From a virus (lineage: Duplodnaviria > Caudoviricetes): 63,709 nt of DNA. The stretch is from positions 1 to 63,709 of the IMG/VR virus record IMGVR_UViG_3300022072_000008. One strand, given 5' to 3'. Positions 1-63,709 of this stretch are shown here, one piece after another (within the stretch, counting starts at the first letter, position 1; the number at the start of each line of letters is the position of its first letter). The translations under genes and the position numbers were made by a program. Below the pieces are notes generated by a model that was not told where the DNA came from, ran no database searches, and worked only from the letters and a program-made list of their open reading frames with translations.

Positions 1-1686
1 AAAGAATTATTACTCTTAGGTAAAGCAGCAGAAGCCATTACTACAGTGGGTAGTAGTTTAACCTCTATTCTTACTACGCAAGGTGATGTGGTGTATCGAA
101 ATGCTACTGGCCCAGCGCGGTTAGCAGCGGGTGCAGCAGGTGAAGTCTTAAAGAGTGGAGGCGCTGGGGCTAATCCTACTTGGGGAGCAGCATCAGGTGC
201 AGCTGATTTTGAATTGGCTAGCAACATGACAGCAAGACAAGTAGCTCAAATAGATTCTACAGGTAAGATTGCGCCTATTACCTCATCTGCGCCTATAGCA
301 GCTAGCCTTATGACAACTACCCCATATCCAAATACTGGGCCATCTGGTGCTACAGGTATAAACTATTCGTGTGCAGTAGACCCATCAAACACTAACAGGT
401 TTGCGGTTGTTGGTGGAGATAGCGGCAGTAAAATTAGCGCAGGACTTGTTGCAGCAGACGGTTCAGTAACTTGGGGGGCAACGGTAACAGCGGGCACTAC
501 TACTGGTACAACTGGACATCATGATATTGAATGGGATCCTGTCAACGATGGTGTTCTTTGGGTGCGAAGTGGCCAAAGCGGTTCATCTATTTCAAGATTT
601 AGTACAACTACAGGGGGTGTTACTCTGACTCTTCTGGGGACATTTGCTGATACCACTGGCTACAACTGGGGAACACTAGACTTACACCCTACTATATCTG
701 GCAGGTTTATTATAACTCATAGATCGGCTAAAACTCTTCGCGTTTGTGATTTAACATCTAATACTGCATATTCACAAGCGGCAACGTTTAACCTTCCTTC
801 CAAAGATGCTAACTCACATATCGCTAAATTTTTCCCAGATGATGGCACTAAAATCTTATTACTGTATGCAGGATCAGGCGGTGGCTCTAAGGCTAGAGTA
901 ATGGATCTTACTGGAAATACATTAACTGCAGGCACAGAAGTTGTATTGGGTGATGCTGCTACACCTTATTTCCGAGCTAAGTCTTTTGCATGGGAGCCTA
1001 ATGGAGATTCATCTACGGGGTATAGATTTGCACTACTGGTTAATGGATTAACTGGCGCATCTGCACATGCCCAACCAGACATTGTTGTAGGTACTGTTAC
1101 TAACGTTGGGGCTACTGGAACAATCACAGTAGGAACTGCAGTAGATTGGGGTGAGGTAGTAATAGGCGGAAATCAAAATGGAGCTATGTCATCTTCAGAA
1201 TTTACACACAATCTGGCTTTTAGCCCTTACAACAAAACTGATCTTATAGTAGGTACTGATTTCATCGGCAAGTGTACTTTAGTAGGCAATGAAATAACTC
1301 TTCCTACAACGACTGTATCTAAAACTATTTCTGGCCACGGCATTACTGCCGCTAACGGCAGCTACAATATGCTTATTAACTTAGGCAGTTCTGGTAAGTA
1401 TTTATCACTTATGGAGACATCAGGTGGCGCTATAGTAAACCAACATGTAAAACCAGCAACATCAAGCATTGATGCTAACAAGATGATGGGTCTTGTAACT
1501 GCCGCAGGTTCGACAGGTGACACTAGAACTGTTCAATATTCTGGGCAAATGGGAGGCTTCTCTGGGTTGACTATTGGAGCGAGACATTACGTTCAAGGAG
1601 ATGCCAGCGTAACTTCTACTCAAGTGTCCGACTCAGTTTTTGTTGGGGTTGCGGTTAATGCAACGACGCTACAAGTTAAACTTTAA
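1..1686 (+). CDS. Tail/receptor-binding or surface protein, allele A (5'-truncated by the window start)
   Basis: Frame is open from base 1 (KELLLLGKAAE...). About 90% aa identical to 59922..61682. Gly/Thr/Ser-rich, propeller-like middle region, conserved C-terminal GFSGLT..HYVQGD domain. Confidence 0.75.
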   Translation, partial: KELLLLGKAAEAITTVGSSLTSILTTQGDVVYRNATGPARLAAGAAGEVLKSGGAGANPTWGAASGAADFELASNMTARQVAQIDSTGKIAPITSSAPIAASLMTTTPYPNTGPSGATGINYSCAVDPSNTNRFAVVGGDSGSKISAGLVAADGSVTWGATVTAGTTTGTTGHHDIEWDPVNDGVLWVRSGQSGSSISRFSTTTGGVTLTLLGTFADTTGYNWGTLDLHPTISGRFIITHRSAKTLRVCDLTSNTAYSQAATFNLPSKDANSHIAKFFPDDGTKILLLYAGSGGGSKARVMDLTGNTLTAGTEVVLGDAATPYFRAKSFAWEPNGDSSTGYRFALLVNGLTGASAHAQPDIVVGTVTNVGATGTITVGTAVDWGEVVIGGNQNGAMSSSEFTHNLAFSPYNKTDLIVGTDFIGKCTLVGNEITLPTTTVSKTISGHGITAANGSYNMLINLGSSGKYLSLMETSGGAIVNQHVKPATSSIDANKMMGLVTAAGSTGDTRTVQYSGQMGGFSGLTIGARHYVQGDASVTSTQVSDSVFVGVAVNATTLQVKL

Positions 1687-2012
1687 TCAAGGATTAGAAG
1701 ATGACGGATTATTTGTACACATCAGGTGGGTTTCCTGCTTCTCCTAGCTCTGGTGACTCGTTGGTTATCAATGGTCTGTTTTATGATTGGACAGGCACAG
1801 CTTGGAAAGTTAGATCTACAGTAACCAATCGAGTTGAGTTTATAGCTACTGCAAACCAAGCTACTAAAACTGGGCTAACTTATCTTGTTGGAAGTGTAGA
1901 TTGCTATATCAACGGCGCAAAGATGCTGCTTGGTACAGACTTTACAGCAACCGATGGTGTATCGGTTACGTTTACTCCCGCACTTGATCTCGATGATGAA
2001 GTACAACTTATT
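1..2012 (+). repeat. Diverged direct repeat of ~59997-62008 (receptor-binding cassette)
   Basis: 1-115 is identical to 59997-60111. Colinear similarity continues to the ...VQLIMG codons of the second gene, then the copies are unrelated. Confidence 0.95.
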
Positions 2013-2087
2013 ATGGGCGCTGACGCATCTATTGGATCCCCAGCGGTTGCTGGGGCAACTATAGCCAGAATCTTAATGTATACATAG
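1701..2087 (+). CDS. Short tail-fibre anchor/adaptor module
   Basis: First ~104 aa are nearly identical to the N-terminus of 61697..63580. FP.SP..GD..YDW.G.AW and FIATANQ..VDCYING..L...DFTA motifs are typical of phage fibre N-termini. Confidence 0.7.
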   Translation: MTDYLYTSGGFPASPSSGDSLVINGLFYDWTGTAWKVRSTVTNRVEFIATANQATKTGLTYLVGSVDCYINGAKMLLGTDFTATDGVSVTFTPALDLDDEVQLIMGADASIGSPAVAGATIARILMYT

Positions 2088-2096
2088 GAGCCTCTC

Positions 2097-3284
2097 ATGG
2101 CCGAGCAAGTCAAAGTATTTAAAAATTTAGTAGATCAGACAGTAGCAGTAACGGCTACGGATGTAGTACTGCACACAACATCATCTACACAACGGGCAGT
2201 TCTAAGAGATCTAGATTGCATTAATTTAGGCTCGGACGTTAAGTTAGATCTTGATGGAAGAACAATGAATACAGGAACTTCTTCTGGAAATTTAGAGCGA
2301 ACTAAGAGTTTAATTATGGGGCCATCCTCTACGTTAAAATTAAAGTTTCCAGCAAAAGAGTCTGTTGGATTTTTAGGCATGTTCTTTTTTAATGGAACTA
2401 GTGCAATCAACGAAGGAATAAATTTAGTTACTGACGCAACAATTATTACTGAACCAGTTATTACTAGTCTTAGTGGTTCATCTATAACCCGAAGTTCTGG
2501 ATTTGTTCACAAACCTTTAGTAACTGACACTCCATATTTTTTTACTTTGAACACAGGTGTTGTTTACAAACATTCCATTACTGGCGCGGTAGTTGCTCAG
2601 CAGTCTATTGGTACTACTGCTCACCAAATGGGAAATGACGGAACGTATATTTACTACATTAAGTCAGCCACTATATATGGAAAAATGGCAATTGCTGATC
2701 TTACTTATACTGAGGTTACTGTGAGTGGCGCTTCTATGTCAATTCCGGGAGATAACCAAGGATCTTACGTCATTTATTATGACGGTAAAGTTTATTCTAA
2801 ACTGAACGGTGGTCATACTATTGTAAGTATTTTGACTTTAGCTACAGGAGTTGTGACTCAAAAAACTGACGCTAACTTTAATGTAGGTAGTTATTCTGAT
2901 GGAGCCACCCTTGTTACTAACGAAGCAGGCGTACCTTTTATTGTAGAGCAGGGCACAACTCATACTTCAGTCTGGAATATAAATACTGACGTAGTAACAA
3001 GAATAGCAGGAGGCGCTGGTTCTACTGAATATGGCAACGGAGGAGCTGAAATTAAACCGGGGGTTGCGCTAATAGTAGGTGAAGAAACTGACCGAGTAAC
3101 AATTATTGATACAAACTTTCCTGTTCCAGCTGTAACTGTTTATAAATATCCCAACAACCCATACCAATTGAATAACGTTCTTGGATCTTTTGGAAATAGG
3201 TTTGCACTTGCTGGAGGTTTAGTGCCTATAGAACCTCGTAAATTTAGCGCGTATGTTGCTGGCATAGACATTACTGAGGATTAG
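2097..3284 (+). CDS. Putative tail/receptor-binding protein (beta-rich, propeller-like), specific to allele A
   Basis: AGGAG RBS; 395 aa T/G/S/V-rich; lies in the fibre cluster; absent from the alternative cassette at the window end. Confidence 0.55.
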   Translation: MAEQVKVFKNLVDQTVAVTATDVVLHTTSSTQRAVLRDLDCINLGSDVKLDLDGRTMNTGTSSGNLERTKSLIMGPSSTLKLKFPAKESVGFLGMFFFNGTSAINEGINLVTDATIITEPVITSLSGSSITRSSGFVHKPLVTDTPYFFTLNTGVVYKHSITGAVVAQQSIGTTAHQMGNDGTYIYYIKSATIYGKMAIADLTYTEVTVSGASMSIPGDNQGSYVIYYDGKVYSKLNGGHTIVSILTLATGVVTQKTDANFNVGSYSDGATLVTNEAGVPFIVEQGTTHTSVWNINTDVVTRIAGGAGSTEYGNGGAEIKPGVALIVGEETDRVTIIDTNFPVPAVTVYKYPNNPYQLNNVLGSFGNRFALAGGLVPIEPRKFSAYVAGIDITED

Positions 3285-3287
3285 AAG

Positions 3288-4802
3288 ATGAGCAAAGCAA
3301 GGAACCTATCGACTTTACTCAGCTCAGACGGCTCAGTTAAGACAACTAAGTATACTGATAGTGTGGGTGGGCAATCTAATTTTGTAGCGTCAGGTACGTT
3401 GCCTAATGGTGTTCCCGTCATTTTAAAAACAGACGGGACTATAGAAGTTGTTGCTGGAACTTCAGCAGTTACAGAAAATATCCCAAAAGCAGTAGGAACT
3501 ACGTTTAAATCTGCTCTTGTTTCAAATTTAGCAATAGCTTTTAATCCAAATGTAGCAGGTAATTTTGTTATAGCATACGATTCAAAGTTGTTAGCAGGAA
3601 CAGTAAGTGGAAGCACTCTTTCTTTTGGGTCTGAAGTTTCTACAGGGTTAAATAATACAACGTATATCAGTATATCATTTGATCCAAATACTGCGAATAA
3701 GTTTATTGTAGTAGGAAAAATGCAATATGGATCAGTAATATTAGGTACTGTTTCTGGTACTACAGTTACTGTAAATACTACTGCTAACTTTCAACAATCT
3801 AATGTGTCATGGGTTACAGCAAAGTTTGATCCAAACAACGCTAATAAATTTGTACTTATGTATAGGGACGATACTAATTCAAATAAAGGAACTGCAATTG
3901 TAGGAACTATTTCAGGAACCACAATAACTTTTGGTTCTAAAAACGCATTATCTTTTAATAACACTTTCAATCATGTAATAGCTTTTGATCCAAGTAACGC
4001 TAATACTTTTGTACTTAACTACTCTGTAGGTTCTTATCCTTCTTGGACTGCTGGCGCTCTTGTAGGAACAATATCTGGAACCACTGTAACATATGGAGCT
4101 ACAGCTACCTATAATTCTTCAAAGTTTGCTAACTTTGCTGACATAGCTTTTGACCCTAATTCAGCTGGTAAATTTATAGTTGTTGGTGCAGCTTCTAACA
4201 ATAGTGATTATGGAACAGCAGTTGTAGGAATTGTTACAGGTACTTCTATTGCTTTTGGAAGCCCTGTTGTTTATCACTCAGGTGCGGCTTATTACAATAG
4301 TGTAAGGTTTAACCCGCATAAAGCAAACCAGTTAGTAGTGGCTTATACTTTTAACGGAGGGCAGCAGTACGCGTATGTGAGTGTAGGAACTGTTAGTGGA
4401 AATGCTGTGACTTTTGCTGCTCAGATAGTAATTAATGCTGGTGCTGGTTCTGCTTTAACAAGTATATCTTTTGACCCTAATAACGCGAATAACTTTGGAG
4501 TGGTATATAGGAATGGAGATAATTCAAACTACTCAGAAATGGTAGTTGGTGTAGTGGGATCTCCGGCAGGAACAAACATAACAAGCTCTAATTTTATAGG
4601 AATACCTAATGCTGCTTATGCAGATGGTGAAACAGCAACTGTAAAATTACAAGGAAGCTTGGCAACTAACCTATCTGGCTTAACAGCTTCAGAAACTTAT
4701 TACGTTCAAAATGATGGGACACTAGATACAACTGCTGATTCTCCATCTGTAGAAGCAGGCAAAGCATTATCATCAACCTCAATTTTATTAAAAGGTATTT
4801 AA
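3288..4802 (+). CDS. Virion surface/tail protein with ~50-aa FDPN repeats (beta-propeller-like)
   Basis: About 7 repeats of (I/A)xF(D/N)PNxANxFV...GTVSGTTxTFG. C-terminal SGLT..YYVQ.DG domain is shared with the neighbouring proteins. Confidence 0.7.
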   Translation: MSKARNLSTLLSSDGSVKTTKYTDSVGGQSNFVASGTLPNGVPVILKTDGTIEVVAGTSAVTENIPKAVGTTFKSALVSNLAIAFNPNVAGNFVIAYDSKLLAGTVSGSTLSFGSEVSTGLNNTTYISISFDPNTANKFIVVGKMQYGSVILGTVSGTTVTVNTTANFQQSNVSWVTAKFDPNNANKFVLMYRDDTNSNKGTAIVGTISGTTITFGSKNALSFNNTFNHVIAFDPSNANTFVLNYSVGSYPSWTAGALVGTISGTTVTYGATATYNSSKFANFADIAFDPNSAGKFIVVGAASNNSDYGTAVVGIVTGTSIAFGSPVVYHSGAAYYNSVRFNPHKANQLVVAYTFNGGQQYAYVSVGTVSGNAVTFAAQIVINAGAGSALTSISFDPNNANNFGVVYRNGDNSNYSEMVVGVVGSPAGTNITSSNFIGIPNAAYADGETATVKLQGSLATNLSGLTASETYYVQNDGTLDTTADSPSVEAGKALSSTSILLKGI

Positions 4803-4803
4803 C

Positions 4804-5052
4804 ATGAAGACGATTGTCGAGAACGGCACAAACATCAGCAAGTATATGTTTGCTAATTCAGTGGCTATTACTATGGGTGCAGACTCTATTACAACTCCTG
4901 ATTTTATTATCGGAGATATGAATACAAGTAACTGTACGCTGGTTGAAGGCGTAACATCTCCCTCTGGCTGGGCTGGATGCAAGCACACTTTTGATGGTAC
5001 AACATGGGCTGCTAACCCAGATTGGGTTGAGCCAGAAGCAGATCCTGAGTAA
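4804..5052 (+). CDS. Small tail-associated protein (fibre chaperone-like)
   Basis: Directly follows the fibre gene; C-terminal W..CK..FDG..W..NPDW pattern. Confidence 0.45.
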   Translation: MKTIVENGTNISKYMFANSVAITMGADSITTPDFIIGDMNTSNCTLVEGVTSPSGWAGCKHTFDGTTWAANPDWVEPEADPE

Positions 5053-5055
5053 TTT

Positions 5056-5334
5056 ATGAGCATAGTATATAGAGGCGAAACTTTTTCTGGCTACAACAAG
5101 CCGAAGCGTACCCCCAATCACCCAACGAAATCACACGCTGTTCTAATTAAAGACGGCGGCAAGGATCGGATGATTAGGTTCGGTGAGCAGGGTGCTTCTA
5201 CTGCTGGCAAACCAAAAGCTGGCGAGTCAGATAAGATGAAGGCAAAACGTAAATCATTTAAAGCCCGGCACGCAAAGAACATTGCTAAGGGTAAAACTTC
5301 AGCGGCCTATTGGGCCTCACGCACTAAATGGTAG
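5056..5334 (+). CDS. Basic hypothetical protein
   Basis: YNKPKRTP.HP.KSH...IRFG.QG...RKSFKARH...SAAYW pattern, recalled from marine phage genomes; Lys-rich. Confidence 0.6.
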   Translation: MSIVYRGETFSGYNKPKRTPNHPTKSHAVLIKDGGKDRMIRFGEQGASTAGKPKAGESDKMKAKRKSFKARHAKNIAKGKTSAAYWASRTKW

Positions 5335-5343
5335 GAGAATATT

Positions 5344-5466
5344 ATGCCAACAGTAGGAAAAGGAAGTAAGAAGAAAGAGTTTGGGTACGACGTGAAAGGT
5401 CGGACACAAGCAAAAGCGTACGCAAAAACCATGAAGACTAATGTTGTTAAGAAGAAGAAAAAGTAA
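5344..5466 (+). CDS. Small Lys-rich protein (40 aa; not in ORF track)
   Basis: AGGAG RBS; MPTVGKGSKKKEFGYDVKG...KKKKK*; fills the intergenic gap. Confidence 0.6.
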   Translation: MPTVGKGSKKKEFGYDVKGRTQAKAYAKTMKTNVVKKKKK

Positions 5467-5481
5467 TTTTTTTCTTAGCGT

Positions 5482-5498
5482 TATAAGCTAGGCTTATT
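5482..5498. promoter_or_regulatory. Dispersed 17-bp palindromic operator-like site
   Basis: TATAAGC-TAG-GCTTATT, 2 nt before the next ATG. Confidence 0.7.
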
Positions 5499-5500
5499 AT

Positions 5501-5731
5501 ATGTGGTCAATTATTATTGCTATTGCTCTAATCGACAGTGGGGGGCGGGAGACACCGAAGTTGGTGTCCAGCTACCCCACTCTTAGAGAGTGTCGCTTGG
5601 AACTTTTAGAAGTAGCAAAGTCACTAGATTATGAGTTGGTGGTCAGCCCATTGCTCGGTTATTCCGTAAAAAAGGATAGTGAGGGCAAGACTATAGTGTT
5701 GTTCTGTGTCCAAAATCAAAAAGGTGTGTGA
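5501..5731 (+). CDS. Hypothetical protein with N-terminal hydrophobic segment
   Basis: ORF within the operon; signal/TM-like N-terminus; two Cys. Confidence 0.5.
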   Translation: MWSIIIAIALIDSGGRETPKLVSSYPTLRECRLELLEVAKSLDYELVVSPLLGYSVKKDSEGKTIVLFCVQNQKGV

Positions 5732-5913
5732 TGTGGTCTAGCCCTTTGGAATTATACCCAGTGCATGTGTCACCTGATGTGGCACCTGTCGGTCACAGGC
5801 TTCTTATTGAGCCGCAGACTCACACAGTGAATGCGGAGTATCTTGTTGTTCAACCATCAAGAGAACCATACGGGATTCCCGTAGAGTACACACGGAGGTT
5901 ATGGATATGCTAG
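5728..5913 (+). CDS. Hypothetical protein
   Basis: Overlaps both neighbours (GTGA coupling). Confidence 0.45.
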   Translation: MMWSSPLELYPVHVSPDVAPVGHRLLIEPQTHTVNAEYLVVQPSREPYGIPVEYTRRLWIC

Positions 5914-6338
5914 CAGAATTGGCTATTGCAAATGCTGCCTTCGCAGTTATCAAAACCACACTAGCAAACGGAAAGGAAATTGCTGACGCTGGTGCCTCAT
6001 TAGGGAAATATTTTGGAGCGGAAAAGGCGATAGCTAAACAAGTAGCTAGTGGGTCTGGCAACGTACTAGAGGCTTTCCAAGCAAAGGAAGCTCTTGTTAG
6101 GCAAGAAGAAGAACTTAAATTTATGCTTAATAAACAGAGGCTGCATGGTTGGGTGGACTTTTTGGCATTCAAAGCCCAGTACACAAGAGATTTAAAAGAA
6201 GCGGAACTCGCAGCGCGCAAACAAAAGGCAGCAAAAGCCAAAGCATTAGATGAAAATTTGATGGTAGCCATGAAAGTGTTTGGCATATTAATTGTGATAC
6301 TGGGCGCGCTGTTCGGGGTCGCTATTTACGTGAGGTAA
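5901..6338 (+). CDS. Coiled-coil protein with C-terminal TM helix (lysis region)
   Basis: Helical Ala/Lys-rich body; hydrophobic C-terminus VFGILIVILGALFGVAIYV. Confidence 0.55.
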   Translation: MDMLAELAIANAAFAVIKTTLANGKEIADAGASLGKYFGAEKAIAKQVASGSGNVLEAFQAKEALVRQEEELKFMLNKQRLHGWVDFLAFKAQYTRDLKEAELAARKQKAAKAKALDENLMVAMKVFGILIVILGALFGVAIYVR

Positions 6339-6340
6339 CT

Positions 6341-6793
6341 ATGAGCTTTCTAAGTTTTTTAAGTCCAATTGCTAACTTAGGGTCAACTTACCTGGAGGGT
6401 AAGAACCAAGTGGCGAAAGCTAAATCAGCCGCCGCTATTGTTGGCTTACAAGCCGACGCAGAAGTAAAAGTAGCGGGGGCAAAAGCGGCAAACAAGCTAG
6501 CGGACAACGGACAGACGCAAGAATACAACCTTGATTTGGTGGCAATGCAACAGATGGATAAGTCATTCTTAGACGAGATTATGATTGCATTATTGCTGGT
6601 GCCTATTGCGGCGTCATTTTTAGGCTACCAAGCCGAAGTCACTGCTGCGTTTGAATCATTCGCTGCAATGCCAGATTGGTACCAGTATCTAGTGTTGGGA
6701 GTGTATGTCGTAAAGTTTGGGATGCGGGGTTTATTGACTAAGCTAATGTCAGGCAAGTTAGGAGCCTTAAACGCGAAAAAGCCCCAGCTTTAA
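6341..6793 (+). CDS. Putative holin
   Basis: Two C-terminal TM segments with a P.WYQY motif and basic tail; upstream of the endolysin. Confidence 0.55.
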   Translation: MSFLSFLSPIANLGSTYLEGKNQVAKAKSAAAIVGLQADAEVKVAGAKAANKLADNGQTQEYNLDLVAMQQMDKSFLDEIMIALLLVPIAASFLGYQAEVTAAFESFAAMPDWYQYLVLGVYVVKFGMRGLLTKLMSGKLGALNAKKPQL

Positions 6794-6800
6794 TATATAA

Positions 6801-6817
6801 TATAAGCAGTGCTAATA
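6801..6817 (+). promoter_or_regulatory. Dispersed 17-bp palindromic operator-like site
   Basis: TATAAGC-AGT-GCTAATA in the intergenic gap. Confidence 0.7.
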
Positions 6818-6830
6818 CATTGAGATACAC

Positions 6831-7052
6831 ATGTCTGATTTAGAAAAACGTATGACAAAAGCCGAGTATGTTTTAGAAGCTCAGGCGGACCAGATTGAAG
6901 AGCTGGAAGAAGCCCTGAAAGGGCTAAGTACGACGCTCAATGGTATAGAAAAACTTTTAGCTCAGATCAAGTGGATTGCAGTCGGAGCATTGCTGGTAGT
7001 TGCTATCAGTGACCACACATTTAGCTCAACCTTAATGAAGTTACTCTCATGA
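6831..7052 (+). CDS. Coiled-coil plus TM protein (holin/XhlA-like)
   Basis: Heptad N-terminus, then KWIAVGALLVVAI; ATGA overlap with the endolysin. Confidence 0.45.
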   Translation: MSDLEKRMTKAEYVLEAQADQIEELEEALKGLSTTLNGIEKLLAQIKWIAVGALLVVAISDHTFSSTLMKLLS

Positions 7053-7423
7053 ATGAATGGAAATATTTTACTGAAGACGAACTAAAGTGTAGCCATTCTG
7101 GAAAATGTTTGATGGACCCAAGCTTCATGCTGACGCTCGAAGCTATCCGTATAAAATGCGGGTTCCCCTTTACTATTACTTCTGCATACCGCGACCCAAC
7201 ACATCCCATCGAAGCTAAGAAATCAAAGCCCGGCTCTCACGCAAGTGGTCGTGCTGTAGACATCGCTGTGCGCGGCGACAAAGCCGTCAAGTTAATCAAG
7301 GTTGCTTTTGAGTTTGGTATTACAGGCATTGGCGTTCAGCAAAAAGGCGGCAGTCGGTTTATACATCTTGATGACTTGAGACTTGAAGACGGGTTTGCTC
7401 GACCAAATATTTGGAGTTATTAA
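7049..7423 (+). CDS. Endolysin, peptidase M15A (Zn) family
   Basis: ITSAYR, SHASGRAVDI (H-x6-D) and FIHLD motifs. Confidence 0.9.
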   Translation: MNEWKYFTEDELKCSHSGKCLMDPSFMLTLEAIRIKCGFPFTITSAYRDPTHPIEAKKSKPGSHASGRAVDIAVRGDKAVKLIKVAFEFGITGIGVQQKGGSRFIHLDDLRLEDGFARPNIWSY

Positions 7424-9018
7424 TGGCTACTTTTAGCGTCTCACAATTTAACGGCATTGCCCCTAAGATTGCCCCTCGTTTGCTTGGCGAATCTATCGCA
7501 CAAGCTGCGGACAACGTGCGCTTAGACTCGGGCCGTGTTGAGGCGCTACCAAACCACAGTGCTTCGGTTTACACAGTGCCAAGCACAACGAACACAGTGT
7601 ATCTATACTCTGGTTCGATCTGGAAGAATTACAACGCAGAAGTAGATATTGTAGAAGGTCCAATTGTTAATGATGTAACTGAGCGGGTCTACTATACGGG
7701 TGAAACGTACCCGAAGATTTATCGAAACGATGGAGGTCCTTATCGTTTAGGAGTTCCAGCACCTACAGCAGCACCTACCGTAGCCGTGACGGGCACTGCT
7801 GATTTGGATGAACTTGAGGAGAGCCGTAGCTATGTTGTCACATTTGTCACAAGTTGGGGCGAAGAGGGCCCTCCATCCAGCGCAACGACACCAGTTTCGT
7901 TCCGGGATGGACAAAGTGTTACGGTCAACCTGCCAAGTATACCTACTACTGCTGGCCTTAATTTTAACTCAGGTGCTCTTAAACGTATTTACAGAACAAA
8001 CACCGGTAGCACATCCACAGGTTTTCAGTTCGTTGCCGAAGTAGCTTACACCGCAACAACTTACACGGATACAATAGCGAACAACGCACTGGGAGAAGTA
8101 ATCCCCTCAGTTACGTGGATGCGACCACCTGACGACGACACGACGTTATTTCCAACAGGTGCAATGCAAGGGCTTTGCTCAATAGGCAACGGCATAATGG
8201 CAGGGTTTACAGGTAAAACGTTATGTTTCAGTGTGCCTTACCTACCACACGCATGGCCTGTGAGTTATCAGCTTGCTACCGAATCAGAGATCGTAGCGAT
8301 CAAGCCAACGCCCGGCGGACTAGTCGTGGGGACCAAAGGCAAACCGTACATTGCCCAAGGTTCAGATCCGTCAGCCATTAGCTTAATACAACTAGAAAGC
8401 GACCAAGCGTGCGTGAGCAAGATGTCCATGGTTGATATGGGTGGCTATGTTATTTACGCCTCACCTGATGGCTTGGTGACAGTGCAGGGTCAACAGATAC
8501 AGTTAGTGACTGACGCATTGCTACGCCGCGCGCAGTGGCAAGCCTACAATCCTACAACGCTAAAAGCGATGAATTACGAAGGCACATACATTGCCTCGAA
8601 CGCAACACAAAGCATTGTCTTTGATCCGCGTGGCGCAAAGAACGCGTTGTCGACGATCAGTGATACGTTTAAAGCTGCATACAACCATTTAGAAACAGAC
8701 ACGTTGTATTTTGTAGACAGTACGTCGGTTAAGAAGTTTGGGCAGGGTTCAGGTTCGTATACATTAACTTGGAAATCAAAACCGTTTGTGAGTGCTCAAC
8801 CACGTAACTTTGGCTGGGCGCGGCTCGATGCTGCAAGCTACCCTGTCACGTTTAAACTTTACACAGACTCGACTTTGGAATTTACACACAGCGTCTTAAA
8901 TAGTGAGCCTTTTAGATTACCTTCTGCAAGTCGCGCAAAATCCTGGGAGTTTGAAGTTTCTGGGACAGCGTCAGTGAACAGCGTATCAATTGCAGATAAT
9001 GCGGCTGAACTTCTATGA
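7423..9018 (+). CDS. Podovirus tail nozzle / tail-tube B-like protein
   Basis: Start is probably ATG 7423 (TAATG overlap, GGAG RBS). F.GIAP.I.PRLL N-terminus; YVVTFV..WGEEGPPS, FSVPYLPHAWP and WKSKPF motifs. Confidence 0.6.
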   Translation: MATFSVSQFNGIAPKIAPRLLGESIAQAADNVRLDSGRVEALPNHSASVYTVPSTTNTVYLYSGSIWKNYNAEVDIVEGPIVNDVTERVYYTGETYPKIYRNDGGPYRLGVPAPTAAPTVAVTGTADLDELEESRSYVVTFVTSWGEEGPPSSATTPVSFRDGQSVTVNLPSIPTTAGLNFNSGALKRIYRTNTGSTSTGFQFVAEVAYTATTYTDTIANNALGEVIPSVTWMRPPDDDTTLFPTGAMQGLCSIGNGIMAGFTGKTLCFSVPYLPHAWPVSYQLATESEIVAIKPTPGGLVVGTKGKPYIAQGSDPSAISLIQLESDQACVSKMSMVDMGGYVIYASPDGLVTVQGQQIQLVTDALLRRAQWQAYNPTTLKAMNYEGTYIASNATQSIVFDPRGAKNALSTISDTFKAAYNHLETDTLYFVDSTSVKKFGQGSGSYTLTWKSKPFVSAQPRNFGWARLDAASYPVTFKLYTDSTLEFTHSVLNSEPFRLPSASRAKSWEFEVSGTASVNSVSIADNAAELL

Positions 9019-10604
9019 CAAAGAAACATATCGCACGGGCATTACCTGCGCTTCCGCCACGTATTGACCCTGAATTAAAACCATTGCTCACAGCGATAAA
9101 AGAAGTGCTGGAAGTGCAGGTCGGTCATCGTGGCGAAGACCTAGACAAAGCGGTTACGTTCCGAGATCTAACAGAATCTGGCATTGCTAACTTAGGCAAC
9201 CAAAGCAGTGTTGGCACATTGGTACCCATCTCTGATGTGGGCATACAAACACCCCCACCAGAGCCAGTTACTCTTACTGCGGCTGCAACTTTTACCAACG
9301 TTCTTTTGTCTTGGGGCGGCGGTTTTAAACACGACTTAGTTGCCTCTACTGAGGTATATCGCAGCACCTCTAACAGTTTAGCTACAGCTAGCCACATTGG
9401 TAGCACCTCGTCGTTTATTTACACAGACACTGTTGAGCCCTCAACCACTAACTATTATTGGGTTAGGTTTCGTTCACCAGCTGGTGTGGCTGGCCCGTAC
9501 AATGCAACTGCTGGAACATCGGCGGTGACCTCAAGTATTAATGATGCTATTCCTGACGCCACAATTAACGTAGCCAAGATAGCAAATTTGGTAGTCGATA
9601 TGGCTAGTGTCACAGGCACATTAACCGCAAGCCAAATTTCTGCAGGTTTAATTACATCGAATATGGTTGATGCAGCGGGTATTAGTGCAGACAAGATCAC
9701 GATGGACGGCAATATTGAATTTGCCAATACAGCTTCAGGTGTTCAGTTTGGTAAGACAGCGTTAGGTGATTCTCAAGCGGGGGCATTTTTTGGGCGGTCT
9801 GGTGGAGTGGCTGGCTTTAACATCTCATCGAGTACGAGCGGTATTTACGCAGACTCCGCTGGTCAAGTGGCATTGAACAACGTGCGCTTGTACACGGGTT
9901 CGGCTGGCTCGGCAGCAGAGTTTCCAAACCCTGGCACTTTTACACTTAACATCTCGTCAATTAGTACAGCTATCACTGTCATTATTATAGGCGGCGGCGG
10001 TGGTTCATGTAATGCTGGCGTGTATAACCCACCTTACGGAAAAATAGCGGGTACTTCAGGAACAGCTTCGTGGTTAAAGTGGTATTCAGGTTTGAACGGG
10101 ACAGGTAGTGTACTAGCTACTTACACAGCCGCTGGCGGGGCTGGGGTGGCTGCAGGGTCAGTTGGGTCAAACAGAAGTAGTGCGTCTGGTGTGTCTGGGC
10201 AAGCCTCATCAAAAGCAGCGGGAGGCGCTGGTGGCAATTATTCAGGCGGTTATGGCGGTCACGGTACTTTCGGGTCTGGTGGCGGCGGCCCAGCAGGTTC
10301 AGACACTTACAACGGGTCATCGAATGCTCCTGTTAATGTAAGTGCTGGAGCGGGAGCAACTGTTTCGCAGCTAATCAACAAACCCAGCGGCGCACAAAGC
10401 GTCAAGCTTTTTGTAGGCACTGGCGGCACTGGCGGACAAGGCTTTAGCCAATTCATTGGGGGCAACGACAATGTTCAAGGAGCAAATGTCGCCGGAGGAG
10501 GTAACGGCGGTAACGGCTTTGTATCAGTGGCTGATCCGAACTCAGGCGGCATTGAAGTGGATCTACTTTCAATCGTTAACCGACTTACAGCAGCAGGTAT
10601 TTAA
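9015..10604 (+). CDS. Tail fibre / host-specificity protein with FN3-like and Gly-rich domains
   Basis: EVYRS..YYWVRF FN3-like segment; I..AKIA.L repeats; C-terminal GGGGG/GAG-rich domain. Confidence 0.7.
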   Translation: MTKKHIARALPALPPRIDPELKPLLTAIKEVLEVQVGHRGEDLDKAVTFRDLTESGIANLGNQSSVGTLVPISDVGIQTPPPEPVTLTAAATFTNVLLSWGGGFKHDLVASTEVYRSTSNSLATASHIGSTSSFIYTDTVEPSTTNYYWVRFRSPAGVAGPYNATAGTSAVTSSINDAIPDATINVAKIANLVVDMASVTGTLTASQISAGLITSNMVDAAGISADKITMDGNIEFANTASGVQFGKTALGDSQAGAFFGRSGGVAGFNISSSTSGIYADSAGQVALNNVRLYTGSAGSAAEFPNPGTFTLNISSISTAITVIIIGGGGGSCNAGVYNPPYGKIAGTSGTASWLKWYSGLNGTGSVLATYTAAGGAGVAAGSVGSNRSSASGVSGQASSKAAGGAGGNYSGGYGGHGTFGSGGGGPAGSDTYNGSSNAPVNVSAGAGATVSQLINKPSGAQSVKLFVGTGGTGGQGFSQFIGGNDNVQGANVAGGGNGGNGFVSVADPNSGGIEVDLLSIVNRLTAAGI

Positions 10605-10636
10605 TTAACTAAACAGTACTCACAAAGGTAATAAAT

Positions 10637-11368
10637 GTGGCATCAGTCAAACGGCAGCGCATTAGTACTCAAGAAGCACGGATGAAATCATCGTTAAAGT
10701 TTGCAGAGGATCGAGAAAGACCGCCATTACAACCCAAGACACCGAACCAAGATAAGTATCTCAAAGCATTAAAAAACCCACACTGCCCAGTGATCATTGC
10801 ATCGGGTGTAGCGGGGTCAGGAAAAACCTACCTAGCGTGCGCATATGCCGCTGACCAATTCATGCAGAACCGCGTACAAAAGATTATCTTGTGCCGCGCA
10901 AACATTCCTACTGGCCGAAGCCTCGGCGCATTCAAAGGTGACAAAGACGACAAGATGATGAACTGGGTTATGCCTATGGTCGACGTCTTAAAGCAACGCA
11001 TGGGTGCAGGTCGGTTTGATACCGCATTAGCGAATGGCAATATAGAGCTACAGCCATTAGAAACTATTCGTGGTCGATCTTTTGGCGGTGATAAAGAAGG
11101 TGCGATTGTTTTAATAGACGAAGCACAGCAGATGACAGTCGAAGAAATAAAAGCGGTGACCACTCGAATTGGTGAAAACTGTGTGTTGGTGTTGATGGGT
11201 GACTTGGCTCAATCGGACATTAAGCAGTCGTCAGGTTTGGGGGTATTAATTAAATTGCTGGATAAACATAAGCTGCCGATTACAGTTATCGACTTTGAGA
11301 TCTCAGACATCCAGCGTAGTGATACGTGTCGAATGTTCGTAGAGTTATTCTATAAAGAGGGTATATGA
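10637..11368 (+). CDS. phoH: PhoH-family ATPase
   Basis: PKT.NQ..Y, Walker A GVAGSGKT, RGRSF, IDEAQ, TRIG, GDLAQSD. Confidence 0.93.
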   Translation: MASVKRQRISTQEARMKSSLKFAEDRERPPLQPKTPNQDKYLKALKNPHCPVIIASGVAGSGKTYLACAYAADQFMQNRVQKIILCRANIPTGRSLGAFKGDKDDKMMNWVMPMVDVLKQRMGAGRFDTALANGNIELQPLETIRGRSFGGDKEGAIVLIDEAQQMTVEEIKAVTTRIGENCVLVLMGDLAQSDIKQSSGLGVLIKLLDKHKLPITVIDFEISDIQRSDTCRMFVELFYKEGI

Positions 11369-11369
11369 T

Positions 11370-11576
11370 ATGGAAGCATTATGGGAAGCGTTAGCATTTT
11401 TAGTGCAGGCGATTACAATTGGAGGGATAGCTGGCGTCGTGCTAGCGATCATTGGTATAGTGCCTGTAGAGATTCACCGCAACATAGAGCTGCACGTTAA
11501 CAACAAGGAAGAAGGAGAAAGGATTTTAAAATCCTGGGGGCTGGCTTTAGGTACTGAACCAGAGGAAGATGAGTAG
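11370..11576 (+). CDS. Small membrane protein
   Basis: Hydrophobic N-terminal half, acidic tail; last gene before attP. Confidence 0.55.
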   Translation: MEALWEALAFLVQAITIGGIAGVVLAIIGIVPVEIHRNIELHVNNKEEGERILKSWGLALGTEPEEDE

Positions 11577-11846
11577 GTCAGTGCGTAGGTTTTACCTGCG
11601 CAATTTCCTACGCAGTACCTAATTGCACTTAATTGTAAGTTATTGCTTTACATTGCTTTTAATTGCACTATAATAGCAGCGTGAACGGGCTAGGAAATCA
11701 ACTAAGTTGTTGATATATATGGAGATATACCTTAGCTAACGCTAACGAGTCCCGTCCGTTCCGCCATTTTTAATTCTCCATATATATCAGTGACATAGCA
11801 CTGGTAACAATGACTAATACGCACTTTCCTACGCAGTGAGTAGGAA
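11570..11846. other. attP: attP site: tRNA-Asp 3'-end core with IHF site and arm-type repeats
   Basis: Core CGAGTCCCGTCCGTTCCGCCA at 11746-11766 matches the 3' end of enterobacterial tRNA-Asp as recalled. IHF consensus WATCAANNNNTTR on the minus strand at 11703-11715. TTTCCTACGCAGT repeats at 11604-11616 and 11825-11837. Adjacent to the integrase. Confidence 0.88.
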
Positions 11847-11879
11847 CAGTGTTATATTAGGCGTGTTAAGGAGAACACT

Positions 11880-13049
11880 ATGGCCACATACACCCCACTC
11901 AAAGATAAGACAGGCAAAATAACTGCACATCGTTTTCAAATAAGGAAACGAGGGTATAAAGAAAAAACTAAGCAGTTTACCACCAAAGGAAAAGGTGAGC
12001 GTTGGGCTAAGAAAACCGAATCTGAAATGGATGCTGGTTCATACGAAAGCACATCGAACGCTGGACGTTGGACGCTGGGCGCTGTTATGGCCGAGTACCT
12101 CGACAAAATACACCCTATCAAACCTTTTTGTAAATCCAAGAAGAATGCACTACTTCGTTTAATCGAACACCCGATGGCGTCAGTCAGTATTGTGGATCTT
12201 ACTACTCACCATTTCTATGAATTTGCAAAGTATCGTTCAGAGCATGGTGCGGGTCCAAAAACTGTAGCAGATGATATTGGGTATATAAGCAAAGCGCTGA
12301 CGTATGGTCGCGCCATTTTAAAAATACCTAATGCAACTAAGCCGCTAGACGAAGTTAGACCTGTGCTAAATGACTATGGGTTAACTGGTTCGAGTAATAA
12401 GCGCAAACGCAGACTTGTGCCAGGAGAGTTTGAGGCGCTTATGTCTGTACCCCACAGAAAATATGATGGGGCTAGAAGCAATGACAAGGTCATGACTCGG
12501 CTAAGAATGAAATACATTATTCCTTTAGCACTTGAGACAACGATGCGGGAATCAGAAATTGCTCGAATGAAGATTGATGATGTTAATTTTGAGGAAGGGG
12601 AGCTGATGATTTGGGCGCGAAAGCACCCAACAAAGAAGGAAACAAACGATCAGTTAATTCCTCTTACAGAAGAAGCTAGAAAAGTTTTGCGAGAGTATTT
12701 GAACTTAGGCATTCACACTAAAGGCAAACCTTTGTTCTGGCCAGTAAAAGCTAAGAACATGGGTGACATGTTTCACACAATGGCTGAGAAGAGTGGGATT
12801 AATGAAGTGGGTAGCAGTGTTAAGTCAAACTTTAATAACTTGACGTTTCATGATTTGAGGCACGAAGCAATCACACGATTGTTTGCGGAAGGGTTTAAAG
12901 CGGAGGAAGTGATGTTGTTCTCAGGTCATACCGACATGAAGTCACTGTTGATCTATGTAAACCTCACCCCAGCCGATGTCCTACGCGCTAAGGAAATACG
13001 GCGCGTGATCATGGAACAACGGCTAGACGAGATTAGTTTAGCTCTTTAA
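11880..13049 (+). CDS. int: Tyrosine integrase
   Basis: Catalytic R (TTMRESE), K (RKHP), HDLRH, SGH and Y (LIYV). Confidence 0.95.
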   Translation: MATYTPLKDKTGKITAHRFQIRKRGYKEKTKQFTTKGKGERWAKKTESEMDAGSYESTSNAGRWTLGAVMAEYLDKIHPIKPFCKSKKNALLRLIEHPMASVSIVDLTTHHFYEFAKYRSEHGAGPKTVADDIGYISKALTYGRAILKIPNATKPLDEVRPVLNDYGLTGSSNKRKRRLVPGEFEALMSVPHRKYDGARSNDKVMTRLRMKYIIPLALETTMRESEIARMKIDDVNFEEGELMIWARKHPTKKETNDQLIPLTEEARKVLREYLNLGIHTKGKPLFWPVKAKNMGDMFHTMAEKSGINEVGSSVKSNFNNLTFHDLRHEAITRLFAEGFKAEEVMLFSGHTDMKSLLIYVNLTPADVLRAKEIRRVIMEQRLDEISLAL

Positions 13050-13272
13050 TTTCAGCAGCGGACAACGCGCATTGCTCGTCGACGTATGCTGCAAGATCAG
13101 ATAAACGCATCATGCGTTTTTTGCCAAGCGTGAATGTGGGCACTTCAAAACGTCCACAATAAACGCTTTGTTGTAAGGTGCGCTTTGGTACGCCAAGCAA
13201 GTCACTGACTTCGTCAAGGCCGATAAACGGCTTGTTAAAAAGATCAGTGAGTAGAGTCTGAGTCGTCTTCAT
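13033..13272 (-). CDS. Excisionase/AlpA-like HTH protein
   Basis: IGLDEVSDLLGV...FEVPTF.LGKK...DLAAYVD; convergent on the integrase; start is probably ATG 13272. Confidence 0.65.
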   Translation of the reverse strand: MKTTQTLLTDLFNKPFIGLDEVSDLLGVPKRTLQQSVYCGRFEVPTFTLGKKRMMRLSDLAAYVDEQCALSAAEIKELN

Positions 13273-13483
13273 AAGATTCAACCAGTTTGTTGAGATACCA
13301 CGCTGCCTTTTTGGCATCCTCTGCGGTGTCCCATTTCTCTCTCCATAGGTATTTAATTACGGTGGCTCTGCAGTGGGCTCGGAATCCTTCCGGTCCTAGT
13401 GCAGCGCGTATGGCGTCAATGCATTGCATCCCTGTATCAGATTGGTAATGCACAGGTTGCTCAACCATGTCGTGTTCTTTCAT
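13244..13483 (-). CDS. DUF3310 family protein
   Basis: DMV.QP.HY...CID.I...KYLWR...ED.KKA.WYL signature; start ATG 13483. Confidence 0.85.
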   Translation of the reverse strand: MKEHDMVEQPVHYQSDTGMQCIDAIRAALGPEGFRAHCRATVIKYLWREKWDTAEDAKKAAWYLNKLVESYEDDSDSTH

Positions 13484-13485
13484 AT

Positions 13486-13502
13486 TATTAGCTCTGCTTA
13501 TA
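13486..13502 (-). promoter_or_regulatory. Dispersed 17-bp palindromic operator-like site
   Basis: Minus strand TATAAGC-AGA-GCTAATA, 2 nt before ATG 13483. Confidence 0.7.
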
Positions 13503-13530
13503 TTGGAATGCAAAAAAATAGAAACTATTT

Positions 13531-13731
13531 TTATGGGGGGCCTTGCTGACATTGCTTGTAGTCGTTGTTGCCAAATGATGTTGCCATCCCTGCAAACCAA
13601 GGCTCCATGACGCCATAAATAGGGGCAGTGACAGCAAAGGTATCAGTGTGGATTAAGTGCCACTCCCAACATTCTTCTTGCATCCACGCCTTCTTTTTGG
13701 ATTGATTGTTATTAAGTTGGCTAACTATCAT
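13531..13731 (-). CDS. Hypothetical protein
   Basis: Abuts the repressor stop codon. Confidence 0.5.
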   Translation of the reverse strand: MIVSQLNNNQSKKKAWMQEECWEWHLIHTDTFAVTAPIYGVMEPWFAGMATSFGNNDYKQCQQGPP

Positions 13732-14403
13732 TTAAAATTGCACCCCTCTTATTAAACCGCAAACGCTAATGCTTGGGTCTGATAAATCGACGGTGGTGTT
13801 AATACCGACTTCTGTTGGGTGGTACGTTTGTACTTCGTCACCTTTGATACCGCTAACAACACGAATAATACAAGCGCCTTTTCCGTAACGGACAAGGACC
13901 TGATTCCCTATCTCCCATTTAGCTAATGGGTCAATGATTGCATATTCGCCGTTGCTGTATCGAGGTGAGTATTCGTCTGTGTCTATTTCAACGGCGAACG
14001 CTCCTGACATTGTGTGTGTCATAATACTAACAACTCTATTTAAAACGGGTTTCCCCGAAAGTGTAATTGACACCGGAATTTCTGACCTCATCGTAGGGCT
14101 AACTGCGTTCAAGAGCTTATATTCTTCAAGCTCTGCCACTAAAGCCCCAAGGTCACAACGAAGTAACGCTGACACGCTTAATACCATCATAGGGTTGATG
14201 GATACTGCGCCGCTCAACATCTGATTAAACATCGGCTGTGAAACACCGATCTGATCCGCTGCATTCTTTTGGGTTAACTCCGACCCTAGTTTTCCGTTTT
14301 TGTATTTCCTCCATTCGTTATTAATTCTTCGGGACATCTCAAGAGAGTCAGCAGAAATTAGCCTTAGCGGTTTTGTAGATTTACTCTTTTGTGATTTGTC
14401 CAT
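13732..14403 (-). CDS. CI/XRE-like repressor (HTH plus degenerate S24-like domain)
   Basis: LTQKNAADQIGVSQPMFNQMLSG HTH; C-terminal FAVEI...P.Y..GEYAIIDP...G.I.G. Confidence 0.75.
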   Translation of the reverse strand: MDKSQKSKSTKPLRLISADSLEMSRRINNEWRKYKNGKLGSELTQKNAADQIGVSQPMFNQMLSGAVSINPMMVLSVSALLRCDLGALVAELEEYKLLNAVSPTMRSEIPVSITLSGKPVLNRVVSIMTHTMSGAFAVEIDTDEYSPRYSNGEYAIIDPLAKWEIGNQVLVRYGKGACIIRVVSGIKGDEVQTYHPTEVGINTTVDLSDPSISVCGLIRGVQF

Positions 14404-14794
14404 TATGTCTTGTCTCCATACAGAATTCTGTAAGCCATTTCGATACTTCTTTATTTGAAATGATTGTGTGTTTTTTAATTCCGTTTATCCATTGTTCTTT
14501 CTCGGTGAGAAGAAAACCCCCTGATGGGGACCCTATAATACAAGCACAGCTTATCGAATGTCCAGACATTTTTATTAGCCATGCTAATTGCTGTGCAGAA
14601 AGGTTTGGTTTTATGAGTGTGGTGTCACGTTTTGGTAGCTTAGCAATCCACTTATACTCGACCCATATGTTTGCAGCAGGGCCGGAATACCAACAGTCGG
14701 GGACACCGCCTGCGTAGTTGTCGTGGATTTTCCACTTGTGCATTTCTGAAGGAAGGGGGCGGTGGATGGAACGGATGTATCCGTGCTCATTCAA
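14381..14794 (-). CDS. PD-(D/E)XK (VRR-NUC/resolvase-like) endonuclease
   Basis: GGVPD..., WVEYK and LSAQQLAW motifs; probable TTG start at 14794. Confidence 0.75.
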   Translation of the reverse strand: MNEHGYIRSIHRPLPSEMHKWKIHDNYAGGVPDCWYSGPAANIWVEYKWIAKLPKRDTTLIKPNLSAQQLAWLIKMSGHSISCACIIGSPSGGFLLTEKEQWINGIKKHTIISNKEVSKWLTEFCMETRHNGQITKE

Positions 14795-14830
14795 AAGGTA
14801 GGGCCTCTTTACTGAGGGCTCCATCCACCA

Positions 14831-14859
14831 TAAAAGGGCGTCACTTCCATACAACGCCC
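14831..14859 (-). terminator. Intrinsic terminator-like hairpin
   Basis: Minus strand GGGCGT-TGTATGGAAGTG-ACGCCC followed by TTTTAT, just after the 14872 stop. Confidence 0.55.
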
Positions 14860-14871
14860 GGTGCGCAGCGG

Positions 14872-15612
14872 TTAGGCTGCTTTTTGGTCTACGTGACCAG
14901 ACAGATGCTTGTAAGCTTCTTCTGCCTTAGCGTGTAGGTCAGGGGATGCCCAGCCTTTGCGCTCGATCTTGTAGTTAAGATACGTCTTACCGTTCTTCTT
15001 ATTCTCTTCTGTGATACCGGCTACGGCCCACACAGCTGAGAAACGATCGCCGCCCGCTGCTGCAATCTGATTGTTCCAGCGATTAGACACTTTGGCCTTG
15101 GTACGAGGGAACTTCATGATAGCGCCAGTGGCTTTACCAGTTTCGAGATTGAGTACAAGAACGTAGTGACGAGGTGAATCGTTTACGTCGTAGTTATCAA
15201 TGTCTTCGAATTCTGCAGAGGGGCTGTTGAACGCTTGCTCAATGGCTTCTTTAGACTCGAATTCTTTGGTACTGGTTCCCGCGTCGACGAACGGGTAGTT
15301 GGTGTTCTTGTTCCACGCCATCCAGAAATGATCGTAGTACACATTGACTACTAAACATTCTGACATGATCTCGCGAGTCTGGTCATTGAACATCATGCCG
15401 GGCTTCGCACCAGGAATATAACGTGCATGACTTTCGTCACATTCGTTGCTGATCTTTTGGAGCAGCTTGATCTCTGGAATATCATCGGAGGAAACAGTAA
15501 CGTTTTCGTTGCCGAGGCCGGCAGCGTTGGTTACGTGGTCTGGGGTGTCATCAATTAGCATTAAGCTTGATGGAGTTGTGATTTCTTTTTTAGGCATTGT
15601 ACGTTTACTCAC
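14872..15612 (-). CDS. Putative single-stranded DNA-binding/replication protein
   Basis: IPEIKLLQ..S...YIPGAKPG motif; position in the replication cluster; alternative start ATG 15597. Confidence 0.45.
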   Translation of the reverse strand: MSKRTMPKKEITTPSSLMLIDDTPDHVTNAAGLGNENVTVSSDDIPEIKLLQKISNECDESHARYIPGAKPGMMFNDQTREIMSECLVVNVYYDHFWMAWNKNTNYPFVDAGTSTKEFESKEAIEQAFNSPSAEFEDIDNYDVNDSPRHYVLVLNLETGKATGAIMKFPRTKAKVSNRWNNQIAAAGGDRFSAVWAVAGITEENKKNGKTYLNYKIERKGWASPDLHAKAEEAYKHLSGHVDQKAA

Positions 15613-15656
15613 TGTAGTTACATTGGACGCTGAACCCTGTTGGGTAGCATAGTTAT

Positions 15657-15698
15657 TATAAGCCCTGCTTATAGTTATGTATATAAGCTGGGCTTATT
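15657..15698. promoter_or_regulatory. Tandem pair of 17-bp palindromic sites
   Basis: TATAAGC-CCT-GCTTATA (15657-15673) and TATAAGC-TGG-GCTTATT (15682-15698). Confidence 0.75.
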
Positions 15699-15701
15699 TA
15701 T

Positions 15702-16076
15702 TTACAAAGCTCGAAGGTTTAACTTACGGTCTTTGAAAATCTCGACACCAGGGACTTCATGTCCGAGGTTTAATAGCTCACGAAACGCTGCTGCACTCAT
15801 GCGTTTTTGCAAGAGGTAGAACGAGTCATTGGTCTTGATGTAGTCGTACACAAGATCCCAATCTTTGACAGTAGGTACGTCAGTCTCTGAGATAGAGACG
15901 TTGGCACTAAGACCGCCGATACGCTTGGCACCTTGGTCGTCCATCTTGACCATGATCTCGCTGGATAAGTTTTTGAAGTCTTCCTTGAGTGCGTTGACTT
16001 TCTTTTCGTCAGCACGGATTACTTCGCGTAGTTGATGTGCCTGTTCGATCAGGTCACCTAGTTTTGAATCAGTCAT
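15702..16076 (-). CDS. Coiled-coil phage protein
   Basis: Start MTDSKLG; P.V.DWD..Y.YI...LLQKR.S pattern. Confidence 0.65.
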   Translation of the reverse strand: MTDSKLGDLIEQAHQLREVIRADEKKVNALKEDFKNLSSEIMVKMDDQGAKRIGGLSANVSISETDVPTVKDWDLVYDYIKTNDSFYLLQKRMSAAAFRELLNLGHEVPGVEIFKDRKLNLRAL

Positions 16077-16407
16077 TGGTACTCTCCTCGTTGGTAATTT
16101 TATAATCAAAAGGTTCCATTAAAAATTCTTCGGTGTAAAAAGTATCACCATCGTGATGTTCTTTAGTGGCCATGTAGCCAAACACGTTGATGTGCATACC
16201 TGATGGGCCGTATACGATAAAGTTTAATCGCCTACCATCTTCTTGGACGATCTCTTCGTCACCGTCCGACACTGACCAGATTTGCGATTCTGCATACCCG
16301 AGTTTCATTAACTCATGGGGGGAATTTGCGTAATCACCACAGCAATTGCCGTCACTGTCCATTCGTGAAACTTGTTCAAACGGGAACTCTTTGTTGTAAT
16401 CTGTCAT
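16069..16407 (-). CDS. Hypothetical acidic protein
   Basis: Coupled overlaps with both neighbours. Confidence 0.6.
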   Translation of the reverse strand: MTDYNKEFPFEQVSRMDSDGNCCGDYANSPHELMKLGYAESQIWSVSDGDEEIVQEDGRRLNFIVYGPSGMHINVFGYMATKEHHDGDTFYTEEFLMEPFDYKITNEESTND

Positions 16408-16634
16408 TCGTCACTCTCCATTTCATGGATCGTATACCCTTGCTCTTCGCCAGCTGCGTGAGTGTAGTCGACTAACTGAGCCCATGTAGTAAAGCCTTTA
16501 GAACCTAAGTACATTTGATCAAGCTCTTCGCCATCTTTGTCCCATGTACCTACCATGGAGACAGTAGCGGTTTCTGACATCTCGCCGTAACATCTAATAC
16601 CTTTATGAATTGTCATTTGGGTTGCTTGTTTCAT
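16404..16634 (-). CDS. Hypothetical protein
   Basis: ATGA overlaps; RBS. Confidence 0.6.
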   Translation of the reverse strand: MKQATQMTIHKGIRCYGEMSETATVSMVGTWDKDGEELDQMYLGSKGFTTWAQLVDYTHAAGEEQGYTIHEMESDE

Positions 16635-16894
16635 GGTTTAACCTCCACTAATTTAAAAAATTTATCTGTACTTAAATCTACATCGGCGAATGCAATCCTA
16701 TAGCTTTCATTTGGATACTCTAAACCATCAGCCATAAAGTAATCGTTATAACCCTTGGCGTAGGCATCTATACGATCCACTGCGTTTATGTTGTCACTAT
16801 AAACAACTAGCATTGGTTCACCATCTTGTACATACATGTAAGACTCTTTAGCAAGAGACCATACTAAGTGCTCTGTGACTGTCATTATTGTCAT
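16631..16894 (-). CDS. Hypothetical protein
   Basis: AAGGAGG RBS; ATGA overlap. Confidence 0.6.
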   Translation of the reverse strand: MTIMTVTEHLVWSLAKESYMYVQDGEPMLVVYSDNINAVDRIDAYAKGYNDYFMADGLEYPNESYRIAFADVDLSTDKFFKLVEVKP

Positions 16895-17250
16895 ACGACC
16901 TCCTTATGCCGCATGGAAATGTCTTTGAGCATGCCTGCAACTGCGTATTCAGTGAGCGTTTTATCTGCTTTGAAGTGCAAGTCACGCTCAATCGGCAGGC
17001 CAAACGGGGGAAATTTGATAGACATGAGTTCGTCCATCGACACATAACCTAGTTCGGGTGTTCCGAAACCTAAGTCACAAAGTCCATAGGCCATGTTTGA
17101 TTCTGGATCTAACTCAGTCAGCAGCCATGTACAGGCACCGCCTCCAAACAATTTAACGACGGGCTTAAAATCTATTTCGTCTGCGTCTCCATTGTTAGTG
17201 TTTCGGTTCTTTATTAATTTAGCTTCAATTGCTTTAGTTAGTATCTTCAT
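16891..17250 (-). CDS. DUF2958 family protein
   Basis: VVKLF...TWLLTE.D...GLCDLG.G.PELGYVS..EL...IERDLHF; start ATG 17250 with AGGAGG RBS. Confidence 0.8.
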   Translation of the reverse strand: MKILTKAIEAKLIKNRNTNNGDADEIDFKPVVKLFGGGACTWLLTELDPESNMAYGLCDLGFGTPELGYVSMDELMSIKFPPFGLPIERDLHFKADKTLTEYAVAGMLKDISMRHKEVV

Positions 17251-17258
17251 AAGTCCTC

Positions 17259-17462
17259 CTAGTAGGTGTGTTTTTCGGGTTGGCGAGCGTCCATATCTGC
17301 TGCCCAAAGATCATGCTTCTCTTCGTGCTGACTAACTGCTTCGGCCCCATCCTTGGCGTACTGCCACACAAACTCATCCCAATCGGCAGGAAGGCTCTGA
17401 CCTTCCTCTATAAAACTAATCTCATTGGAACCATTCATATAAGTACAGAATCTTTTATTCAT
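17259..17462 (-). CDS. Hypothetical protein
   Basis: AGGAGG RBS; ATGA overlap. Confidence 0.6.
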   Translation of the reverse strand: MNKRFCTYMNGSNEISFIEEGQSLPADWDEFVWQYAKDGAEAVSQHEEKHDLWAADMDARQPEKHTY

Positions 17463-17887
17463 ACATCCTCCTTAATTTCTTCATAACGAAGGTCTTCGTA
17501 GACACTCTCGTTTATAAACATCTGAACAATAGCGTCAGCTTGTTTATCATCAATCAACAAAATGTCAGTGCTTATTTTTCCATCTGCTTCAACTTTTGCT
17601 AACTCGGCTGCAGTGCAAGTTTGGGGGTTAATAGACGCTCCTTGCGTTAGTTCTAGAAAACGATCTACGTGCTCTGGATTCCAAAATTTATAAGTTTTTA
17701 GTTTTGTTTTTCTTAGCTCAAGTTTTTCTAGTTCGAGTTTTACTTCATGTATTTTGTCGTCAAACATTTCCATTAGTTCGTGTGCATAGTCGTCCTCGGC
17801 GCTGTAGAACTGATCTTTCCAGTGCTTTAAAGCGCTAACAAAACCTTCTGTGCAGTGTTTACAGTCATATATTCTAGTAAGTTGCAT
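17459..17887 (-). CDS. Hypothetical protein
   Basis: AGGAGG RBS; CxxC near the N-terminus. Confidence 0.6.
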   Translation of the reverse strand: MQLTRIYDCKHCTEGFVSALKHWKDQFYSAEDDYAHELMEMFDDKIHEVKLELEKLELRKTKLKTYKFWNPEHVDRFLELTQGASINPQTCTAAELAKVEADGKISTDILLIDDKQADAIVQMFINESVYEDLRYEEIKEDV

Positions 17888-17896
17888 ACGTCCTCC

Positions 17897-18079
17897 TTAA
17901 AACGAGTCGTTTACAGCACGCATGACTTCGTCACACGCCGCCGTATAGGTTGGATATTCGCCAATGAACTGGTCATTAATGCGTAATTCAACGTGTTCCA
18001 TATTTCCGATCATTCCGACCGGCTTAATTATTACTGAGGCTGTCATGTCGTACAGTCCTGCTTTAATTACATTATTCAT
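17897..18079 (-). CDS. Hypothetical protein
   Basis: AGGAG RBS. Confidence 0.55.
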   Translation of the reverse strand: MNNVIKAGLYDMTASVIIKPVGMIGNMEHVELRINDQFIGEYPTYTAACDEVMRAVNDSF

Positions 18080-18087
18080 AACTTCTC

Positions 18088-19458
18088 CTATGCTGCTTTA
18101 GTGATCTGATTGAACAACGACAACAGGTCATTCATACGTGTCATCTTCTCGCCAAGTCGCTCGTACACTTTGGTTTCGTGTGTGTCACGGGCTGCGATCA
18201 TGATGGTTTCGGTCTTTTGTGTCTGGCCTGCACGATAGATACGGCGGTTCATCTGCTGGAAGTGCTCGGCATTGTACGATGGGCTACACCAGATGGTCGT
18301 AGTGCCCTTGGTCAATGTCAGTCCGTGACCAGCGGCCTGCGGGTGACAGAAAATAACCTGGAGCTTACCGGCTTGGTAGTCGCGAACGATCTCAGTACGT
18401 CGAGCAACGGGCACTGTGCCGTCGATGTAGGCATACTCGATACCTAGCTTGTCAGCTAACTTGCAGAGCTCAACGCGCTCATGTCGCCAGTTGAAGGCAA
18501 CAAGACTGTGCTTGCGTGCAGCAACAAGTTCCATTACGAGATCATAGCGCTGTGTATGAAACACTTTGCTGATACCGTCTTCGTTGTAGATGGCACCTGT
18601 GCATAACTGCAACAGCTTTTTGACCTTGGCTCCTGCATGGATGGCATTGATCGTCTCACCGTCTTTGGTGTCGATCATAGAGTCCCATGCAAAATCTCGG
18701 TATTGCTTGAGCAATGCTGGTGGTAAGTCGATGTACATGGTGTGCTCTGTATTTTGTGGAACATCAATACAGTCCTCGAAACGAAAACGTATGGAGATGT
18801 CTTTGAGCATGCCTGCGACAGCATCTTCTGAGCCGGGCTTGTCTTTCCACTGAACCATGCGTGGGTCAGGACCAACTTGCTGTGGTGAACATACCTGAGA
18901 GCGATAACCCCAGTAGCTTTTGCCAAGGCGTTCGCCGTCGTCGACAAGCTTGGCAGGGTGCCACATGTCTAAGATGGTGTTGGCATTGGGTGTGCCTGAC
19001 ATAATGATGCGGTGCTTGAATGTATCCACTAACTTAGCAATTGCTTTGGAGCGTTGGCTGGTGGAATTCTTGAAGGCTGTAAACTCGTCAATGCACAACC
19101 ATGAGAAACCGTCGAGAACGTCTGGGTTATTGACAAGCCACTTGACTGCATCGTGGTTGGTAATAGTAATGTCTACATTCTCTGAGAACATCTTGGCTCG
19201 GTTCTTAGCGTACGCAACAGCGTACTTGAGCTCTGGATTGAACTGCTCGATGTCGTCACCCCAGCTAGGCTGAAGGATAGACAGCGGCGCAATGACAAGC
19301 ATCTTACCGTCTTTGTTTTCTGTGTAAGCCTGCAGAACTGAGCGGGTCTTACCAGTGCCAGGATCTGATGTCACAATCACACGGTCATTAGCTGCAATGA
19401 AGTCTGATGTGACACGCTGATGCTTGTATAAAGCTGGTGTAGTTTTGAAGAAGTCCAT
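18088..19458 (-). CDS. SNF2-family (SF2) helicase
   Basis: DPGTGKT, IDEFTAFKN, MSGTP, GHGLTL, QMNRRIYRAGQ. Confidence 0.93.
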   Translation of the reverse strand: MDFFKTTPALYKHQRVTSDFIAANDRVIVTSDPGTGKTRSVLQAYTENKDGKMLVIAPLSILQPSWGDDIEQFNPELKYAVAYAKNRAKMFSENVDITITNHDAVKWLVNNPDVLDGFSWLCIDEFTAFKNSTSQRSKAIAKLVDTFKHRIIMSGTPNANTILDMWHPAKLVDDGERLGKSYWGYRSQVCSPQQVGPDPRMVQWKDKPGSEDAVAGMLKDISIRFRFEDCIDVPQNTEHTMYIDLPPALLKQYRDFAWDSMIDTKDGETINAIHAGAKVKKLLQLCTGAIYNEDGISKVFHTQRYDLVMELVAARKHSLVAFNWRHERVELCKLADKLGIEYAYIDGTVPVARRTEIVRDYQAGKLQVIFCHPQAAGHGLTLTKGTTTIWCSPSYNAEHFQQMNRRIYRAGQTQKTETIMIAARDTHETKVYERLGEKMTRMNDLLSLFNQITKAA

Positions 19459-19463
19459 AATAG

Positions 19464-19625
19464 TTATGCCCCGTTCAATATAAAGGTAAGGTTGTCTTTT
19501 ATCTCGCGAACATATTCATCATAAGACAAAGGTATTTCGCCAGTGTCTTCAAGAGAGTCGACATACCATTCGTAGTGCTCTTTTAATTCACTTGGGCTAA
19601 CGTCTTTTAGTTTGATTGGTTCCAT
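19464..19625 (-). CDS. Small acidic protein (53 aa; not in ORF track), paralog of 28361..28630
   Basis: AGGAGG RBS; EHYEWYVDSLEDTGEIPLSYDEY. Confidence 0.65.
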   Translation of the reverse strand: MEPIKLKDVSPSELKEHYEWYVDSLEDTGEIPLSYDEYVREIKDNLTFILNGA

Positions 19626-19633
19626 GAGTCCTC

Positions 19634-19939
19634 CTAGTTAGCAGCGACCCAACGTAACGTTGGGCGGCGTAGCTTTATATTTTTAACTGAGTACAGGACC
19701 CAACGGCATGACAGCTTTTTGTAACTTACAAATTGCTTGGCAATGATGAGAACAACACTGATGAACAAGCCACCGATGATCGCTGCCATCATGCCGCTGT
19801 AAGTGCCAGCGAATACATACATGAGTCCAATGGTGGCAACGATGTCGATGAGTATGTCGAAGCCTAAAATATTATTGAAGCCGACCTTATACAGCAGGAA
19901 TATAATCCCCAGTGCGGTTAGCAAACCGGCGCTTAACAT
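19634..19939 (-). CDS. Membrane protein (about 3 TM)
   Basis: Three hydrophobic segments; AGTYSGMMAAIIGG. Confidence 0.65.
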   Translation of the reverse strand: MLSAGLLTALGIIFLLYKVGFNNILGFDILIDIVATIGLMYVFAGTYSGMMAAIIGGLFISVVLIIAKQFVSYKKLSCRWVLYSVKNIKLRRPTLRWVAAN

Positions 19940-20045
19940 CGCGATACCTCTCTATTAAGAACTGAACACAGTTCATGGCTAGTGTGAAAATGTCATAGGC
20001 ATAAGCAGCCCAGATAAGAAAATTAATAAGTACGGTCTTGAGCAT
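19887..20045 (-). CDS. Small hydrophobic protein
   Basis: Possible start ATG 20045 with GGAG upstream; overlaps both neighbours. Confidence 0.35.
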   Translation of the reverse strand: MLKTVLINFLIWAAYAYDIFTLAMNCVQFLIERYRDVKRRFANRTGDYIPAV

Positions 20046-20229
20046 AAGACGAAATCTCCCATAATAATTTGATAAGCAACGCAGCAATGAGCAGCACCAT
20101 AACGGTAGTAGTAACAAAGCTGAGTGCACTGGATAGTAGTGATAAAGCTACTGTGATCGTCGTAGCGATAGCTGCGTATTTAAGGCAACGATCGTTGGAC
20201 AATGTCTTGAGTCGTGAATAAATGGTCAT
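20023..20229 (-). CDS. Small membrane protein (2 TM)
   Basis: GGAGG RBS; long hydrophobic stretch. Confidence 0.55.
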   Translation of the reverse strand: MTIYSRLKTLSNDRCLKYAAIATTITVALSLLSSALSFVTTTVMVLLIAALLIKLLWEISSYAQDRTY

Positions 20230-20427
20230 AGATCCTCCATGGATAAGAATAGAAAAATTGCAGAGTCACCAAAGCAAGGATTTGGAGTTGTAAGTTAAAA
20301 AAGGTTAGCAGCCTACTTACAAACTTCCGCCGCGTACTGCTCGGCTCAGAGAAACTTCGGCCTCTGCTGCGGGTGTTATTAGCCCCACCGCCCGCTGGGG
20401 TAATTCTTGGTTTATATAAACTACTAT

Positions 20428-21195
20428 TTAGTCTATAACGCCCCATTCGCATGAACCGTCTTTGGCGTAGTGACACCACTTACAGTTTTGGCGCGAGGGT
20501 TTAGGTTCGAAGTCTGTGCATGACGTCATAGTGAGGGCTCGTTTATTGAGCTTAGGCCAGAACATCATGGCTTGTTCACGGGTATATGCTTGGATCGTGG
20601 GCCCGTGATTCTGATCCAGATACCAAAGCTCGGTCTCTATGTATTCCATTTTGGGGAAGCGCATAAACGACGCAATTGCGTACGTCATGAGCTGAGCGCC
20701 GTGCTTTAGTTCGTTATTCCATTTCTTGCCTGTCTTATGGTCGATAGCACGACCTGACGTTTCGCTTTCCGTAACGAATGCATCTAACTTAATGCGTGCC
20801 CAGGTGTCAGGGACAGCCCAACCTGTTGGTTCCCAGGATTGTGTAAAGCCCCAATCACCTTCGACTTCGACTTTGCCATCTTCGTAGTCCTTGCGCAGTT
20901 GCTTGAAACTCTCTGTGTATTTAGATAACTCGTCGGGTAACTCGCCTACAAAACCTTGAACGTAGTCCTCTGCAAGTGTGTGAATAGCTGTACCACGATC
21001 GGCAGCACTGCCTGATGGCTCTGGGATTTTCTCTACTTTGTTGAGGTACACACGGTATGGGCACTCTTCAAATTTGGTGAGGGTAGAAAACGACCACGCT
21101 TTGATAGGTCCAAGTATTTGTAACGCATCTGCTTGTGCTGTCGCTTCTGCGTCTACTTTATTTTGGTCAGGTCTATCGCTTGCAAAAAAGTCCAT
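20428..21195 (-). CDS. PD-(D/E)XK exonuclease (RecB/Cas4-like)
   Basis: WSFS.L..FEECP, RGTAIH, KLDA..IDHKTGK, Q...YA and C-terminal P.P...CKWC....C. Confidence 0.85.
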   Translation of the reverse strand: MDFFASDRPDQNKVDAEATAQADALQILGPIKAWSFSTLTKFEECPYRVYLNKVEKIPEPSGSAADRGTAIHTLAEDYVQGFVGELPDELSKYTESFKQLRKDYEDGKVEVEGDWGFTQSWEPTGWAVPDTWARIKLDAFVTESETSGRAIDHKTGKKWNNELKHGAQLMTYAIASFMRFPKMEYIETELWYLDQNHGPTIQAYTREQAMMFWPKLNKRALTMTSCTDFEPKPSRQNCKWCHYAKDGSCEWGVID

Positions 21196-21210
21196 ATCAA
21201 TGCTCCGTGT

Positions 21211-23742
21211 TTAATGTAATGGGTTGCCGTGACAAATTGTTTCTTTGTCTGTGGGTGAGAAGTGGTGGTCAATTAGTTCTTGTTTATCAAAATCTACTAA
21301 ACGAAACGTTTTTATTAAGCCTCGTCTACGAATTTTGTCAGAGCACTTTACGCGTTCTGTAATTACGCCACGCTTGCCTAGCATTCTTGCGAATTTTTCT
21401 TTACTAAACGCACCGTTTTCAATTGAATTGCACAAGGTGTAGAGCTCTTGGTTAGTTACTGCTATTTCTTGGCCTTCGTTAAACACCCAGTTTTTAACAA
21501 TACGTTCTGAATTAAGTTGTGTGTTTACATCGTAATCACGGCTTAAAGAAGCATCGACACTAAGAATTTTCTCAACGAAATAATCTAAGTTGCTGGTTTT
21601 GATTGCAGTAATAAAGTGATCAATCCATGTCATGGATGCGTCACGCATAAGCTGTTTAGCACTGTTATCTAATGGCTGGTATGCTTGGATAGGATCAGCT
21701 TCAAACGCGTTAACAAACTCAACTAAATTCATAAGTTCTTTGTCACGATTCTTTTTAAGGTCCTGCATCATGTTTGGGTAAGCAGCTAAGATAGGAACTT
21801 CTTGGCGCTTGCCGATGTTGAAACGTCTGTCTGTAGCAGATAAACGAATGACTTCAATCTCATTTGAGTTAAAGCACATGTTGGCGTACAACCTAACTTG
21901 ACGTTGAGCCTGTCGCATACCGCGAACAGTACCGAAGGTTTCCGTTACCATATGTTTAAGCTTGTTCATCATCTTGTTAGAAGATGCGCTGTCGGTCAGT
22001 TTGAATTCGTCAACAACTAAAAACAAAGTGTGTTCTTCGAAGTCGTTGAATTGATCTTCGACGTTTTCTAACGTCTTGTAGCCTGCATGTTTGCCATACA
22101 ACTGATGAATAATTTGATGGAAGAATAAGCCTTTGCCTGTACCCTCAATTCCTGTGAACACCCACGCTGTCGTCAGCTTTTGTTTCGTCTGGAAGGCATA
22201 CGCAAACCAGTTGAAGAAATGCTCGAATTCCGGATCGCTGGACCCGACCATGTGATACATGATTGCGTACAGCGTGGGGCTGCATTTTTTTAATAGATAA
22301 CCTCGTCCGTATTCAAGCGTGTGCTCATCTTCTGCAGAGAGTTCTCTGTGGCGCAGAAACTTGGTCGGTTCATACGTGTTTACAAATTGATTCTCAATAT
22401 CTAACTGCACGTTAGTTTGTGGATCAAAAACACGATCCCAATCGGGTATAGGTTCGGGTACTTCCTCGCCATGGTTAGCCATAAAATCTTTTAAGTTAGC
22501 GCGTCTAGTAGCGTTTAATTTCATGATAAGGTCATTGTTTGTGTCATACGTCAGGGCATAATGCTCGTCCGATGTAGCGTCACGAAACACATAAGGTGCT
22601 GGGATGTTTGCGGCAGTGATCCGCTCACTGAACTGTTCACAAATCGACTTATAAAAATCCATGTCTACGTCTTTCATTCTGAACGGAGGTTCATCTTTGA
22701 AGTTGTAAACGATTTGTGGATTGTCTATTGGCCAGTAATAAGCGTTGCTGTCGCCCATACGCCCATCTTTGTCTTGGATGTTAGCGTAGACATAACCTGA
22801 TGAGTCGTTGACATAAGCTAACTGCATTAACGCACGATCTGGATTAGCAACAATCTCTACCGTCCTGCCACTACTTCTAATGCTTTGCATGTCAGCAGTT
22901 TTATGAGCAAGGCCAGCGTCTTTACGGACTTTCTTTAATGCTTTAGCGGCAAGTAGTTTGATCTGATCTTCTGTACAGCCTACAAGCAATGGCATGAGGT
23001 CAATGATCGCTGCTTGTTTCTCTACGAGTACAATGCGGTCGTTATCATCTAATCGTTTTTCTACACCTGTCATGATTGGTGGAGCGATATAGATTAACTT
23101 AGAATTATCTGCCACGGTTCGATCACAAGGATAGATGAGCGCTGTGCCGTTGCTGCTCATATTTAACTGATCGTTAAAGATGGGAGAGTCAAAGTTGAGC
23201 TTAGTCAGCCAACCTTTTAATGTCTTAGGATGCACTGGGTTAGCCAGCATGAAATCCAAGTGCATGGATAACCGATCAGCTTTCATACCAGTAGAAGCAC
23301 TGGCTGTCGCAATGTAACTTATATTGTGGAGCTCTTCAGGAAGGAGCTTTACAAGGTACTCAGCGGCAAACATTATATTAGCTCTGCTTATAACACCAGT
23401 CGTAGGATAATTAGGCGTAACGCCAAATTCCTTAGCCTTAACTAAGTCAAGGTTGTCGATGTCTATAGTCATCCAATCACAAACAAGATTCGTTTGTGTT
23501 TGGCCTGCGCGAGATTGCTCTTCCAGGTTTTTCTTGAGCTGACCCCGAAGTAGGGCATGACCTTTGGCTGCATGGTTAACCATGAGCTTATGCATCTGCT
23601 TTAAGCCGCTGGATGAGTTGGCTACTTCGTAGACGTGCGAGTCAAAGGTTTTGACTTGTGGGTAGCTTTTTTTGGAGGTGGGGGTGAATTCTTTTGCAAG
23701 ACGAACGCCGTTGCTCGCCTGCATGAATGTAAGAACGCTCAT
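21211..23742 (-). CDS. Primase-helicase (primase/polymerase N-terminus plus SF3-like NTPase)
   Basis: DID and MH motifs in the N-terminal domain; Walker A GIEGTGKG, Walker B LVVDE, SN and DRRF. Confidence 0.8.
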   Translation of the reverse strand: MSVLTFMQASNGVRLAKEFTPTSKKSYPQVKTFDSHVYEVANSSSGLKQMHKLMVNHAAKGHALLRGQLKKNLEEQSRAGQTQTNLVCDWMTIDIDNLDLVKAKEFGVTPNYPTTGVISRANIMFAAEYLVKLLPEELHNISYIATASASTGMKADRLSMHLDFMLANPVHPKTLKGWLTKLNFDSPIFNDQLNMSSNGTALIYPCDRTVADNSKLIYIAPPIMTGVEKRLDDNDRIVLVEKQAAIIDLMPLLVGCTEDQIKLLAAKALKKVRKDAGLAHKTADMQSIRSSGRTVEIVANPDRALMQLAYVNDSSGYVYANIQDKDGRMGDSNAYYWPIDNPQIVYNFKDEPPFRMKDVDMDFYKSICEQFSERITAANIPAPYVFRDATSDEHYALTYDTNNDLIMKLNATRRANLKDFMANHGEEVPEPIPDWDRVFDPQTNVQLDIENQFVNTYEPTKFLRHRELSAEDEHTLEYGRGYLLKKCSPTLYAIMYHMVGSSDPEFEHFFNWFAYAFQTKQKLTTAWVFTGIEGTGKGLFFHQIIHQLYGKHAGYKTLENVEDQFNDFEEHTLFLVVDEFKLTDSASSNKMMNKLKHMVTETFGTVRGMRQAQRQVRLYANMCFNSNEIEVIRLSATDRRFNIGKRQEVPILAAYPNMMQDLKKNRDKELMNLVEFVNAFEADPIQAYQPLDNSAKQLMRDASMTWIDHFITAIKTSNLDYFVEKILSVDASLSRDYDVNTQLNSERIVKNWVFNEGQEIAVTNQELYTLCNSIENGAFSKEKFARMLGKRGVITERVKCSDKIRRRGLIKTFRLVDFDKQELIDHHFSPTDKETICHGNPLH
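23376..23392 (-). promoter_or_regulatory. Intragenic copy of the 17-bp palindrome
   Basis: Minus strand TATAAGC-AGA-GCTAATA inside the primase CDS; identical to the 13486 site. Confidence 0.6.
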
Positions 23743-23771
23743 TATTTATTTCCCGTCAGATAGCGTACTAG

Positions 23772-23792
23772 AATATAAGCATTGCTTATATT
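23772..23792. promoter_or_regulatory. Perfect palindromic site upstream of primase
   Basis: AATATAAGC-ATT-GCTTATATT. Confidence 0.75.
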
Positions 23793-23833
23793 ACTCAAGC
23801 GTTAATATATAACTTTTTGTTATAGGGGTATAA

Positions 23834-24022
23834 CTAGTTAATATTATGACGACGGTTGTACACTTCTTCGCGGTCGATAATGATCTCAGGAGGGGCTTCA
23901 AAACTGAGGCGTATCTGCCCGTTTTTCTGTCCTTGTAATACGGTAACTTTTATTAAGCCCGTGTCAGTTTGGATAAATACTCGCTGCATCTCATTACGCG
24001 TTAATACCAAATTGCCGTTCAT
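23834..24022 (-). CDS. csrA: CsrA/RsmA-like RNA-binding regulator
   Basis: LVLTR...I...IKVTVL...GQIRLSFEAPPEIIIDREE matches the CsrA fold signature; start MNGNLVLTR. Confidence 0.8.
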   Translation of the reverse strand: MNGNLVLTRNEMQRVFIQTDTGLIKVTVLQGQKNGQIRLSFEAPPEIIIDREEVYNRRHNIN

Positions 24023-24035
24023 TGTAAAATGTCCT

Positions 24036-25883
24036 TTATTTACTGTAGTTGTCCGCATAGCCGCCTTCTGCGTCTAAGGGTAAAGCGGAGGCCCAGACAG
24101 GGGGAGTACGCATAATGTCGTACATCTTATTTATCGTCTGGTCTGGGTTGGCTTGTGAAGCTATGCCCACAAGTTCATCGTGAACCTGCAATACGATACG
24201 CCCACCAATGCTGGTGAGGTAATCGTCAGCTGCAAGCATCTGATCTGTGACTACGATGCGAGCAAGAGCCTGTGTGATGTTTTCACACAGCTTGCCGCCG
24301 TAGATCTTAGTCTTGTGTCTGCCCGAGCCATACACGGTCTCTCGTCCCTCAGTCCGTAGGTCTGGGTAACGAAGGTACATGCCATTGGGCAGTTTAATTT
24401 TTTGGTACTGAATAATAAGAGGGCCGAACGCGAAGTTAGCATGCTTGTTCTGCATTGCTGTGCACGCGTTTTGGCAACGCTTCCAGTACTCTGTAATGCG
24501 TGAGTTGGCGGATCTATACAGATCGACAATGCCTTGCACTTCGTGTTGTTCAAGACTCACTGGTGGTCCAAGCGCACCCATCTTGAGGGTGTCTCTAAAC
24601 TTGTCAGCGCCCATGCCATAGCCTAAGCCAAGCACTGCACACTTCCCAAGGAAGCGTTCGGCATTGTCCACGCCTTTGATAATAGGGCGGTGGTATATTT
24701 TGCTGGCGAAGTCGCAATAGACATCGCCTTTTGCATTAAACACATCGAGCATTGATCGCTGGTCAGCGAGCCATGCCAACATCCTGGCCTCAATGTTGGA
24801 GCTGTCTGCGACATACACAAGGCTGCCTTTGGGAGCACACAGTGACTTACGTAACTCACTACCTCGTTTAAGGTTCTGTAAGTTAAGCTTCTCACCGCCG
24901 CTGTAGCGGCCAGTGTGTGCACCATAGTAGTTTAAAGCTGCAGGTATAAGACCACGGCACCGATCAGCAGTAAGCAGAAGCCTGTCTGCCCGAGTAACTT
25001 CGCCGGTTGATTTAACCGCTTTACGAGCCGTCCAGATAGGCTCGTAATCAGAGTTATCGCGCTGGAGTTTTTGAAAGCCGAGATCGGTTTTACCAAGCGC
25101 ATGCGTAGGCTTACCTGTAGTAGGAGAAATCTTACTCGGCACTTTAACTTTAAAAAGTGTAAGTAGCTCAGCAAACTGTTTATTTGAGGAGAATATTTTT
25201 GGGTCTTCATAGACTGTTTCCAACTGATCAGTGATGAAAGTCAATCCATGTTCGATGAGCGCTGTGCGTTGCTCAGCGGAGATAGCAGCGTGCGCAGCAA
25301 CTCTCTCCCTATCCAATACTATCGCGGGTTCTACAAACATCTTAGTAGTAAGATGAATGAGATCCTGCTCGCTTTGAGGGAAGTGGCCGATCATCTGCTG
25401 GTAGCAATGATAGGTGAGGTGAGTGTCTTGTATACAGTAGCCTTTAATCAACTGCGAAAGCGCATCGTCGAAGTCTAGGATGCCTTTGCTGTCTGCTAGC
25501 TCATCACCTTTACGCATTGTGTCATCGTCTGGGAACAGACGGATGCACAACTCTTTAAGAGAGGCCGACTCAAAGGGGAAAAGAGCCTTGGCCATTGATC
25601 GTGTGTCTGCATAACGCGTTGGGTATAGCCCATAGTGGTGGTGCAGAATGAATGCGTCGAACTTAGTGTTCTGGCATATCAGTGTGCAAGGCTCATCGAG
25701 CGCCGCGCGCAGTGCCGATGCCATAGCATCGCCTGTAAAGTATAAAGGGGCACCATCGTTGATCTGAATAGACACGCCGTGCGCTTTGAAGCGCTCGTCG
25801 GTGACGTATTCGATGGTGTTCATCTTGCGAAGAGTGTAATCCTTGTCGTAGTAAGTCTCGAAGTCTAATGTAACGAGTTTCAT
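24036..25883 (-). CDS. polA: DNA polymerase, family A
   Basis: ExoI LDFET, TGRYS, NLQNL, motif A DSSNIEAR, motif B RFLGKCAVLGLGYG, motif C VHDE. Confidence 0.93.
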   Translation of the reverse strand: MKLVTLDFETYYDKDYTLRKMNTIEYVTDERFKAHGVSIQINDGAPLYFTGDAMASALRAALDEPCTLICQNTKFDAFILHHHYGLYPTRYADTRSMAKALFPFESASLKELCIRLFPDDDTMRKGDELADSKGILDFDDALSQLIKGYCIQDTHLTYHCYQQMIGHFPQSEQDLIHLTTKMFVEPAIVLDRERVAAHAAISAEQRTALIEHGLTFITDQLETVYEDPKIFSSNKQFAELLTLFKVKVPSKISPTTGKPTHALGKTDLGFQKLQRDNSDYEPIWTARKAVKSTGEVTRADRLLLTADRCRGLIPAALNYYGAHTGRYSGGEKLNLQNLKRGSELRKSLCAPKGSLVYVADSSNIEARMLAWLADQRSMLDVFNAKGDVYCDFASKIYHRPIIKGVDNAERFLGKCAVLGLGYGMGADKFRDTLKMGALGPPVSLEQHEVQGIVDLYRSANSRITEYWKRCQNACTAMQNKHANFAFGPLIIQYQKIKLPNGMYLRYPDLRTEGRETVYGSGRHKTKIYGGKLCENITQALARIVVTDQMLAADDYLTSIGGRIVLQVHDELVGIASQANPDQTINKMYDIMRTPPVWASALPLDAEGGYADNYSK

Positions 25884-25910
25884 GTTTTGTCTTCCATGAG
25901 ATGAGAGGGT

Positions 25911-26117
25911 TTATTCTAATTCTTGCTCTGGTGCACCAGCCATTGGCCGCTGCTCGATGGTGAATGGCTGGTTAGCCAATCGTAATCGGTCTAATAGTGT
26001 TTGTTTATTGATGCGTTTCCCGCCGGGCAATGCCATAACATTAGGTTGTCCGGGTATTTCAGGGATGATGCACCCGTTAGTGCGGATGCAGTAGTACAAT
26101 TCATACCCGGGTTTCAT
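25911..26117 (-). CDS. Hypothetical protein
   Basis: ORF between the palindrome pair and the polymerase. Confidence 0.5.
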   Translation of the reverse strand: MKPGYELYYCIRTNGCIIPEIPGQPNVMALPGGKRINKQTLLDRLRLANQPFTIEQRPMAGAPEQELE

Positions 26118-26166
26118 AATGGCTCTGCTTATATGTTGTCAGAGACTAGTATAAGCTGTGCTTATG
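26117..26166. promoter_or_regulatory. Tandem pair of palindromic sites
   Basis: TAATGGC-TCT-GCTTATA (26117-26133, imperfect) and TATAAGC-TGT-GCTTATG (26150-26166). Confidence 0.65.
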
Positions 26167-26182
26167 TAATAAGGCAATGCCG

Positions 26183-26488
26183 TTAGGCATATTTTGTGTT
26201 GGATGCGAAGAATTCCATGCCTGCTTGATGGGAAACTAACTCGACTCCTGGCTTTTCCCAAAAGGCGTCGTGCAAAGCAGCGTTCCAGAAAGTTTTTACA
26301 GTGTCAGACACTGGTACGTCACGGTCCATGTAAGCACCGTCAAACTGCACATCAAACACTACATCGAAACCGTCGATGAGCTTTTCGTATCTGAGTACAT
26401 GTTTGCCAATAACAATCTCAATTGTATTACCTAGAGGCATAGTGACGTGTTCGGATATTTTAATCAGGTTAAGATCAAAAAGATTCAT
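26183..26488 (-). CDS. Hypothetical protein
   Basis: AGGAG RBS. Confidence 0.6.
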   Translation of the reverse strand: MNLFDLNLIKISEHVTMPLGNTIEIVIGKHVLRYEKLIDGFDVVFDVQFDGAYMDRDVPVSDTVKTFWNAALHDAFWEKPGVELVSHQAGMEFFASNTKYA

Positions 26489-26497
26489 GAGGTTCTC

Positions 26498-26623
26498 CTA
26501 CCAGTGAGTTTGGAATTTTGATAAATCATTAGATAGCATTTTTTCGTACATCAGATCTTCGTCTTCAGCAAAATGCCAGTGGGATAATAAGTTATTAAGT
26601 TGTTGAGTTTTTTTGGTGCGCAT
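26498..26623 (-). CDS. Small hypothetical protein (41 aa; not in ORF track)
   Basis: GGAG RBS; MRTKKTQQLNNLLSHWHF... Confidence 0.5.
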   Translation of the reverse strand: MRTKKTQQLNNLLSHWHFAEDEDLMYEKMLSNDLSKFQTHW

Positions 26624-26660
26624 AATAGTTCTCCATAAATATGCAACGCCTTGGACAATT

Positions 26661-26870
26661 TTACAATTGGTCGCTAGGCATGTGGATATGACTACAAGCT
26701 GAACGACGATTTGCAGCAGTGGTTAATGTGGGTTGCAAAGTGCAAGATGCGCTAGTGCGTAAAGGTATTAATTGAGACATACGGTCTGTAAAGACAATGT
26801 GCCAGCTCCAGATGTTTTCTGACATCCAATGCAGTTTTTTACACCGCATTTTGCTTAGGTTAAATAACAT
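26661..26870 (-). CDS. Hypothetical protein
   Basis: AAATGGAGTTA RBS before ATG 26870. Confidence 0.45.
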   Translation of the reverse strand: MLFNLSKMRCKKLHWMSENIWSWHIVFTDRMSQLIPLRTSASCTLQPTLTTAANRRSACSHIHMPSDQL

Positions 26871-26894
26871 GATTAACTCCATTTATTAATGTTG

Positions 26895-27113
26895 TCAGAA
26901 GACGAGATTGTCCTCTGACTTTTGGCGAAGAGCGTCGACTATATCGAGCGCTACCCCTATATTACGTTCGTCTTCAGGCTCTCTTAGCCTAAATGCGTAC
27001 GCTACAATCTGTAATTGAGCGATGTCGTCGTCAGTGAGCACTGATTGCGAGTAGTAACTACCCTCAAGGGCGTCGACTATTGCGAAATATTCATGTGCTT
27101 TGACAAAACGCAT
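26895..27113 (-). CDS. Hypothetical protein
   Basis: Tight operon spacing. Confidence 0.55.
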   Translation of the reverse strand: MRFVKAHEYFAIVDALEGSYYSQSVLTDDDIAQLQIVAYAFRLREPEDERNIGVALDIVDALRQKSEDNLVF

Positions 27114-27118
27114 CGTGA

Positions 27119-27514
27119 TTACCTATAAAACTTATGAGTGCCGATGGTGGCTACTGATTCAAGCGTGCTAGCCCAACTTGGACTAACGTAATGCGCATGA
27201 TAATGCGTAGCTCCATCGACAAGATCCGGAAAATCCGGGGTTAATACTAACGAAGCAACTTGATTTGCTTCTAGCCACGCATTAGCGTCGCGTGGTGAGT
27301 CAGACAAACCGTCACACCACCAAGAAAATTGGCAAAGATGCAATCTTCCGGGGTATTTATTGTGGTAAACAACATCACACACACTATTAGGATAGTGCGG
27401 TGAGCTGACTCTGTTCATTACAACTTGAGCGACGGCCACTTGCTCTATGAGAGGTTGTGACCTTGCTTCAAAGTAAATATTCTGCGCAAGGCAGAACAAG
27501 GCTTCTACAATCAT
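27119..27514 (-). CDS. SleB-like cell-wall hydrolase (Hydrolase_2)
   Basis: CLAQNIYFEAR, VAQVVMNRV, CQFSW, GATHYHA.YV.P.W, IG.H.FY. Confidence 0.9.
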   Translation of the reverse strand: MIVEALFCLAQNIYFEARSQPLIEQVAVAQVVMNRVSSPHYPNSVCDVVYHNKYPGRLHLCQFSWWCDGLSDSPRDANAWLEANQVASLVLTPDFPDLVDGATHYHAHYVSPSWASTLESVATIGTHKFYR

Positions 27515-27837
27515 GCGGCTTGTTTAACTCCTAATAGCTTTTGGGTAAACCAAGACAGCTTGTTTAACGTGACGATTTGATGTCGACCGCTGTAATTGTA
27601 GGTTTGGGATACTAATACAGGCGTTGCAGGACCGAGCGTTTTAACTGTAACGGGTCTGCCTCTGCGAGCACGGATTGGTTTGCCTGCATCAAGTTTTTTC
27701 TTGATACTGTATTTGCGCATCGAGCAAGCTGGGCTTGTACGTTTTAACTTTTTAGCAACTTGCGCTATTGGCAGATCGCTGTTCATTAAAAAATTAGTAT
27801 CTTTTTTGGTCCAGGTTTTATTACTTTTAGTTTTCAC
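27511..27837 (-). CDS. Basic DNA-binding-like protein
   Basis: WT..D...VAKKLKRT...R HTH/Myb-like segment plus RRGRP (AT-hook-like). Confidence 0.5.
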   Translation of the reverse strand: MKTKSNKTWTKKDTNFLMNSDLPIAQVAKKLKRTSPACSMRKYSIKKKLDAGKPIRARRGRPVTVKTLGPATPVLVSQTYNYSGRHQIVTLNKLSWFTQKLLGVKQAA

Positions 27838-28079
27838 TTTGCTACCTCATTAGCTGTGCTTATATTAACATCTTTATTGATGCTGTTTACTTCTTGTAAT
27901 TCGTTGAGTTTTTGTGCCATGGTGTTGTACAACACGTACATGGCGGTTAATGCAGCCATATTACTGCCTGAGCCTGTGCTATGGCCTTGGTATTCAGCGT
28001 TAATAAGGTCATTGCCGTATTTTAAAGCTTCGTTGATCGTTGCTCGTTCGCTGAACATTCCTACTTTTTCGTAAGTCAT
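27834..28079 (-). CDS. Hypothetical protein
   Basis: Coupled overlaps with neighbours. Confidence 0.55.
   Translation of the reverse strand: MTYEKVGMFSERATINEALKYGNDLINAEYQGHSTGSGSNMAALTAMYVLYNTMAQKLNELQEVNSINKDVNISTANEVAK
27848..27864 (-). promoter_or_regulatory. Palindromic site in a gene 3' end
   Basis: Minus strand TATAAGC-ACA-GCTAATG, directly before the RBS of 27511..27837. Confidence 0.65.
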
Positions 28080-28351
28080 ACGTTTTTCTCCGCAATATAG
28101 TTTTGGAGGAATTGGATAAGGTCACCCGCCGCCTCCTCGGGTAGATAGACTTTGGAGGTATCTATATAACTTCTCTGCAGTGTCCCAAAAGAAACCTCTA
28201 CATGACGTATCGTTAGCCCGTTTTTGTCGATGGCTCCTTCTAGGAGGTCTAGCTTTTGATAGGCCTTTGAGTACTCTGCATTTATCTTGCGTTGCTGTTT
28301 GATTTTTTCAGCAAGCGCTAAGACTTCATCGTCTGTTGTTGGTTTACTCAT
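28076..28351 (-). CDS. Hypothetical protein
   Basis: AGGAGG RBS. Confidence 0.6.
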   Translation of the reverse strand: MSKPTTDDEVLALAEKIKQQRKINAEYSKAYQKLDLLEGAIDKNGLTIRHVEVSFGTLQRSYIDTSKVYLPEEAAGDLIQFLQNYIAEKNV

Positions 28352-28360
28352 AAGTCCTCC

Positions 28361-28630
28361 TTAATCGTTAGTATGTTTGTTCATCCAATCGCGCTGGTGT
28401 TGACTGATTTCGTATTTGTCTTCGTTTTCGTCTTCCTCTTCTTCGTCTTCGGGGTCATCCATACTGGTTTCCCCACATTTCTGATCCATAATCGAAATAA
28501 TGTCTTCTCGGTATTCGCAGATATACTCGTCAAAAGACAGTGGAATGTCTCCGTTATCAATAGTTTCATCATGGTAAAAGTCGTAATGCTCACTCATGAC
28601 AATTTTAATTTGTTGTACTAAGGCTGACAT
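28361..28630 (-). CDS. Highly acidic hypothetical protein
   Basis: AAGGAG RBS; D/E-rich; shares a motif with 19464..19625. Confidence 0.6.
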   Translation of the reverse strand: MSALVQQIKIVMSEHYDFYHDETIDNGDIPLSFDEYICEYREDIISIMDQKCGETSMDDPEDEEEEDENEDKYEISQHQRDWMNKHTND

Positions 28631-28641
28631 TTGTATTCTCC

Positions 28642-29655
28642 TTATTTATAACTGGTCCAAGGTGGCATGTACCAATGATCTACTGGATGATCATTGGCCA
28701 TTGGGGTTGTGATTAGGTCTAACTTCTGGTCGATCTGCTCACGCAGCTCCTGAACAGTGACACCATAATCTTCTAGGATCTCAGCTACTTCTACTGGGTG
28801 CTCTTCGCAAAGATCTAGCATGTCGTATGCGCCTCTGTCGTAATAATTGTAATCGTCGAAAGAGTAGTCGTTGTCTGTAACGTCGCGCGATGTTGGGAGT
28901 GCTTCCCAATCAATTTGTAATAGACGAGCGAGTAACTTTTCTGCAAAGCCTACGTCTTGCGTTTCTTTGATGGTGTGTTGTGACCAGTAGCCAACGGACA
29001 AGTTGGTACACTCTGGGATCATGTGGGTGTAGTTCGCTGAGTCAGTGAACACACCGGTGTCGCAAGGCTTGAACTTGAATCCTGGTGTAATGTTGAGCTC
29101 GTTGCTCAATGCTTGTGCGAACTCGTCTGATGCACACCGTGTGCCTTGGTGTGTGATGACATCTTCGTAGTAGTGACGATCGAACGCTACGCATCTTCGT
29201 AGGCCAAGTGCCATGAGATACTCATAGTTATCTTTTGCTGAAGCACTTGATCCGAGCCCACCGACTTCTTCGTCACGGTGGAAGGCATAAAGTCCAGGGA
29301 CTTTGGCTTCGATCATGGCGAGCATAAACCATATGCCTGTGCCGTCGTCAGCACCGAGCTGTGACTTGTGATCTGTAAACAGATGGTTGGTCATAGGGTC
29401 GATGACTAACTTATTTTTGTAGTCTGCATGAGGCTTGGGATGGACAGTGTCGGTGTGACAACTGAACATTGTAGTCGACTTGTCCATGGACACTTCGACA
29501 AACACATTGCCGTAGGCATCCATGCGTGCACCTTCTAAGGATAGTAGGTTGTTGGTTACCCAATCTTCCTCAGTTTGTGAACCTGATGGGCGTTGTATTT
29601 CAAGAATGTTAAATAATTTCTGAACGTCGTTCGCTGGGGTTGTGATAGCTAACAT
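28642..29655 (-). CDS. M28/M20-like Zn metallopeptidase
   Basis: SCHTDTV, LGADD, DEEVGGLGS, AFDR, FTD, NLSVGY..QHT..E. Confidence 0.85.
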   Translation of the reverse strand: MLAITTPANDVQKLFNILEIQRPSGSQTEEDWVTNNLLSLEGARMDAYGNVFVEVSMDKSTTMFSCHTDTVHPKPHADYKNKLVIDPMTNHLFTDHKSQLGADDGTGIWFMLAMIEAKVPGLYAFHRDEEVGGLGSSASAKDNYEYLMALGLRRCVAFDRHYYEDVITHQGTRCASDEFAQALSNELNITPGFKFKPCDTGVFTDSANYTHMIPECTNLSVGYWSQHTIKETQDVGFAEKLLARLLQIDWEALPTSRDVTDNDYSFDDYNYYDRGAYDMLDLCEEHPVEVAEILEDYGVTVQELREQIDQKLDLITTPMANDHPVDHWYMPPWTSYK

Positions 29656-29665
29656 GTAATTCTCC

Positions 29666-31588
29666 TTATGCTGCTGTTTCTAGGGTGATAGGGGTAGTAG
29701 TTTCTAGTAACGAGTAATTGCCTACTTCGTCACAAACAAGGTGGCTGGTCCAGTAGTAGTCGCCGTTTATTTCTGAGGCTAAACATGTGGGGATACTTTG
29801 CTGGTGGTACTTAGAGTAGACAACTTCGTCATCTGGGAACCAATCTGTTGTGCCATCGTCCATGGTGATTAGCTCAGCGTCATCTTCTATGAGGTAATGA
29901 CCTAAATGATCGCTGTGAACTGCATACTCGTCACTAACATGCAGACCGTTGCCTATGTATGAGGCTTCGTCTTGATGAATGTACTCGTCTGATACATCAC
30001 ATGTGACTAAGTCATCTGTGTGGTAATACTCATCGGTTATATGGCATTTGTAGATGCTGTAGAATTGCAACGTGTTGTCGGTATGTCTGTACCATTCACC
30101 CATAGAGTCTATAAAAATAGCATCGTCATGATGGATGTATCGGTCATGACTATTACCGCAATACGCATGCACAAAATCATTGTCTAGGCAGCATTCGCAG
30201 ACGTCGCCAACGTCATCTACATAAGTTGCTTCGCTGTCATGATCTTGTTCGCAGTTAGCACACGTTTCCTTGCAGCTTTGGCACACGCCAGTTTGGTAAT
30301 TGGCGGTCATTTCACCGTAATTTTCTTCGCAGATGCGTAAGCAATCATCCATGTCGTCAACTGGCAGATTGCCGCTGTCGATGTATGGGCAGACAAAGGC
30401 TGCGCCATCGTTGATTGGTATACGTTCTATCGTTTGTCCTACTAAGGCATAGCTGTTATGGGTGAAACCTGCGTCTTCTAATCTACTTCGCAATTCACTA
30501 CGCGCGTTGTCCATTGCGTCGGTGTTGTGGTAAATCTCGACATATGATTGTGTGGACTGTACAACAAGTGAACGTGCTGGAATAAGTCCGTTCGGTAGTT
30601 CGATATAAGCTACTTCGATGTCGCCATTAGCTAAGATGCTAACGGGCAATCGACCGGTAGAAGCTGAACCGTCGTACCAGTCTATGGGGTGCGACATACA
30701 AGAACTTGGTCCACGTAAGTAGACGTTGGTGAATTCTTTGATGGTTTTTGCAAACTTTAGCTGCACAGTTTGGTCGCCGTTCTCAATAGCCACGCATCTG
30801 CGTACTTGATCGGAGTCAAGGTCTAAGAACTTGTTAAGGTAGCGACCGGGCTTAGTTCTGATCTGACGATCAGACTCACGGTAGCTGGGGTCAATAGGTT
30901 GAAAGGCTACTTGTCCAGGTTCTTGGGCAGAGTAATGAGGAAAGGTAAGCGGGGCGACATGATTGCTGATAAAGAAATCTTCGGTGCAGAAGCTAGGGAA
31001 GGTGCGTTGCGCCTTGAACGTTGCTGGTGCAAAGTGGCGAGCGAACTCGCGTTTGAACCAGAACGAATCTTGTATTTCTTCTGGACTCAATAGAAGTCTG
31101 CGAATGATGTGATTGACCTTGCTCGCTGTGCCTTGGTCGATGGCCGATTGGTTGTGAAGAACTAAGTTCCTAAACCAACAGCTGTAGTTGGGCAAAAACT
31201 TATTAAGTTCTTGCTCGCTGCGAATGTGCCGAGGCACATTGAACAGGTGCAGGTCGATGTTGCCTACATACTCCCAACCACTGTCAATTGCAGATTGGAA
31301 TTTTTCGTGGTCATCGTGATAACTCATTGCAAACGGCACATCTAAGCGGTCAGGATTGTAAACAATAAATTTACTGTTCTTTTCAAGTACGTCGCCTGCG
31401 TCAACGCTGTATAACTGACCTTTATGCAGATCAGACAATGGCCATATTTGCATAGGGCCCATTGTGGTCAAGTCCATTGTGGTAGTAATGGTGTGGTTGT
31501 TTTCTGCTCTGACAATTGTATTGTCGACTAAGAAAAACAAAGACACTGCATAGTCTTTAACAAAGTACTGTGGTGTGTGATAGGACAT
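29666..31588 (-). CDS. Large early protein with Cys/His/Asp-rich C-terminal repeats
   Basis: KPGRYL, GPSSCMS and PYIDS motifs; CxxC pairs and repeated acidic/His segments. Confidence 0.6.
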   Translation of the reverse strand: MSYHTPQYFVKDYAVSLFFLVDNTIVRAENNHTITTTMDLTTMGPMQIWPLSDLHKGQLYSVDAGDVLEKNSKFIVYNPDRLDVPFAMSYHDDHEKFQSAIDSGWEYVGNIDLHLFNVPRHIRSEQELNKFLPNYSCWFRNLVLHNQSAIDQGTASKVNHIIRRLLLSPEEIQDSFWFKREFARHFAPATFKAQRTFPSFCTEDFFISNHVAPLTFPHYSAQEPGQVAFQPIDPSYRESDRQIRTKPGRYLNKFLDLDSDQVRRCVAIENGDQTVQLKFAKTIKEFTNVYLRGPSSCMSHPIDWYDGSASTGRLPVSILANGDIEVAYIELPNGLIPARSLVVQSTQSYVEIYHNTDAMDNARSELRSRLEDAGFTHNSYALVGQTIERIPINDGAAFVCPYIDSGNLPVDDMDDCLRICEENYGEMTANYQTGVCQSCKETCANCEQDHDSEATYVDDVGDVCECCLDNDFVHAYCGNSHDRYIHHDDAIFIDSMGEWYRHTDNTLQFYSIYKCHITDEYYHTDDLVTCDVSDEYIHQDEASYIGNGLHVSDEYAVHSDHLGHYLIEDDAELITMDDGTTDWFPDDEVVYSKYHQQSIPTCLASEINGDYYWTSHLVCDEVGNYSLLETTTPITLETAA

Positions 31589-31603
31589 AAGATAACTCCA
31601 TTT

Positions 31604-31620
31604 GATTAGCTGTGCTTATA
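31604..31620 (-). promoter_or_regulatory. Palindromic site
   Basis: Minus strand TATAAGC-ACA-GCTAATC, directly before the RBS of the gene starting at 31588. Confidence 0.7.
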
Positions 31621-31634
31621 ACAACAAGCACTGG

Positions 31635-31859
31635 TTAAGGTTTAAGGACTAGATCCTCAAACTTTGCTTCGATCCATACATGAGCGCCGCATCCAAGTGG
31701 GAACTCTGGGGAATAGATGATCTTACTAGGGCCATCTATGATTACTTCGCGGCAATATGTGTTTGCCTTGTAAGTTTTTACAGTTATGCAAGGATGATTC
31801 TCACCATGCTTACGATTGTCACGAATGACATGTTGATTAATGTGTATTCGGGCTTTCAT
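31635..31859 (-). CDS. Hypothetical phage protein
   Basis: IHINQHVIR.N.K...P.ITVK...V.I.GPS...Y.P..PL.CGA.VWIE pattern; GAGG RBS. Confidence 0.65.
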   Translation of the reverse strand: MKARIHINQHVIRDNRKHGENHPCITVKTYKANTYCREVIIDGPSKIIYSPEFPLGCGAHVWIEAKFEDLVLKP

Positions 31860-32286
31860 TGAGCACCTCATCAATTAATATTTGTCGTTTGTTATCTATT
31901 CGAGAATAAAGATTGTTAACTTGCACAGTTCTTTGACAGAACGTCTTGCCAGATAAGCTTTTTATATATATGACACATTCGTCATACGGCACATTTAATG
32001 CTCGTAATTGAACAACTAAATCTAAAATTACGTTACGGATTAATGTTTTTCGTTGTTTTCTTATTTTTGTAAACAGGTTTTTACGATTTATGGCTGTTTG
32101 ACAACCTTGTATGGAACGCTTTAATACCTGTCCACAATTTTCTAAGGGCATATTTAGGGCTCGCAATTCAACAAGCAAGTCGAGTTCGTTTTGAGAAAAC
32201 GGCTTGCCGTGAACAAATTGTCTTTGGTCAAAGCCTGTAGGTTTTTTTAAACGTTTAGGAATCTTAGGTTTAAACACTAGGCTCAT
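31837..32286 (-). CDS. Basic protein with internal duplication
   Basis: LDLLVELRALNMP...RK.RK.LI recurs as LDLVVQLRALNVP...KRQILI. Confidence 0.55.
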   Translation of the reverse strand: MSLVFKPKIPKRLKKPTGFDQRQFVHGKPFSQNELDLLVELRALNMPLENCGQVLKRSIQGCQTAINRKNLFTKIRKQRKTLIRNVILDLVVQLRALNVPYDECVIYIKSLSGKTFCQRTVQVNNLYSRIDNKRQILIDEVLNESPNTH

Positions 32287-32452
32287 CTTTTACCTCGTTA
32301 AGTACATTGATCTTTTGCTGAAACTCAGCAGCTTTGACGGTGTGGTAATTTACATAGTCATCGTTGCGGCGCATCGCTTCTATGTAGTTGTCACGTTCGA
32401 TGGTGTATTTGTTCAAAAGCTTTGCTTTTTGGAGATTTTCTTTAAGTGTCAT
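32270..32452 (-). CDS. Hypothetical protein
   Basis: AAGGA RBS; overlaps neighbours. Confidence 0.55.
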   Translation of the reverse strand: MTLKENLQKAKLLNKYTIERDNYIEAMRRNDDYVNYHTVKAAEFQQKINVLNEVKDEPSV

Positions 32453-32855
32453 CTTGGTCCTTTGATAATTGTTGATCTAACTTGTCCCAAGAAGGGTAGT
32501 CGTCTTGGGCTAATTGCATTTGGCTGACCATTTGCACATTGGTAACTTCATCTGCCGCCGCATCGTATTCTAGGTAGCACACGACGCGTTTAGTTCTAAT
32601 ACCCTTATTTACTGTAAGGGTATTCTCACGGTCAAACTTGTCTGCACGCACCCTGATGATGGCGTCTTCTACGCTCTCTGGTTTAGCTTGCGTGATGGCA
32701 GGTTCTATATTAAATCCTGCTTCTTTGTTTAAGAAAGCAAGGAGTCCTGGTTTGTCAGTGGGGACTTCCCACATATCGAACTGTCCTAGATCTCTTTTAG
32801 CATCGGCTTGTGTGCCTGCCCATTGGGTGCGGTTTTGGTTGACATAAAGTTTCAT
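32442..32855 (-). CDS. Hypothetical protein
   Basis: Start MKLYVN after GGAG; WAGTQADAK...VPTDKPGLL.FLN motif. Confidence 0.6.
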   Translation of the reverse strand: MKLYVNQNRTQWAGTQADAKRDLGQFDMWEVPTDKPGLLAFLNKEAGFNIEPAITQAKPESVEDAIIRVRADKFDRENTLTVNKGIRTKRVVCYLEYDAAADEVTNVQMVSQMQLAQDDYPSWDKLDQQLSKDQDDT

Positions 32856-32869
32856 GTCTTTTACTCCAT

Positions 32870-33004
32870 TTAGTGTATTGCTTTTTGGTCTTCGTCCAGT
32901 GGCCATGGGAACCAGTGCCCACAGTCCGTGCAGTATTTAAGGAACTGGGATCTTATTAGCCCTAAATGAGTACCGCCGCATAGGGGACATGCTTTGGTAC
33001 TCAT
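32870..33004 (-). CDS. Small zinc-ribbon protein (44 aa; not in ORF track)
   Basis: MSTKACPLCGG...YCTDCGHWFPW; ATGA overlap with the upstream gene. Confidence 0.6.
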   Translation of the reverse strand: MSTKACPLCGGTHLGLIRSQFLKYCTDCGHWFPWPLDEDQKAIH

Positions 33005-33267
33005 TCTGCAGAATTTGCGGGTTTGTTTGAGTCGCGTTGGGCGTGCCAACCTTCTAAATCGTTCTCAAACCGTGTGCCAGTGAGGTCGTGCATTAAATAT
33101 TTATTGGCCCACTTTGTCTCAGTGAGAGAGTTGTTAATTTGCGCTTGAATCTCGTTAATTTTCACCTGCAGATTTTCAATCGAGCGTTCCTTACTTGCGC
33201 GGAGCTTGGTTCCAGATCTTAGGAACTCGACAAGTTCCTTGTCTGACTTCCACATTAAATTGCTCAT
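33001..33267 (-). CDS. Coiled-coil hypothetical protein
   Basis: AAATGGAGTTA RBS before ATG 33267. Confidence 0.55.
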   Translation of the reverse strand: MSNLMWKSDKELVEFLRSGTKLRASKERSIENLQVKINEIQAQINNSLTETKWANKYLMHDLTGTRFENDLEGWHAQRDSNKPANSAE

Positions 33268-33291
33268 GGTTAACTCCATTTAGTTATAGGG

Positions 33292-33418
33292 TGACACCTT
33301 GCCTATACCCGTACTACTTTCGGGGAATTACAAAGTAAGCCATGTACATGGTTACAAGGTGTCATAAAGGGTGATGCTTTACCTATTGCGTACAGTACAT
33401 CTGTATAGGTAGAGCATC
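33292..33418 (-). ncRNA. Candidate structured intergenic RNA / processing site
   Basis: Two long stems: 33373-33386 pairs with 33405-33418; 33292-33301 pairs with 33355-33364 and encloses smaller hairpins. Confidence 0.45.
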
Positions 33419-33422
33419 GTGG

Positions 33423-33641
33423 TTATAAATACTCAGCTAGTTCTTTGTCCAACGCGCGCTGCGCGAGGGCAGCTTCTATTTTTGCGCGTGCCACATTGGT
33501 TTTGTATGCAGGCTCTTTGTAGAGGTTGCTATTGGTTAAATTGACGCGTGCGACTGCAGCGTCTTCGTCGTAGCGTCCCTGCGCATCGAGCCAGTGGCAA
33601 TCGACAGGCAGGAAATGTCCTTTGGGCATGACGCTGCTCAT
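33423..33641 (-). CDS. Hypothetical protein
   Basis: ATGA overlap. Confidence 0.55.
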   Translation of the reverse strand: MSSVMPKGHFLPVDCHWLDAQGRYDEDAAVARVNLTNSNLYKEPAYKTNVARAKIEAALAQRALDKELAEYL

Positions 33642-33874
33642 GCCACCATCTCATGGAGGGCTTGGGTAACGTGTTCCTCGTTGAGATAATCTAAGTCTCC
33701 ACCTGCATCGCGTCCTATTGCTGCTGCGCTAAGCACATCGTAGTCAAGCTCAGGTTCTGTTCCTGGGTCGACGCTGTCGTGGCGCATATCCGGAGGGTTG
33801 CCGGGGTGGTAGTGGGTGACGTTGACGTCAACAAGCCAGTTGCCGACGACGATTGTGTGATTGCCTGTAGTCAT
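33638..33874 (-). CDS. Hypothetical protein
   Basis: AAGGAG RBS; ATGA overlap. Confidence 0.55.
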   Translation of the reverse strand: MTTGNHTIVVGNWLVDVNVTHYHPGNPPDMRHDSVDPGTEPELDYDVLSAAAIGRDAGGDLDYLNEEHVTQALHEMVA

Positions 33875-34119
33875 GGTTTGTTGCTCCTTGCTAAAGCTAG
33901 CATTGTTGGTTGGTACACCTTAAAAAACGCCTCTATCTTAAAGGGCGTATCAAAGGTGAGGTTGGCCCAAGAGCCATTCTCACGTTGCTCAACTGCCCAC
34001 ATGGGCAATGATTCCTTCCGAGCCCTGATGATCATCCGATCAATTGTATTGTCGTCGATCTTCTGGAACTTGGCCCATACACGTAAGGCGGGGTAGGCCC
34101 ATTTACTTTTGGTTTTCAT
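33871..34119 (-). CDS. Hypothetical protein
   Basis: AGGA RBS; first gene after the palindrome pair. Confidence 0.55.
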   Translation of the reverse strand: MKTKSKWAYPALRVWAKFQKIDDNTIDRMIIRARKESLPMWAVEQRENGSWANLTFDTPFKIEAFFKVYQPTMLALARSNKP

Positions 34120-34167
34120 ATTGTCCTGCTTATAAATCTTAGTTGGTTAATATTAGCCGTGCTTATA
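34118..34167 (-). promoter_or_regulatory. Palindromic site plus half site
   Basis: Minus strand TATAAGC-ACG-GCTAATA (34151-34167) and a TATAAGC half site (34128-34134). Confidence 0.65.
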
Positions 34168-34203
34168 GAATTAAGCAAGAGTTATTTTTGTTGTACATTA
34201 AAC

Positions 34204-34249
34204 TGTACAGGTTACATTAAGAGGTTTATTGATATGTACAGGTTACATT
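34204..34249. repeat. 15-bp direct repeat TGTACAGGTTACATT x2
   Basis: 34204-34218 and 34235-34249 (31-bp period). Confidence 0.8.
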
Positions 34250-34271
34250 GAGCGCTGCTCGTTGTTGTTAG

Positions 34272-34311
34272 ACCGGGACATAAAAAAAGGGCCCGAAGGC
34301 CCTTTGGGTTA
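34272..34311 (-). terminator. Intrinsic terminator (UUCG loop)
   Basis: Minus strand GGGCC-TTCG-GGCCC-TTTTTTT right after the stop codon. Confidence 0.9.
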
Positions 34312-34986
34312 GACTAGATGCGCCGTGCTTTGTGCGACTTTGACAAGCTGTAGTACAACGTCGTTGTGCTGCTTGTTTTCTGCAAACTTGGCTTCAGTGC
34401 GAGACTGAGCTTGCTGTTTGCTACGCTTTTTATTGAGCTCGGTGACTACGAAGATCTCGTAGCGTTCTTTCCTGCTAGTTGTAGGCACGATGTTGAACAT
34501 GTCGTGCAATAGCGAGATGTCGGACATGGTCTGTGTGAACCGTTCTGATGTCTCGCTGACAACTTTGTAGCCGAACTCGCTGAGCTGGATCTTGTTCCTG
34601 TCGGTGTCTGCGTAGACGGTGTCTTTGACACCCTGCGCATCCTGCGTGCCGTAGACATCTTGTACAGGCTTTATCTGTACGAACATGTCGTGACTGTTAG
34701 CTACGGTGTTAGCGCAATACTTGAGTTCACGCTGGTTTGAATCGTAGGCAATTCCCATGTCATCGCCGAACATTTGTTCGAATGATGGCGTGGTTTGGAA
34801 CGCTGCAATATTGCCATAATTGGCAATTACGCCGAGTTGATTACATGCCATTTGTGACAAGAAATCAATTTGGTTTTGCAGGTAAGTACTGAACTGCTCT
34901 GTCATTTGGAATGATCCGGTGACAGTTTGCTCAGTGCGTACTGGCTCGAATGCTGCTGCTTTTACTTTAGTGTTTACTTTAGTCAT
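34309..34986 (-). CDS. Hypothetical early protein
   Basis: AAGGA RBS; 225 aa; followed by its own terminator. Confidence 0.7.
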   Translation of the reverse strand: MTKVNTKVKAAAFEPVRTEQTVTGSFQMTEQFSTYLQNQIDFLSQMACNQLGVIANYGNIAAFQTTPSFEQMFGDDMGIAYDSNQRELKYCANTVANSHDMFVQIKPVQDVYGTQDAQGVKDTVYADTDRNKIQLSEFGYKVVSETSERFTQTMSDISLLHDMFNIVPTTSRKERYEIFVVTELNKKRSKQQAQSRTEAKFAENKQHNDVVLQLVKVAQSTAHLV

Positions 34987-34997
34987 GATGATATTCC

Positions 34998-35165
34998 TTA
35001 ATGTTGTGCGCGTTGTTGCGCGATTGTGTTACGAATGTATTCTTCGCGTGCTATTCCTACTAAGGGCTCGAAAGGTAATTCCTCAAAGCTTCTGGTGTCA
35101 GATTCTTGTGCAATTAAGATGTCTAACGGGTCGTTGCTTGCTGCTGTGTATACGATTTCGTACAT
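34998..35165 (-). CDS. Small hypothetical protein (55 aa; not in ORF track)
   Basis: AGGAG RBS; MYEIVYTAASNDPLDILIAQE... Confidence 0.6.
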   Translation of the reverse strand: MYEIVYTAASNDPLDILIAQESDTRSFEELPFEPLVGIAREEYIRNTIAQQRAQH

Positions 35166-35172
35166 GTCATAT

Positions 35173-35237
35173 CTCCTATGGTTGATGACACTTCACACGA
35201 CGAACGCTGGGTACGTAGTACTCAGCGAAAATTTCTA
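35173..35237 (-). repeat. Conserved structured leader, copy 1
   Basis: TAGAA..TTCGCTG-[hairpin]-CAGCGTTCGTCG..GTGTCATCAACCA.AGGAG; second copy at ~35992-36060. Confidence 0.7.
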
Positions 35238-35452
35238 CGCCTTCGGTTTGCGTGGACTCTGCGCGCTGCGCGTTGTCCGTTGCCCTCGGTCAAGGACTTG
35301 GTTATTCTGTCCTCTGCTATTTGACTGATTGCTATGTACGTGACCATACATAGTGCGGTGTACACGACAGACATCTCCCAAGAGATGAAGATGACAAGCG
35401 CTACTGCGCAAAAGATCATTGATAAGCCTGAGATAATGTTAAATATGTTCAT
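35222..35452 (-). CDS. Small membrane protein (2 TM, basic tail)
   Basis: Hydrophobic N-terminal half; AAGGA RBS. Confidence 0.55.
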   Translation of the reverse strand: MNIFNIISGLSMIFCAVALVIFISWEMSVVYTALCMVTYIAISQIAEDRITKSLTEGNGQRAARRVHANRRRRNFR

Positions 35453-35624
35453 GGTTCGTTTCCTTTTCTAGGACTGCGTTAAGTTCTTTGATTACTCTTT
35501 TGTAGCGGATGTAGATTAGTGGACTAAGGACAATGCCCGTTGCCACGGTGACTGCTACAAGAGGTGTGAGTGCAACGACCGTTGTTGCAGTTGCCAGTGG
35601 CTTGGTAAACGTTGATAGTTTCAT
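35439..35624 (-). CDS. Small membrane protein
   Basis: Long hydrophobic stretch; AAGGAG RBS; ATGA overlap. Confidence 0.55.
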   Translation of the reverse strand: MKLSTFTKPLATATTVVALTPLVAVTVATGIVLSPLIYIRYKRVIKELNAVLEKETNHEHI

Positions 35625-35983
35625 GTTGACTCCTTGGTCAAGGGGGTTAATGCGGCTGTTACCATGTACTGTGTTAATCGTTCATCGGCCTTTGACCATT
35701 GGTCGTTTGCGATTCTTAACCAGTTTTTGTGGTCGGTTAGCAATTGCTCTAACTTTGCATTTTCTGCCTCTAGCTGATCAATGCGCGCTGCCATTGCTTC
35801 CATGTCTTGCTCTACATGGTATTGAGCAGTTGCTCGTTCGAGATCTTTCCGTAACATAGAATTGCACGGGTATTGATCAACTGCTCGTTCGAGCTCTTCT
35901 GGAGTGAATGTGTACCCTCCAAGGTCGCCTTCTGCTCCCCAAGTCATTTCGTGTTGCTTAGGACGTTGATTTAATGTAGTCAT
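35621..35983 (-). CDS. Coiled-coil hypothetical early protein
   Basis: GAGGAG RBS. Confidence 0.6.
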   Translation of the reverse strand: MTTLNQRPKQHEMTWGAEGDLGGYTFTPEELERAVDQYPCNSMLRKDLERATAQYHVEQDMEAMAARIDQLEAENAKLEQLLTDHKNWLRIANDQWSKADERLTQYMVTAALTPLTKEST

Positions 35984-35991
35984 GTGAGTAC

Positions 35992-36060
35992 TCCTCTGGT
36001 TGATGACACAATGCGCGACGAACGCTGTTTACGACGTAGGAGTAATCAGCGAATGTTCTA
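35992..36060 (-). repeat. Conserved structured leader, copy 2
   Basis: Same conserved blocks as 35173-35237. Confidence 0.7.
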
Positions 36061-36069
36061 AATGCGACA

Positions 36070-36347
36070 TTTGGGTCACAAGGTCACGAGTGTTTTGGAA
36101 ATTGGTGACCCAAACGTAAAAACTGGTTAAAAAGTAACCAATGTGTTTCACGACATTGTTTCACGGGGCGTGTTTTGGGTCATGAATGGGCATTTGGGTC
36201 ATGAATAAGCGATTTGGGTCATGAATGAAGATTTGTTAAGTCGTTGATTTATAAGGTAATGGTCATGAATGAAAAAGGGGAATCTCATTCATGACCATTC
36301 GGAAAGCGTTGCTATCAAAGGGCTAGAGAGAAATCGTGGTTATGAAT
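36070..36347. repeat. Iteron-like cluster with IHF site (candidate replication origin or packaging signal)
   Basis: TTTGGGTCATGAAT at 36174, 36193 and 36213. Perfect 15-bp inverted repeat at 36258-36272 / 36285-36299. TTTGGGTCAC inverted pair at 36070 / 36105. IHF consensus at 36237-36249 (minus). Confidence 0.7.
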
Positions 36348-36719
36348 ACACCCTTTTTTTAAGTTGACAATTGAGAGTGTTTTTACTGAAAGTGTATATG
36401 TGTAATACGCTAACTGGGGTACCTCTTGTAACCAAGAATTGCTGTAAGTAGCAACTATGTAGACAGGGCGTGGCTTGTAGAGGATTTTAACGCTTTTAGA
36501 GGGAGTTTATATTGTCCTTGATTTGTTAAGTAAATGTCTCAAATACGACACTTTTGGCCAGCGGCCCGCGCGCGGCGATCATCGGCATGTAACAACGGAC
36601 AACGAGCATTGTTCAACGTGCGACGTACAACGAGCAACGGACAACGTCCAACGGGCATCGCGCAGCGAACGTGGCGAGCAGAGCGAGGCACGATGCCTGC
36701 ATGCATGTGCACATGGTAT

Positions 36720-36759
36720 ACCGGGACATTAAAAAAGGGCCTTGCGGCCCTTTTGGTTA
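36720..36759 (-). terminator. Intrinsic terminator (GCAA loop), near-copy of 34272-34311
   Basis: Minus strand GGGCC-GCAA-GGCCC-TTTTTT right after the stop codon. Confidence 0.88.
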
Positions 36760-36933
36760 TTGTAGTGTGAATGGTGGTTCCTCTGTGGCGGGTTGTGGTT
36801 TAGGTGCGGTGTAGGCGTGTAGTTTCTCCTTGAGCGTAGTCTTGGGTTGATCGGGTGAGGTGGCAGTGTGTAGCTTCTCTTTGAAGTTGATGGTAGGTAG
36901 TGTGATGGTTATTGAGGGGATAGTGAATTTCAT
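36757..36933 (-). CDS. Small Pro/Thr-rich protein (58 aa; not in ORF track), probable first early gene
   Basis: AAGGA RBS; MKFTIPSITITLPTINFKEKLH...LKEKLH...; the stop codon runs into the terminator. Confidence 0.6.
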   Translation of the reverse strand: MKFTIPSITITLPTINFKEKLHTATSPDQPKTTLKEKLHAYTAPKPQPATEEPPFTLQ

Positions 36934-37312
36934 GGTTATAGTTCCTTGTTAGTGTGAGTAAGTTTATGGAATTGATAGATGAAGATTGGGATTGCGAGTA
37001 GGGCAAGTGTTAAGGTGATGGGTAAGAATATAAAGGTGATGATGAGACGAAGGTATAAAGGTTTAGAGTAAAGAGAGTAGAAGAAAAGCTGCATGGTAGT
37101 TCCTTAGAATAGTAAAAAGACATAGAGACAAGACGAACGGGGCGAGCGGAGCGAGAAACGGAAAACGTATAGGGGTCCCTGGAGGGAAAAAAGGAAAACA
37201 AGGTTCCAAATCCGGAATCGGGGAAGGGGGGTGGTGAATAGTAAAGTACCCAAACCCTGCCCATCGGCCATAGACCACCTAAAAAGGTAAATTAATTTTT
37301 TTTATATGTTAT

Positions 37313-37329
37313 TATAAGCACTGCTAATA
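37313..37329 (+). promoter_or_regulatory. Palindromic site at the start of the late operon
   Basis: TATAAGC-ACT-GCTAATA, overlapping an extended -10-like TGCTAATAT. Confidence 0.7.
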
Positions 37330-37344
37330 TTATATGGTCGTTGT

Positions 37345-37752
37345 GTGGAACCTATAGAGCGCAGAATACAGAAGAACCTCAGTCAGCAGCGACGCTATTA
37401 CAGCGCCACCGGCAGACCTAAACAGATGTTCAGTAGTGCTCGGAAAAGAGCGATTAAAAAATCGTTGGAGTTCACCTTAACCGTCGAGTGGTTGCTTGAC
37501 AGATTTGAAACACAAGACCACAGCTGCGCAATGACCGGTATAAGTTTTGTTTATGACAAAGACAAGCGATTCACAAGGCACCCATTTTCTCCAAGCCTTG
37601 ATCGCATTGATAACGACAAGGGCTACACGCCCGAGAATACGCGAGTGGTTTGTACGATGTACAACTACTGCAGAAATGTTGCTCGAGACGAAGACGTAGA
37701 GTATTTCGCTTGGCAGTTGTTTCAACATAAATTCGGCGTTAGACCGAAGTGA
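37345..37752 (+). CDS. HNH-like (His-Me finger) endonuclease
   Basis: Q...CAMTG...SPSLDRIDN.KGY...N.RVVC..YN; sits upstream of the terminase genes. Confidence 0.75.
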   Translation: MEPIERRIQKNLSQQRRYYSATGRPKQMFSSARKRAIKKSLEFTLTVEWLLDRFETQDHSCAMTGISFVYDKDKRFTRHPFSPSLDRIDNDKGYTPENTRVVCTMYNYCRNVARDEDVEYFAWQLFQHKFGVRPK

Positions 37753-37772
37753 TGCTTATAGGCCGTTAGAGT

Positions 37773-38285
37773 ATGGAAATTGCAGAAGATGCCTTTGAAG
37801 AAGGGCATAAAGTGCTGCCGAAGTTGACCAAACAGCAAGAGCAGTTTGTTAGGTACTACTTGCTAGGGTATTCAACCACTGAGGCAGGTAAACAGGCAGG
37901 GTATTCACAGGCTAATTCATCCAAGTTGGTGAACAACGCAGTGATACAACGCACGTTGACCTACTTCCGAGAGAAAGAGTTCGATCGCATTGCGGTCACT
38001 CGGGAAAGTATTACTAAATTATTTTTTGAGGCCCACAGAAAGAGTGGTAGCTCAACAGAAGAGGTCGCAGCACTTAGAGAGATTGCAAAAATGCATGGCC
38101 TCTACGAGCCACAAAAGATACAGACGATTAGCGTGAATATAAATTCCGAGCGGCACATAGAAGCCGCAACAGATGCAGATTTACTCAAGCTAGCAGGGCT
38201 GGGTGACACACACTTTAACCCTGATTCAACGATCGACGGTGTATTTGAAGAAGTGGAGGCTAGCAATGGAAAAGAGGGACACTAA
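37773..38285 (+). CDS. terS: Terminase small subunit
   Basis: LTKQQEQFV..Y...TEAGKQAGYS HTH; ALREIAKMHGLY. Confidence 0.85.
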   Translation: MEIAEDAFEEGHKVLPKLTKQQEQFVRYYLLGYSTTEAGKQAGYSQANSSKLVNNAVIQRTLTYFREKEFDRIAVTRESITKLFFEAHRKSGSSTEEVAALREIAKMHGLYEPQKIQTISVNINSERHIEAATDADLLKLAGLGDTHFNPDSTIDGVFEEVEASNGKEGH

Positions 38286-40065
38286 GAAGTGCTCTTTTTG
38301 CAACGAGGATAGACCACACACGTTGTTCGATGCCCATAGCGCGCCGACCGTTTGCTCAAAGTGTAAGAATTTCGGTGAGCGCCGTGCGTTTGAAGCAATT
38401 ATCGCTGACCCAAAGCGCCATAAGCAGTATTTGAAAGAGAAAGAAGAAGAGCAAAAAGCCCAACTCGCCCACAAAGGCAAGCTTTTGCACAACAAACGTT
38501 TGAGACAATCGGAACGAGACACGTTGGAAAAACAAGACTTGGGAAAACAGCCAGATTTTACAGACGAGAATGGTATTTTCGACCCTAAGATGGCTGCACA
38601 GGCAGAACTAGCGAAGCGTGAGCTGGCTCGGAGACACCTATTGCCCTTTGTACAGCGGTTCAACGACAACTACATACCAGGATGGGTGCATAAAGACATT
38701 TGTCTGCGCCTAGAAAAATTTTCAGCAGATGTTGACGCTAAAAAATCCCCCCGATTAATGCTATTTATGCCACCGCGCCACGGTAAGAGTGAATTAGCCT
38801 CTAAAACCTTCCCCGCATGGCACCTTGGGCGTTATCCAGACCACGAATTTATTGCGTGTTCCTACTCTGGCTCGTTGGCCATGGGATTCTCGCGCAAAGT
38901 ACGTGGCTTTTTGCGTGATCAGCAGTATCAGTCCTTGTTTGAAACCCGATTAGATCCCGAATCGCAGGGCGCTGAGCAGTGGCTAACGACCAAAGGTGGT
39001 GGTTATGTCGCAGCGGGCGTGGGCGGACCGATCACCGGTAAAGGCGCTCATATATTAGTAATTGATGATCCTGTAAAAAACCGTGAGCAAGCTGAATCTG
39101 AGACCGCTCGCCAAACGGCAAAGGATTGGTATACCTCAACGGCCTATACGCGTCTCGCGCCGGGCGGTGGCATCCTCGTTATCCTAACTCGTTGGCACGA
39201 TGACGACCTAGCAGGCTGGTTATTGGAGCAAGAGAAAGACGGCGGTGACTCCTGGGAAGTGATCAAGTACCCAGCCATCGCTGAGGAAGACGAGAAGTAC
39301 CGTAAGAAGCACGAACCGTTGCATCCAGCCCGTTATGGCTCTGAAGCATTGATGCGCATACAGAAGGCTGTAGGACCCCGTGATTGGTCCGCTTTGTATC
39401 AGCAAAACCCCGTGGCCGATGAAGGTGAATACTTCAAAATCGGAATGTTCCAATACTACAAAACCAACGCTCTAGAACATAAGAAGCTAAAAGTCTATTG
39501 CGCATGGGACCTTGCGATCGGTAAAGCAGATCGTAACGATTTCTCGGTGGGCGTTGTTGTTGGTGTAGACCAAGAAGACAAGATGTATGTCATGCACGTC
39601 GAGCGGGGCAAATGGGACGGTTACGAGTTAGTCGAGAAAATCCTCGATGTGTATGAGGAATATCAACCGTCGATCGTTGGCATCGAGCGGGGGCACATTG
39701 AGATGGCCCTTGGACCTTTTTTAAAGAAGCGGATCGCCGAGCGTGGTCTGTACGAAATGTATTTGATGGAACTGAAAACGGGGCGCAGAGATAAAGAAGC
39801 TCGAGCCCGTGCGATTCAGGGCCGTATGCAACAAGGTATGGTGTTTTTCCCCAAGTTCCAACTGTGGAATGCAGGATTAATGGCAGAGATGTTGCGATTC
39901 CCTAATGGTGTGCACGATGACCAAGTCGACAGTTTAGCTTGGATCGGATTAATGATGTCCGAGATGTCCACCGTTGTAGACCAAAGAATAATTGAAGAGT
40001 CTTGGAGAGATAAGCTCCCCGGTCTCATGGCCCCTAACCGCAGTAAATCAGCGATGAGTGCATAG
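38266..40065 (+). CDS. terL: Terminase large subunit
   Basis: MPPRHGKS, ITGKGA, VIDDP, TRW, YQQNP, AWDLA, HDDQVD; start ATG 38266 with GGAGG RBS. Confidence 0.95.
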   Translation: MEKRDTKKCSFCNEDRPHTLFDAHSAPTVCSKCKNFGERRAFEAIIADPKRHKQYLKEKEEEQKAQLAHKGKLLHNKRLRQSERDTLEKQDLGKQPDFTDENGIFDPKMAAQAELAKRELARRHLLPFVQRFNDNYIPGWVHKDICLRLEKFSADVDAKKSPRLMLFMPPRHGKSELASKTFPAWHLGRYPDHEFIACSYSGSLAMGFSRKVRGFLRDQQYQSLFETRLDPESQGAEQWLTTKGGGYVAAGVGGPITGKGAHILVIDDPVKNREQAESETARQTAKDWYTSTAYTRLAPGGGILVILTRWHDDDLAGWLLEQEKDGGDSWEVIKYPAIAEEDEKYRKKHEPLHPARYGSEALMRIQKAVGPRDWSALYQQNPVADEGEYFKIGMFQYYKTNALEHKKLKVYCAWDLAIGKADRNDFSVGVVVGVDQEDKMYVMHVERGKWDGYELVEKILDVYEEYQPSIVGIERGHIEMALGPFLKKRIAERGLYEMYLMELKTGRRDKEARARAIQGRMQQGMVFFPKFQLWNAGLMAEMLRFPNGVHDDQVDSLAWIGLMMSEMSTVVDQRIIEESWRDKLPGLMAPNRSKSAMSA

Positions 40066-40067
40066 CT

Positions 40068-42203
40068 ATGGCGTACAAGAAGTCAAAGAAGGTCGATCCT
40101 CTAGAAGAGACTAAGATCGTAGATAATAACTGGGCTCGCTATACGCGGGCTAGAGACGCGGGCCACACTGACTACATAAAGACAGCGATTAAGTGTGATC
40201 GTTATTATCGTGGTGAGCAGTGGGAACAAACAGACATTGACGCATTAGATTCAGAGGGTCGCCCACACCTGACCATCAATACCATTTTGAGCACCGTCAA
40301 CACCATACTGGGGGAGCAGTCCTCTAAACGTGCGGACGTATTGTTTAAGCCTCGACGTAACTCCTCAGATGAAGTCGCTGCGGTGCTCACCAAACTCTAC
40401 ATGCAGATCAGTGACAACAACCAATACGACTATTTAGAGAGTCAGGTGTTCGCTGACGGCATCATCCAAGATCGTGGTTACTTCGACATCCGTATGAATT
40501 TCGACGACCACATTGAGGGTGAGGTGCAGATCACAGCAGAAGACCCATTAGATATTCTGCCTGATCCAGATGCTAAAGATTACGACCCCACCACATGGAA
40601 CGAAGTCATAAAGACCAAGTGGCTAAGCGTCGATGACATTGAGCAACAGTATGGCCAAGAGAAAGCAGATCGCTTGCGTATTATTGCTGAAAACGGCGAG
40701 CACTTAGGCCGTGATTCAATGGACTTGGTGGAGATGCGCGATACGACATATGGTGATGTTGAGGAAGCCATCCTTAATGGTGGAAACATTGATGACAAGC
40801 ACAGTGTTCGTGCCATTCGGGTTGTTGAAAGGCAGCATAGAAAACTAACACTAACTCCACACTTTGTTGACCCTAAAACAAAGGACATGCGCATAGTTCC
40901 AGAATCCTGGGACGAAGAGCGCACTGAGATGTTTGCTAAAGAGTACGGCCTTGGCATGCTCAAAAAGCTAGTTAAGAAGGTACGTTGGACCATTACTGCG
41001 GACCAAGTCGTGTTGCACGATGATTGGTCACCGTACAAAGACTTTACGATCGTACCTTACTTCCCGTATTTCAGGCGTGGTAAACCGTTTGGTATGGTTC
41101 GTAACCTTCTCTCGCCTCAAGAGCAATTGAATAAGATCTCTTCACAAGAACTGCATATTGTGAACACGACTGCTAACAGTGGTTGGGTTGTTGAGACGGG
41201 CTCCTTAAATGGTATGACATCGGATGATCTCCAAGAACGTGGCGCTCAGACAGGTCTAGTATTGGAATACAACCGTGGGTCAGCTGCTCCAGCAAAGATC
41301 CAACCAAACCAGATCCCAACGGGTCTCGATCGCATTGGCCAAAAAGCAGCCAACAACATAAAAGAGATCTCGGGTGTATCTGACGCGATGCTTGGTCAGG
41401 ACAGTGCAGAGGTGTCAGGTGTTGCCATTCAGGCGAAGCAGAATCGTGGTCAGATTCAGATCCAGGTTCCTTTAGATAACCTCGCTCGGTCGCGAGTGTT
41501 TGTTGCTAAAAACATCATGTGCCTTATCCAATCGTTCTATACCGAAGAGCGCGTGATTCAGATTACTAACGACGATGACCCAATGAAACCTCGGGAAGAG
41601 TTGGTACTAAACCAAATGACCCCCGAAGGCGAAGTTGTTAATGACATGACGTTAGGTGAATACGACGTTGTTGTGTCTTCTATGCCAGCCCGTGACACGT
41701 TCGATGAGTCGCAGTTTGCAGAAGCATTGCAGCTACGCCAAGTAGGCATTGCCATTCCTGACGATGCCATTATTGAGTATTCACATCTGCAGCGTAAGGC
41801 TGAGCTTGCTAAGCGTATCCGCATGATTACAGGTGTTGAACAATCGCCAGAGCAGCAAGAAGCCGCTCAGATGCAACAGCAGATCCAGATGGAACAGGTG
41901 AAGTTAGAGATGCAAAAGCTCCAATCAGAAGCGGCTCATTTGCAAGCCCAAGCACAACTTGCTGCAGCAAAAGCAAACGATATAGATACGCAGCCTGAGA
42001 AGGAGATGGCTGAACTAGAAGCACGCATGGCTCTGAAGCGCCAAGAATTGGATGTGCGTATGCAACTGGCTGAGTTGTCCGCAACTCAAAAACAGCAAAC
42101 ATCAGAAACCCAAGCAACTACCAAGATTGCCGCAGAAGTAATGCGGCTTGGTGCCCAAGGGCAAAAGCCCGCTAACCCTGATGGAAATGTATTACCCAAG
42201 TAG
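40068..42203 (+). CDS. Portal protein (P22-like, with C-terminal helical barrel)
   Basis: YY.G.QW...GRP.LTIN, G.VR.L..PQ...NK, SG.AI..KQ; Q/A-rich coiled-coil C-terminus; follows terL. Confidence 0.88.
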   Translation: MAYKKSKKVDPLEETKIVDNNWARYTRARDAGHTDYIKTAIKCDRYYRGEQWEQTDIDALDSEGRPHLTINTILSTVNTILGEQSSKRADVLFKPRRNSSDEVAAVLTKLYMQISDNNQYDYLESQVFADGIIQDRGYFDIRMNFDDHIEGEVQITAEDPLDILPDPDAKDYDPTTWNEVIKTKWLSVDDIEQQYGQEKADRLRIIAENGEHLGRDSMDLVEMRDTTYGDVEEAILNGGNIDDKHSVRAIRVVERQHRKLTLTPHFVDPKTKDMRIVPESWDEERTEMFAKEYGLGMLKKLVKKVRWTITADQVVLHDDWSPYKDFTIVPYFPYFRRGKPFGMVRNLLSPQEQLNKISSQELHIVNTTANSGWVVETGSLNGMTSDDLQERGAQTGLVLEYNRGSAAPAKIQPNQIPTGLDRIGQKAANNIKEISGVSDAMLGQDSAEVSGVAIQAKQNRGQIQIQVPLDNLARSRVFVAKNIMCLIQSFYTEERVIQITNDDDPMKPREELVLNQMTPEGEVVNDMTLGEYDVVVSSMPARDTFDESQFAEALQLRQVGIAIPDDAIIEYSHLQRKAELAKRIRMITGVEQSPEQQEAAQMQQQIQMEQVKLEMQKLQSEAAHLQAQAQLAAAKANDIDTQPEKEMAELEARMALKRQELDVRMQLAELSATQKQQTSETQATTKIAAEVMRLGAQGQKPANPDGNVLPK

Positions 42204-42229
42204 TTTTATTTAAACCAACGGAGGCCCTA

Positions 42230-43279
42230 ATGCCTAAATCAAAAATAAGTGCCAATTTAGAGCACGATGACAGTATTGAAGATAATAACTTTGACGAGTT
42301 CGCAGGTGGAGATGGTCGCGAAGAATTTGACGCTAGTAGTTTAGATCGCGGCGATATTCCTGAAGAAGAAGTTGATCCAACAGATGCCGCTATCGCGCAT
42401 TTAGTTGAGGTCGCTGATGAAGCAGAAGCCGAAGAGGAAGCGCCCGAAGAGGAAGCCGAAGCAGCCGAGGGCGAAGAAGAAGTTGAATCTGAGCTAGAGG
42501 GTGACGAAGCTGGACTAGAAGGCGAGGAAGTCGAAGAAGAAGCAGAAGAAGTCGAAGAAGTAGCCGCTAAATCGGACGAGAAGTCGCACATGGTGCCCAA
42601 GTCGCGCATGGACGAAGAGATCGCTCGTAGACGGCAGCTTGAAGATCGCCTTGCTAAGCTTGAAGAACGTTCAAAACCTGAAGAAGCTCCAGAGCCAGAG
42701 TTTGATTTCGATGGTAAAGAAGCTGAATACATGGATGCAGTTCTCGATGGTGAGACGGATAAAGCACAAAAAGTGCGTAAAGAAATCCGCAGTGCAGAAC
42801 GAGATTCAATGGCTAAAGAATTGCGCAAGGACATTCACAACACAACGAATGTAACTAAGCAGCAGTTAGATCTTGATGTTGCCGTTTCTGACATGGTGAC
42901 TTCATACCCAGTGCTGGATTCCAATAGCGAACAAGCTGACGCAGATATGATCGCAGATGCTAATGAGCTCATGGGGATGTATGCAGAAAGAGGTATGGCA
43001 CAAGCTGACGCGCTGCGTAAAGCAGTTCGTATGACATTAGCGTCGAGCATGCCTGAGTTGTTACAGCCAAAAGCAGTTGAGTCAAAGCCGACAGCTAAAA
43101 AGCGCACAACGGATGTGAAGCAAAAGCTAGAAGCTGCTAATAAACAACCTGCAAAATTGGCTGGCGAAAGTGCGGCAACGCGCGGTAACGATGTCGTCGA
43201 CATTAGCACCATGACGGACGCTGACTTTGACAAACTATCTGATGCCCAAATGAAACGGTTACGTGGGGACTTTGGCTAA
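42230..43279 (+). CDS. Capsid scaffolding protein
   Basis: Very acidic, helical; VPKSR motif; lies between portal and capsid genes. Confidence 0.75.
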   Translation: MPKSKISANLEHDDSIEDNNFDEFAGGDGREEFDASSLDRGDIPEEEVDPTDAAIAHLVEVADEAEAEEEAPEEEAEAAEGEEEVESELEGDEAGLEGEEVEEEAEEVEEVAAKSDEKSHMVPKSRMDEEIARRRQLEDRLAKLEERSKPEEAPEPEFDFDGKEAEYMDAVLDGETDKAQKVRKEIRSAERDSMAKELRKDIHNTTNVTKQQLDLDVAVSDMVTSYPVLDSNSEQADADMIADANELMGMYAERGMAQADALRKAVRMTLASSMPELLQPKAVESKPTAKKRTTDVKQKLEAANKQPAKLAGESAATRGNDVVDISTMTDADFDKLSDAQMKRLRGDFG

Positions 43280-43533
43280 TGCGCGAGGAAATAGAAGCAG
43301 CGTTCGAATTGGAGTTCCCTGGACTTCTTTTCATGGATGGTCTCGACGATGCAATTATTGGGATGGCTGAAAGGGAGGCAGTCCCAGTAGTTGTGTATTC
43401 CACCATGAAAATACTGCAAAACCTCGTTGATCGGGGTATGGGTATGCATGAAGCTAGAGAGTTCATGGCATTTAATATTGAGGGGGCTTTTGTGGGAGAG
43501 CACACCCCCATTATAGTAGATGATGTCTTTTAA
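43279..43533 (+). CDS. Hypothetical phage protein
   Basis: DGLDDAIIG...VVY...M...EA.EF..FNI.GA.VGE.TPI pattern; TAATG overlap. Confidence 0.7.
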   Translation: MREEIEAAFELEFPGLLFMDGLDDAIIGMAEREAVPVVVYSTMKILQNLVDRGMGMHEAREFMAFNIEGAFVGEHTPIIVDDVF

Positions 43534-43569
43534 TAGATTATTGCGGGCGAATGATGTCTTTTAATAGAT
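43520..43569. repeat. 19-bp direct repeat ATGATGTCTTTTAATAGAT x2
   Basis: 43520-43538 and 43551-43569 (31-bp period). Confidence 0.85.
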
Positions 43570-43587
43570 CATCAATTTCCTTTAATT

Positions 43588-43604
43588 TATAAGCTGTGCT
43601 AATA
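43588..43604 (+). promoter_or_regulatory. Palindromic site
   Basis: TATAAGC-TGT-GCTAATA. Confidence 0.7.
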
Positions 43605-43613
43605 TAGGTACAC

Positions 43614-43797
43614 AGGCTCGTCTTACAGTACGACAACTGTTAAAGCCTCTTGAATCGAAGGCCGTACGACACACGGCAGCATTCGCCAGCTTAAAAAGGC
43701 CATGAGTTCGTCCCTCTAAAAAAGGTCGCTATTTCGTTCGGGCACGACACGTCCAACAGCATGCAGTGGTTGTCGCCCCTGCCTGATTAATGGCGAC
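43614..43797 (+). ncRNA. Candidate structured 5' leader of the capsid gene (hairpin array)
   Basis: Three hairpins with ACGACA(C) loops on different stems, two A-rich-loop hairpins and a GTCGCC/GGCGAC stem. Confidence 0.55.
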
Positions 43798-43801
43798 CGT
43801 T

Positions 43802-43818
43802 TATAAGCAATGCTTATA
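43802..43818. promoter_or_regulatory. Perfect palindromic site upstream of the capsid gene
   Basis: TATAAGC-AAT-GCTTATA. Confidence 0.75.
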
Positions 43819-43850
43819 TTTTATTTAATTTTTTTATAGGTGATTTTCTC

Positions 43851-44960
43851 ATGGCATTAACTAACTTTGCCGCTCTAACTTCAGAGCAAAAGACCGTATG
43901 GTCTCGCGACTTCTGGCACGCTGCCCGTAACGCATCCTTCATTAACCAATTCGCTGGTTCTGGCTCTAACGCCATGGTTCAGCGCATTACTGACTTAACT
44001 AAAAGTGAAAAGGGCGCACGCGCTGTTTTAACTTTGCTAGCTGACTTGTCTGGAGACGGTGTTGTAGGTGACTACACTCTAGAAGGCAACGAAGAAGCAC
44101 TTTCTAGTTCAGACATCACAGTTCGTATCGACCAGATGCGTAATGCAAACCGTTTGGCTGGCCGTTTAGCCGACCAAAAGTCTATCGTAAACTTCCGCGA
44201 AGCCTCTAAAGATTCATTGGCTTACTGGATGGCTGACCGTATGGACCAGATTGCATTCTTAACTTTGTCTGGTTTGGCATACACCAAGAAGAACAACGGT
44301 GGTGTTCGTACTGTAGCTGCTGCTGGTCAAAACTTGAGCAACCTTGAGTTTGCTGCTGACGTTTCTGCTCCTACTAGCGCACGTACATTAATTGCAAATG
44401 CTGACGGTACTGTTGGTACTGGCGATCTTGCTGCTACTGGAATCTTGGGATACAAGAACATTGTAAACCTAAAAGCTTATGCCAAAGATCACTACATGCG
44501 TGGTGTACGTGGCAAAGGTGGTGACGAAGGTTTCCATATGTTCGTTACCCCACAAGGCATGGCTCAGCTCAAGTTAGACGCTGATTTCCTAGCTAACGTT
44601 CGTAACGCAGGCAACCGTGGACCAGTTAACTCTTTGTTCTCAGGTTCTTCTTCCGTAATGGTAGACGGCGTAATGGTTCATGAGTTCCGTCATGTATATG
44701 ACACTTCTGGTGAAGCATCTGGATCTAAGTTTGGTTCCGGCGGTACGGTAGACGGACAACGTGTCTTGTTCTGTGGCGCACAAGCATTGGCAATGGCTGA
44801 CATTGGCGACGCTGACTGGGTTGAAGATACTTACGACTACGGAAACCAGCACGGTATCTCAATCGGTAAGATCTTAGGCTTCCGTAAGCCAAAGTACACC
44901 AGCATGGTAACTGGCGACACCCAAGACTTTGGTGTAATCACGCTAGACACTGCGCTTTAA
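43851..44960 (+). CDS. Major capsid protein (N4 gp56-like / DUF4043)
   Basis: L.GDGV.GD..LEGNEE.L...IDQ.R.A; LFCGAQALA.A; QDFGVI; follows the scaffold; own terminator. Confidence 0.9.
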   Translation: MALTNFAALTSEQKTVWSRDFWHAARNASFINQFAGSGSNAMVQRITDLTKSEKGARAVLTLLADLSGDGVVGDYTLEGNEEALSSSDITVRIDQMRNANRLAGRLADQKSIVNFREASKDSLAYWMADRMDQIAFLTLSGLAYTKKNNGGVRTVAAAGQNLSNLEFAADVSAPTSARTLIANADGTVGTGDLAATGILGYKNIVNLKAYAKDHYMRGVRGKGGDEGFHMFVTPQGMAQLKLDADFLANVRNAGNRGPVNSLFSGSSSVMVDGVMVHEFRHVYDTSGEASGSKFGSGGTVDGQRVLFCGAQALAMADIGDADWVEDTYDYGNQHGISIGKILGFRKPKYTSMVTGDTQDFGVITLDTAL

Positions 44961-44976
44961 ATAATTAGGGCCTCTT

Positions 44977-45003
44977 CCCCCGGCAGGACGCTGGGGGCTT
45001 TTT
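44977..45003 (+). terminator. Intrinsic terminator after the capsid gene
   Basis: CCCCCGGC-AGGAC-GCTGGGGG-CTTTTT. Confidence 0.75.
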
Positions 45004-45015
45004 GGAGTTTTATAT

Positions 45016-45387
45016 ATGTTGATTTCTGATAAGGCAATGCACGTAAGCAGTACGACAGGCCAATCGGCTTGGTTTGAAGCTGGTGTTGCGCGGGAAGTCC
45101 CACTACCTTTAGTGGACCAATGTATTGCTGCAGGAGCATATCCTGTAGGCGAGAAAAAATCAGCGCAAAAACCTGCGTCTGAAAAAGTCGAAGTAAATGA
45201 GGTTTCAGATGAAGACCGCATTATGGAGATTGTCACTGCCATTGAGCAGTTGGTAGAGAAAGGTGACACAAAAGCCTTCTCAAAAAACACGGGTGAACCA
45301 AAAGTTCGCAGCCTAGAAAAAGTTTTGGGTTACGACATCACTCCTGAGCAACGCGATGTAGCGTGGGCTGAACTTAGCGAGACGTAA
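45016..45387 (+). CDS. Hypothetical virion-associated protein
   Basis: GGAG RBS; G.PKV..L...LG..IT...RD.AW C-terminal motif. Confidence 0.6.
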   Translation: MLISDKAMHVSSTTGQSAWFEAGVAREVPLPLVDQCIAAGAYPVGEKKSAQKPASEKVEVNEVSDEDRIMEIVTAIEQLVEKGDTKAFSKNTGEPKVRSLEKVLGYDITPEQRDVAWAELSET

Positions 45388-46043
45388 TGGCCATTTCATC
45401 GAACGACATTATCGGTAAAGCACAGACGGTTTTGCAGGATATAGCAGGCACCCGATGGACAACAACGGAGTTGCTTTCGTGGTTAAACGACGGGCAGCGT
45501 GAAGTCTGCTTGCTCAAGCCTTCTGTTAGTGCAACTAACCAGTCTGTAACTTTAGTTGCTGGAACAAAGCAAAACATTCCAGCTACGGGTCTGCAGGTAT
45601 TACGTATTGTGCGAAATTTAACTAGTACAGGGGCAGGCGGCAAGGTAGTCCGAGTTATTAGTCGCGACGTCTTAGATACGCGCAAGCCACTATGGCACAC
45701 CGCAACAGCGACAACGCTTGCCGACCATTACACCTTCGATGAGTTAGACCCCAGGACTTTTTATGTATACCCACCTAACACTGGTAATGGGTATATTGAA
45801 GTTGTTTTTTCTGTACAACCAACACAGGTTGCAGCAAACGGAAACATAACCATTCCTGACATACACGCAAACAACTTGTTGGATTACATTTTGTACCGCG
45901 CTTACGCTAAAGAAGCGGATAACGCAGGTAATGGCGCACGCAGCGCCCAACACTATAAAGCAATGCAAATGTCTCTTGGCATAAAAATACAGCTAGACAG
46001 TGTAACAAGTCCAAATACGCGCACAGTGCCAACACAGGGTTAA
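45387..46043 (+). CDS. Head-tail adaptor (DUF6682-like)
   Basis: LQD....RW...ELL.WLNDGQ; FYVYPP; DYILYRAY.K. Confidence 0.7.
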   Translation: MAISSNDIIGKAQTVLQDIAGTRWTTTELLSWLNDGQREVCLLKPSVSATNQSVTLVAGTKQNIPATGLQVLRIVRNLTSTGAGGKVVRVISRDVLDTRKPLWHTATATTLADHYTFDELDPRTFYVYPPNTGNGYIEVVFSVQPTQVAANGNITIPDIHANNLLDYILYRAYAKEADNAGNGARSAQHYKAMQMSLGIKIQLDSVTSPNTRTVPTQG

Positions 46044-46049
46044 CCTATT

Positions 46050-46676
46050 ATGTATTACAAAGACATGGTCGAGCTTCTCCCTTATAACATCGCAGGTTGC
46101 CCTGACTTTGTAGTTGAGAAAGCTATAAAAGATGCAACGTTAAGCTTCTGCAGACGTAGTGGCGCATTTCGTTTACCTTTGGATGCCTTTACAACTAATG
46201 AGGGGGAGTATGAGTACGATATTGACCTACCTCGCAACACTAATATTGTGGACATTTTTTCTGTTACCGTTGGGGCAAAAGAAATAACCCCCGACACTGA
46301 ACAAGGCGCAACTCACGCAAATCCTGAATGGCGCACCCAGAAAAATACGCCAACCAATTATATACGCCCTACTAATAAAACGCTTTTTTTAGTGCCTGCC
46401 CCAGCGTTTTCTGGTGAGGACATTATAGTCCATGCGTCTCTCAAACCAAGCTTAAAAGCAACGAGTATAGAAGACGATTTTGTCGAAGATTATGTTGACG
46501 GAATTATGGCGGGTGCCTTAGCAAATTTATTGAACGCCCATGACATGCCATGGGCGAATCCACAACGAGCGGCTAAACACGAAGCAGAATTTGAAGCCCA
46601 TATAAGGGACGCAAAACAAAAAGCTGATGGCCGCGCGGGGGCATCAAGAAGGACAGTGCAATACGGAGGTCTGTAG
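46050..46676 (+). CDS. Second adaptor-like virion protein
   Basis: GCP......A...FC; L.P.P; I..GALA.L....PW.NP. Confidence 0.6.
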   Translation: MYYKDMVELLPYNIAGCPDFVVEKAIKDATLSFCRRSGAFRLPLDAFTTNEGEYEYDIDLPRNTNIVDIFSVTVGAKEITPDTEQGATHANPEWRTQKNTPTNYIRPTNKTLFLVPAPAFSGEDIIVHASLKPSLKATSIEDDFVEDYVDGIMAGALANLLNAHDMPWANPQRAAKHEAEFEAHIRDAKQKADGRAGASRRTVQYGGL

Positions 46677-47111
46677 ATGGTTGAGTTAGTACCAGCTACC
46701 AAGGCCGAGATTAGGGCCGACTATTTATACTTTGAGAATGGCATGACGGAGATTATTCGCAAGGTCCAAGCAAAGTTTGTCGCTGCTGACATCTACCATT
46801 ACCTTATGCAAGGCAAGATCCATTTGTATTGGATTGAAGAAGGTATAGATCGTCTGGGTTTTGTAATACTTAGCCAATACGATTCTGGGTACGAAGAGAT
46901 GCCTACCTTGGTTATTGACCACTTATGGCTTACTCCAGGATTAGATGTTTTTGCAGAAGCCATCGCAGCAGGACACGATCTGGCGAACAAGTTGGGCGTC
47001 GAGCGTATCGAATTTAATTCAGCCCGATTAGGTTGGGGCAAGCGTGTTAAGGAGCTAGGTTTTGAACCAGCGTTCGTAACATACCACTTTCAGGTGAATA
47101 GAAATGGGTAG
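46677..47111 (+). CDS. GNAT-fold-like protein in the morphogenesis cluster
   Basis: GFVIL...L.I..LW...A..LG.E.I.F.S.R.GW.....GF pattern. Confidence 0.5.
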   Translation: MVELVPATKAEIRADYLYFENGMTEIIRKVQAKFVAADIYHYLMQGKIHLYWIEEGIDRLGFVILSQYDSGYEEMPTLVIDHLWLTPGLDVFAEAIAAGHDLANKLGVERIEFNSARLGWGKRVKELGFEPAFVTYHFQVNRNG

Positions 47112-47718
47112 TTCAGCATCAAAAGCACAAGCGGATCCGCATGAAAAAGCATTGGTTGATAACTCGAACACAATTGCTAACCGTCATAAAGAATTATACC
47201 GGCCTCTTCAAGAAGGTTTTGTTAAGGAGTCTGGGCGCGATGTTTCTGCAGTCCTTGGCGGTAGAGCAAACGCTGATACGGCACAGGCATTTTCTTCAAG
47301 TCAGGGTGCCAGCTTGGGTGCTTCCGGTAGCAGTGGCGGGTTTGGCAGCGGTCGTTCTATAGGTACACAAGCCCAGCAGGGTGTTATCCAAAGCAATGCT
47401 CTTGGTGGCGCATTGGCCTCAGCAAATCAAAAAGCAACAACTGTTAGAGACCAAGCACAACTGGGCGCACTTAAAATTGGGCAAGGTGGTCGTAGCACAG
47501 CATTGCAGGGTTTATCCCAAGCAGCCCGTGCCCAGAACCAAGAAATTGTTGCTAAGTCCCAAGCAGCCAGCAGCATGCAAGATACAAACATGGCGTTTGC
47601 TGGCGATCTAGGCGCAGGTTTATATACATTGAAAAACCCGCCTAAAACACCAGAATTAGATGCCTATAAACAGATGCTTGAAGATGCAAAGAATCTTTAT
47701 GGTACGAGGACTACATAA
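47104..47718 (+). CDS. Putative internal virion/ejection protein
   Basis: Ala/Gly/Gln-rich and helical; position before the large core proteins. Confidence 0.55.
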   Translation: MGSSASKAQADPHEKALVDNSNTIANRHKELYRPLQEGFVKESGRDVSAVLGGRANADTAQAFSSSQGASLGASGSSGGFGSGRSIGTQAQQGVIQSNALGGALASANQKATTVRDQAQLGALKIGQGGRSTALQGLSQAARAQNQEIVAKSQAASSMQDTNMAFAGDLGAGLYTLKNPPKTPELDAYKQMLEDAKNLYGTRTT

Positions 47719-48368
47719 TGGGTGTATTAGATAAACTAGGCGATATGTTTAACAGCAATAGCCAAGGGCCTAACACAGGGCCCCCATCTCAAGGTTTTAA
47801 AGAAGGGGCGCCAAAAGATTATAAGCCTAACAGAATAGGTGAAGAGCAAAATCGAACAGTATCAACCGATGCGGGGTCAATGGCTCAAGAGACTTTAGCA
47901 AAAATTTCACGGGACGAGCTCAAGAATTACCTAGACAAATTTGGTAGTACAGAAGAAGCATTGTTAGCAGACACTGACAGTAGGGCGATGATCGACAATG
48001 CCAAATCTTCACAGGTTCTTGGGCAGCAGGTTTCTGATGGAATGCAACAACGCACGTTGAGCCGTTACGGTGCAAGTCTGACGGGTGCACAAATGGCCTC
48101 TCAAAATCGCATGAATTCTTTAGGTAATGCGTCGAACTTTACTGGCGCGGTAAACAACTCTGTTCTGGATCAACGCGACCGTAACTTGGGTCTGAAATCT
48201 CAGCTTATGGGTATCGGTAACGAACAATTGGGCGTGGCGATGGGTGGGCTAAGTTCAGCTGCAGGTATGGAGGCTTCAAGAGAAGCTCAGTATCAGCGCG
48301 ATCGTGCATCAGCTCACGCACAAAATATGCAAATGATGGGTCAAATTATTGGCTTTGGAATAGGTTAG
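47718..48368 (+). CDS. Putative internal virion/ejection protein
   Basis: Gly/Gln/Ser-rich and helical; hydrophobic Gly C-terminus. Confidence 0.55.
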   Translation: MGVLDKLGDMFNSNSQGPNTGPPSQGFKEGAPKDYKPNRIGEEQNRTVSTDAGSMAQETLAKISRDELKNYLDKFGSTEEALLADTDSRAMIDNAKSSQVLGQQVSDGMQQRTLSRYGASLTGAQMASQNRMNSLGNASNFTGAVNNSVLDQRDRNLGLKSQLMGIGNEQLGVAMGGLSSAAGMEASREAQYQRDRASAHAQNMQMMGQIIGFGIG

Positions 48369-48377
48369 GAAAAGACA

Positions 48378-50465
48378 ATGGCATACATGAATCCAATCTT
48401 AGGTGCAATTCAGAACAAGCAAAAGCAAGACATAGCTAACCAGCAGTTTGAGGCTAACTACGCTATGAAGGCTCAACAGCTTGGCGCACAGATGCCCGGT
48501 TGGAAAGCCTCGGCGGATGCGCAGGTTTTTGAAAACAATAAAAAACTTTTGACGCAAGGCCATCAGTATTTTAGGAACTCAGGGATGATGGACCCAGAAA
48601 CATTTGCTTTTAAGTCGCAAGAAGAGATTATGAGCGACCCCGGCTTGATGCAACAGATGTCCGACTTTATGAATATGCCAATGAATAAAGACTTAATTGA
48701 CCCTAACAAGACAGGCCAAACCTTTAAAGGTTTTGTTCCCGTCTCTTCTTCTCAGGCAGTAATGGAATTGGACAGCCCCGAAAAAACTGGAGAAAGAACG
48801 TTTGTTTCGGAAAATGCATCAACAAATCCGTCGGATAACCCGATGCTTATGGACGCAAACACTTGGAATATTATGACCCAAAAGATGATTTCAAGGATGG
48901 AACATGCATCGGGAATGCTAGGTGGTTTTGGTCGCAAAGCACTCCAAGAGCAGGCTGATAAGGGACAGGGAAGAGCAGAGGATCTTGTAAACAATTCAGC
49001 GCTGCAATTGCAGTTGCCAACTCGCCAAGATCTCAACGATGCCGCTGGAAACCCAGAAACATCTATGCCACAACAAGAAATACCTGTCGACCAAAACCAA
49101 GTAGAGGTGCCTACAGCATTCGGCAGTGAGGGCGGGCTTAGTTTCGACATACCTAAACAAGACCCGAGTAAAAATAGGCAAGGACCAGCAAAGGGCAACT
49201 ATTTAAGAAATCTTTTGAGAGACACAGGCGAAGCAGCAAAGCTGTCTCAGTATTCGCCTACCGAACTAAACAACCTAACTGACCCTATGCTCCAGTTTGC
49301 CGCTGAGTTCCATAAGGACGCTATTAAAGACAATTCTGTCCAAAAAATTGTGAGACAGGGTTTTGGCAAGAAGGGTAAAAAACAACCTTTAACAGAAGAT
49401 CAAGAGATAGCAATTGCGCAGCACACAGCAGCGTTGGATCAGATACAAGGTTTAGCCGCAAGCCGAGTAGCAGTTGGCAATGCTACTGAACAAAATACAA
49501 TGGCTAGCAAAGCAACGAATAATGCAGTCAAGAATCAGGTGGCCACCGTTAGTATGGTGACTGATCCAGCCAAATCGGCCGCGTTAGACGCTGCCATTAC
49601 ATCAGATGTTGGCACTGATCCCAAAAATATAGAAGAAGCCGTCACTAAAGCAGGAAAAACAATCGGCGGCATAAAACCAAACAAAAAGATTACAAGTAAA
49701 GATGTGTACCAACTTAGTTTACTTAAAGCCAATAAGGTTATTGATCAGGCGACATTTAACCGTATTATTGATCTAGGTGTTTTTTCTGATGACACCTTAG
49801 GCTTAGTAAAAACTAATGTGGATGCGCAGGTATCGGTACTGAAACAACAGATGAGCGATGCAGCCAAAGCAAAAGCTGCAGCGATTAAAGCAAAGGCAAA
49901 ATTAAAAGAAGACAAAGGTAATGGGGATTTTCTTGACGTCCAGCAAAGTTTAGATACTATTTTTGATGAAAACCCAGACGGGTATTTTACAGCCTTATTC
50001 TCTTCCCACTCAGTCGACCAATTAACAGCACCACAAGCGGCGCACCTCAGTGTTCAGATGGGCCAAAAGCTTAACAAAAAGTTCGACATAAGTTGGTATT
50101 CAGATCCTATTGACTACTTTACTCAAGGGAACATCAAAAAAGAAGATGCTGCAGTGGGTATGCGTAATTATGCACTCACCGAAGATGGAAGGGTCGTCAA
50201 CATTGACCCTGCAACAGGACAAGAGAAAGGAAATGCAGATGTGCGGTTGAGTAGTTTCTCTGCCGACGAACAAACATACCTCAGAAAAGAACTGAAGTCC
50301 CCTTACGACACCCGCTCACGAAACATAGAAAGAGAAGTGCAACGTATACAAAAGCAAATAAGTGAAAGATTAATCAGCGCGCAACAAATGCCAGCAGTGC
50401 AAGCGCGACTTGAAATATTAGAAGGTATAGCAACTGCCTTAGACGCCCAAAAAGGGGGAGGTTAA
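48378..50465 (+). CDS. Putative ejection (DNA transfer) protein
   Basis: 695 aa, helical, Q/A/K-rich; typical podovirus position. Confidence 0.55.
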   Translation: MAYMNPILGAIQNKQKQDIANQQFEANYAMKAQQLGAQMPGWKASADAQVFENNKKLLTQGHQYFRNSGMMDPETFAFKSQEEIMSDPGLMQQMSDFMNMPMNKDLIDPNKTGQTFKGFVPVSSSQAVMELDSPEKTGERTFVSENASTNPSDNPMLMDANTWNIMTQKMISRMEHASGMLGGFGRKALQEQADKGQGRAEDLVNNSALQLQLPTRQDLNDAAGNPETSMPQQEIPVDQNQVEVPTAFGSEGGLSFDIPKQDPSKNRQGPAKGNYLRNLLRDTGEAAKLSQYSPTELNNLTDPMLQFAAEFHKDAIKDNSVQKIVRQGFGKKGKKQPLTEDQEIAIAQHTAALDQIQGLAASRVAVGNATEQNTMASKATNNAVKNQVATVSMVTDPAKSAALDAAITSDVGTDPKNIEEAVTKAGKTIGGIKPNKKITSKDVYQLSLLKANKVIDQATFNRIIDLGVFSDDTLGLVKTNVDAQVSVLKQQMSDAAKAKAAAIKAKAKLKEDKGNGDFLDVQQSLDTIFDENPDGYFTALFSSHSVDQLTAPQAAHLSVQMGQKLNKKFDISWYSDPIDYFTQGNIKKEDAAVGMRNYALTEDGRVVNIDPATGQEKGNADVRLSSFSADEQTYLRKELKSPYDTRSRNIEREVQRIQKQISERLISAQQMPAVQARLEILEGIATALDAQKGGG

Positions 50466-50468
50466 CCA

Positions 50469-53400
50469 ATGAGTGGTAACCTCCTAAGAGACATAAACTC
50501 GCTAAAACTAGACATTGAAAAACAAGCAGAGACTAAGAGCTCAGGATTGCCGGGTCGAATAGCTTTGCTTAGACAAGATTTAGACGCGGGTATGATACTC
50601 ACTCCCCAAAACTTGACGCCTATGGACGCGGGTATGGAAGCAGGTAGACAGGGGCTAAAATCCGCAAAGAACACTGCGCTGTCTGCTGGTAACTATCTCA
50701 TTGGGGACGACGAGGCTGGGGCAGATTACCTTAAAGAAGCTCAAGCTATTGATGGGCAAGTAGGGCGGTTATCTGGCCAGTACACCAGCTTTGAAGAGTT
50801 TATTGATGATCCAGGTTTCAGTAATTTTGCTGAGATGACCACATTCAAACTAGGGCAAGCGGTCCCATCGGCCATTGAAAGTTTTGCATCTGGTACGGCA
50901 GGCGCAGCAATGGGTTTTGTAGGTAGCGGTGGCGTTGGCGCTATTCCAGGTTTTGTTGGAGGTTTGGTTGCCAAAGGCAAAGCAAAACGCATGATTCGTG
51001 ATGCTATTATTGACTACGCCCAAGGTAAAGCAACTGATGAACAAAAGAACGTCGCACAACAAGCCTTAAAATTCGGCGCTGTTAACAGTTATAACAGTGC
51101 AAAACGAGGCATTGTGCCGGGCGCTAAAATTGGCGCAATGAGTTCAGGTTATTACCAAGGTGTATCAGCATCGTTCGGCGAATCTGTTGAGACCGGGCAA
51201 GATAGACAAGAAGCTGCAGGCATTGCCGCATTAATGGGTATACCGTTTGCTGCGGCTGACGTTGCTCCAGAAATATTATTCGTAAAATCATTAGCCAAAC
51301 TTGGCAAGTCTACAGGCGACACTTCTGCACTGAGAGCGTTTGGCGGTACTGTTTTGAAGCAAGGCGCTGCAGAAGCATTAGCGGAAGGTAGTCAAGAAAG
51401 TTTAATTGTCGCCCAACGTTTTCAACAAGACCCCAACTACGACGCAGAACGTGCGGTCATGCGTATTGCGGATTCTGCATACTCTGGTTTGGTTGCTGGT
51501 AAAGCGTTAGGTGTAACATCTGGCACAGTGAACGCTGCATTAACAACAGCAAGAAACGCACTAAATAAAACTAGACAAACCATCCATGAGAAGACAGCGC
51601 CTGATGCTGAAACGGTAAAGAATTTTGAGTTTGACGACCTATCGCCAGAGGGCATGGCGCAAGTCCCACTGAACGAGTTGGTTTACGCTGTTCAAGATGT
51701 ACAAGAGGGCCAAACCTTCGAAGCTGACCCAATCTCACAAGAGCATGCCGCTGCAGCGATCCAAGAACTAAACAGACGCGCCGAAGAGATGGGGCAAAAC
51801 CGTTTCCAAGAATTAGTAATGAGAGAGCTGAACGCAGGCAAAACTGCAGACCCCTCGTCAGAACTTGAGCAGGCCACGCCTAACGAAAGCGATTTACCAG
51901 AAGCAGGCGCAACTGAGCAGCGCGCAGTAGACAACTACGAAGACGAAGACATTGCAACAGCAGAAACGACTCAAGGTTTTGAAGAAAGGTTACTCGGTCA
52001 CAAAAATAAAAAAGCACTTGTAGGCTACAAAATAGGGAGCAACGGATTAAAGGACAGGCTTGCAGAACTGCAAGAAGAAAACCCTGGACGGCAGTATCGG
52101 TTAGTACAAAAAGATGGGAAAGGCTATGTAGAAGAAGTCGTTGAAAGTAGTTTTGACGTGACCGAAATTGTGAACGAAGGCATTACGAAAGCGCGAGCTG
52201 GAGTACTAAAAAAAGGTGTTGATAGAACTGTTCCCGCCACTGATCCGCAAGGAAAAGACTTTAAGCTAGCTCCTACGGAGTTAGCGTTTGCAGGCCAACG
52301 TGCCAATAACAAAGACAAAGCTAACGCAGCAAACATGACCTACCCGCAGTTAATCATGTCAGGTTTGCTGCGCATGGTTCAGGAGCTGACGGAGAAAGGG
52401 TTCAAAATGGACCTTGATGCGCTGCCCGATAACACAGTTATTATTAGGGGTAAGGCAAAAAACGATGTTCCCGTTCGCACTCAGTATACTTGGGGGGACC
52501 TCAAAAGGGCTTGGGCCCAAAGAAAAGACACAAGGGAAGGGTCGGCGTTCGACGGTTTAAACGCGAAGGAACAGAAGCTCATCGAAACAGAAGAGCAGAT
52601 AGAAAAGCTTGGGCGCAACCCCTATGTCGGTGCAACTCGAAATGAATTAGATGAACTAATAATTCAGCGTGATGCACAACTAGCGGAAATAGAAAGCAGG
52701 GACGACACAGAAACTGACACTACAGTAATGGGGACGATCCAGCAGGAGCAGGAAGAACAGAAAGCCCGAATCCTTGACGAAGATGGTAAGGCGATTACTT
52801 ACCCTAATACAAAATCACGTAAAGGGAAAATTAGAACAGCACCAAAAGATGAATCCATAAGCTACGGCGTTGTGAAGAAAAAGGGCAAACCAGCAAGTGA
52901 AGCCCAACAAAAAGTTTTAGATAATCGCGCTAAACGAAAGGCTAAAAAAACTGCTGATGCGCAAGAGCGACGAGAAAGGATAGAACAAGACAAAAAAGAC
53001 AAGCAGGCCGAGGTAGACCAAACTAAACAAGCGACGCAAGAACGCGTAGCAAAGACAAAAGCGAAGCGCGACGCAGCAAAGCCAAAGCCAAAACCAAAGC
53101 CAAAGCCAAAGCCAAAGCCAAAGCCAAAGCCAAAGCAAGAGCAGAAGCCCCAGCCAAAAGCAAAGCCTTTAACGCGAAAGGAATCAGGCAAGGTGTCTTT
53201 CTATGGGACTTTTCCAGATGTGTTCGCGCGTTACGCCAACGCAATTATATCGGCTGTGGGCATAAAGACTAAAGTCCATATTATGTGGGCAGACGACCTC
53301 CAAGCATTTAATGAGCAGAACGGCAATCCTATAGGGGAAGCCAGTGTAAAAAATGCTATTGACGGCACACTGAAAGGATTCGTTGCACAACGTGATGGCA

Positions 53401-55823
53401 ACGCTTACATCGTGTTATCCAAAGATATAGGCAACCCTTATCGGCAGGCGCTTGTTGCCGCAGTGCTAGGGCACGAACTTGGCCACGTATTGTTTAAAGA
53501 GTCTATTAATAGCTTATCCAAAGAGAACCTTGCGCGTTTAAAAAAGGCTTATCAGGAACAGCTAAAGACAAAGAGCAATAAGCAATACACCAATGACGAT
53601 GCTGGCTTTGAAGAATGGTATGCGGATCAGGTGTCTGCGTGGGCTGGCAAACAAACCAAAACTCCAGGGAAGTTTGCTGAGTCGCATTTCAAACGTATAG
53701 GTTTGAAGATGCAGCAGATTTGGCGCAAGTCACGCTCCTTTGTGCGTCAGATGTTCCGTGGGGCAACTGACGCCCAGAAAGCGCAGACTAGAACCCTTAA
53801 AGATCGTTTTACTCTAGATGAAACCTTTGAACAGTACATGAACAGTGTGTTGGAAAGCATTAATGTACAAGAGTCTACTGCGGGATCAACAAGTGGGTCG
53901 ACAACCGGAGGTAAGATTTTTGAGAACCTCGGTCAGTTGGAAGGAACGCCGTTAGTAACAAAGCTCGTTGAGGCTATGCGTAAAATATGGGACTCAGGTT
54001 TTGTCGATGGGCTAATGAAAATTATCTTGTCAGCAGACCAATACGCCCGGGTTCGTTTAGGTAAGCTAGGTCCAGCGTTCGCTAATTTGTTTTACCACCG
54101 CACTCAGTCTGTAACTCAAGGCTTAGGCAACATGCTTAACAAAGCAAACCATGCTTTGGATAAATGGAACGCACAGTTTGCAGAGATTATCGGGGAAGAC
54201 ACAGAGCGATCTAGCAAGGTACTTGCAGAAATGCAGTCAGGTGTATCAATCGAAAATTCCATTGACCCAGAAATGCGTAGGCAGCTTGCAGATTTCTTTG
54301 AGCGTTTTCATAAAGACTATTTAGCGAAGCGTATACCTAACATAGGTAAGATTAAAGATTATTTCCCTGTCGTGTATAACATTGCGGCAATACAAGCAAA
54401 CCCTGATGCGTTCTTGGCAGAATTACAAAAAGCGGGTTTAAACAAACGGCAATCACAAACGGTCATGCGCACTATGTTAGAAAACAACGGCGCATTTGTT
54501 GACGATTCCCCCAATCAAGAAATCTTCGGGCCTCAGTTTAATTCTAGGTTGCAACGTGCTCTAAAGAATATGGATACAAAAGCAATGCAAGACCTTGGCT
54601 TCTACCAAGATCCGTTAATTGCTGTGCAGTCCTATTTGAAACAAGCCACAAAACATGCGGAATATAATGCAGTAAAAGCCGAGGCTGAAAGACTCATTAA
54701 CAGCATGAACCCTAAACAACAGGCTCAAGCTCGCAAAATTGTACTCGGCTACATGGGCAGACTTGGCGCAGAGATAGATCCTACTTGGAACAAGTATCAG
54801 TCATACATTGCAGCGTTACAGTTTGCCACAACCTTAATGTTTTCTGTAGTCGCGTCGTTCACAGACCTTGCTAACCCTATTATCCGTGCCAAAGATATGG
54901 ACGGTTTCAAGAGCGCTTTGAGCAATTGGCGTAAATACATGAGTAAACAAAGCCGCGAAGAAATGGCCGAGTTTGCTGAGCGCATAGGTGCTGCATCCCG
55001 CGAAGCAGTTCAAGAAGCTTTACACCAAGCAAACAACTCAGAGTTTATGGAGGCAGGCGCGCGTAAATGGTCAGATAAGTTTTTCAAAGCTATTGGCCTT
55101 GAACAGTGGACTAGGATGACTCGAATTATTGCAGCGAGTATGGGCCGTGACTTTATTGTTACTCACTCCAGAAAAGCAGCAGCAGGCGATGTGCAGAGTA
55201 TACGTTACTTAAAAGAACTCGGGCTCACCCACCAAACTGTAGCAAAAGCGTACAACCAAGAAACAGACACGCTTGATATTTCAACGCCGGAGGGTGAAGC
55301 AGTACAAGAAGCCATACTTAATTTTGTAGATGAATCAATCATACGGCCTAATGCTGCACAACGTCCTGTTTGGGCTAGTGACCCGCATTACATGTTGCTA
55401 TGGCAACTAAAAAGTTTCTTCTATTCATTCGGGCAGATCGTAGTGGGTGGCGTCGTTAGAGAAATGAAGGCACGTTACAAAGAAGGCGACAAGGTTGGTG
55501 CTATGATGCCTCCAATGATTTTGTTTGCTGCACTAATGCCATTGGCTGCTTTAGGACTGCAAACACGCGAACTAATCAAGGGTGCTTTCAAGGAGCCCCG
55601 CGAAAAGGAAGAGGATGAAGTGGCCTATGTTTTCGATCTAGTCGATCGCGCTGGCATACTTGGACCCCTTTCTATCATCAAATCTATGTTTGATGCAGAG
55701 AGCAGCGGACGAAGTGCTTTAGTTTCAGTCATGGGTCCAACGGCTGGAAGCATTGAAACATTTGTTAACGGCGACTTGGGCGACCTAGCAAAACGGCTAA
55801 CCCCCATTTACTCACAGTTATAA
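50469..55823 (+). CDS. Large ejection/polyvalent protein with zincin motif
   Basis: 1784 aa; Gly/Ala TM-like N-terminal region, (KP)9 linker, GHELGH..FEEWYAD, helical C-terminal domain. Confidence 0.7.
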   Translation: MSGNLLRDINSLKLDIEKQAETKSSGLPGRIALLRQDLDAGMILTPQNLTPMDAGMEAGRQGLKSAKNTALSAGNYLIGDDEAGADYLKEAQAIDGQVGRLSGQYTSFEEFIDDPGFSNFAEMTTFKLGQAVPSAIESFASGTAGAAMGFVGSGGVGAIPGFVGGLVAKGKAKRMIRDAIIDYAQGKATDEQKNVAQQALKFGAVNSYNSAKRGIVPGAKIGAMSSGYYQGVSASFGESVETGQDRQEAAGIAALMGIPFAAADVAPEILFVKSLAKLGKSTGDTSALRAFGGTVLKQGAAEALAEGSQESLIVAQRFQQDPNYDAERAVMRIADSAYSGLVAGKALGVTSGTVNAALTTARNALNKTRQTIHEKTAPDAETVKNFEFDDLSPEGMAQVPLNELVYAVQDVQEGQTFEADPISQEHAAAAIQELNRRAEEMGQNRFQELVMRELNAGKTADPSSELEQATPNESDLPEAGATEQRAVDNYEDEDIATAETTQGFEERLLGHKNKKALVGYKIGSNGLKDRLAELQEENPGRQYRLVQKDGKGYVEEVVESSFDVTEIVNEGITKARAGVLKKGVDRTVPATDPQGKDFKLAPTELAFAGQRANNKDKANAANMTYPQLIMSGLLRMVQELTEKGFKMDLDALPDNTVIIRGKAKNDVPVRTQYTWGDLKRAWAQRKDTREGSAFDGLNAKEQKLIETEEQIEKLGRNPYVGATRNELDELIIQRDAQLAEIESRDDTETDTTVMGTIQQEQEEQKARILDEDGKAITYPNTKSRKGKIRTAPKDESISYGVVKKKGKPASEAQQKVLDNRAKRKAKKTADAQERRERIEQDKKDKQAEVDQTKQATQERVAKTKAKRDAAKPKPKPKPKPKPKPKPKPKQEQKPQPKAKPLTRKESGKVSFYGTFPDVFARYANAIISAVGIKTKVHIMWADDLQAFNEQNGNPIGEASVKNAIDGTLKGFVAQRDGNAYIVLSKDIGNPYRQALVAAVLGHELGHVLFKESINSLSKENLARLKKAYQEQLKTKSNKQYTNDDAGFEEWYADQVSAWAGKQTKTPGKFAESHFKRIGLKMQQIWRKSRSFVRQMFRGATDAQKAQTRTLKDRFTLDETFEQYMNSVLESINVQESTAGSTSGSTTGGKIFENLGQLEGTPLVTKLVEAMRKIWDSGFVDGLMKIILSADQYARVRLGKLGPAFANLFYHRTQSVTQGLGNMLNKANHALDKWNAQFAEIIGEDTERSSKVLAEMQSGVSIENSIDPEMRRQLADFFERFHKDYLAKRIPNIGKIKDYFPVVYNIAAIQANPDAFLAELQKAGLNKRQSQTVMRTMLENNGAFVDDSPNQEIFGPQFNSRLQRALKNMDTKAMQDLGFYQDPLIAVQSYLKQATKHAEYNAVKAEAERLINSMNPKQQAQARKIVLGYMGRLGAEIDPTWNKYQSYIAALQFATTLMFSVVASFTDLANPIIRAKDMDGFKSALSNWRKYMSKQSREEMAEFAERIGAASREAVQEALHQANNSEFMEAGARKWSDKFFKAIGLEQWTRMTRIIAASMGRDFIVTHSRKAAAGDVQSIRYLKELGLTHQTVAKAYNQETDTLDISTPEGEAVQEAILNFVDESIIRPNAAQRPVWASDPHYMLLWQLKSFFYSFGQIVVGGVVREMKARYKEGDKVGAMMPPMILFAALMPLAALGLQTRELIKGAFKEPREKEEDEVAYVFDLVDRAGILGPLSIIKSMFDAESSGRSALVSVMGPTAGSIETFVNGDLGDLAKRLTPIYSQL
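53079..53135 (+). repeat. Hexamer microsatellite (AAGCCA)x9 encoding (KP)9
   Basis: Nine tandem units, one with a synonymous AAACCA. Confidence 0.95.
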
Positions 55824-55876
55824 GCACAGATTATTGAATAATGATATACTGTTTTTGCGTATAAGCAGTGCTTATT
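55819..55876 (+). promoter_or_regulatory. Pair of palindromic sites before the tail/fibre genes
   Basis: TATAAGC-ACA-GATTATT (55819-55835, imperfect) and TATAAGC-AGT-GCTTATT (55860-55876). Confidence 0.7.
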
Positions 55877-55908
55877 AAGCGCACATTAATTAATTTCTGG
55901 AGTTAGCA

Positions 55909-56319
55909 ATGTCTAAATTTTCTGATTATCTTGAGGAAAAAATCCTCGACGCCACCTTGAAGGGTGGCACTTTTCCTACTATTGGGACAGTATACTTAGC
56001 TACTTTTACTTCTGATCCTACAGATGCAGGTTCAGGCACCGAAAGTACGTGGAATGCCAACAGTATTGCCTATGCACGTCAGGCAATGACGTTTGGTGCT
56101 ATTTCTACTAGCGGAACAGGCAAAGAAGCCGCCAGTTCTACTCAGATTCAGTTCCCTGCATTTCAAGGTTCCAGCCATGTAGTTACTCACATTGGTATTT
56201 ACGATGCTGCAACGAGTGGTAACTTACTTTATCACACCAACTTAGCAACTAGTAAAACGCTTACTCAAGACGATGTACTGTCGTTTGCTGTTAACGGCGT
56301 TACGGTGACTCTAGACTAA
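55909..56319 (+). CDS. Virion structural/tail protein
   Basis: FSDYLE..LD...YLA.FT.DPTD...YARQ..VTHIGIYDA.TSGNLL pattern; GGAG RBS. Confidence 0.7.
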   Translation: MSKFSDYLEEKILDATLKGGTFPTIGTVYLATFTSDPTDAGSGTESTWNANSIAYARQAMTFGAISTSGTGKEAASSTQIQFPAFQGSSHVVTHIGIYDAATSGNLLYHTNLATSKTLTQDDVLSFAVNGVTVTLD

Positions 56320-58773
56320 ATGAACTTTTCCGCACTCAATACACACGCCATAGGCGTTCAACTTGTTACTGCTTCGGCAGTACTTGAGGGTGCGGGATCA
56401 TTCAGTGCAGGGGCATCTGTTTCTGCTCAAGCAACTACAGTCAATGTCGCTTATGCAAACGCTACAATCAGCGCAGCCGCATTAGCAACAACGCAGTCTG
56501 TTATTTGTTTTGCTAGGGCTATTGCTACATTAAGTTGTAACGCAGCTGCAAATGTAGAAGGGCATAAAGTTACGTTTAGTAACGCTGAAATAGTTTGCGC
56601 AGCTAGCAGTAATGCTAATGCTGTAGTTCACAGGCAAGCAGTCGTGTACGTTACGGCTCAGGCAACGAATGTTGCTTTAGGATCGAGGGTGGCCTACGCG
56701 TCTGCTTCATTACAAGCAGAGTGTAACCTAACCGCTAACTCAGGTGTGGTCGCCTTCGGTTCTTCAGCAATTGTTGCAAATGCCGCCATTTCAGCTTCAG
56801 TAATCTTAACAAGTCTTGTTCAAGCAACAGCGCATGTGTCGGATTCTAGCTACGTTGTTGCGGGCTACACCACTTGGTATGACAGCTGGGCTAATTCTAC
56901 TGGACAATACTATGCCGCTAATAGCGGTAACTATCATATTTTCCAAGCTGTCCCTGGACTGTATCCACCAACCTATCAGGTCTATAGTGCTTCACCAAGT
57001 CTAGCGCCAATATCACAAGCAAATACAGGGTATCAGTATCGAGTTGGTTCCTTGTTAAGTGGTGGAGCTTACCAAACATACTATATTAATGGCGTATATT
57101 ATCAGGGTTTTTGGAGGCATTTAGAGGTAAACACACCTTACTCTGTTTATACCCCACCACTTACTGTATATACAGGCTACACACCTAATGCCCAGGTTGT
57201 GGTTTCAGACGTATCTATTCTTAGGGGTAGCTTCGCATACCCATCTGGATCTTCTGAGGTTACCGCAACAGGTACTCGATTAGCTTCGGTATCAGCAGAT
57301 GTAACCAGTTTAGCCTCAGCTGCGGCAGAAGTGTTTACAGTAAGATTCATTGATGCATCAGCGGCAGTTAATTCAGAAGCAGAGACAACCGCATCAGCAA
57401 CATCCTTTACAGTACATCCAGCGCAAGCAACTGGAAACGCTTCTGCTAATATTACTACAACACCAATTTTACACGTTTATGTAGCTGAGACAGTCAGTGC
57501 ATCAGCCACAGCCACAGCTGATGGCGACATTTTAATCAGCGCCACAGCGTCTGTGTCGGACTCTAGCTACATAACCCCCGGCTACTGGATACCTTCGTAC
57601 ACGACTACTCAAGACTTTAATGCTGCGTTTTACTGGGTGCATTATTTAGGTAGCGAGGTATATTTTACTTATACACCTGAATCTATAGCCCCGTATTACA
57701 GTAACAATACATATACAGGAACTAATATTGTTTCTGCAATAAAAGCTGTTTTAGATTCTGGAGCACCAGCAGGAACTTCATACGTTAGTTATCTAACCTC
57801 CGCTCAAACTAGAAATGGAGTATCTGGTTTCAATGGTGGCCTCAAGCGAAGAGTTACCACTACACACCCTGCTGTTTGGGTTGCACCAGTTACTGTATAT
57901 ACAGGCTACACACCTTCCGCAAATGTTTCAGCTGAAGCAATTATCTTATTAAGCGTTAGTCTTTCAGCATCGGGAGAAGTATCAGCCGCAGGCTTTAAAA
58001 CAGCCTTCGCTGAAGCGGCATTTACAGGAAGTAGCATCACCATCTCAGCAGGGACGCACAGTGTTGTTGTTCGGGCTGATGCCATTGCCAGCGCCAATCT
58101 TTCAGCTGACTCATTCGTCCTTAGAGAAGCTAGTGCCAACTTAGATCCTACAGCATTAGTGACTACTTCGGTACACGTTGACTCATTCAGAACAGCCAGC
58201 GTAGTGGCTAACGCTAGCATTGCTGGGGCAGCTTCCAGAATAGCACATGCTCAGTTGGCTGGAATTACAGGTTCTTCTCAGTTCACAGAGAGTGCCGTCA
58301 ATTTCGCTAACTCTCAGGGCGCATTTACGGGCAGTAGTGTAACTGTTTCAGCCGCATTCCAACGCGCATTTGCAGCAATAGGCGTGACCTCTACAGCCAG
58401 CATCACTGCTGAAGCAGACGTAGAAATTTGGGCCAAGGCTGATGTAGTTGCTAGCTCAGTAGTGGCCGTGACAGGTACGGGGGTTAACTCAGCCCACGCT
58501 TACTTTACTGCATCTTCCGATATGTCAGCTCTTGCAAACCTGCTTGTATTTGCAGATGCAGCACTTTCTGCAACAGCTAAGGTCGTTAATGGTTTCGCAT
58601 TAGTTGCCCAAGAAGGTACTCGTAGTAACGGCATTCTTATATTAGTCGAAGCAGAAAATAGAACATTACTTGTTGATGCAAGTGCAGGTAACCGAACAAT
58701 CATTGTAGATGCAGAAGATAGAACAATCATTGTAGATGCAGAAGATAGAACCATCTTCGCTGAAGCAGCTTAA
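56320..58773 (+). CDS. Ala/Ser/Val-rich fibre-like protein with two Tyr-rich inserts
   Basis: Periodic beta-repeat body; two inserts bounded by DNA repeats; C-terminal RTIIVDAED tandem repeats. Confidence 0.65.
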   Translation: MNFSALNTHAIGVQLVTASAVLEGAGSFSAGASVSAQATTVNVAYANATISAAALATTQSVICFARAIATLSCNAAANVEGHKVTFSNAEIVCAASSNANAVVHRQAVVYVTAQATNVALGSRVAYASASLQAECNLTANSGVVAFGSSAIVANAAISASVILTSLVQATAHVSDSSYVVAGYTTWYDSWANSTGQYYAANSGNYHIFQAVPGLYPPTYQVYSASPSLAPISQANTGYQYRVGSLLSGGAYQTYYINGVYYQGFWRHLEVNTPYSVYTPPLTVYTGYTPNAQVVVSDVSILRGSFAYPSGSSEVTATGTRLASVSADVTSLASAAAEVFTVRFIDASAAVNSEAETTASATSFTVHPAQATGNASANITTTPILHVYVAETVSASATATADGDILISATASVSDSSYITPGYWIPSYTTTQDFNAAFYWVHYLGSEVYFTYTPESIAPYYSNNTYTGTNIVSAIKAVLDSGAPAGTSYVSYLTSAQTRNGVSGFNGGLKRRVTTTHPAVWVAPVTVYTGYTPSANVSAEAIILLSVSLSASGEVSAAGFKTAFAEAAFTGSSITISAGTHSVVVRADAIASANLSADSFVLREASANLDPTALVTTSVHVDSFRTASVVANASIAGAASRIAHAQLAGITGSSQFTESAVNFANSQGAFTGSSVTVSAAFQRAFAAIGVTSTASITAEADVEIWAKADVVASSVVAVTGTGVNSAHAYFTASSDMSALANLLVFADAALSATAKVVNGFALVAQEGTRSNGILILVEAENRTLLVDASAGNRTIIVDAEDRTIIVDAEDRTIFAEAA

Positions 58774-58786
58774 AAGAGAGAAATTT

Positions 58787-59059
58787 ATGGATTCGTTTCA
58801 AAAACAGCCCACCGAACAATTGGATTACGACATTGATTTTTCCGATTGGTTGCCGAATGGGGACGCTATTACTTCCACAACGGTTACATCATCCCCAGCC
58901 GGTTTGACTATTTATGTGACTGATGCAGCGACCATCATGCCTAAAGTTTGGGTAGCTGCGGGTGTGGATAAAAAGAGCTACATTGTTTCTGTCACAGTTG
59001 AGACCAATCAGAGTCGAACTAAAGAAGTGAACTTTAAAGTAAAAGTGAAGGACACATAA
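58787..59059 (+). CDS. Small Ig-like fibre adaptor protein
   Basis: KQP.E.LDYDIDFSDWL..GD.I...KVW...G...Y.V...T...R; start ATG 58787. Confidence 0.65.
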   Translation: MDSFQKQPTEQLDYDIDFSDWLPNGDAITSTTVTSSPAGLTIYVTDAATIMPKVWVAAGVDKKSYIVSVTVETNQSRTKEVNFKVKVKDT

Positions 59060-59060
59060 G

Positions 59061-59909
59061 ATGGCTTTTGAGAATAATGTACAGGCTACACTTCACACAA
59101 ACGTAGCCGTTGGCGCGACTACAGTTGATGTAGTGAAGGCTATTGCGCCTAATAAAGATGTTCCTGCAAGTGGTCGATTAACTTTATCTGCAACTGGTAA
59201 GATTGAAATCATTAGCTACACAGGGCGCACTAACCCTGTTGATAGTCAAACTTTTGCAGTCACTGCTGTTGGCGGTAACTACATTATAAGCAGTGTGGCT
59301 AATAAAGCGTTAACTTTAAAAGCTGGATCTACCTATATATTTACTTATCCATCAGGACATCCGTTTCGATTTTCTACTACTTCAGATGGTACACATGGAA
59401 GCGGATCAGAATACACTACAGGTGTAACTCACAATAGCTCAACACAAACTACAATTATTGTATCTGATAGCACTCCAACCACTCTATATTATTACTGCTC
59501 TTATCACTCAAACATGGGTGGTGATATATCAGTTATTAGCTATTGGACATTAACTGGTGTCACTAAAAATGCAGAGTCTTCGTTTGGTGATCAGGCATGG
59601 TCAGCAGGAGATGCTTGTTTTCAAGCGTTAACTGCGGCAGATGTTGCTTCCTTACAAGGTGCAACTGGGCCTGCTGGTGCAACTGGAGCTACTGGCCCCG
59701 CAGGAACAGCCGCTTTAGTCTTAATCAGTCAATCAACAGCCCCTACTTCACCCGCCCTTGGGCAACAGTGGTTTGATACTTCTCAAGGTATTCTTTATCA
59801 ATTCTTTACGGATGGTACAGACGGTGCTTGGCTAGATCAAGGCGCAGTAAACAGCACTCCATCTGCATCAGCTGAAGATGCTGAAATTTTAGCACTTATC
59901 GGACTCTAA
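59061..59909 (+). CDS. Tail fibre protein with cupredoxin-like insert and short collagen-like repeat
   Basis: GHPFRFS...LYYYCSYHSNMG; GATGPAGATGATGPAG; AP.SP..GQQWFD. Confidence 0.7.
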   Translation: MAFENNVQATLHTNVAVGATTVDVVKAIAPNKDVPASGRLTLSATGKIEIISYTGRTNPVDSQTFAVTAVGGNYIISSVANKALTLKAGSTYIFTYPSGHPFRFSTTSDGTHGSGSEYTTGVTHNSSTQTTIIVSDSTPTTLYYYCSYHSNMGGDISVISYWTLTGVTKNAESSFGDQAWSAGDACFQALTAADVASLQGATGPAGATGATGPAGTAALVLISQSTAPTSPALGQQWFDTSQGILYQFFTDGTDGAWLDQGAVNSTPSASAEDAEILALIGL

Positions 59910-59921
59910 AGGAGCCAAACC

Positions 59922-61682
59922 ATGACCATTAATACTACAACAGTTGAAGCTAGCTTGCAGACAGCGCTTAACGCAACTACCGGCACAACAGAAGCTAAAG
60001 AATTATTACTCTTAGGTAAAGCAGCAGAAGCCATTACTACAGTGGGTAGTAGTTTAACCTCTATTCTTACTACGCAAGGTGATGTGGTGTATCGAAATGC
60101 TACTGGCCCAGTGCGGTTAGCAGCGGGTGCAGCAGGTGAAGTTTTAGTAAGTGGGGGTGCTGGGGCTAATCCTACTTGGGGAACAGCAGCAGGTGCGAAT
60201 AATTTTGAACTAGCTAGCAACATGACAGCAAGACAAGTAGCTCAAATAGATTCTACAGGTAAGATTGCGCCTATTACCTCATCTGCGCCTATAGCAAGTA
60301 GTCTTATGGCAACTACCCCATATCCAAATACTGGGCCATCTGGTGCTACAGGTGTAAACTATTCGTGTGCAGTAGACCCATCAAACACTAACAGATTTGC
60401 GGTTGTTGCTGGAGATAACACCCCTAAAATTAACGCAGGACTTGTTGCAGCAGACGGTTCAGTAACTTGGGGGGCAACGGTAACACACGGCAATAATACT
60501 GGTACAACTGGACATCATGATATTGAATGGGATCCTGTCAACGATGGTGTTCTTTGGGTGCGAAGTGGCCAAAGCGGTAACAGTATTTCAAGATTTAGTA
60601 CAACGACAGGGGGTGTTACTCTGACCCATCTGGGGACATTTACTGATAGCACTGGCTACAACTATGGAACACTAGACTTACACCCTACTATATCTGGCAG
60701 GTTTCTTATAACTCATAGAGTGCTTAGAACTGTTCGCGTTTGTGATTTAACATCTAATACTGCATATTCACAAGCGGCAACGTATACGCTTCCTTCCAAA
60801 GATGCTAACTCACATATTGCTAAATTTTTCCCAGATGATGGCACTAAAATCTTAGTACTGTATGCAGGATCAGGCGGTGGCACTAAGGCTAGAGTAATGG
60901 ATCTTACTGGAAATACATTAACTCAGGGCACAGACGTTGTATTGGGTGATCATACTTCACCTTATTTCCGAGCTAAGTCTTTTACATGGGAGCCTAATGG
61001 AGATTCATCTACGGGGTATAGATTTGCACTAATGGTTAATGGATTAACTGGCGCATCTTCACATGCCCGACCAGACATTGTTGTAGGTACTGTTACTAAC
61101 GTTGGGGCTACTGGAACAATCACAGTAGGATCTGCAGTAGATTGGGGTGAGGCAGTAATAGGCGGAAATGAAAATGGAGCTTTGTCAACTTCAGAATTTA
61201 CACACAATATGGTTTTTAGCCCTTACAACAAAACTGATCTTGTAGTAGGTACTGATTTCATCGGCAAGTGTACCTTAGTAGGCAATGAGTTAACTCTTCC
61301 TACAACGACTGTATCTAAAACTATTTCTGGCCACGGCAATTCTGCCGCTAACGGCAGCTACAATATGCTTATTAACTTAGGCGCTTCTGGTAAGTATTTA
61401 TCGCTTATGGAGACATCAGGTGGCGCTATAGTAAACCAACATGCAAAACCAGCAATATCAAACATTGATGCTGACAAGATGATGGGTCTTGTAACTGCCG
61501 CAGGTTCGACAGGTGACACTAGAACTGTTCAATATTCTGGGCAAATGGGAGGCTTCTCTGGGTTGACTATTGGAGCGAGACATTACGTTCAAGGAGATGC
61601 CAGCGTAACTTCTACTCAAGTGTCCAACTCAGTTTTTGTTGGTGTTGCAGTTAATGCAACTACGCTACAAGTTAAACTTTAA
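59922..61682 (+). CDS. Tail/receptor-binding or surface protein, allele B (complete)
   Basis: AAGGAG RBS; allelic or paralogous to 1..1686. Confidence 0.75.
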   Translation: MTINTTTVEASLQTALNATTGTTEAKELLLLGKAAEAITTVGSSLTSILTTQGDVVYRNATGPVRLAAGAAGEVLVSGGAGANPTWGTAAGANNFELASNMTARQVAQIDSTGKIAPITSSAPIASSLMATTPYPNTGPSGATGVNYSCAVDPSNTNRFAVVAGDNTPKINAGLVAADGSVTWGATVTHGNNTGTTGHHDIEWDPVNDGVLWVRSGQSGNSISRFSTTTGGVTLTHLGTFTDSTGYNYGTLDLHPTISGRFLITHRVLRTVRVCDLTSNTAYSQAATYTLPSKDANSHIAKFFPDDGTKILVLYAGSGGGTKARVMDLTGNTLTQGTDVVLGDHTSPYFRAKSFTWEPNGDSSTGYRFALMVNGLTGASSHARPDIVVGTVTNVGATGTITVGSAVDWGEAVIGGNENGALSTSEFTHNMVFSPYNKTDLVVGTDFIGKCTLVGNELTLPTTTVSKTISGHGNSAANGSYNMLINLGASGKYLSLMETSGGAIVNQHAKPAISNIDADKMMGLVTAAGSTGDTRTVQYSGQMGGFSGLTIGARHYVQGDASVTSTQVSNSVFVGVAVNATTLQVKL

Positions 61683-61696
61683 TCAAGGGTTAGAAG

Positions 61697-63580
61697 ATGA
61701 CGGATTATTTGTACACATCAGGTGGCTTTCCCACTTCTCCTAGCTCTGGTGACTCATTAGTTATCAATGGTCTGTTCTACGATTGGACAGGCACAGCTTG
61801 GAAAGTTAGATCTACAGTATCTAATCGAGTTGAGTTTATAGCTACTGCAAACCAAGCTACTAAAACTGGGCTAACCTATTTTGTTGGAAGTATAGATTGC
61901 TATATCAACGGTGCAAAGATGTTGCTTGGTACAGACTTCACAGCAACCGATGGTACATCAGTTACGTTTACTCCTGCACTTGATCTGGATGATGAAGTTC
62001 AACTTATTATGGGTGTTAGCGCATCTGCTGGAGGATCAACAGCTAGTAATACAAGTACGCTTGATCTTGTACTTGCTAGTAATATAGCTGCTAAAAAAGC
62101 GGCTATAATAAATTCAGACGGAAAAATTGATGGCATTTCCCAAGTTGTAGGAGCAGCTGGAACGCTTCTTACAGGAACCCAATACTCAAATACTAGTGGC
62201 TATTCTGCGTCAGGTTATAATTACAGAGCTGCGGTAGACCCATTTAACTCTAATCGTTTTGCGCTTGTTGGAAGTGATAGCACTCCTAATATATGTGTAG
62301 GACTTGTTGCAGCAGACGATTCAGTTACTTTTGGCGCAGCAGCTACAAGTCAATCTCCCACTTCCACTACAGGGCATCACGATATTGTCTGGGATCCTGT
62401 TAATGAAAATATTCTTTGGGTTAGATCTGGCGCTTCGAGTAGTTCAATTCATAGGTATAGTGTAAGTGGCACTACTTTGACAGTATTGGGAAGAGTAGGT
62501 AGCACACAAGGAAACAGTGAGTGGGGAACTCTAGACGTTCATCCCACTATATCTAACAGATTTATTATTACTAAAAAAAATCTTAGAACTATTGAGTACT
62601 GTAGGTTAGATACTAACACTACATATACTGTGCTTTCTTCTACTCTTATAGGCGCGAAGTCTAGTCACACACATATTGCTAAATTTTTTCCAGACGATGG
62701 CTCTAAGATTTTAATGCTTTACGCTAGATCATCAGGCGGCACACATTCAAAAATAGCAACTATTAATGCTGACAATTCATTAAGTTTAACTTCAAATGCT
62801 ATTGGCGATAATCAGCTGGGCACACTCTCAGATTCTGCTAATTTTAAAGGCAAAGGCTTTGCATGGGAGCCTAATGGCGATTCATCTACTGGTTATAGAT
62901 TTGCATTAATGGCTAATGGGCTAGTAGGTGCATCTCCGGCTACTAATGCAGACCTAATTGTAGGCACTGTAACTAACGTTGGCGCTGGCACAATTACGCT
63001 AGGAACACCAGTAGATTGGGGCGGAGTTTCAATAGAAGGAGGCACTGCTTTAACTAGTTTATTAGACTCTGAGTTCACAAGTAATCTGGCTTTTAGTCCA
63101 CACAACAAAACTGATCTTTGGGTAGGTACTAATTACTTTGGCAAAGTTACCTTGTCAGGAAATGAGATAACTCTTCCTACGGCATTTAATGACCTAGTGA
63201 GTCACACTCTTTCTAGCGGCAGTTGGGATTTAATAATTAACTTAGGCAGCAGTGGTAAATTCTTATCTCTGATGAGGGGAACCACTAAAGCTATAGTAAA
63301 TTATCATGAGAGAGCAACAGTATCTACTCTTGATGCTACTAAGATTATAGGCATTGTAAACACTGCGGGAGTAACAGACGATACTAGACCTGTTCAGTAT
63401 GCTGGAACAGCTACAGGCTTTTCTGGATTGACTACAGGGTCTACACACTATGTTCAGGGAGATGGAAGCATAACCGCAACAAACGTTGGTATTTCTGCTA
63501 CAACTGTTGCTTCTGTACCTATAGGAATTGCAATAGATGAAACTACTCTACTCATTAAATTTAACAACCACGGGAATTAA
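61697..63580 (+). CDS. Chimeric receptor-binding protein: anchor module plus a paralog of the 586-aa protein domain
   Basis: N-terminus matches 1701..2087. The remainder shares TGHHDI.WDPVN, AKFFPDDG.KIL and WEPNGDSSTGYRFAL with 59922..61682. Confidence 0.75.
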   Translation: MTDYLYTSGGFPTSPSSGDSLVINGLFYDWTGTAWKVRSTVSNRVEFIATANQATKTGLTYFVGSIDCYINGAKMLLGTDFTATDGTSVTFTPALDLDDEVQLIMGVSASAGGSTASNTSTLDLVLASNIAAKKAAIINSDGKIDGISQVVGAAGTLLTGTQYSNTSGYSASGYNYRAAVDPFNSNRFALVGSDSTPNICVGLVAADDSVTFGAAATSQSPTSTTGHHDIVWDPVNENILWVRSGASSSSIHRYSVSGTTLTVLGRVGSTQGNSEWGTLDVHPTISNRFIITKKNLRTIEYCRLDTNTTYTVLSSTLIGAKSSHTHIAKFFPDDGSKILMLYARSSGGTHSKIATINADNSLSLTSNAIGDNQLGTLSDSANFKGKGFAWEPNGDSSTGYRFALMANGLVGASPATNADLIVGTVTNVGAGTITLGTPVDWGGVSIEGGTALTSLLDSEFTSNLAFSPHNKTDLWVGTNYFGKVTLSGNEITLPTAFNDLVSHTLSSGSWDLIINLGSSGKFLSLMRGTTKAIVNYHERATVSTLDATKIIGIVNTAGVTDDTRPVQYAGTATGFSGLTTGSTHYVQGDGSITATNVGISATTVASVPIGIAIDETTLLIKFNNHGN

Positions 63581-63582
63581 CA

Positions 63583-63709
63583 ATGAGCAAAGCAAGGAAC
63601 CTATCGACTTTACTCAGCTCAGACGGCTCAGTTAAGACAACTAAGTATACTGATAGTGTGGGTGGGCAATCTAATTTTGTAGCGTCAGGTACGTTGCCTA
63701 ATGGTGTTC
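63583..63709 (+). repeat. 127-bp exact copy of 3288-3414 (start of the 504-aa gene); circularisation overlap
   Basis: Identity starts exactly at the ATG and runs to the last base of the window. Confidence 0.95.

Follow-up and report, generated by a model that had tools for sequence, protein, structure and literature searches.

Operators of phage lambda are 17 bp long and have twofold symmetry. In phage P1, according to PMC8546580, a single immunity repressor, C1, is served by 22 operators of 17 bp distributed genome-wide, and the consensus given there is asymmetric. In mycobacteriophage L5, gp71 has more than 20 sites, found at promoters and within short gaps between genes and pointing along transcription; these stoperators are believed to block initiation as well as elongation (PMC9283540, PMC5712189). 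The L5 sites are asymmetric 13-bp sequences, and their binder is a monomer that carries two DNA-binding domains (PMC9283540); the lytic phage D29 has no repressor yet retains L5 stoperators (PMC5712189). The window analysed here (the whole stretch of DNA, 63,709 nt) is the complete record of a temperate podophage, in which palindromic sites spread over 5482-55876 precede nearly all operons. On a slight balance of probability, these palindromes are dispersed operators of a candidate CI-like dimer, P0002, numbering about 19 instead of forming one cluster. The dispersed layout is already known from P1 and L5; the symmetric lambda-type site is what differs here.

Both strands were scanned for the exact pattern TATAAGCNNNGCTWATW (TATAAGC-N3-GCTWATW), with 100 dinucleotide shuffles as the null. 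The pattern gave 15 strand matches at 12 distinct positions (5482, 6801, 13486, 15657, 15682, 23376, 23774, 34151, 37313, 43588, 43802 and 55860) against 0.00 expected, and the network of sites given in the preliminary description is thus real. With up to two mismatches to the perfect palindrome TATAAGCNNNGCTTATA, 17 sites were found against 0.29 expected (largest shuffle, 2), and allowing one to three mismatches gave 19 full sites plus the previously reported half site at 34128. The 17 positions first listed under the pattern therefore need some correction, as 12 fit it and five are variants differing from the perfect palindrome by one (26150), two (27848, 31604 and 55819) or three mismatches (26117), while two further sites had been missed, at 14539 (at most two mismatches) and 14573 (AATTAGCATGGCTAATA on the minus strand, three mismatches).

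The 19 sites have the architecture of a 7-3-7 dyad of 17 bp with twofold symmetry, in which the 3-bp spacer is free and the arms are near-invariant, suggesting a protein-type site. Position 4, in the upstream arm, is A in 18 of the 19 sites, and position 14, in the downstream arm, is A in ten and T in nine. All ten sites with A at position 14, three on the plus strand (6801, 37313 and 43588) and seven on the minus strand (13486, 14573, 23376, 26117, 27848, 31604 and 34151), follow the direction of transcription, as had been claimed for eight copies of the asymmetric variant; a symmetric dimer alone would not require such strict orientation, which counts against an operator-only reading. The extended -10-like sequence TGCTAATAT was likewise recovered at 37313 and 43588, as were tandem pairs at 14539/14573, 15657/15682, 26117/26150, 34128/34151 and 55819/55860, with a spacing of 23-25 bp at 15657/15682 and 34128/34151.

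Table 1. Palindromic sites in the window and the gene of the candidate binder.
Feature	Coordinates	Strand	Context
Site TATAAGCTAGGCTTATT	5482..5498	+	2 nt before ATG 5501; SD-like spacer, TAG-G
Site TATAAGCAGTGCTAATA	6801..6817	+	13 nt before ATG 6831 (endolysin operon); G001 ortholog at 53768
Site TATAAGCAGAGCTAATA	13486..13502	-	2 nt before ATG 13483 of the DUF3310 gene, which excisionase follows
CI-like repressor gene, P0002, 223 aa, candidate binder	13732..14403	-	
Weak site GATAAGCTGTGCTTGTA	14539..14555	-	Within CDS 14381-14854; 135 nt upstream of CI-like start
Weak site AATTAGCATGGCTAATA	14573..14589	-	Within CDS 14381-14854
Perfect palindrome	15657..15673	-	Start 15612 lies 44 nt downstream; TATAAT in right arm plus 2 nt
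Tandem partner of 15657	15682..15698	-	Centres 25 bp apart
Site in primase CDS	23376..23392	-	2 nt before in-frame ATG 23373; identical in G001 (10435)
Perfect palindrome	23774..23790	-	31 nt before primase start 23742
Degenerate proximal site TATAAGCAGAGCCATTA	26117..26133	-	Ends on the A of ATG 26117
Site CATAAGCACAGCTTATA	26150..26166	-	32 nt before ATG 26117; inside TTGCCT-18-TATACT promoter-like match
Site	27848..27864	-	3' end of CDS 27834-28079; 10 nt before GTG 27837
Site	31604..31620	-	15 nt before ATG 31588 (640-aa ORF); G001 ortholog at 19310
Half site TATAAGC	34128..34134	-	AGGA (SD-like) next; 8 nt before ATG 34119
Site	34151..34167	-	31 nt ahead of ATG 34119; terminator 34305-34286 lies upstream; gives TTGCTT-17-TAATAT
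Site	37313..37329	+	Between divergent operons; plus strand TGCTAATAT, toward late/packaging operon, GTG 37345; minus strand GCTTATAAT, 48 nt before ATG 37264
Site	43588..43604	+	Head of major-capsid leader (TGTGCTAATAT); 246 nt from start codon
Second capsid site	43802..43818	+	32 nt before ATG 43851
Weak site	55819..55835	+	Overlaps stop of 1784-aa virion gene
Site	55860..55876	+	32 nt before ATG 55909 (tail-fibre module)

Intergenic DNA, as defined by the gene list of this analysis, makes up 5.2% of the window, and 13 of the 19 full sites contain no coding base at all, which bears out the reported placement of most copies in short gaps. The intergenic sites lie 0-73 nt before a start codon, with the single exception of 43588. 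Two sites straddle gene ends (26117 and 55819), and four (14539, 14573, 23376 and 27848), rather than the two first counted, are inside coding sequences. Every gene between 13033 and 37264 is encoded on the minus strand, and one operon of this region, 35983-34309, lacks its own site. The copies adjacent to start codons have purine-rich, Shine-Dalgarno-like spacers (AGA-G three times, TAG-G once), and in G003 and G004 the corresponding spacers are GGG.

The network is conserved in position, with a site in the related genome G001 at the place corresponding to every site of the window; the one exception is 5482, since G001 lacks that region. The motif was kept in all 12 contigs examined of the 13 found to carry a CI-like gene, and in 11 of these 12 loci, those for which enough DNA was fetched, a 14573-type site precedes the CI-like match at a similar distance, about 185-265 nt. 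Site 13486 is identical in G001 and the CI-like loci. Among 16 distinct aligned sequences, from the window and 15 relatives, site 43588 varies only in L036, which has T at position 4, and conservation of the capsid leader starts exactly there, the sequence upstream having diverged; at 43802 the right arm drifts in relatives and CTTATAAT is retained. In the 4.2-Mb genome of Motiliproteus coralliicola, 17 of 18 exact positions are inside a 60-kb integrated prophage. The 7-3-7 dyad persists in more distant lineages, although both arms differ there (TATAGGT/ACCTATA in G002 and G005, TATTAG/CTAATA in G003), and these variants number 6 and 4 with at most one mismatch, against 0 expected.

P0002 was the only helix-turn-helix repressor candidate found with PHROGs and Pfam among all 88 listed ORFs. 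It has a helix-turn-helix N-terminal domain like that of lambda CI and a predicted all-beta C-terminal domain; phmmer aligned it to the lambda repressor 3bdn_A (E 0.014) with both helix-turn-helix glutamines matched, and Foldseek placed the N-terminal domain of its model, which has the lambda-repressor fold, on 1lmb_3 with a TM score of 0.75 and an rmsd of 1.5 Å over 76 columns. The model has a pLDDT of 62-87 in the N-terminal part and below 50 in the all-beta C-terminal half, a candidate S24/LexA-like region. PHROG_4 ('transcriptional repressor') spans residues 21-181 (E 4e-7), and no Pfam family matched at E 0.01. Residues G40, L43, Q45, G53, Q56, Q61 and M62 are invariant even at 25% overall identity. 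All carriers of the CI-like protein (the window, G001, the CI-like contigs and the Motiliproteus prophage) use the TATWAGC half-site. A distant homolog (G379, E 4e-7) is part of a classical switch: three TATATC-N5-GATATA palindromes of 17 bp, of the 7-3-7 TATA type, separate it from a divergent gene (nine strand matches against 0.33 expected), and a divergent operator cluster of this classical kind was seen only for the distant homolog in L141.

The proposed link between P0002 and the palindrome is drawn from co-occurrence and family analogy. The earlier suggestion of one dimeric regulator, plausibly this protein, gains from the lambda-like domain and the co-occurrence and loses from the CI-less relatives with networks of their own, whereas the protein at 27511-27837, also put forward as a regulator, has no homolog in G001, which shares the motif, and no DNA-binding signature, and finds no support as the binder. 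The GGTCATGAA repeats at 36178-36296 were ruled out as a shared operator, as they are absent from G001.

As in lambda, a CI-like helix-turn-helix N-terminal domain is found together with 17-bp twofold-symmetric sites and with tandem pairs spaced like adjacent lambda operators. The differences are the lack, in the window, of a tripartite operator cluster and of a divergent cro gene beside the repressor gene, which is here co-oriented within the replication operon, and the presence of about 19 dispersed sites versus two clusters. With P1 the phage would share the plan of one repressor and many operons, with scattered 17-bp operators overlapping promoter elements, a dispersal seen both in the window and in the related prophage. 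It differs from P1 in its palindromic sites, P1 sites being asymmetric; in its candidate, which resembles the lambda CI N-terminal domain; and in its capsid and tail operons, which have their own sites, whereas P1 late genes are controlled indirectly via Lpa. No partners like Coi, Lxc or Ant were identified in this phage. Short-gap placement, orientation with transcription and conservation in relatives are shared with L5 and cluster A; the 13-bp asymmetric site and monomeric binder are not, since the symmetric dyad implies a dimer. The host is also proteobacterial, and many copies double as a -10 or carry a Shine-Dalgarno sequence in the spacer. The likeness to L5 stoperators and P1 C1 operators drawn in the preliminary description thus holds for dispersal and placement and fails on site symmetry.

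In most copies the downstream arm and its flank read as a -10-like hexamer of the sigma-70 type (TAATAT, TATAAT or TATATT). A -35-like TTGCnT lies 17 bp upstream in three of the 19 sites (TTGCAT at 13486, 17 bp before T13; TTGCCT at 26150; TTGCTT at 34151), and the same layout is present in L118, L123 and MOT 33844. Most sites lack a good -35, and weaker 4/6 matches were seen by eye in the flanks of 6801 (TTAATA) and 55819 (TTTACT). Promoter-tool matches fall on 26150, 14539 and 15657, and both minus-strand promoter-like matches in 13400-15800 coincide with sites. The position of the palindrome relative to -35 and -10 varies, filling the spacer at 14539 (of a TGGACA-18-TATTAT match) and at MOT 41034, and a fixed promoter element would fit this shift less well than an operator does.

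The RNA data are assembled metatranscriptome contigs, the ends of which cannot prove a transcription start. The contig of run X1 (depth 45) begins at 37336, 7 nt after site 37313, with 36006-36672 uncovered; at the capsid operon, RNA depth rises about 10-fold near 43550-43621, and a run X3 contig across the leader begins at 43550, upstream of site 43588. A start 7 nt past the site would centre the palindrome near -16, and at bacterial promoters a dimer centred there over the -10 has the geometry of repression, not activation. The many copies 0-15 nt from start codons cannot be promoters of the adjacent genes, because a start 7 nt past the motif would remove the Shine-Dalgarno sequence or the ATG. 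The earlier promoter alternative appears partly right, since the downstream arm doubles as a sigma-70-type -10 in many copies, and would complement the operator reading rather than rival it; a promoter for a phage-specific polymerase finds no support, as no RNA polymerase or sigma gene was found in the phage by PHROGs and Pfam scans.

Palindrome networks of the same architecture are present in G002, G003 and G005, in which neither phmmer nor profile searches found a CI-like homolog (best E > 0.8), so a different, shared binder may be involved. G002 has an integrase; the ends of G003 overlap, so this genome is probably complete, and the Pfam scan of 53 of its 78 ORFs found no integrase or repressor domain. 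The palindrome would then be the site of another dimeric phage regulator, an activator or temporal switch factor defining a phage-specific, -35-poor promoter class for host RNA polymerase, with the CI-like protein acting elsewhere; this is considered unlikely. The shortage of good -35 elements, the X1 contig end, the strict orientation, the sites ahead of middle and late operons and the scarcity of consensus sigma-70 promoters in 26001-46000 (13 against 29.8 expected) all speak for such a factor. Against it, PHROGs and Pfam gave no further helix-turn-helix, sigma or activator family among the 88 ORFs, no small regulator is common to the window, G001, G002 and G003, and the variable position relative to -35 and -10 and the geometry near -16 are those of a repressor site. 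An activator made later would be unable to launch the cascade, since the site is also present at the leftward early promoter at 37313. Relatives that keep operators without a repressor have a precedent in D29 (PMC5712189).

A sense-oriented palindrome 0-15 nt before many start codons, with Shine-Dalgarno-like purines in the spacer and arms that co-vary between lineages, could also be an RNA motif, a 7-bp hairpin by the ribosome-binding site that sets mRNA stability or processing or is bound by a phage RNA-binding protein, for example the CsrA-like protein at 23834-24058, whose gene is conserved in the window, G001 and G003. This is judged very improbable: in the oriented variant an A faces an A in mid-stem, and 10 of the 19 copies therefore fold no better than shuffles (-0.9 kcal/mol or weaker). 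Conservation falls on the stem and leaves the loop free, whereas RNA-binding proteins such as CsrA read the opposite pattern; additionally, site 43588 is far from its start codon, site 37313 is at or ahead of the first RNA cover, and no Rfam family matched.

The 7-bp stem and 3-nt loop also recall the hairpin promoters of the phage N4 virion polymerase, and in three copies the ATG comes 3 nt after the stem, which would place the loop centre at -11. DNA-hairpin promoters of an unrecognised phage RNA polymerase are nevertheless scarcely credible here: the large ORFs of 640, 817 and 1784 aa, which have no assigned function and could encode one, gave no RNA polymerase signature in PHROGs, Pfam and PDB sequence searches, the KPP25-group annotations include no RNA polymerase, several copies have sigma-70-like -35 and -10 elements at fitting spacing, and the loop base is not conserved.

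For dispersed CI-like operators, the reading preferred here, the observations are the sites with their enrichment, placement, orientation, conservation and restriction to the prophage, and the lambda-like fold of the DNA-binding domain of P0002; from these we infer binding of the sites by P0002, repression by that binding and the positions of transcription starts. The TATAAGC-N3-GCT(T/A)ATA dyad would be the operator of one phage-encoded dimeric helix-turn-helix repressor, most likely P0002, and almost all operons would be preceded by one or two such operators. Where a copy is part of a promoter, its gene-proximal arm and the next 1-2 bases would form the -10 recognised by a sigma-70-type host polymerase; some of these copies have TTGCnT 17 bp upstream, others a TG extension, and a bound dimer centred near -16 would occlude this -10 and block initiation. 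At intra-operon copies on a ribosome-binding site or start codon, the free 3-bp spacer would supply the Shine-Dalgarno purines, and the bound dimer would act as a stoperator-like roadblock. In the lysogen, the early, replication, packaging, capsid, tail and lysis operons would thus be silenced individually.

Two broader meanings, offered as a rather unlikely prospect, may be considered for this phage and its family. A symmetric, lambda-type CI dimer may have turned into a genome-wide silencer, with operators merged into the -10 of promoters and, within operons, into the ribosome-binding site, where the free spacer would encode the Shine-Dalgarno sequence; gene by gene, one protein would both block initiation and form a roadblock. 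Alternatively, given the equivalent networks of the CI-less relatives, the sites may be those of a fast-evolving phage transcription factor that has escaped recognition and gives a widespread aquatic podophage family its private class of promoters.

A scan of the window for the 17-bp dyad TATAAGC-N3-GCTWATW (arms of seven bases around a three-base spacer) found the pattern at 12 positions with none expected, and 17 sites with two or fewer mismatches to the perfect palindrome against 0.29 expected. This bears out the genome-wide palindrome network claimed in the preliminary description; of the 17 positions listed there, 12 fit the pattern and five are variants with one to three mismatches, and the list had missed the sites at 14539 and 14573. 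The analysis used 19 full sites plus one half site (34128). Intergenic sequence makes up 5.2% of the window by our gene list, and 13 of the full sites are wholly intergenic, two straddle gene ends and four lie in CDSs. Aligned along local transcription, the 19 sites have an upstream arm (positions 1-7) of T15 A19 T19 A18 A19 G19 C19, a spacer (positions 8-10) with A in 15 copies followed by free positions, and a downstream arm (positions 11-17) of G19 C18 T18 A10/T9 A17 T19 A14. The asymmetric copies had been described as reading in the direction of transcription, which holds for all ten with A at position 14. Conserved arms around a free central three bases are, at the level of sequence, characteristic of a site for a dimeric DNA-binding protein.

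The window, rated 100% complete in IMG/VR as a whole virus record of 63,709 bp, is a temperate podophage-like genome. Judged by the capsid protein, Pseudomonas phages KPP25 and phiR18 (55%) are the closest relatives with a name, and many uncultivated contigs are closer; megablast of 13000-17000 against the phage collection gave no match. The first ORF is open at its 5' end, so the linear record was cut inside a gene, and the record of the relative G003 is circularly closed, since the same CsrA-like gene stands at both of its ends. Homologs of the 640-aa and 337-aa ORFs are confined to the relative G001 and the Motiliproteus coralliicola prophage, both of them TATWAGC genomes, with none in the relatives G002 and G003; the CI-like gene has the same phyletic pattern. 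Residues 129-212 of the early protein P0001 weakly match ribosomal protein S10 (NusE; best E 0.008, many 0.1-1), and a role in antitermination or translation is possible.

Coordinates of genes and other features in the window
Feature	Coordinates	Strand	Remark
First ORF	1-1686		5' end open
Block ending with PhoH and integrase	1-13049	+	integrase 11880-13049
Excisionase, CI-like gene, helicase, exonuclease, primase, CsrA-like gene, DNA polymerase	13033-37264	-	
CI-like protein P0002	13732-14403	-	
ATG inside primase gene	23371-23373	-	codon 124 of 843-aa primase, in frame
CsrA-like gene	23834-24058	-	overlaps DNA polymerase gene end; same place in G001; present in G003
640-aa and 337-aa ORFs	28642-31588	-	
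P0001	34309-34986	-	225 aa, early, no known family
GGTCATGAA repeats	36178-36296		five copies, in 770-bp non-coding gap 35984-36756
HNH, terminase, portal, major capsid, 1784-aa virion protein, GP4-type fibre proteins	37345-63580	+	
Leader between both capsid sites	43605-43801		
Major capsid	43851-44960	+	
True terminators	34305-34286, 36733-36754, 44977-44997		GC-rich hairpins, separate from sites

The sites are positionally conserved in relatives: G001 (61 kb, capsid 88% identical) matches every one of them but 5482, the region of which is missing there. The capsid-upstream region was aligned for the window together with 15 distinct relatives. Before site 43588 the aligned sequences have diverged, the site itself is invariant except in the relative locus L036 (T at position 4), and the ~197 nt of leader that follow are conserved. 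At the second capsid site, 43802, the left arm is kept, and the right arm drifts with CTTATAAT retained. The leader shows high conservation in 10 relatives and a consensus fold of 47 pairs, seven with compensatory changes; it matched no Rfam family, and it may be a structured 5' UTR controlling capsid expression.

More distant lineages retain the 7-3-7 dyad with both arms altered, as TATAGGT-N3-ACCTATA in G002 and G005 and TATTAG-N5-CTAATA in G003 (counts of 6 and 4 at one mismatch or fewer, against 0 expected). A Motiliproteus coralliicola scaffold holds an integrated relative of the phage, and 17 of the 18 exact positions of TATWAGC-N3-GCTDATA in this 4.2-Mb genome fall within the 60-kb prophage. 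Conservation in relatives and confinement to the prophage indicate that the network is phage-internal, old and under selection, and its uniformity within a genome, with changes between lineages, calls for a phage-encoded sequence-specific reader. No comparable palindrome network was found in KPP25 by dyad and k-mer counts and inspection of intergenic regions, and the available portions of papers on the KPP25 group contain nothing on promoters.

PHROGs and Pfam scans (88 ORFs) and PDB sequence searches of the 640-, 817- and 1784-aa ORFs revealed neither an RNA polymerase nor a sigma gene in the window, and it is extremely improbable that the sites are hairpin promoters of an unseen polymerase. 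For this reason, and because the hosts of relatives are Proteobacteria, host sigma-70 promoters were taken as the frame. The downstream arm with the next one or two bases reads TAATAT, TATAAT or TATATT, and exactly 17 bp before T13 (the T at motif position 13) stand TTGCAT (13486), TTGCCT (26150) and TTGCTT (34151). The same layout of TTGCnT, 5 nt and motif occurs in other lineages (relative loci L118 and L123, and 33844 in the Motiliproteus prophage), and at the capsid-type sites 37313 and 43588 a TG extension stands in place of TTGCnT. Both minus-strand promoter-like matches in 13400-15800 coincide with sites, and site 37313, between divergent operons, reads TGCTAATAT rightward and GCTTATAAT leftward. 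Overlap with a -10 element explains only partly why the upstream arm is nearly invariant and the orientation so strict. Placing T13 at -12 puts the centre of the dyad near -16; at 14539 and at 41034 of the Motiliproteus prophage it is the spacer between -35 and -10 that the dyad fills. Overlap with core promoter elements at a position that varies fits an operator, but neither an activator site nor a promoter element with a fixed place. A TTGACA by the tandem sites that precede the CI-like gene in Motiliproteus was not called a promoter by the scan and was set aside. Consensus sigma-70 promoter matches in 26001-46000 are below shuffles (13 vs 29.8, sd 6.3), and terminator-like hairpins are enriched there (38 vs 17.4). 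The sites themselves were ruled out as terminators, a T run following 43802 only.

The RNA data are assembled contigs of four freshwater metatranscriptomes, compared with one 20-kb stretch of the genome. In run X1, a contig of 15.8 kb at depth 45 has its first base at 37336, 7 nt past site 37313, and 36006-36672 has no cover; around 43550-43621 the depth of capsid RNA increases about 10-fold. Contigs run straight across most of the sites, stretches without cover carry no information, and contigs cannot prove starts, so this evidence is a hint only. From motif end to the next start, the distances are -1, 2, 2 and 2 nt at start codons, 10, 13, 15 and 15 nt in a short group, 31, 31, 32, 32, 32 and 44 nt in a third, and 69, 73 and 246 nt in a long one. 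The operon 35983-34309 lacks a site of its own in the window; its counterparts in G001 seem to follow directly on the divergent site 25731.

A start codon lies within 0-2 nt of 5482, 13486, 23376 and 26117, and 8 nt from the half site 34128. A transcript starting 7 nt past the motif would miss these adjacent start codons; transcription through the start-adjacent copies would therefore have to come from further upstream, leaving them a role only as operators within operons (roadblocks). As putative roadblocks they are comparable to the L5 stoperators (PMC9283540, PMC5712189). The spacers of these copies (AGA-G, TAG-G or AGG-A) are Shine-Dalgarno-like, as are the GGG-type spacers of the start-adjacent copies in G002, G003 and G004. 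The ATG inside the primase gene, 2 nt past site 23376, has an identical arrangement in G001, and may point to an internal promoter or to a primase isoform of shorter length. An action of the motif as an RNA element is very unlikely: for 10 of the 19 copies the folding energy is -0.9 kcal/mol or weaker and does not surpass that of shuffles, because the oriented variant sets A opposite A in mid-stem, and this weak folding, the arm conservation and the absence of Rfam families and tRNAs from the window rank an RNA hairpin low.

The only helix-turn-helix repressor candidate in the window is the CI-like protein P0002, the other DNA-binding match being an excisionase-like protein (13033-13317). P0002 matches lambda repressor at E 0.014, with both helix-turn-helix glutamines aligned to glutamines, and its AlphaFold model (mean pLDDT 56; N-terminal domain 62-87, C-terminal half <50) can be superposed on the N-terminal domains of lambda repressors (1lmb_3, TM 0.75, rmsd 1.5 Å). 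Homologs with 65-100% identity are present in 17 IMG/VR contigs, and in all 12 examined the motif is present and the recognition helix unchanged; G40, L43, Q45, G53, Q56, Q61 and M62 are invariant in the homolog alignment. The Motiliproteus prophage homolog (25% identical, E 2.7e-7) has sites on its flanks. A distant-homolog search in the class of genome G006 (401 genomes searched, 400 scored) gave a match in four of the scored genomes, three of them new. The one in G379 (E 4e-7) belongs to a classical divergent switch with three 17-bp TATATC-N5-GATATA dyads between the CI-like gene and the opposite gene (9 strand matches vs 0.33 expected in 20 kb), from which the P0002 family putatively reads 17-bp 7-3-7 TATA-type dyads. 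No clear dyad was found in the other new genomes, G245 and G344, and a scan of IMG/VR for more distant CI-like loci for a co-variation test gave 65-100% relatives only. The G379 switch (L141, G379:C67, 9493-10392) lies in a gammaproteobacterial genome and has two more dyads behind the repressor gene.

Here it is proposed, as the somewhat favored interpretation, that the sites are dispersed operators of the CI-like repressor. The preliminary description had named this protein as the plausible regulator and listed that of 27511-27837 as a second one to check for binding; the former stands as the putative binder, and the latter found no support in PHROGs/Pfam scans or the G001 comparison. The window's only other repeated element, GGTCATGAA, is absent from G001, whose recognition helix is the same. 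Its copies include three direct repeats ~20 bp apart and a pair in inverted orientation whose arms are 15 bp long; the set is iteron-like in appearance and may mark an origin for the primase-helicase.

That another phage regulator or promoter class uses the sites is rather unlikely, yet it would account for the networks of G002, G003 and G005, where no CI-like gene was detected. Searches with phmmer or a profile found no CI-like homolog in these three, in G004 or in KPP25, PHROGs/Pfam named no regulator among 36 ORFs of G002 and 91 of G003, and no integrase was found among the 53 of 78 G003 ORFs scanned (the G003 ends overlap). By analogy, such phages could have lost the repressor and retained the sites, as D29 did relative to L5 (PMC5712189); they could equally have a non-homologous repressor, or a different shared protein could read the sites.

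The network resembles in function the dispersed sites of P1 C1, with 22 17-bp operators (PMC8546580), and of L5 gp71, with operators and stoperators (PMC9283540, PMC5712189). It is a member of neither, as those sites are asymmetric and the proteins different. Protein and site geometry are like those of lambda, but the clustered operator/cro arrangement that defines lambda is absent from the window. On balance, the network probably represents a dispersed-operator immunity system with a lambda-type dimer and palindromic sites, a type of immunity that is itself already known. Phage phiC31, with conserved inverted repeats, is another such case, and to our knowledge dispersed-operator immunity is known from few model phages only (P1, cluster A mycobacteriophages and phiC31).

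The lineage half-sites TATAAGC, TATTAGC and TATAGGT look, from their sequences, like separate immunity specificities, and the motif is a practical annotation key to promoters, operon starts and immunity groups of this phage group. The system is directly testable, as the Motiliproteus coralliicola prophage with its 17 sites is available in a cultured lysogen and each site is a short sequence with sharp limits. If the proposal is true, gene-by-gene silencing would have evolved repeatedly from ordinary repressors, and temperate podophages of aquatic Proteobacteria would use the same logic through a lambda-type dimer and a palindrome.

What the first reader, a model, noticed from the sequence alone, without database searches (positions are those of the whole stretch)
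43614..43797. Array of ACGACA(C)-loop hairpins in the major capsid leader, boxed by two palindromes
Three hairpins keep the same loop on different stems: ACAGT-ACGACA-ACTGT (43625-43640), GCCGT-ACGACAC-ACGGC (43661-43677) and GGGC-ACGACAC-GTCC (43740-43754). Each is preceded by UCG(U), complementary to the loop (A)CGA, allowing a pseudoknot. The first two also have outer stems (AGGCT/AGCCT, GAAT/ATTC). Two more UCG-led hairpins with A-rich loops lie between them and a GTCGCC/GGCGAC stem closes the array. A conserved loop on covarying stems is the signature of a repeated RNA module, which I do not recognise as a named family. Possible roles are antitermination, mRNA stabilisation or assembly-coupled translational control.
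Basis: partly seen in the sequence, partly recalled or inferred. Interest (0 to 1): 0.72.

Follow-up and report, generated by a model that had tools for sequence, protein, structure and literature searches.

The report
Pseudoknot array in capsid mRNA leader
The stretch before this phage's major capsid gene encodes a conserved, transcribed RNA leader built from two to four miniature pseudoknots, a structured RNA that matches no catalogued family and probably sets how much capsid protein is made.

Summary
They sit in the 317-nt gap between an 84-aa ORF and the major capsid gene of a 63.7-kb temperate phage.

- **Stems:** across 197 distinct leaders from capsid relatives, the stems covary heavily.
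- **Pseudoknot:** the proposed UCG(U):(A)CGA pairing also covaries: UCGC:GCGA, CUUG:CAAG, CGCG:CGCG, CGG:CCG. Each module is therefore a small H-type pseudoknot.
- **Second group:** a phage group with only 24% capsid identity has the same modules before its scaffold gene. Its pairs include CCCC:GGGG, CCCU:AGGG and CGCC:GGCG.
- **Known families:** Rfam 15 has no match.
- **Transcription:** metatranscriptome contigs carry leader plus capsid at 8-fold higher depth than upstream DNA.
- **Position:** the first module starts a few bases after the predicted transcription start.

Three details of the reading fail.
- The GAAT/ATTC outer stem is not conserved.
- One A-rich "loop" is better read as a single-stranded tail.
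- The two boxing palindromes are copies of a genome-wide promoter/operator motif.

Function is inferred, not shown. My best guess is a cis-acting leader that stabilises and tunes the capsid mRNA. Rivals are a protein operator and an attenuator.

The parts
43588..43606 (+). Promoter/operator motif TATAAGC-TGT-GCTAATATA. It contains an extended -10-like TGcTAATAT at 43597-43605. The predicted transcription start is about 43611-43613.
   Evidence: The 19-mer has 6 matches with up to 3 mismatches in the window, against 0.01 expected. The 17-mer TATAAGCNNNGCTWATA has 38 strand-matches at about 20 sites, against about 1 expected. The GCTAATA versions point toward the adjacent genes. RNA contig depth rises near here. 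The start site is inferred, not mapped.
43614..43648 (+). Module 1 (M1). Outer stem AGGCU 43614-18 / AGCCU 43644-48. Pseudoknot strand UCGU 43618-21. Spacer CUU. Stem ACAGU 43625-29 / ACUGU 43636-40. Loop ACGACA 43630-35, whose ACGA pairs with the UCGU.
   Evidence: Searches support the stem. Searches support the pseudoknot through covariation in homologues.
43655..43677 (+). Module 2 (M2), found only in the closest relatives (group A). UCGA 43655-58, spacer AG, stem GCCGU 43661-65 / ACGGC 43673-77, loop ACGACAC 43666-72.
   Evidence: There are 8 distinct versions. Pairs 1-4 are kept in 8 of 8 with compensatory changes. The module is absent from groups B and C.
43704..43723 (+). Middle hairpin GAG-UUCGUCC-CUC followed by a single-stranded UAAAAAA tail.
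   Evidence: RNAalifold predicts it. Groups B and C have equivalents, CGUG-UUCACU-CACG-UAAAAAA and CGUG-UCGCA-CACG-UAAAAA. In the wider set, the part of the alignment that was printed (the output was cut) shows stems differing between leaders (CGUG/CACG, CGGC/GCCG, CAGG/CCUG). This was read by eye; no pair count was made.
43734..43754 (+). Module 3 (M3). UCGU 43734-37, spacer UC, stem GGGC 43740-43 / GUCC 43751-54, loop ACGACAC 43744-50.
   Evidence: In one search, 3 of 4 stem pairs change on both sides and 0 of 500 shuffles reach the score. One search gives 12 distinct versions.
43772..43797 (+). 3' hairpin GUCGCC / GGCGAC with a 14-nt loop.
   Evidence: It is invariant in 14 of 14 group-A leaders. 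Other groups have a positional equivalent with a different sequence. The equivalent in L343 gives a sub-threshold match to Rfam DUF2815 RNA. RNAalifold predicts a competing long helix.
43802..43835 (+). Perfect palindrome TATAAGC-AAT-GCTTATA (43802-43818) followed by a U-rich run. It is a second copy of the genome-wide motif. It could be a second promoter/operator or a weak terminator.
   Evidence: In L021-L023 this site carries the promoter-type CTAATAT and the RNA hairpin is broken. RNA contigs run across it without a break.
43838..44960 (+). Shine-Dalgarno AGGUGA (43838-43843) and the major capsid gene (43851-44960), the gene served by the leader.
   Evidence: Pfam PF13252, E 2e-40. PHROG 334 major head protein.

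Best explanation
**Shown**
- The 43611-43850 stretch is the 5' leader of the major capsid mRNA. It is a structured RNA conserved across a large clade of uncultivated aquatic temperate phages.
- Its defining parts are 2-4 miniature H-type pseudoknots. Each has a 4-nt 5' strand (usually UCGU), a 1-4 nt spacer, and a 4-6 bp hairpin. The first four loop bases (usually ACGA) pair back to the 5' strand, and 2-3 loop bases (YA or YAC) are left over.
- Between the modules lie covarying hairpins followed by UWAAA(A) tails.

**Inferred**
- The first pseudoknot begins a few nucleotides after the predicted transcription start, so it ties up the 5' end of the mRNA.
- My committed mechanism is that the array acts in cis and after transcription. 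It shields the 5' end and puts stable knots in the path of 5'-end-dependent decay (RppH / RNase E entry and scanning).
- This would give the capsid message a longer life and a higher output than the rest of the late operon.
- That the region is a pseudoknotted leader RNA is close to certain. The stabiliser role is a best guess at about one in three.
For: **Structure**
- Hairpin stems covary. H1 has 19 distinct versions, all keeping 5 bp or more. H2 has 8 and H3 has 12.
- In 51 distinct M1 modules, 6 of 6 stem pairs change on both sides, 100% of cells are paired, and 0 of 500 shuffles reach the score.
- G.U pairs occur only if the + strand is read, so the fold belongs to the sense RNA.

**Pseudoknot in M1 (96 distinct modules)**
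- Loop ACGA with 5' TCGT: 60.
- Loop GCGA with TCGC: 8, plus 1 with TCGT (a U.G pair).
- Loop CAAG with CTTG: 2.
- Loop CGCG with CGCG: 1.
- Loop TCGA with TCGG: 1.
- In the gapless subset of 51, one pair reads UA 44 / CG 6 / UG 1 and is never unpaired.

**Pseudoknot in M3 and in the second group**
- M3 shows ACGC:GCGA, ACGG:CCGA and UCGC:GCGA.
- A second phage group (capsid 24% identical) has the same modules with ACGC:GCGA, CCCC:GGGG, CCCU:AGGG and CGCC:GGCG.

**Position and cis role**
- The nearest -10-like hexamer ends 8-12 nt before the 5' pseudoknot strand in 102 of the 147 rows that have such a hexamer (157 rows examined).
- L026/L027 have no promoter between the upstream stop codon and the element, which argues for a cis role within a longer mRNA.

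**Transcription**
- X3 has one contig over 43550-45810 at depth 30, against about 4 upstream.
- X4 has one contig over 43621-46029 at depth 79, against 11 upstream.
- No contig breaks before the capsid gene.
- 18 rows on record as RNA hold the stretch (22 rows from 15 studies in all); only four runs were laid on the window.

**Sequence tolerance**
- Because the pseudoknot helix can change sequence while keeping its pairing, shape rather than letters seems to matter. That fits a structural block.
Against: - No experiment or RNA end-mapping supports stabilisation. Contigs cannot give half-lives, ends or levels.
- UCGU:ACGA is kept in most modules, even across 24% capsid identity. Loop leftovers, UCG-containing loops and A-runs are also conserved. 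That is more sequence conservation than a simple physical block needs and hints at a specific partner.
- Internal modules (M2, M3) are as conserved as the 5'-terminal one.
- In L026/L027 the first module is not at a primary 5' end.
- Two lineages have C instead of U at the first pseudoknot position (L021/22, L031), and L221 and L368/L377 have a mismatch at the fourth. The helix is therefore sometimes only 3 bp.
- Covariation shows that both helices form. It does not show that they form at the same time, so a switch between two folds is possible.
- Compensatory events were not counted on a tree.
Confidence: 0.35

Rival explanations
1. The leader is a translational operator for a protein. The pseudoknots and the hairpin-plus-A-tail units would be binding sites for a head-assembly protein (scaffold or capsid, giving assembly-coupled autogenous control) or for another phage or host RNA-binding protein. 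That protein would repress or activate capsid translation.
For: - There are several copies of one motif on different stems, as in known multi-site protein-binding RNAs (recalled: CsrB/RsmZ, MS2 and boxB sites, the T4 gene 32 operator with a pseudoknot plus UUAAA repeats).
- Loop and 5'-strand letters are conserved very deeply.
- In both phage groups the element precedes a head-shell gene: capsid here, scaffold in L384-L387.
- The phage lineage carries a CsrA-family gene: the window and 8 of 8 related near-complete virus records.
- In group A, 43699-43706 (GCCAUGAG) can pair with the start-codon region 43848-43855.
Against: - The pseudoknot helix tolerates full sequence replacement (CUUG:CAAG, CCCC:GGGG). 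That argues against base-specific reading of the loop.
- The window leader has 0 GGA triplets, the core of CsrA sites. Leaders average 1.3 against about 2.9 expected.
- The second phage group has no CsrA gene in a 98%-complete record.
- The 84-aa ORF just upstream is acidic and is absent from groups B and C.
- Computed accessibility of the ribosome-binding site is unremarkable.
Confidence: 0.25
2. The leader is a transcription attenuator or antiterminator. It would decide whether RNA polymerase stops at the hairpin plus U-run just before the ribosome-binding site, or it would modify polymerase so that it reads through later terminators (as recalled for HK022 put RNA or the lambda PR'-tR' region).
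For: - A hairpin sits between the array and the ribosome-binding site in groups A and C. In group C it keeps its pairing through G.U changes and is followed by 3-5 U.
- The distance from promoter to this hairpin is about 200 nt.
- A strong terminator follows the capsid gene (44977-44997), and RNA contigs run past it.
Against: - In group A the hairpin is AT-rich and weak, and it is a copy of the genome-wide promoter/operator motif. In L021-L023 the RNA hairpin is broken while the promoter form is kept.
- Group B has no such hairpin. L068 and L071 have a hairpin without a U-run.
- No RNA contig ends there.
Confidence: 0.12
3. The region encodes a stand-alone small RNA of about 200 nt. It could act as a decoy or sponge, for example for an RNA-binding protein or a host defence nuclease, or it could be a ligand-sensing riboswitch.
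For: - In most lineages it has its own promoter-like motif.
- Its information content is high, and its 3' half is nearly invariant in group A.
- ACGR loops recall the guanidine-II riboswitch, and hairpin plus A-tail recalls preQ1-I (both recalled).
Against: - Rfam has no match to any riboswitch or small RNA.
- The loops are 6-7 nt and are paired in a pseudoknot. They are not ACGR tetraloops.
- The gene context is a capsid gene, not a transporter or a biosynthesis gene.
- L026/L027 lack a promoter.
- RNA contigs join it to the capsid gene.
Confidence: 0.1
4. The repeats are DNA-level protein-binding sites, and no RNA structure is involved.
For: TCGT and ACGA are reverse complements, and the flanking palindromes do look like DNA sites.
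Against: - The stems change sequence while keeping complementarity. They use G.U pairs that would be A.C mismatches on the other strand.
- The two helices are interleaved as a pseudoknot, and a DNA inverted repeat cannot explain that arrangement.
Confidence: 0.02

Closest known systems
T4 gene 32 translational operator (5' pseudoknot followed by A/U-rich UUAAA/UAAA repeats). Recalled; mentioned in PMC10690425, passages read.
   Same: Both are 5' leaders of a phage gene that combine an H-type pseudoknot with repeated UWAAA stretches ahead of the ribosome-binding site.
   Different: Here there are several small pseudoknots rather than one. The A-runs sit between hairpins. The gene served is a capsid or scaffold gene, not a single-strand-binding protein gene. 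No binding protein is known.
5'-terminal stabiliser structures of bacterial and phage mRNAs, for example the ompA 5' hairpin (recalled)
   Same: Both are stable structures starting within a few bases of the 5' end of a highly expressed message.
   Different: This one is a pseudoknot rather than a plain hairpin. It is repeated inside the leader and its sequence is conserved.
Tandem exonuclease-resistant RNAs (xrRNAs) of flaviviruses and plant viruses (recalled)
   Same: Both are compact pseudoknotted modules arranged in tandem in a viral untranslated region.
   Different: Those are eukaryotic viruses and the modules lie in the 3' UTR. The xrRNA folds are larger, with three-way junctions or loop-to-3' knots. 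No nuclease resistance was tested here.
Guanidine-II riboswitch (mini-ykkC, Rfam RF01068; recalled)
   Same: Both have two or more hairpins on covarying stems whose loops carry ACGR.
   Different: The riboswitch loops are tetraloops that kiss each other. Here the loops are 6-7 nt and pair with an upstream UCGU. There is no Rfam match, and the gene context is unrelated.
CsrA/RsmA-binding RNAs (CsrB, RsmZ, multi-site leaders; recalled), and the CsrA gene next to the capsid gene in Bcep22-like phages (PMC9144972, passages read)
   Same: Both show arrays of hairpins with one loop motif. This phage lineage also encodes a CsrA-family protein.
   Different: The loop motif here is ACGA, not GGA. The window leader has no GGA at all. 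The loops are engaged in pseudoknots.
Rfam DUF2815 RNA (RF03084)
   Same: The 3' hairpin plus ribosome-binding site of one relative (L343:542-603) resembles it, scoring 30.7 bits.
   Different: The score is below the gathering score of 41.2. It was found in 1 of 20 loci searched. It does not cover the pseudoknot modules. That family precedes phage single-strand-binding protein genes.

Membership tests
Any Rfam 15 family | A covariance-model match at the family's gathering score | tested here: not met
   There were 0 matches in the whole window. Only chance-level hits (FourU, TMV_UPD-PK3) appeared at E up to 10 in 43400-43950. Nothing on the modules appeared in 20 + 9 related loci at E up to 5.
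Guanidine-II riboswitch (mini-ykkC) | Two hairpins capped by ACGR tetraloops | tested here: not met
   The loops are ACGAYA or ACGAYAC, 6-7 nt long. Their first four bases pair with an upstream strand.
Guanidine-II riboswitch (mini-ykkC) | Lies upstream of guanidine export or metabolism genes | tested here: not met
   The downstream gene is a major capsid gene, or a scaffold-like gene in L384-L387.
PreQ1-I riboswitch | A model match, with a hairpin whose loop pairs with the end of an A-rich 3' tail | tested here: not met
   Rfam gives no match. Hairpins followed by UAAAAA exist, but no tail-to-loop pairing was found by inspection.
DUF2815 RNA (RF03084) | A score at or above 41.2 bits, and a position before DUF2815 (single-strand-binding protein) genes | tested here: not met
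   The best score was 30.7 bits, in 1 of 20 loci. The gene context is a capsid gene.
CsrA-binding RNA | GGA (ANGGA) motifs in hairpin loops, one usually over the Shine-Dalgarno sequence | tested here: not met
   The window leader has 0 GGA. The mean is 1.3 per leader against about 2.9 expected.
Lambda-type nut site (boxA + boxB) | A 5-nt GNRA-like loop left free for an arginine-rich peptide, boxA upstream, and an N-like protein | tested here: not met
   The loops are 6-7 nt and base-paired in a pseudoknot. BoxA and an N-like protein were not searched for.
HK022 put-type antiterminator RNA | Two specific stem-loops just after a promoter that make polymerase terminator-resistant | not testable with these tools
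   No model of put RNA was on hand, and the comparison rests on recall only. The position after a promoter is shared.
Intrinsic terminator / attenuator | A G+C-rich hairpin immediately followed by a U-run, with RNA 3' ends there | tested here: inconclusive
   The terminator scan did not call the site at 43802-43835. The group-C equivalents look more terminator-like. RNA contigs cross it, but contigs cannot show 3' ends.
H-type pseudoknot (structural class) | Two interleaved helices, each supported by covariation | tested here: met
   Hairpin helix. Second helix. Whether both helices form at the same time was not testable.

The most novel reading that the evidence does not exclude
The mini-pseudoknot array may be a new, widespread class of phage RNA device that couples head-gene output to the state of the cell or of assembly. 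One version is a bacterial counterpart of viral nuclease-resistant RNAs: tandem knots that stop 5'-end-dependent decay. The other version is a shape-specific operator read by a conserved head protein (scaffold or capsid), giving assembly-coupled autogenous control across distantly related PF13252-capsid phages.
Probability: 0.2. Interest if true: 0.85.

Novelty: new variant of a known kind. Interest (0 to 1): 0.64.

Why it matters
- **Gap in knowledge:** structured leaders of phage late genes are poorly charted. Rfam has no model even for the classic T4 gene 32 operator, according to PMC10690425.
- **Quality of the candidate:** both helices are proven by covariation, RNA-level presence is shown, and the modular repeat architecture is clear.
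- **Abundance:** capsid relatives gave at least 590 loci per scan in IMG/VR. 18 rows on record as RNA, labelled freshwater, marine, seawater or aquatic metagenome, hold the stretch (22 rows from 15 studies in all); only four freshwater-labelled runs were laid on the window.
- **Breadth:** the module spans phages whose capsids are only 24% identical. It is therefore either ancient or mobile.
- **Testability:** prophage-borne copies occur in cultured Motiliproteus coralliicola C34 and Vreelandella strains, so the function can be tested directly.
- **Practical use:** a small, self-contained pseudoknot that controls mRNA fate would be of general interest for bacterial RNA biology and could serve as an expression part.

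Tried and rejected
**Searches that found nothing useful**
- tRNA/tmRNA scan: none in the window.
- Near and distant DNA searches of named phages with the leader: no match in near mode. Distant mode gave only a 28-nt chance hit.
- Named relatives lack the modules: KPP25/phiR18 (55% capsid identity), AP1 and phiA008. So do Bcep22, Gamede, KLEP18-1 and Atu_ph08 by a generic module finder, where hit counts were low (0-3 per leader against shuffle means of 0.1-0.6) and showed no shared module pattern.
- L123 record: the weak capsid-profile hit (15 bits) was a false lead that runs into non-coding sequence. PHROG searches of its ORFs gave nothing.
- Supplements of PMC10690425 are closed. That paper reports 10,006 candidate viral structured RNAs, five of them upstream of a capsid family. 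I could not check whether this motif is already in its list.

**Analyses that were uninformative or dropped**
- Pattern scan of viral contigs: 34 of the 80 loci listed had no capsid gene downstream.
  - 33 of these are chance matches without stems in coding-looking DNA. Ten are copies of one recurring stretch.
  - Only L123 was real.
- MAFFT misaligned group B in two M1 alignments (A4 and A6). I did not use them and relied on loop-anchored scripts and the gapless A8 instead.
- A relaxed module counter was dropped because its reverse-complement control also scored highly. A stricter count replaced it.
- Computed accessibility of the ribosome-binding site was uninformative.

**Candidate partners set aside**
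- The 84-aa ORF upstream is acidic and has no CsrA or other Pfam match.
- The phage CsrA-like protein keeps the usual CsrA core, including the arginine equivalent to R44 (residue role recalled). With no GGA in the leader, I did not adopt it as the partner.

**Weak observations not used as evidence**
- X2 covers the whole stretch at flat depth and may be DNA-like or the source sample.
- X1's high-depth contig starts at 43085, upstream of the promoter motif.
- X4's contig end at 43621 is fused to adapter letters, but so is another contig end at 43189. It is therefore only a weak hint of an RNA 5' end.
- No part of the window was left uncovered in a way that I interpret.
Full report
**Context**

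The window is a complete 63.7-kb virus record. Around the finding, all on the + strand, lie:
- large terminase (38203-40065);
- P22-type portal (40068-42203);
- a scaffold-like gene (42230-43279);
- an 84-aa acidic ORF (43279-43533);
- a 317-nt gap;
- the major capsid gene (43851-44960; PF13252, PHROG 334);
- a strong terminator (44977-44997).

The phage also has an integrase, a DNA polymerase, a primase and a helicase. No RNA polymerase was found among the ten large ORFs checked. The nearest named phages by capsid are Pseudomonas KPP25/phiR18 (55%), Acidovorax AP1 (48%) and Aeromonas phiA008 (46%).

**The observation**

The three hairpins and their preceding UCG(U) are in the sequence exactly as described. 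Genome-wide, ACGANA-loop hairpins are no commoner than in shuffles: 6 observed against 5.3 +/- 2.2. Three of the six, however, lie within 125 nt here. No Rfam family matches, and there is no tRNA or tmRNA.

**Homologues**

- A capsid-based scan of IMG/VR found 443 relatives, of which the best 80 were kept. Of these, 72 had at least 300 nt upstream, giving 42 distinct leaders.
- The leader is conserved in three groups:
  - group A: 88-99% capsid identity, three ACGAYA hairpins;
  - group B: 70-73%, two hairpins;
  - group C: 67-69%, two hairpins.
- Further scans with two divergent capsids, and a scan of species-representative genomes, raised the set to 319 leaders, 197 of them distinct.
- Hairpins with RCGANA loops, by capsid identity to the window:
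  - 85% or more: 14 of 14 distinct leaders (three each);
  - 70-85%: 6 of 6 (two each);
  - 60-70%: 156 of 165;
  - 55-60%: 3 of 6;
  - below 55%: 2 of 6.
  - On the reverse complement of the same leaders, 174 of 197 have none.
- KPP25, AP1 and phiA008 lack them.

**Hairpin stems**

- Scripts anchored on the loops give 19 distinct H1 hairpins. All 19 keep at least 5 pairs, and each pair shows 3-6 pair types.
- H2 has 8 distinct versions, with pairs 1-4 kept in 8 of 8.
- H3 has 12 distinct versions. Nine have four contiguous pairs, and group B carries a bulged A.
- On tool alignments, 3 of 4 H3 pairs change on both sides.
- In a gapless alignment of 51 distinct M1 modules, all 6 stem pairs change on both sides, 100% of cells are paired, and 0 of 500 shuffles reach the score. 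These 51 are the ones, out of 96, that share the geometry of 2-nt spacer, 6-bp stem and 6-nt loop.
- G.U pairs place the fold on the + strand.

**The pseudoknot**

The wider set settles it.

For M1 (96 distinct modules; 12 rows had no hairpin at that column):

| Loop start | 5' strand | Distinct modules |
|---|---|---|
| ACGA | TCGT | 60 |
| ACGA | ACGT | 3 |
| ACGA | CCGT | 2 |
| GCGA | TCGC | 8 |
| GCGA | TCGT (U.G) | 1 |
| CAAG | CTTG | 2 |
| CGCG | CGCG | 1 |
| TCGA | TCGG (G.U) | 1 |

- L230 and L225 are each 90-93% identical to L204 in capsid. Between them a middle pair switches from G-C to U-A.
- In A8, one pseudoknot pair reads UA 44, CG 6, UG 1 and is never unpaired.
- For M3 the variants are ACGC:GCGA (L244), ACGG:CCGA (L212, L213), UCGC:GCGA (L216), and U.G intermediates (L269, L222). 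L221 has one mismatch.

The module is therefore a compact H-type pseudoknot: a 3-4 bp first helix, a 1-4 nt first loop, a 4-6 bp second helix with no junction base, and a 2-3 nt last loop. These loop lengths are sterically plausible by the usual rules for pseudoknots (recalled). Whether both helices exist at once was not tested.

**A second phage group**

- One hit of a pattern scan, L123, was not a capsid relative of the window. Its family (L384-L387, proteins 45-47% identical to each other) has a leader of about 200 nt carrying several such modules.
- This leader stands before an acidic ORF of about 290 aa with no Pfam or PHROG match. By position I take it to be a scaffold. It is followed by a terminator and by a PF13252 capsid gene only 24% identical to the window's.
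- The pseudoknot helix covaries there too:
  - ACGU or UCGU:ACGA against ACGC:GCGA at one module;
  - CCCC:GGGG, CCCU:AGGG and CGCC:GGCG at another, always with an AA spacer, a 4-bp stem and an AUA-type remainder.
- Rfam has nothing for these leaders either.

**Transcription unit**

- The upstream palindrome is a promoter-like motif. TATAAGC-N3-GCTWATA occurs at about 20 intergenic sites, against about 1 expected. The GCTAATA form points toward the adjacent gene, often only 10-30 nt from a start codon.
- Related prophages show a clearer sigma-70 shape: L210 has TTGCGC-N17/18-TATAAT, and group C has TTGCGA-N17-TAATCT.
- The nearest -10-like hexamer ends 8-12 nt before the pseudoknot's 5' strand in 102 of the 147 rows with a hexamer. 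Ten of 157 rows had none. The first module would therefore begin at about +1 to +6 of the RNA. This is an inference; no end was mapped.
- L026/L027 have no promoter there, so the element is then internal to a longer mRNA.
- The downstream palindrome (43802-43818) is a perfect copy of the same motif. In L021-L023 it has the promoter form and cannot fold as RNA. In group A I therefore read it as a second promoter/operator copy rather than a terminator.
- In group C a different hairpin at that place does keep its pairing through G.U changes and is followed by 3-5 U.

**RNA evidence**

- 18 rows on record as RNA (22 rows from 15 studies in all) hold the stretch. Only four were laid on the window.
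- In three of these four, depth is uneven in the way expected of RNA:
  - X3: 43550-45810 at depth 30, against about 4 upstream;
  - X4: 43621-46029 at depth 79, against 11;
  - X1: 43085-45287 at depth 33, against 3-5.
- X2 is flat and uninformative.
- Leader and capsid are always on one contig. Contigs cannot show ends, strand or level.

**What it does**

- Nothing here measures function.
- I commit, at about one in three, to a cis-acting stabiliser and expression-setting leader. The reasons are the 5'-terminal placement, the tandem knots, the tolerance of sequence change in the knot helix provided pairing is kept, and the need for very high capsid output.
- The strong sequence conservation elsewhere keeps a protein operator close behind, at about one in four. 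This conservation covers UCGU:ACGA across 24% capsid identity, the UCG-containing loops of the middle hairpins, and the UWAAA tails.
- Attenuation or antitermination, a free small RNA or riboswitch, and DNA-level sites follow in that order.

**Comparison with known systems**

- The closest functional analogies are the T4 gene 32 operator, 5' stabiliser hairpins, tandem viral nuclease-resistant RNAs and CsrA-type multi-site RNAs. All of these are recalled.
- Membership fails for every catalogued family tested: Rfam as a whole, guanidine-II, preQ1-I, DUF2815 RNA and CsrA sites.
- A 2023 screen of more than 5 million viral sequences lists 10,006 unnamed candidate RNAs, five of them upstream of a capsid family (PMC10690425; abstract, outline and passages read). 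Its supplements were closed, so prior listing cannot be excluded.

**Verdict**

It is a new structured-RNA family (new with respect to Rfam 15), built of miniature pseudoknots and widespread in aquatic phages of the PF13252 capsid lineage. Its role is unproven.

Noticed in passing
window, about 20 sites: 5482, 6801, 13486, 14539, 14573, 15657, 15682, 23376, 23774, 26117, 26150, 27848, 31604, 34151, 37313, 43588, 43802, 55819, 55860: A 17-bp near-palindrome, TATAAGC-N3-GCTWATA, recurs in short intergenic gaps (38 strand-matches against about 1 expected). The GCTAATA form is oriented with the adjacent gene. It may be a phage-wide promoter that doubles as an operator for a dimeric repressor, reminiscent of mycobacteriophage L5 'stoperators' (recalled). 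The same motif occurs before the leader in L202 and, in a variant form, in L210.
   Followed up: partly
window 23834-24058 (-): This is a CsrA-family gene (PF02599, 43 bits; the arginine equivalent to R44 is kept). Including the window, such a gene is present in 9 of 9 near-complete virus records of this lineage that were checked. It is absent from the 98%-complete record of the second phage group. In Bcep22 and Gamede the csrA-like gene sits in the head-gene cluster just upstream of the capsid gene (in Gamede one small ORF lies between them).
   Followed up: partly
L390:2358-2452 (Bcep22) and L391:2346-2500 (Gamede): The capsid leaders of these Bcep22-type phages lie downstream of the phage csrA-like gene (directly in Bcep22, after one more small ORF in Gamede). 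They contain a near-consensus CsrA site (GCAGGAUGUGC or GCAGGAGUG) and a GGA/GAGG-type ribosome-binding site. This suggests that the phage CsrA controls capsid translation there. The JC1 paper treats the gene as a moron.
   Followed up: no
window 43520-43569: There is a tandem duplication with a period of 31 nt: ATGATGTCTTTTAATAGAT at 43520-43538 and again at 43551-43569. It covers the stop codon of the 84-aa ORF. It is present in L001 and L004 but absent from L002.
   Followed up: no
window 43699-43706 and 43848-43855: GCCAUGAG in the leader is perfectly complementary to CUCAUGGC across the capsid start codon, and the two pair in the minimum-free-energy fold. The GAG is also the 5' arm of the middle hairpin, so two exclusive pairings exist. 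This is conserved in group A (L020 has one mismatch) and was not seen in group C.
   Followed up: partly
window 11880-13049; L210, L212, L213, L219: The phage has an integrase. Related prophages sit in isolate genomes of Motiliproteus coralliicola C34, Vreelandella jeotgali, V. massiliensis and Curvibacter lanceolatus. This points to Gamma- and Betaproteobacteria as hosts and offers culturable systems.
   Followed up: partly
L202-L222: Capsid-bearing contigs are binned into MAGs of very different phyla, including Dehalococcoidales, Poseidoniales archaea, Verrucomicrobiales, Saccharibacteria and Phycisphaerae. Most likely these are phage contigs mis-binned by coverage, not true hosts.
   Followed up: no
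window 44977-44997: A strong intrinsic-terminator-like hairpin follows the capsid gene directly. RNA contigs in X1, X3 and X4 nevertheless continue 300-1000 nt past it.
   Followed up: no
L343:542-603, equivalent to window 43767-43853: The 3' hairpin plus ribosome-binding site resembles Rfam DUF2815 RNA, a motif found before phage single-strand-binding protein genes. The score is 30.7 bits, below the 41.2 cut-off. The loop sequences are alike (CUCCAUAAAGU against CCCCuAUUGAAGU).
   Followed up: partly
L035, L036, L205, L206, L208, L220, upstream of the leader: In many group-C-type phages the ORF that ends just before the leader is, or ends in, a very lysine-rich short peptide (for example about 40 aa with K/R runs). 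It is unexplained. It might be a scaffold tail or a small nucleic-acid-binding protein.
   Followed up: no
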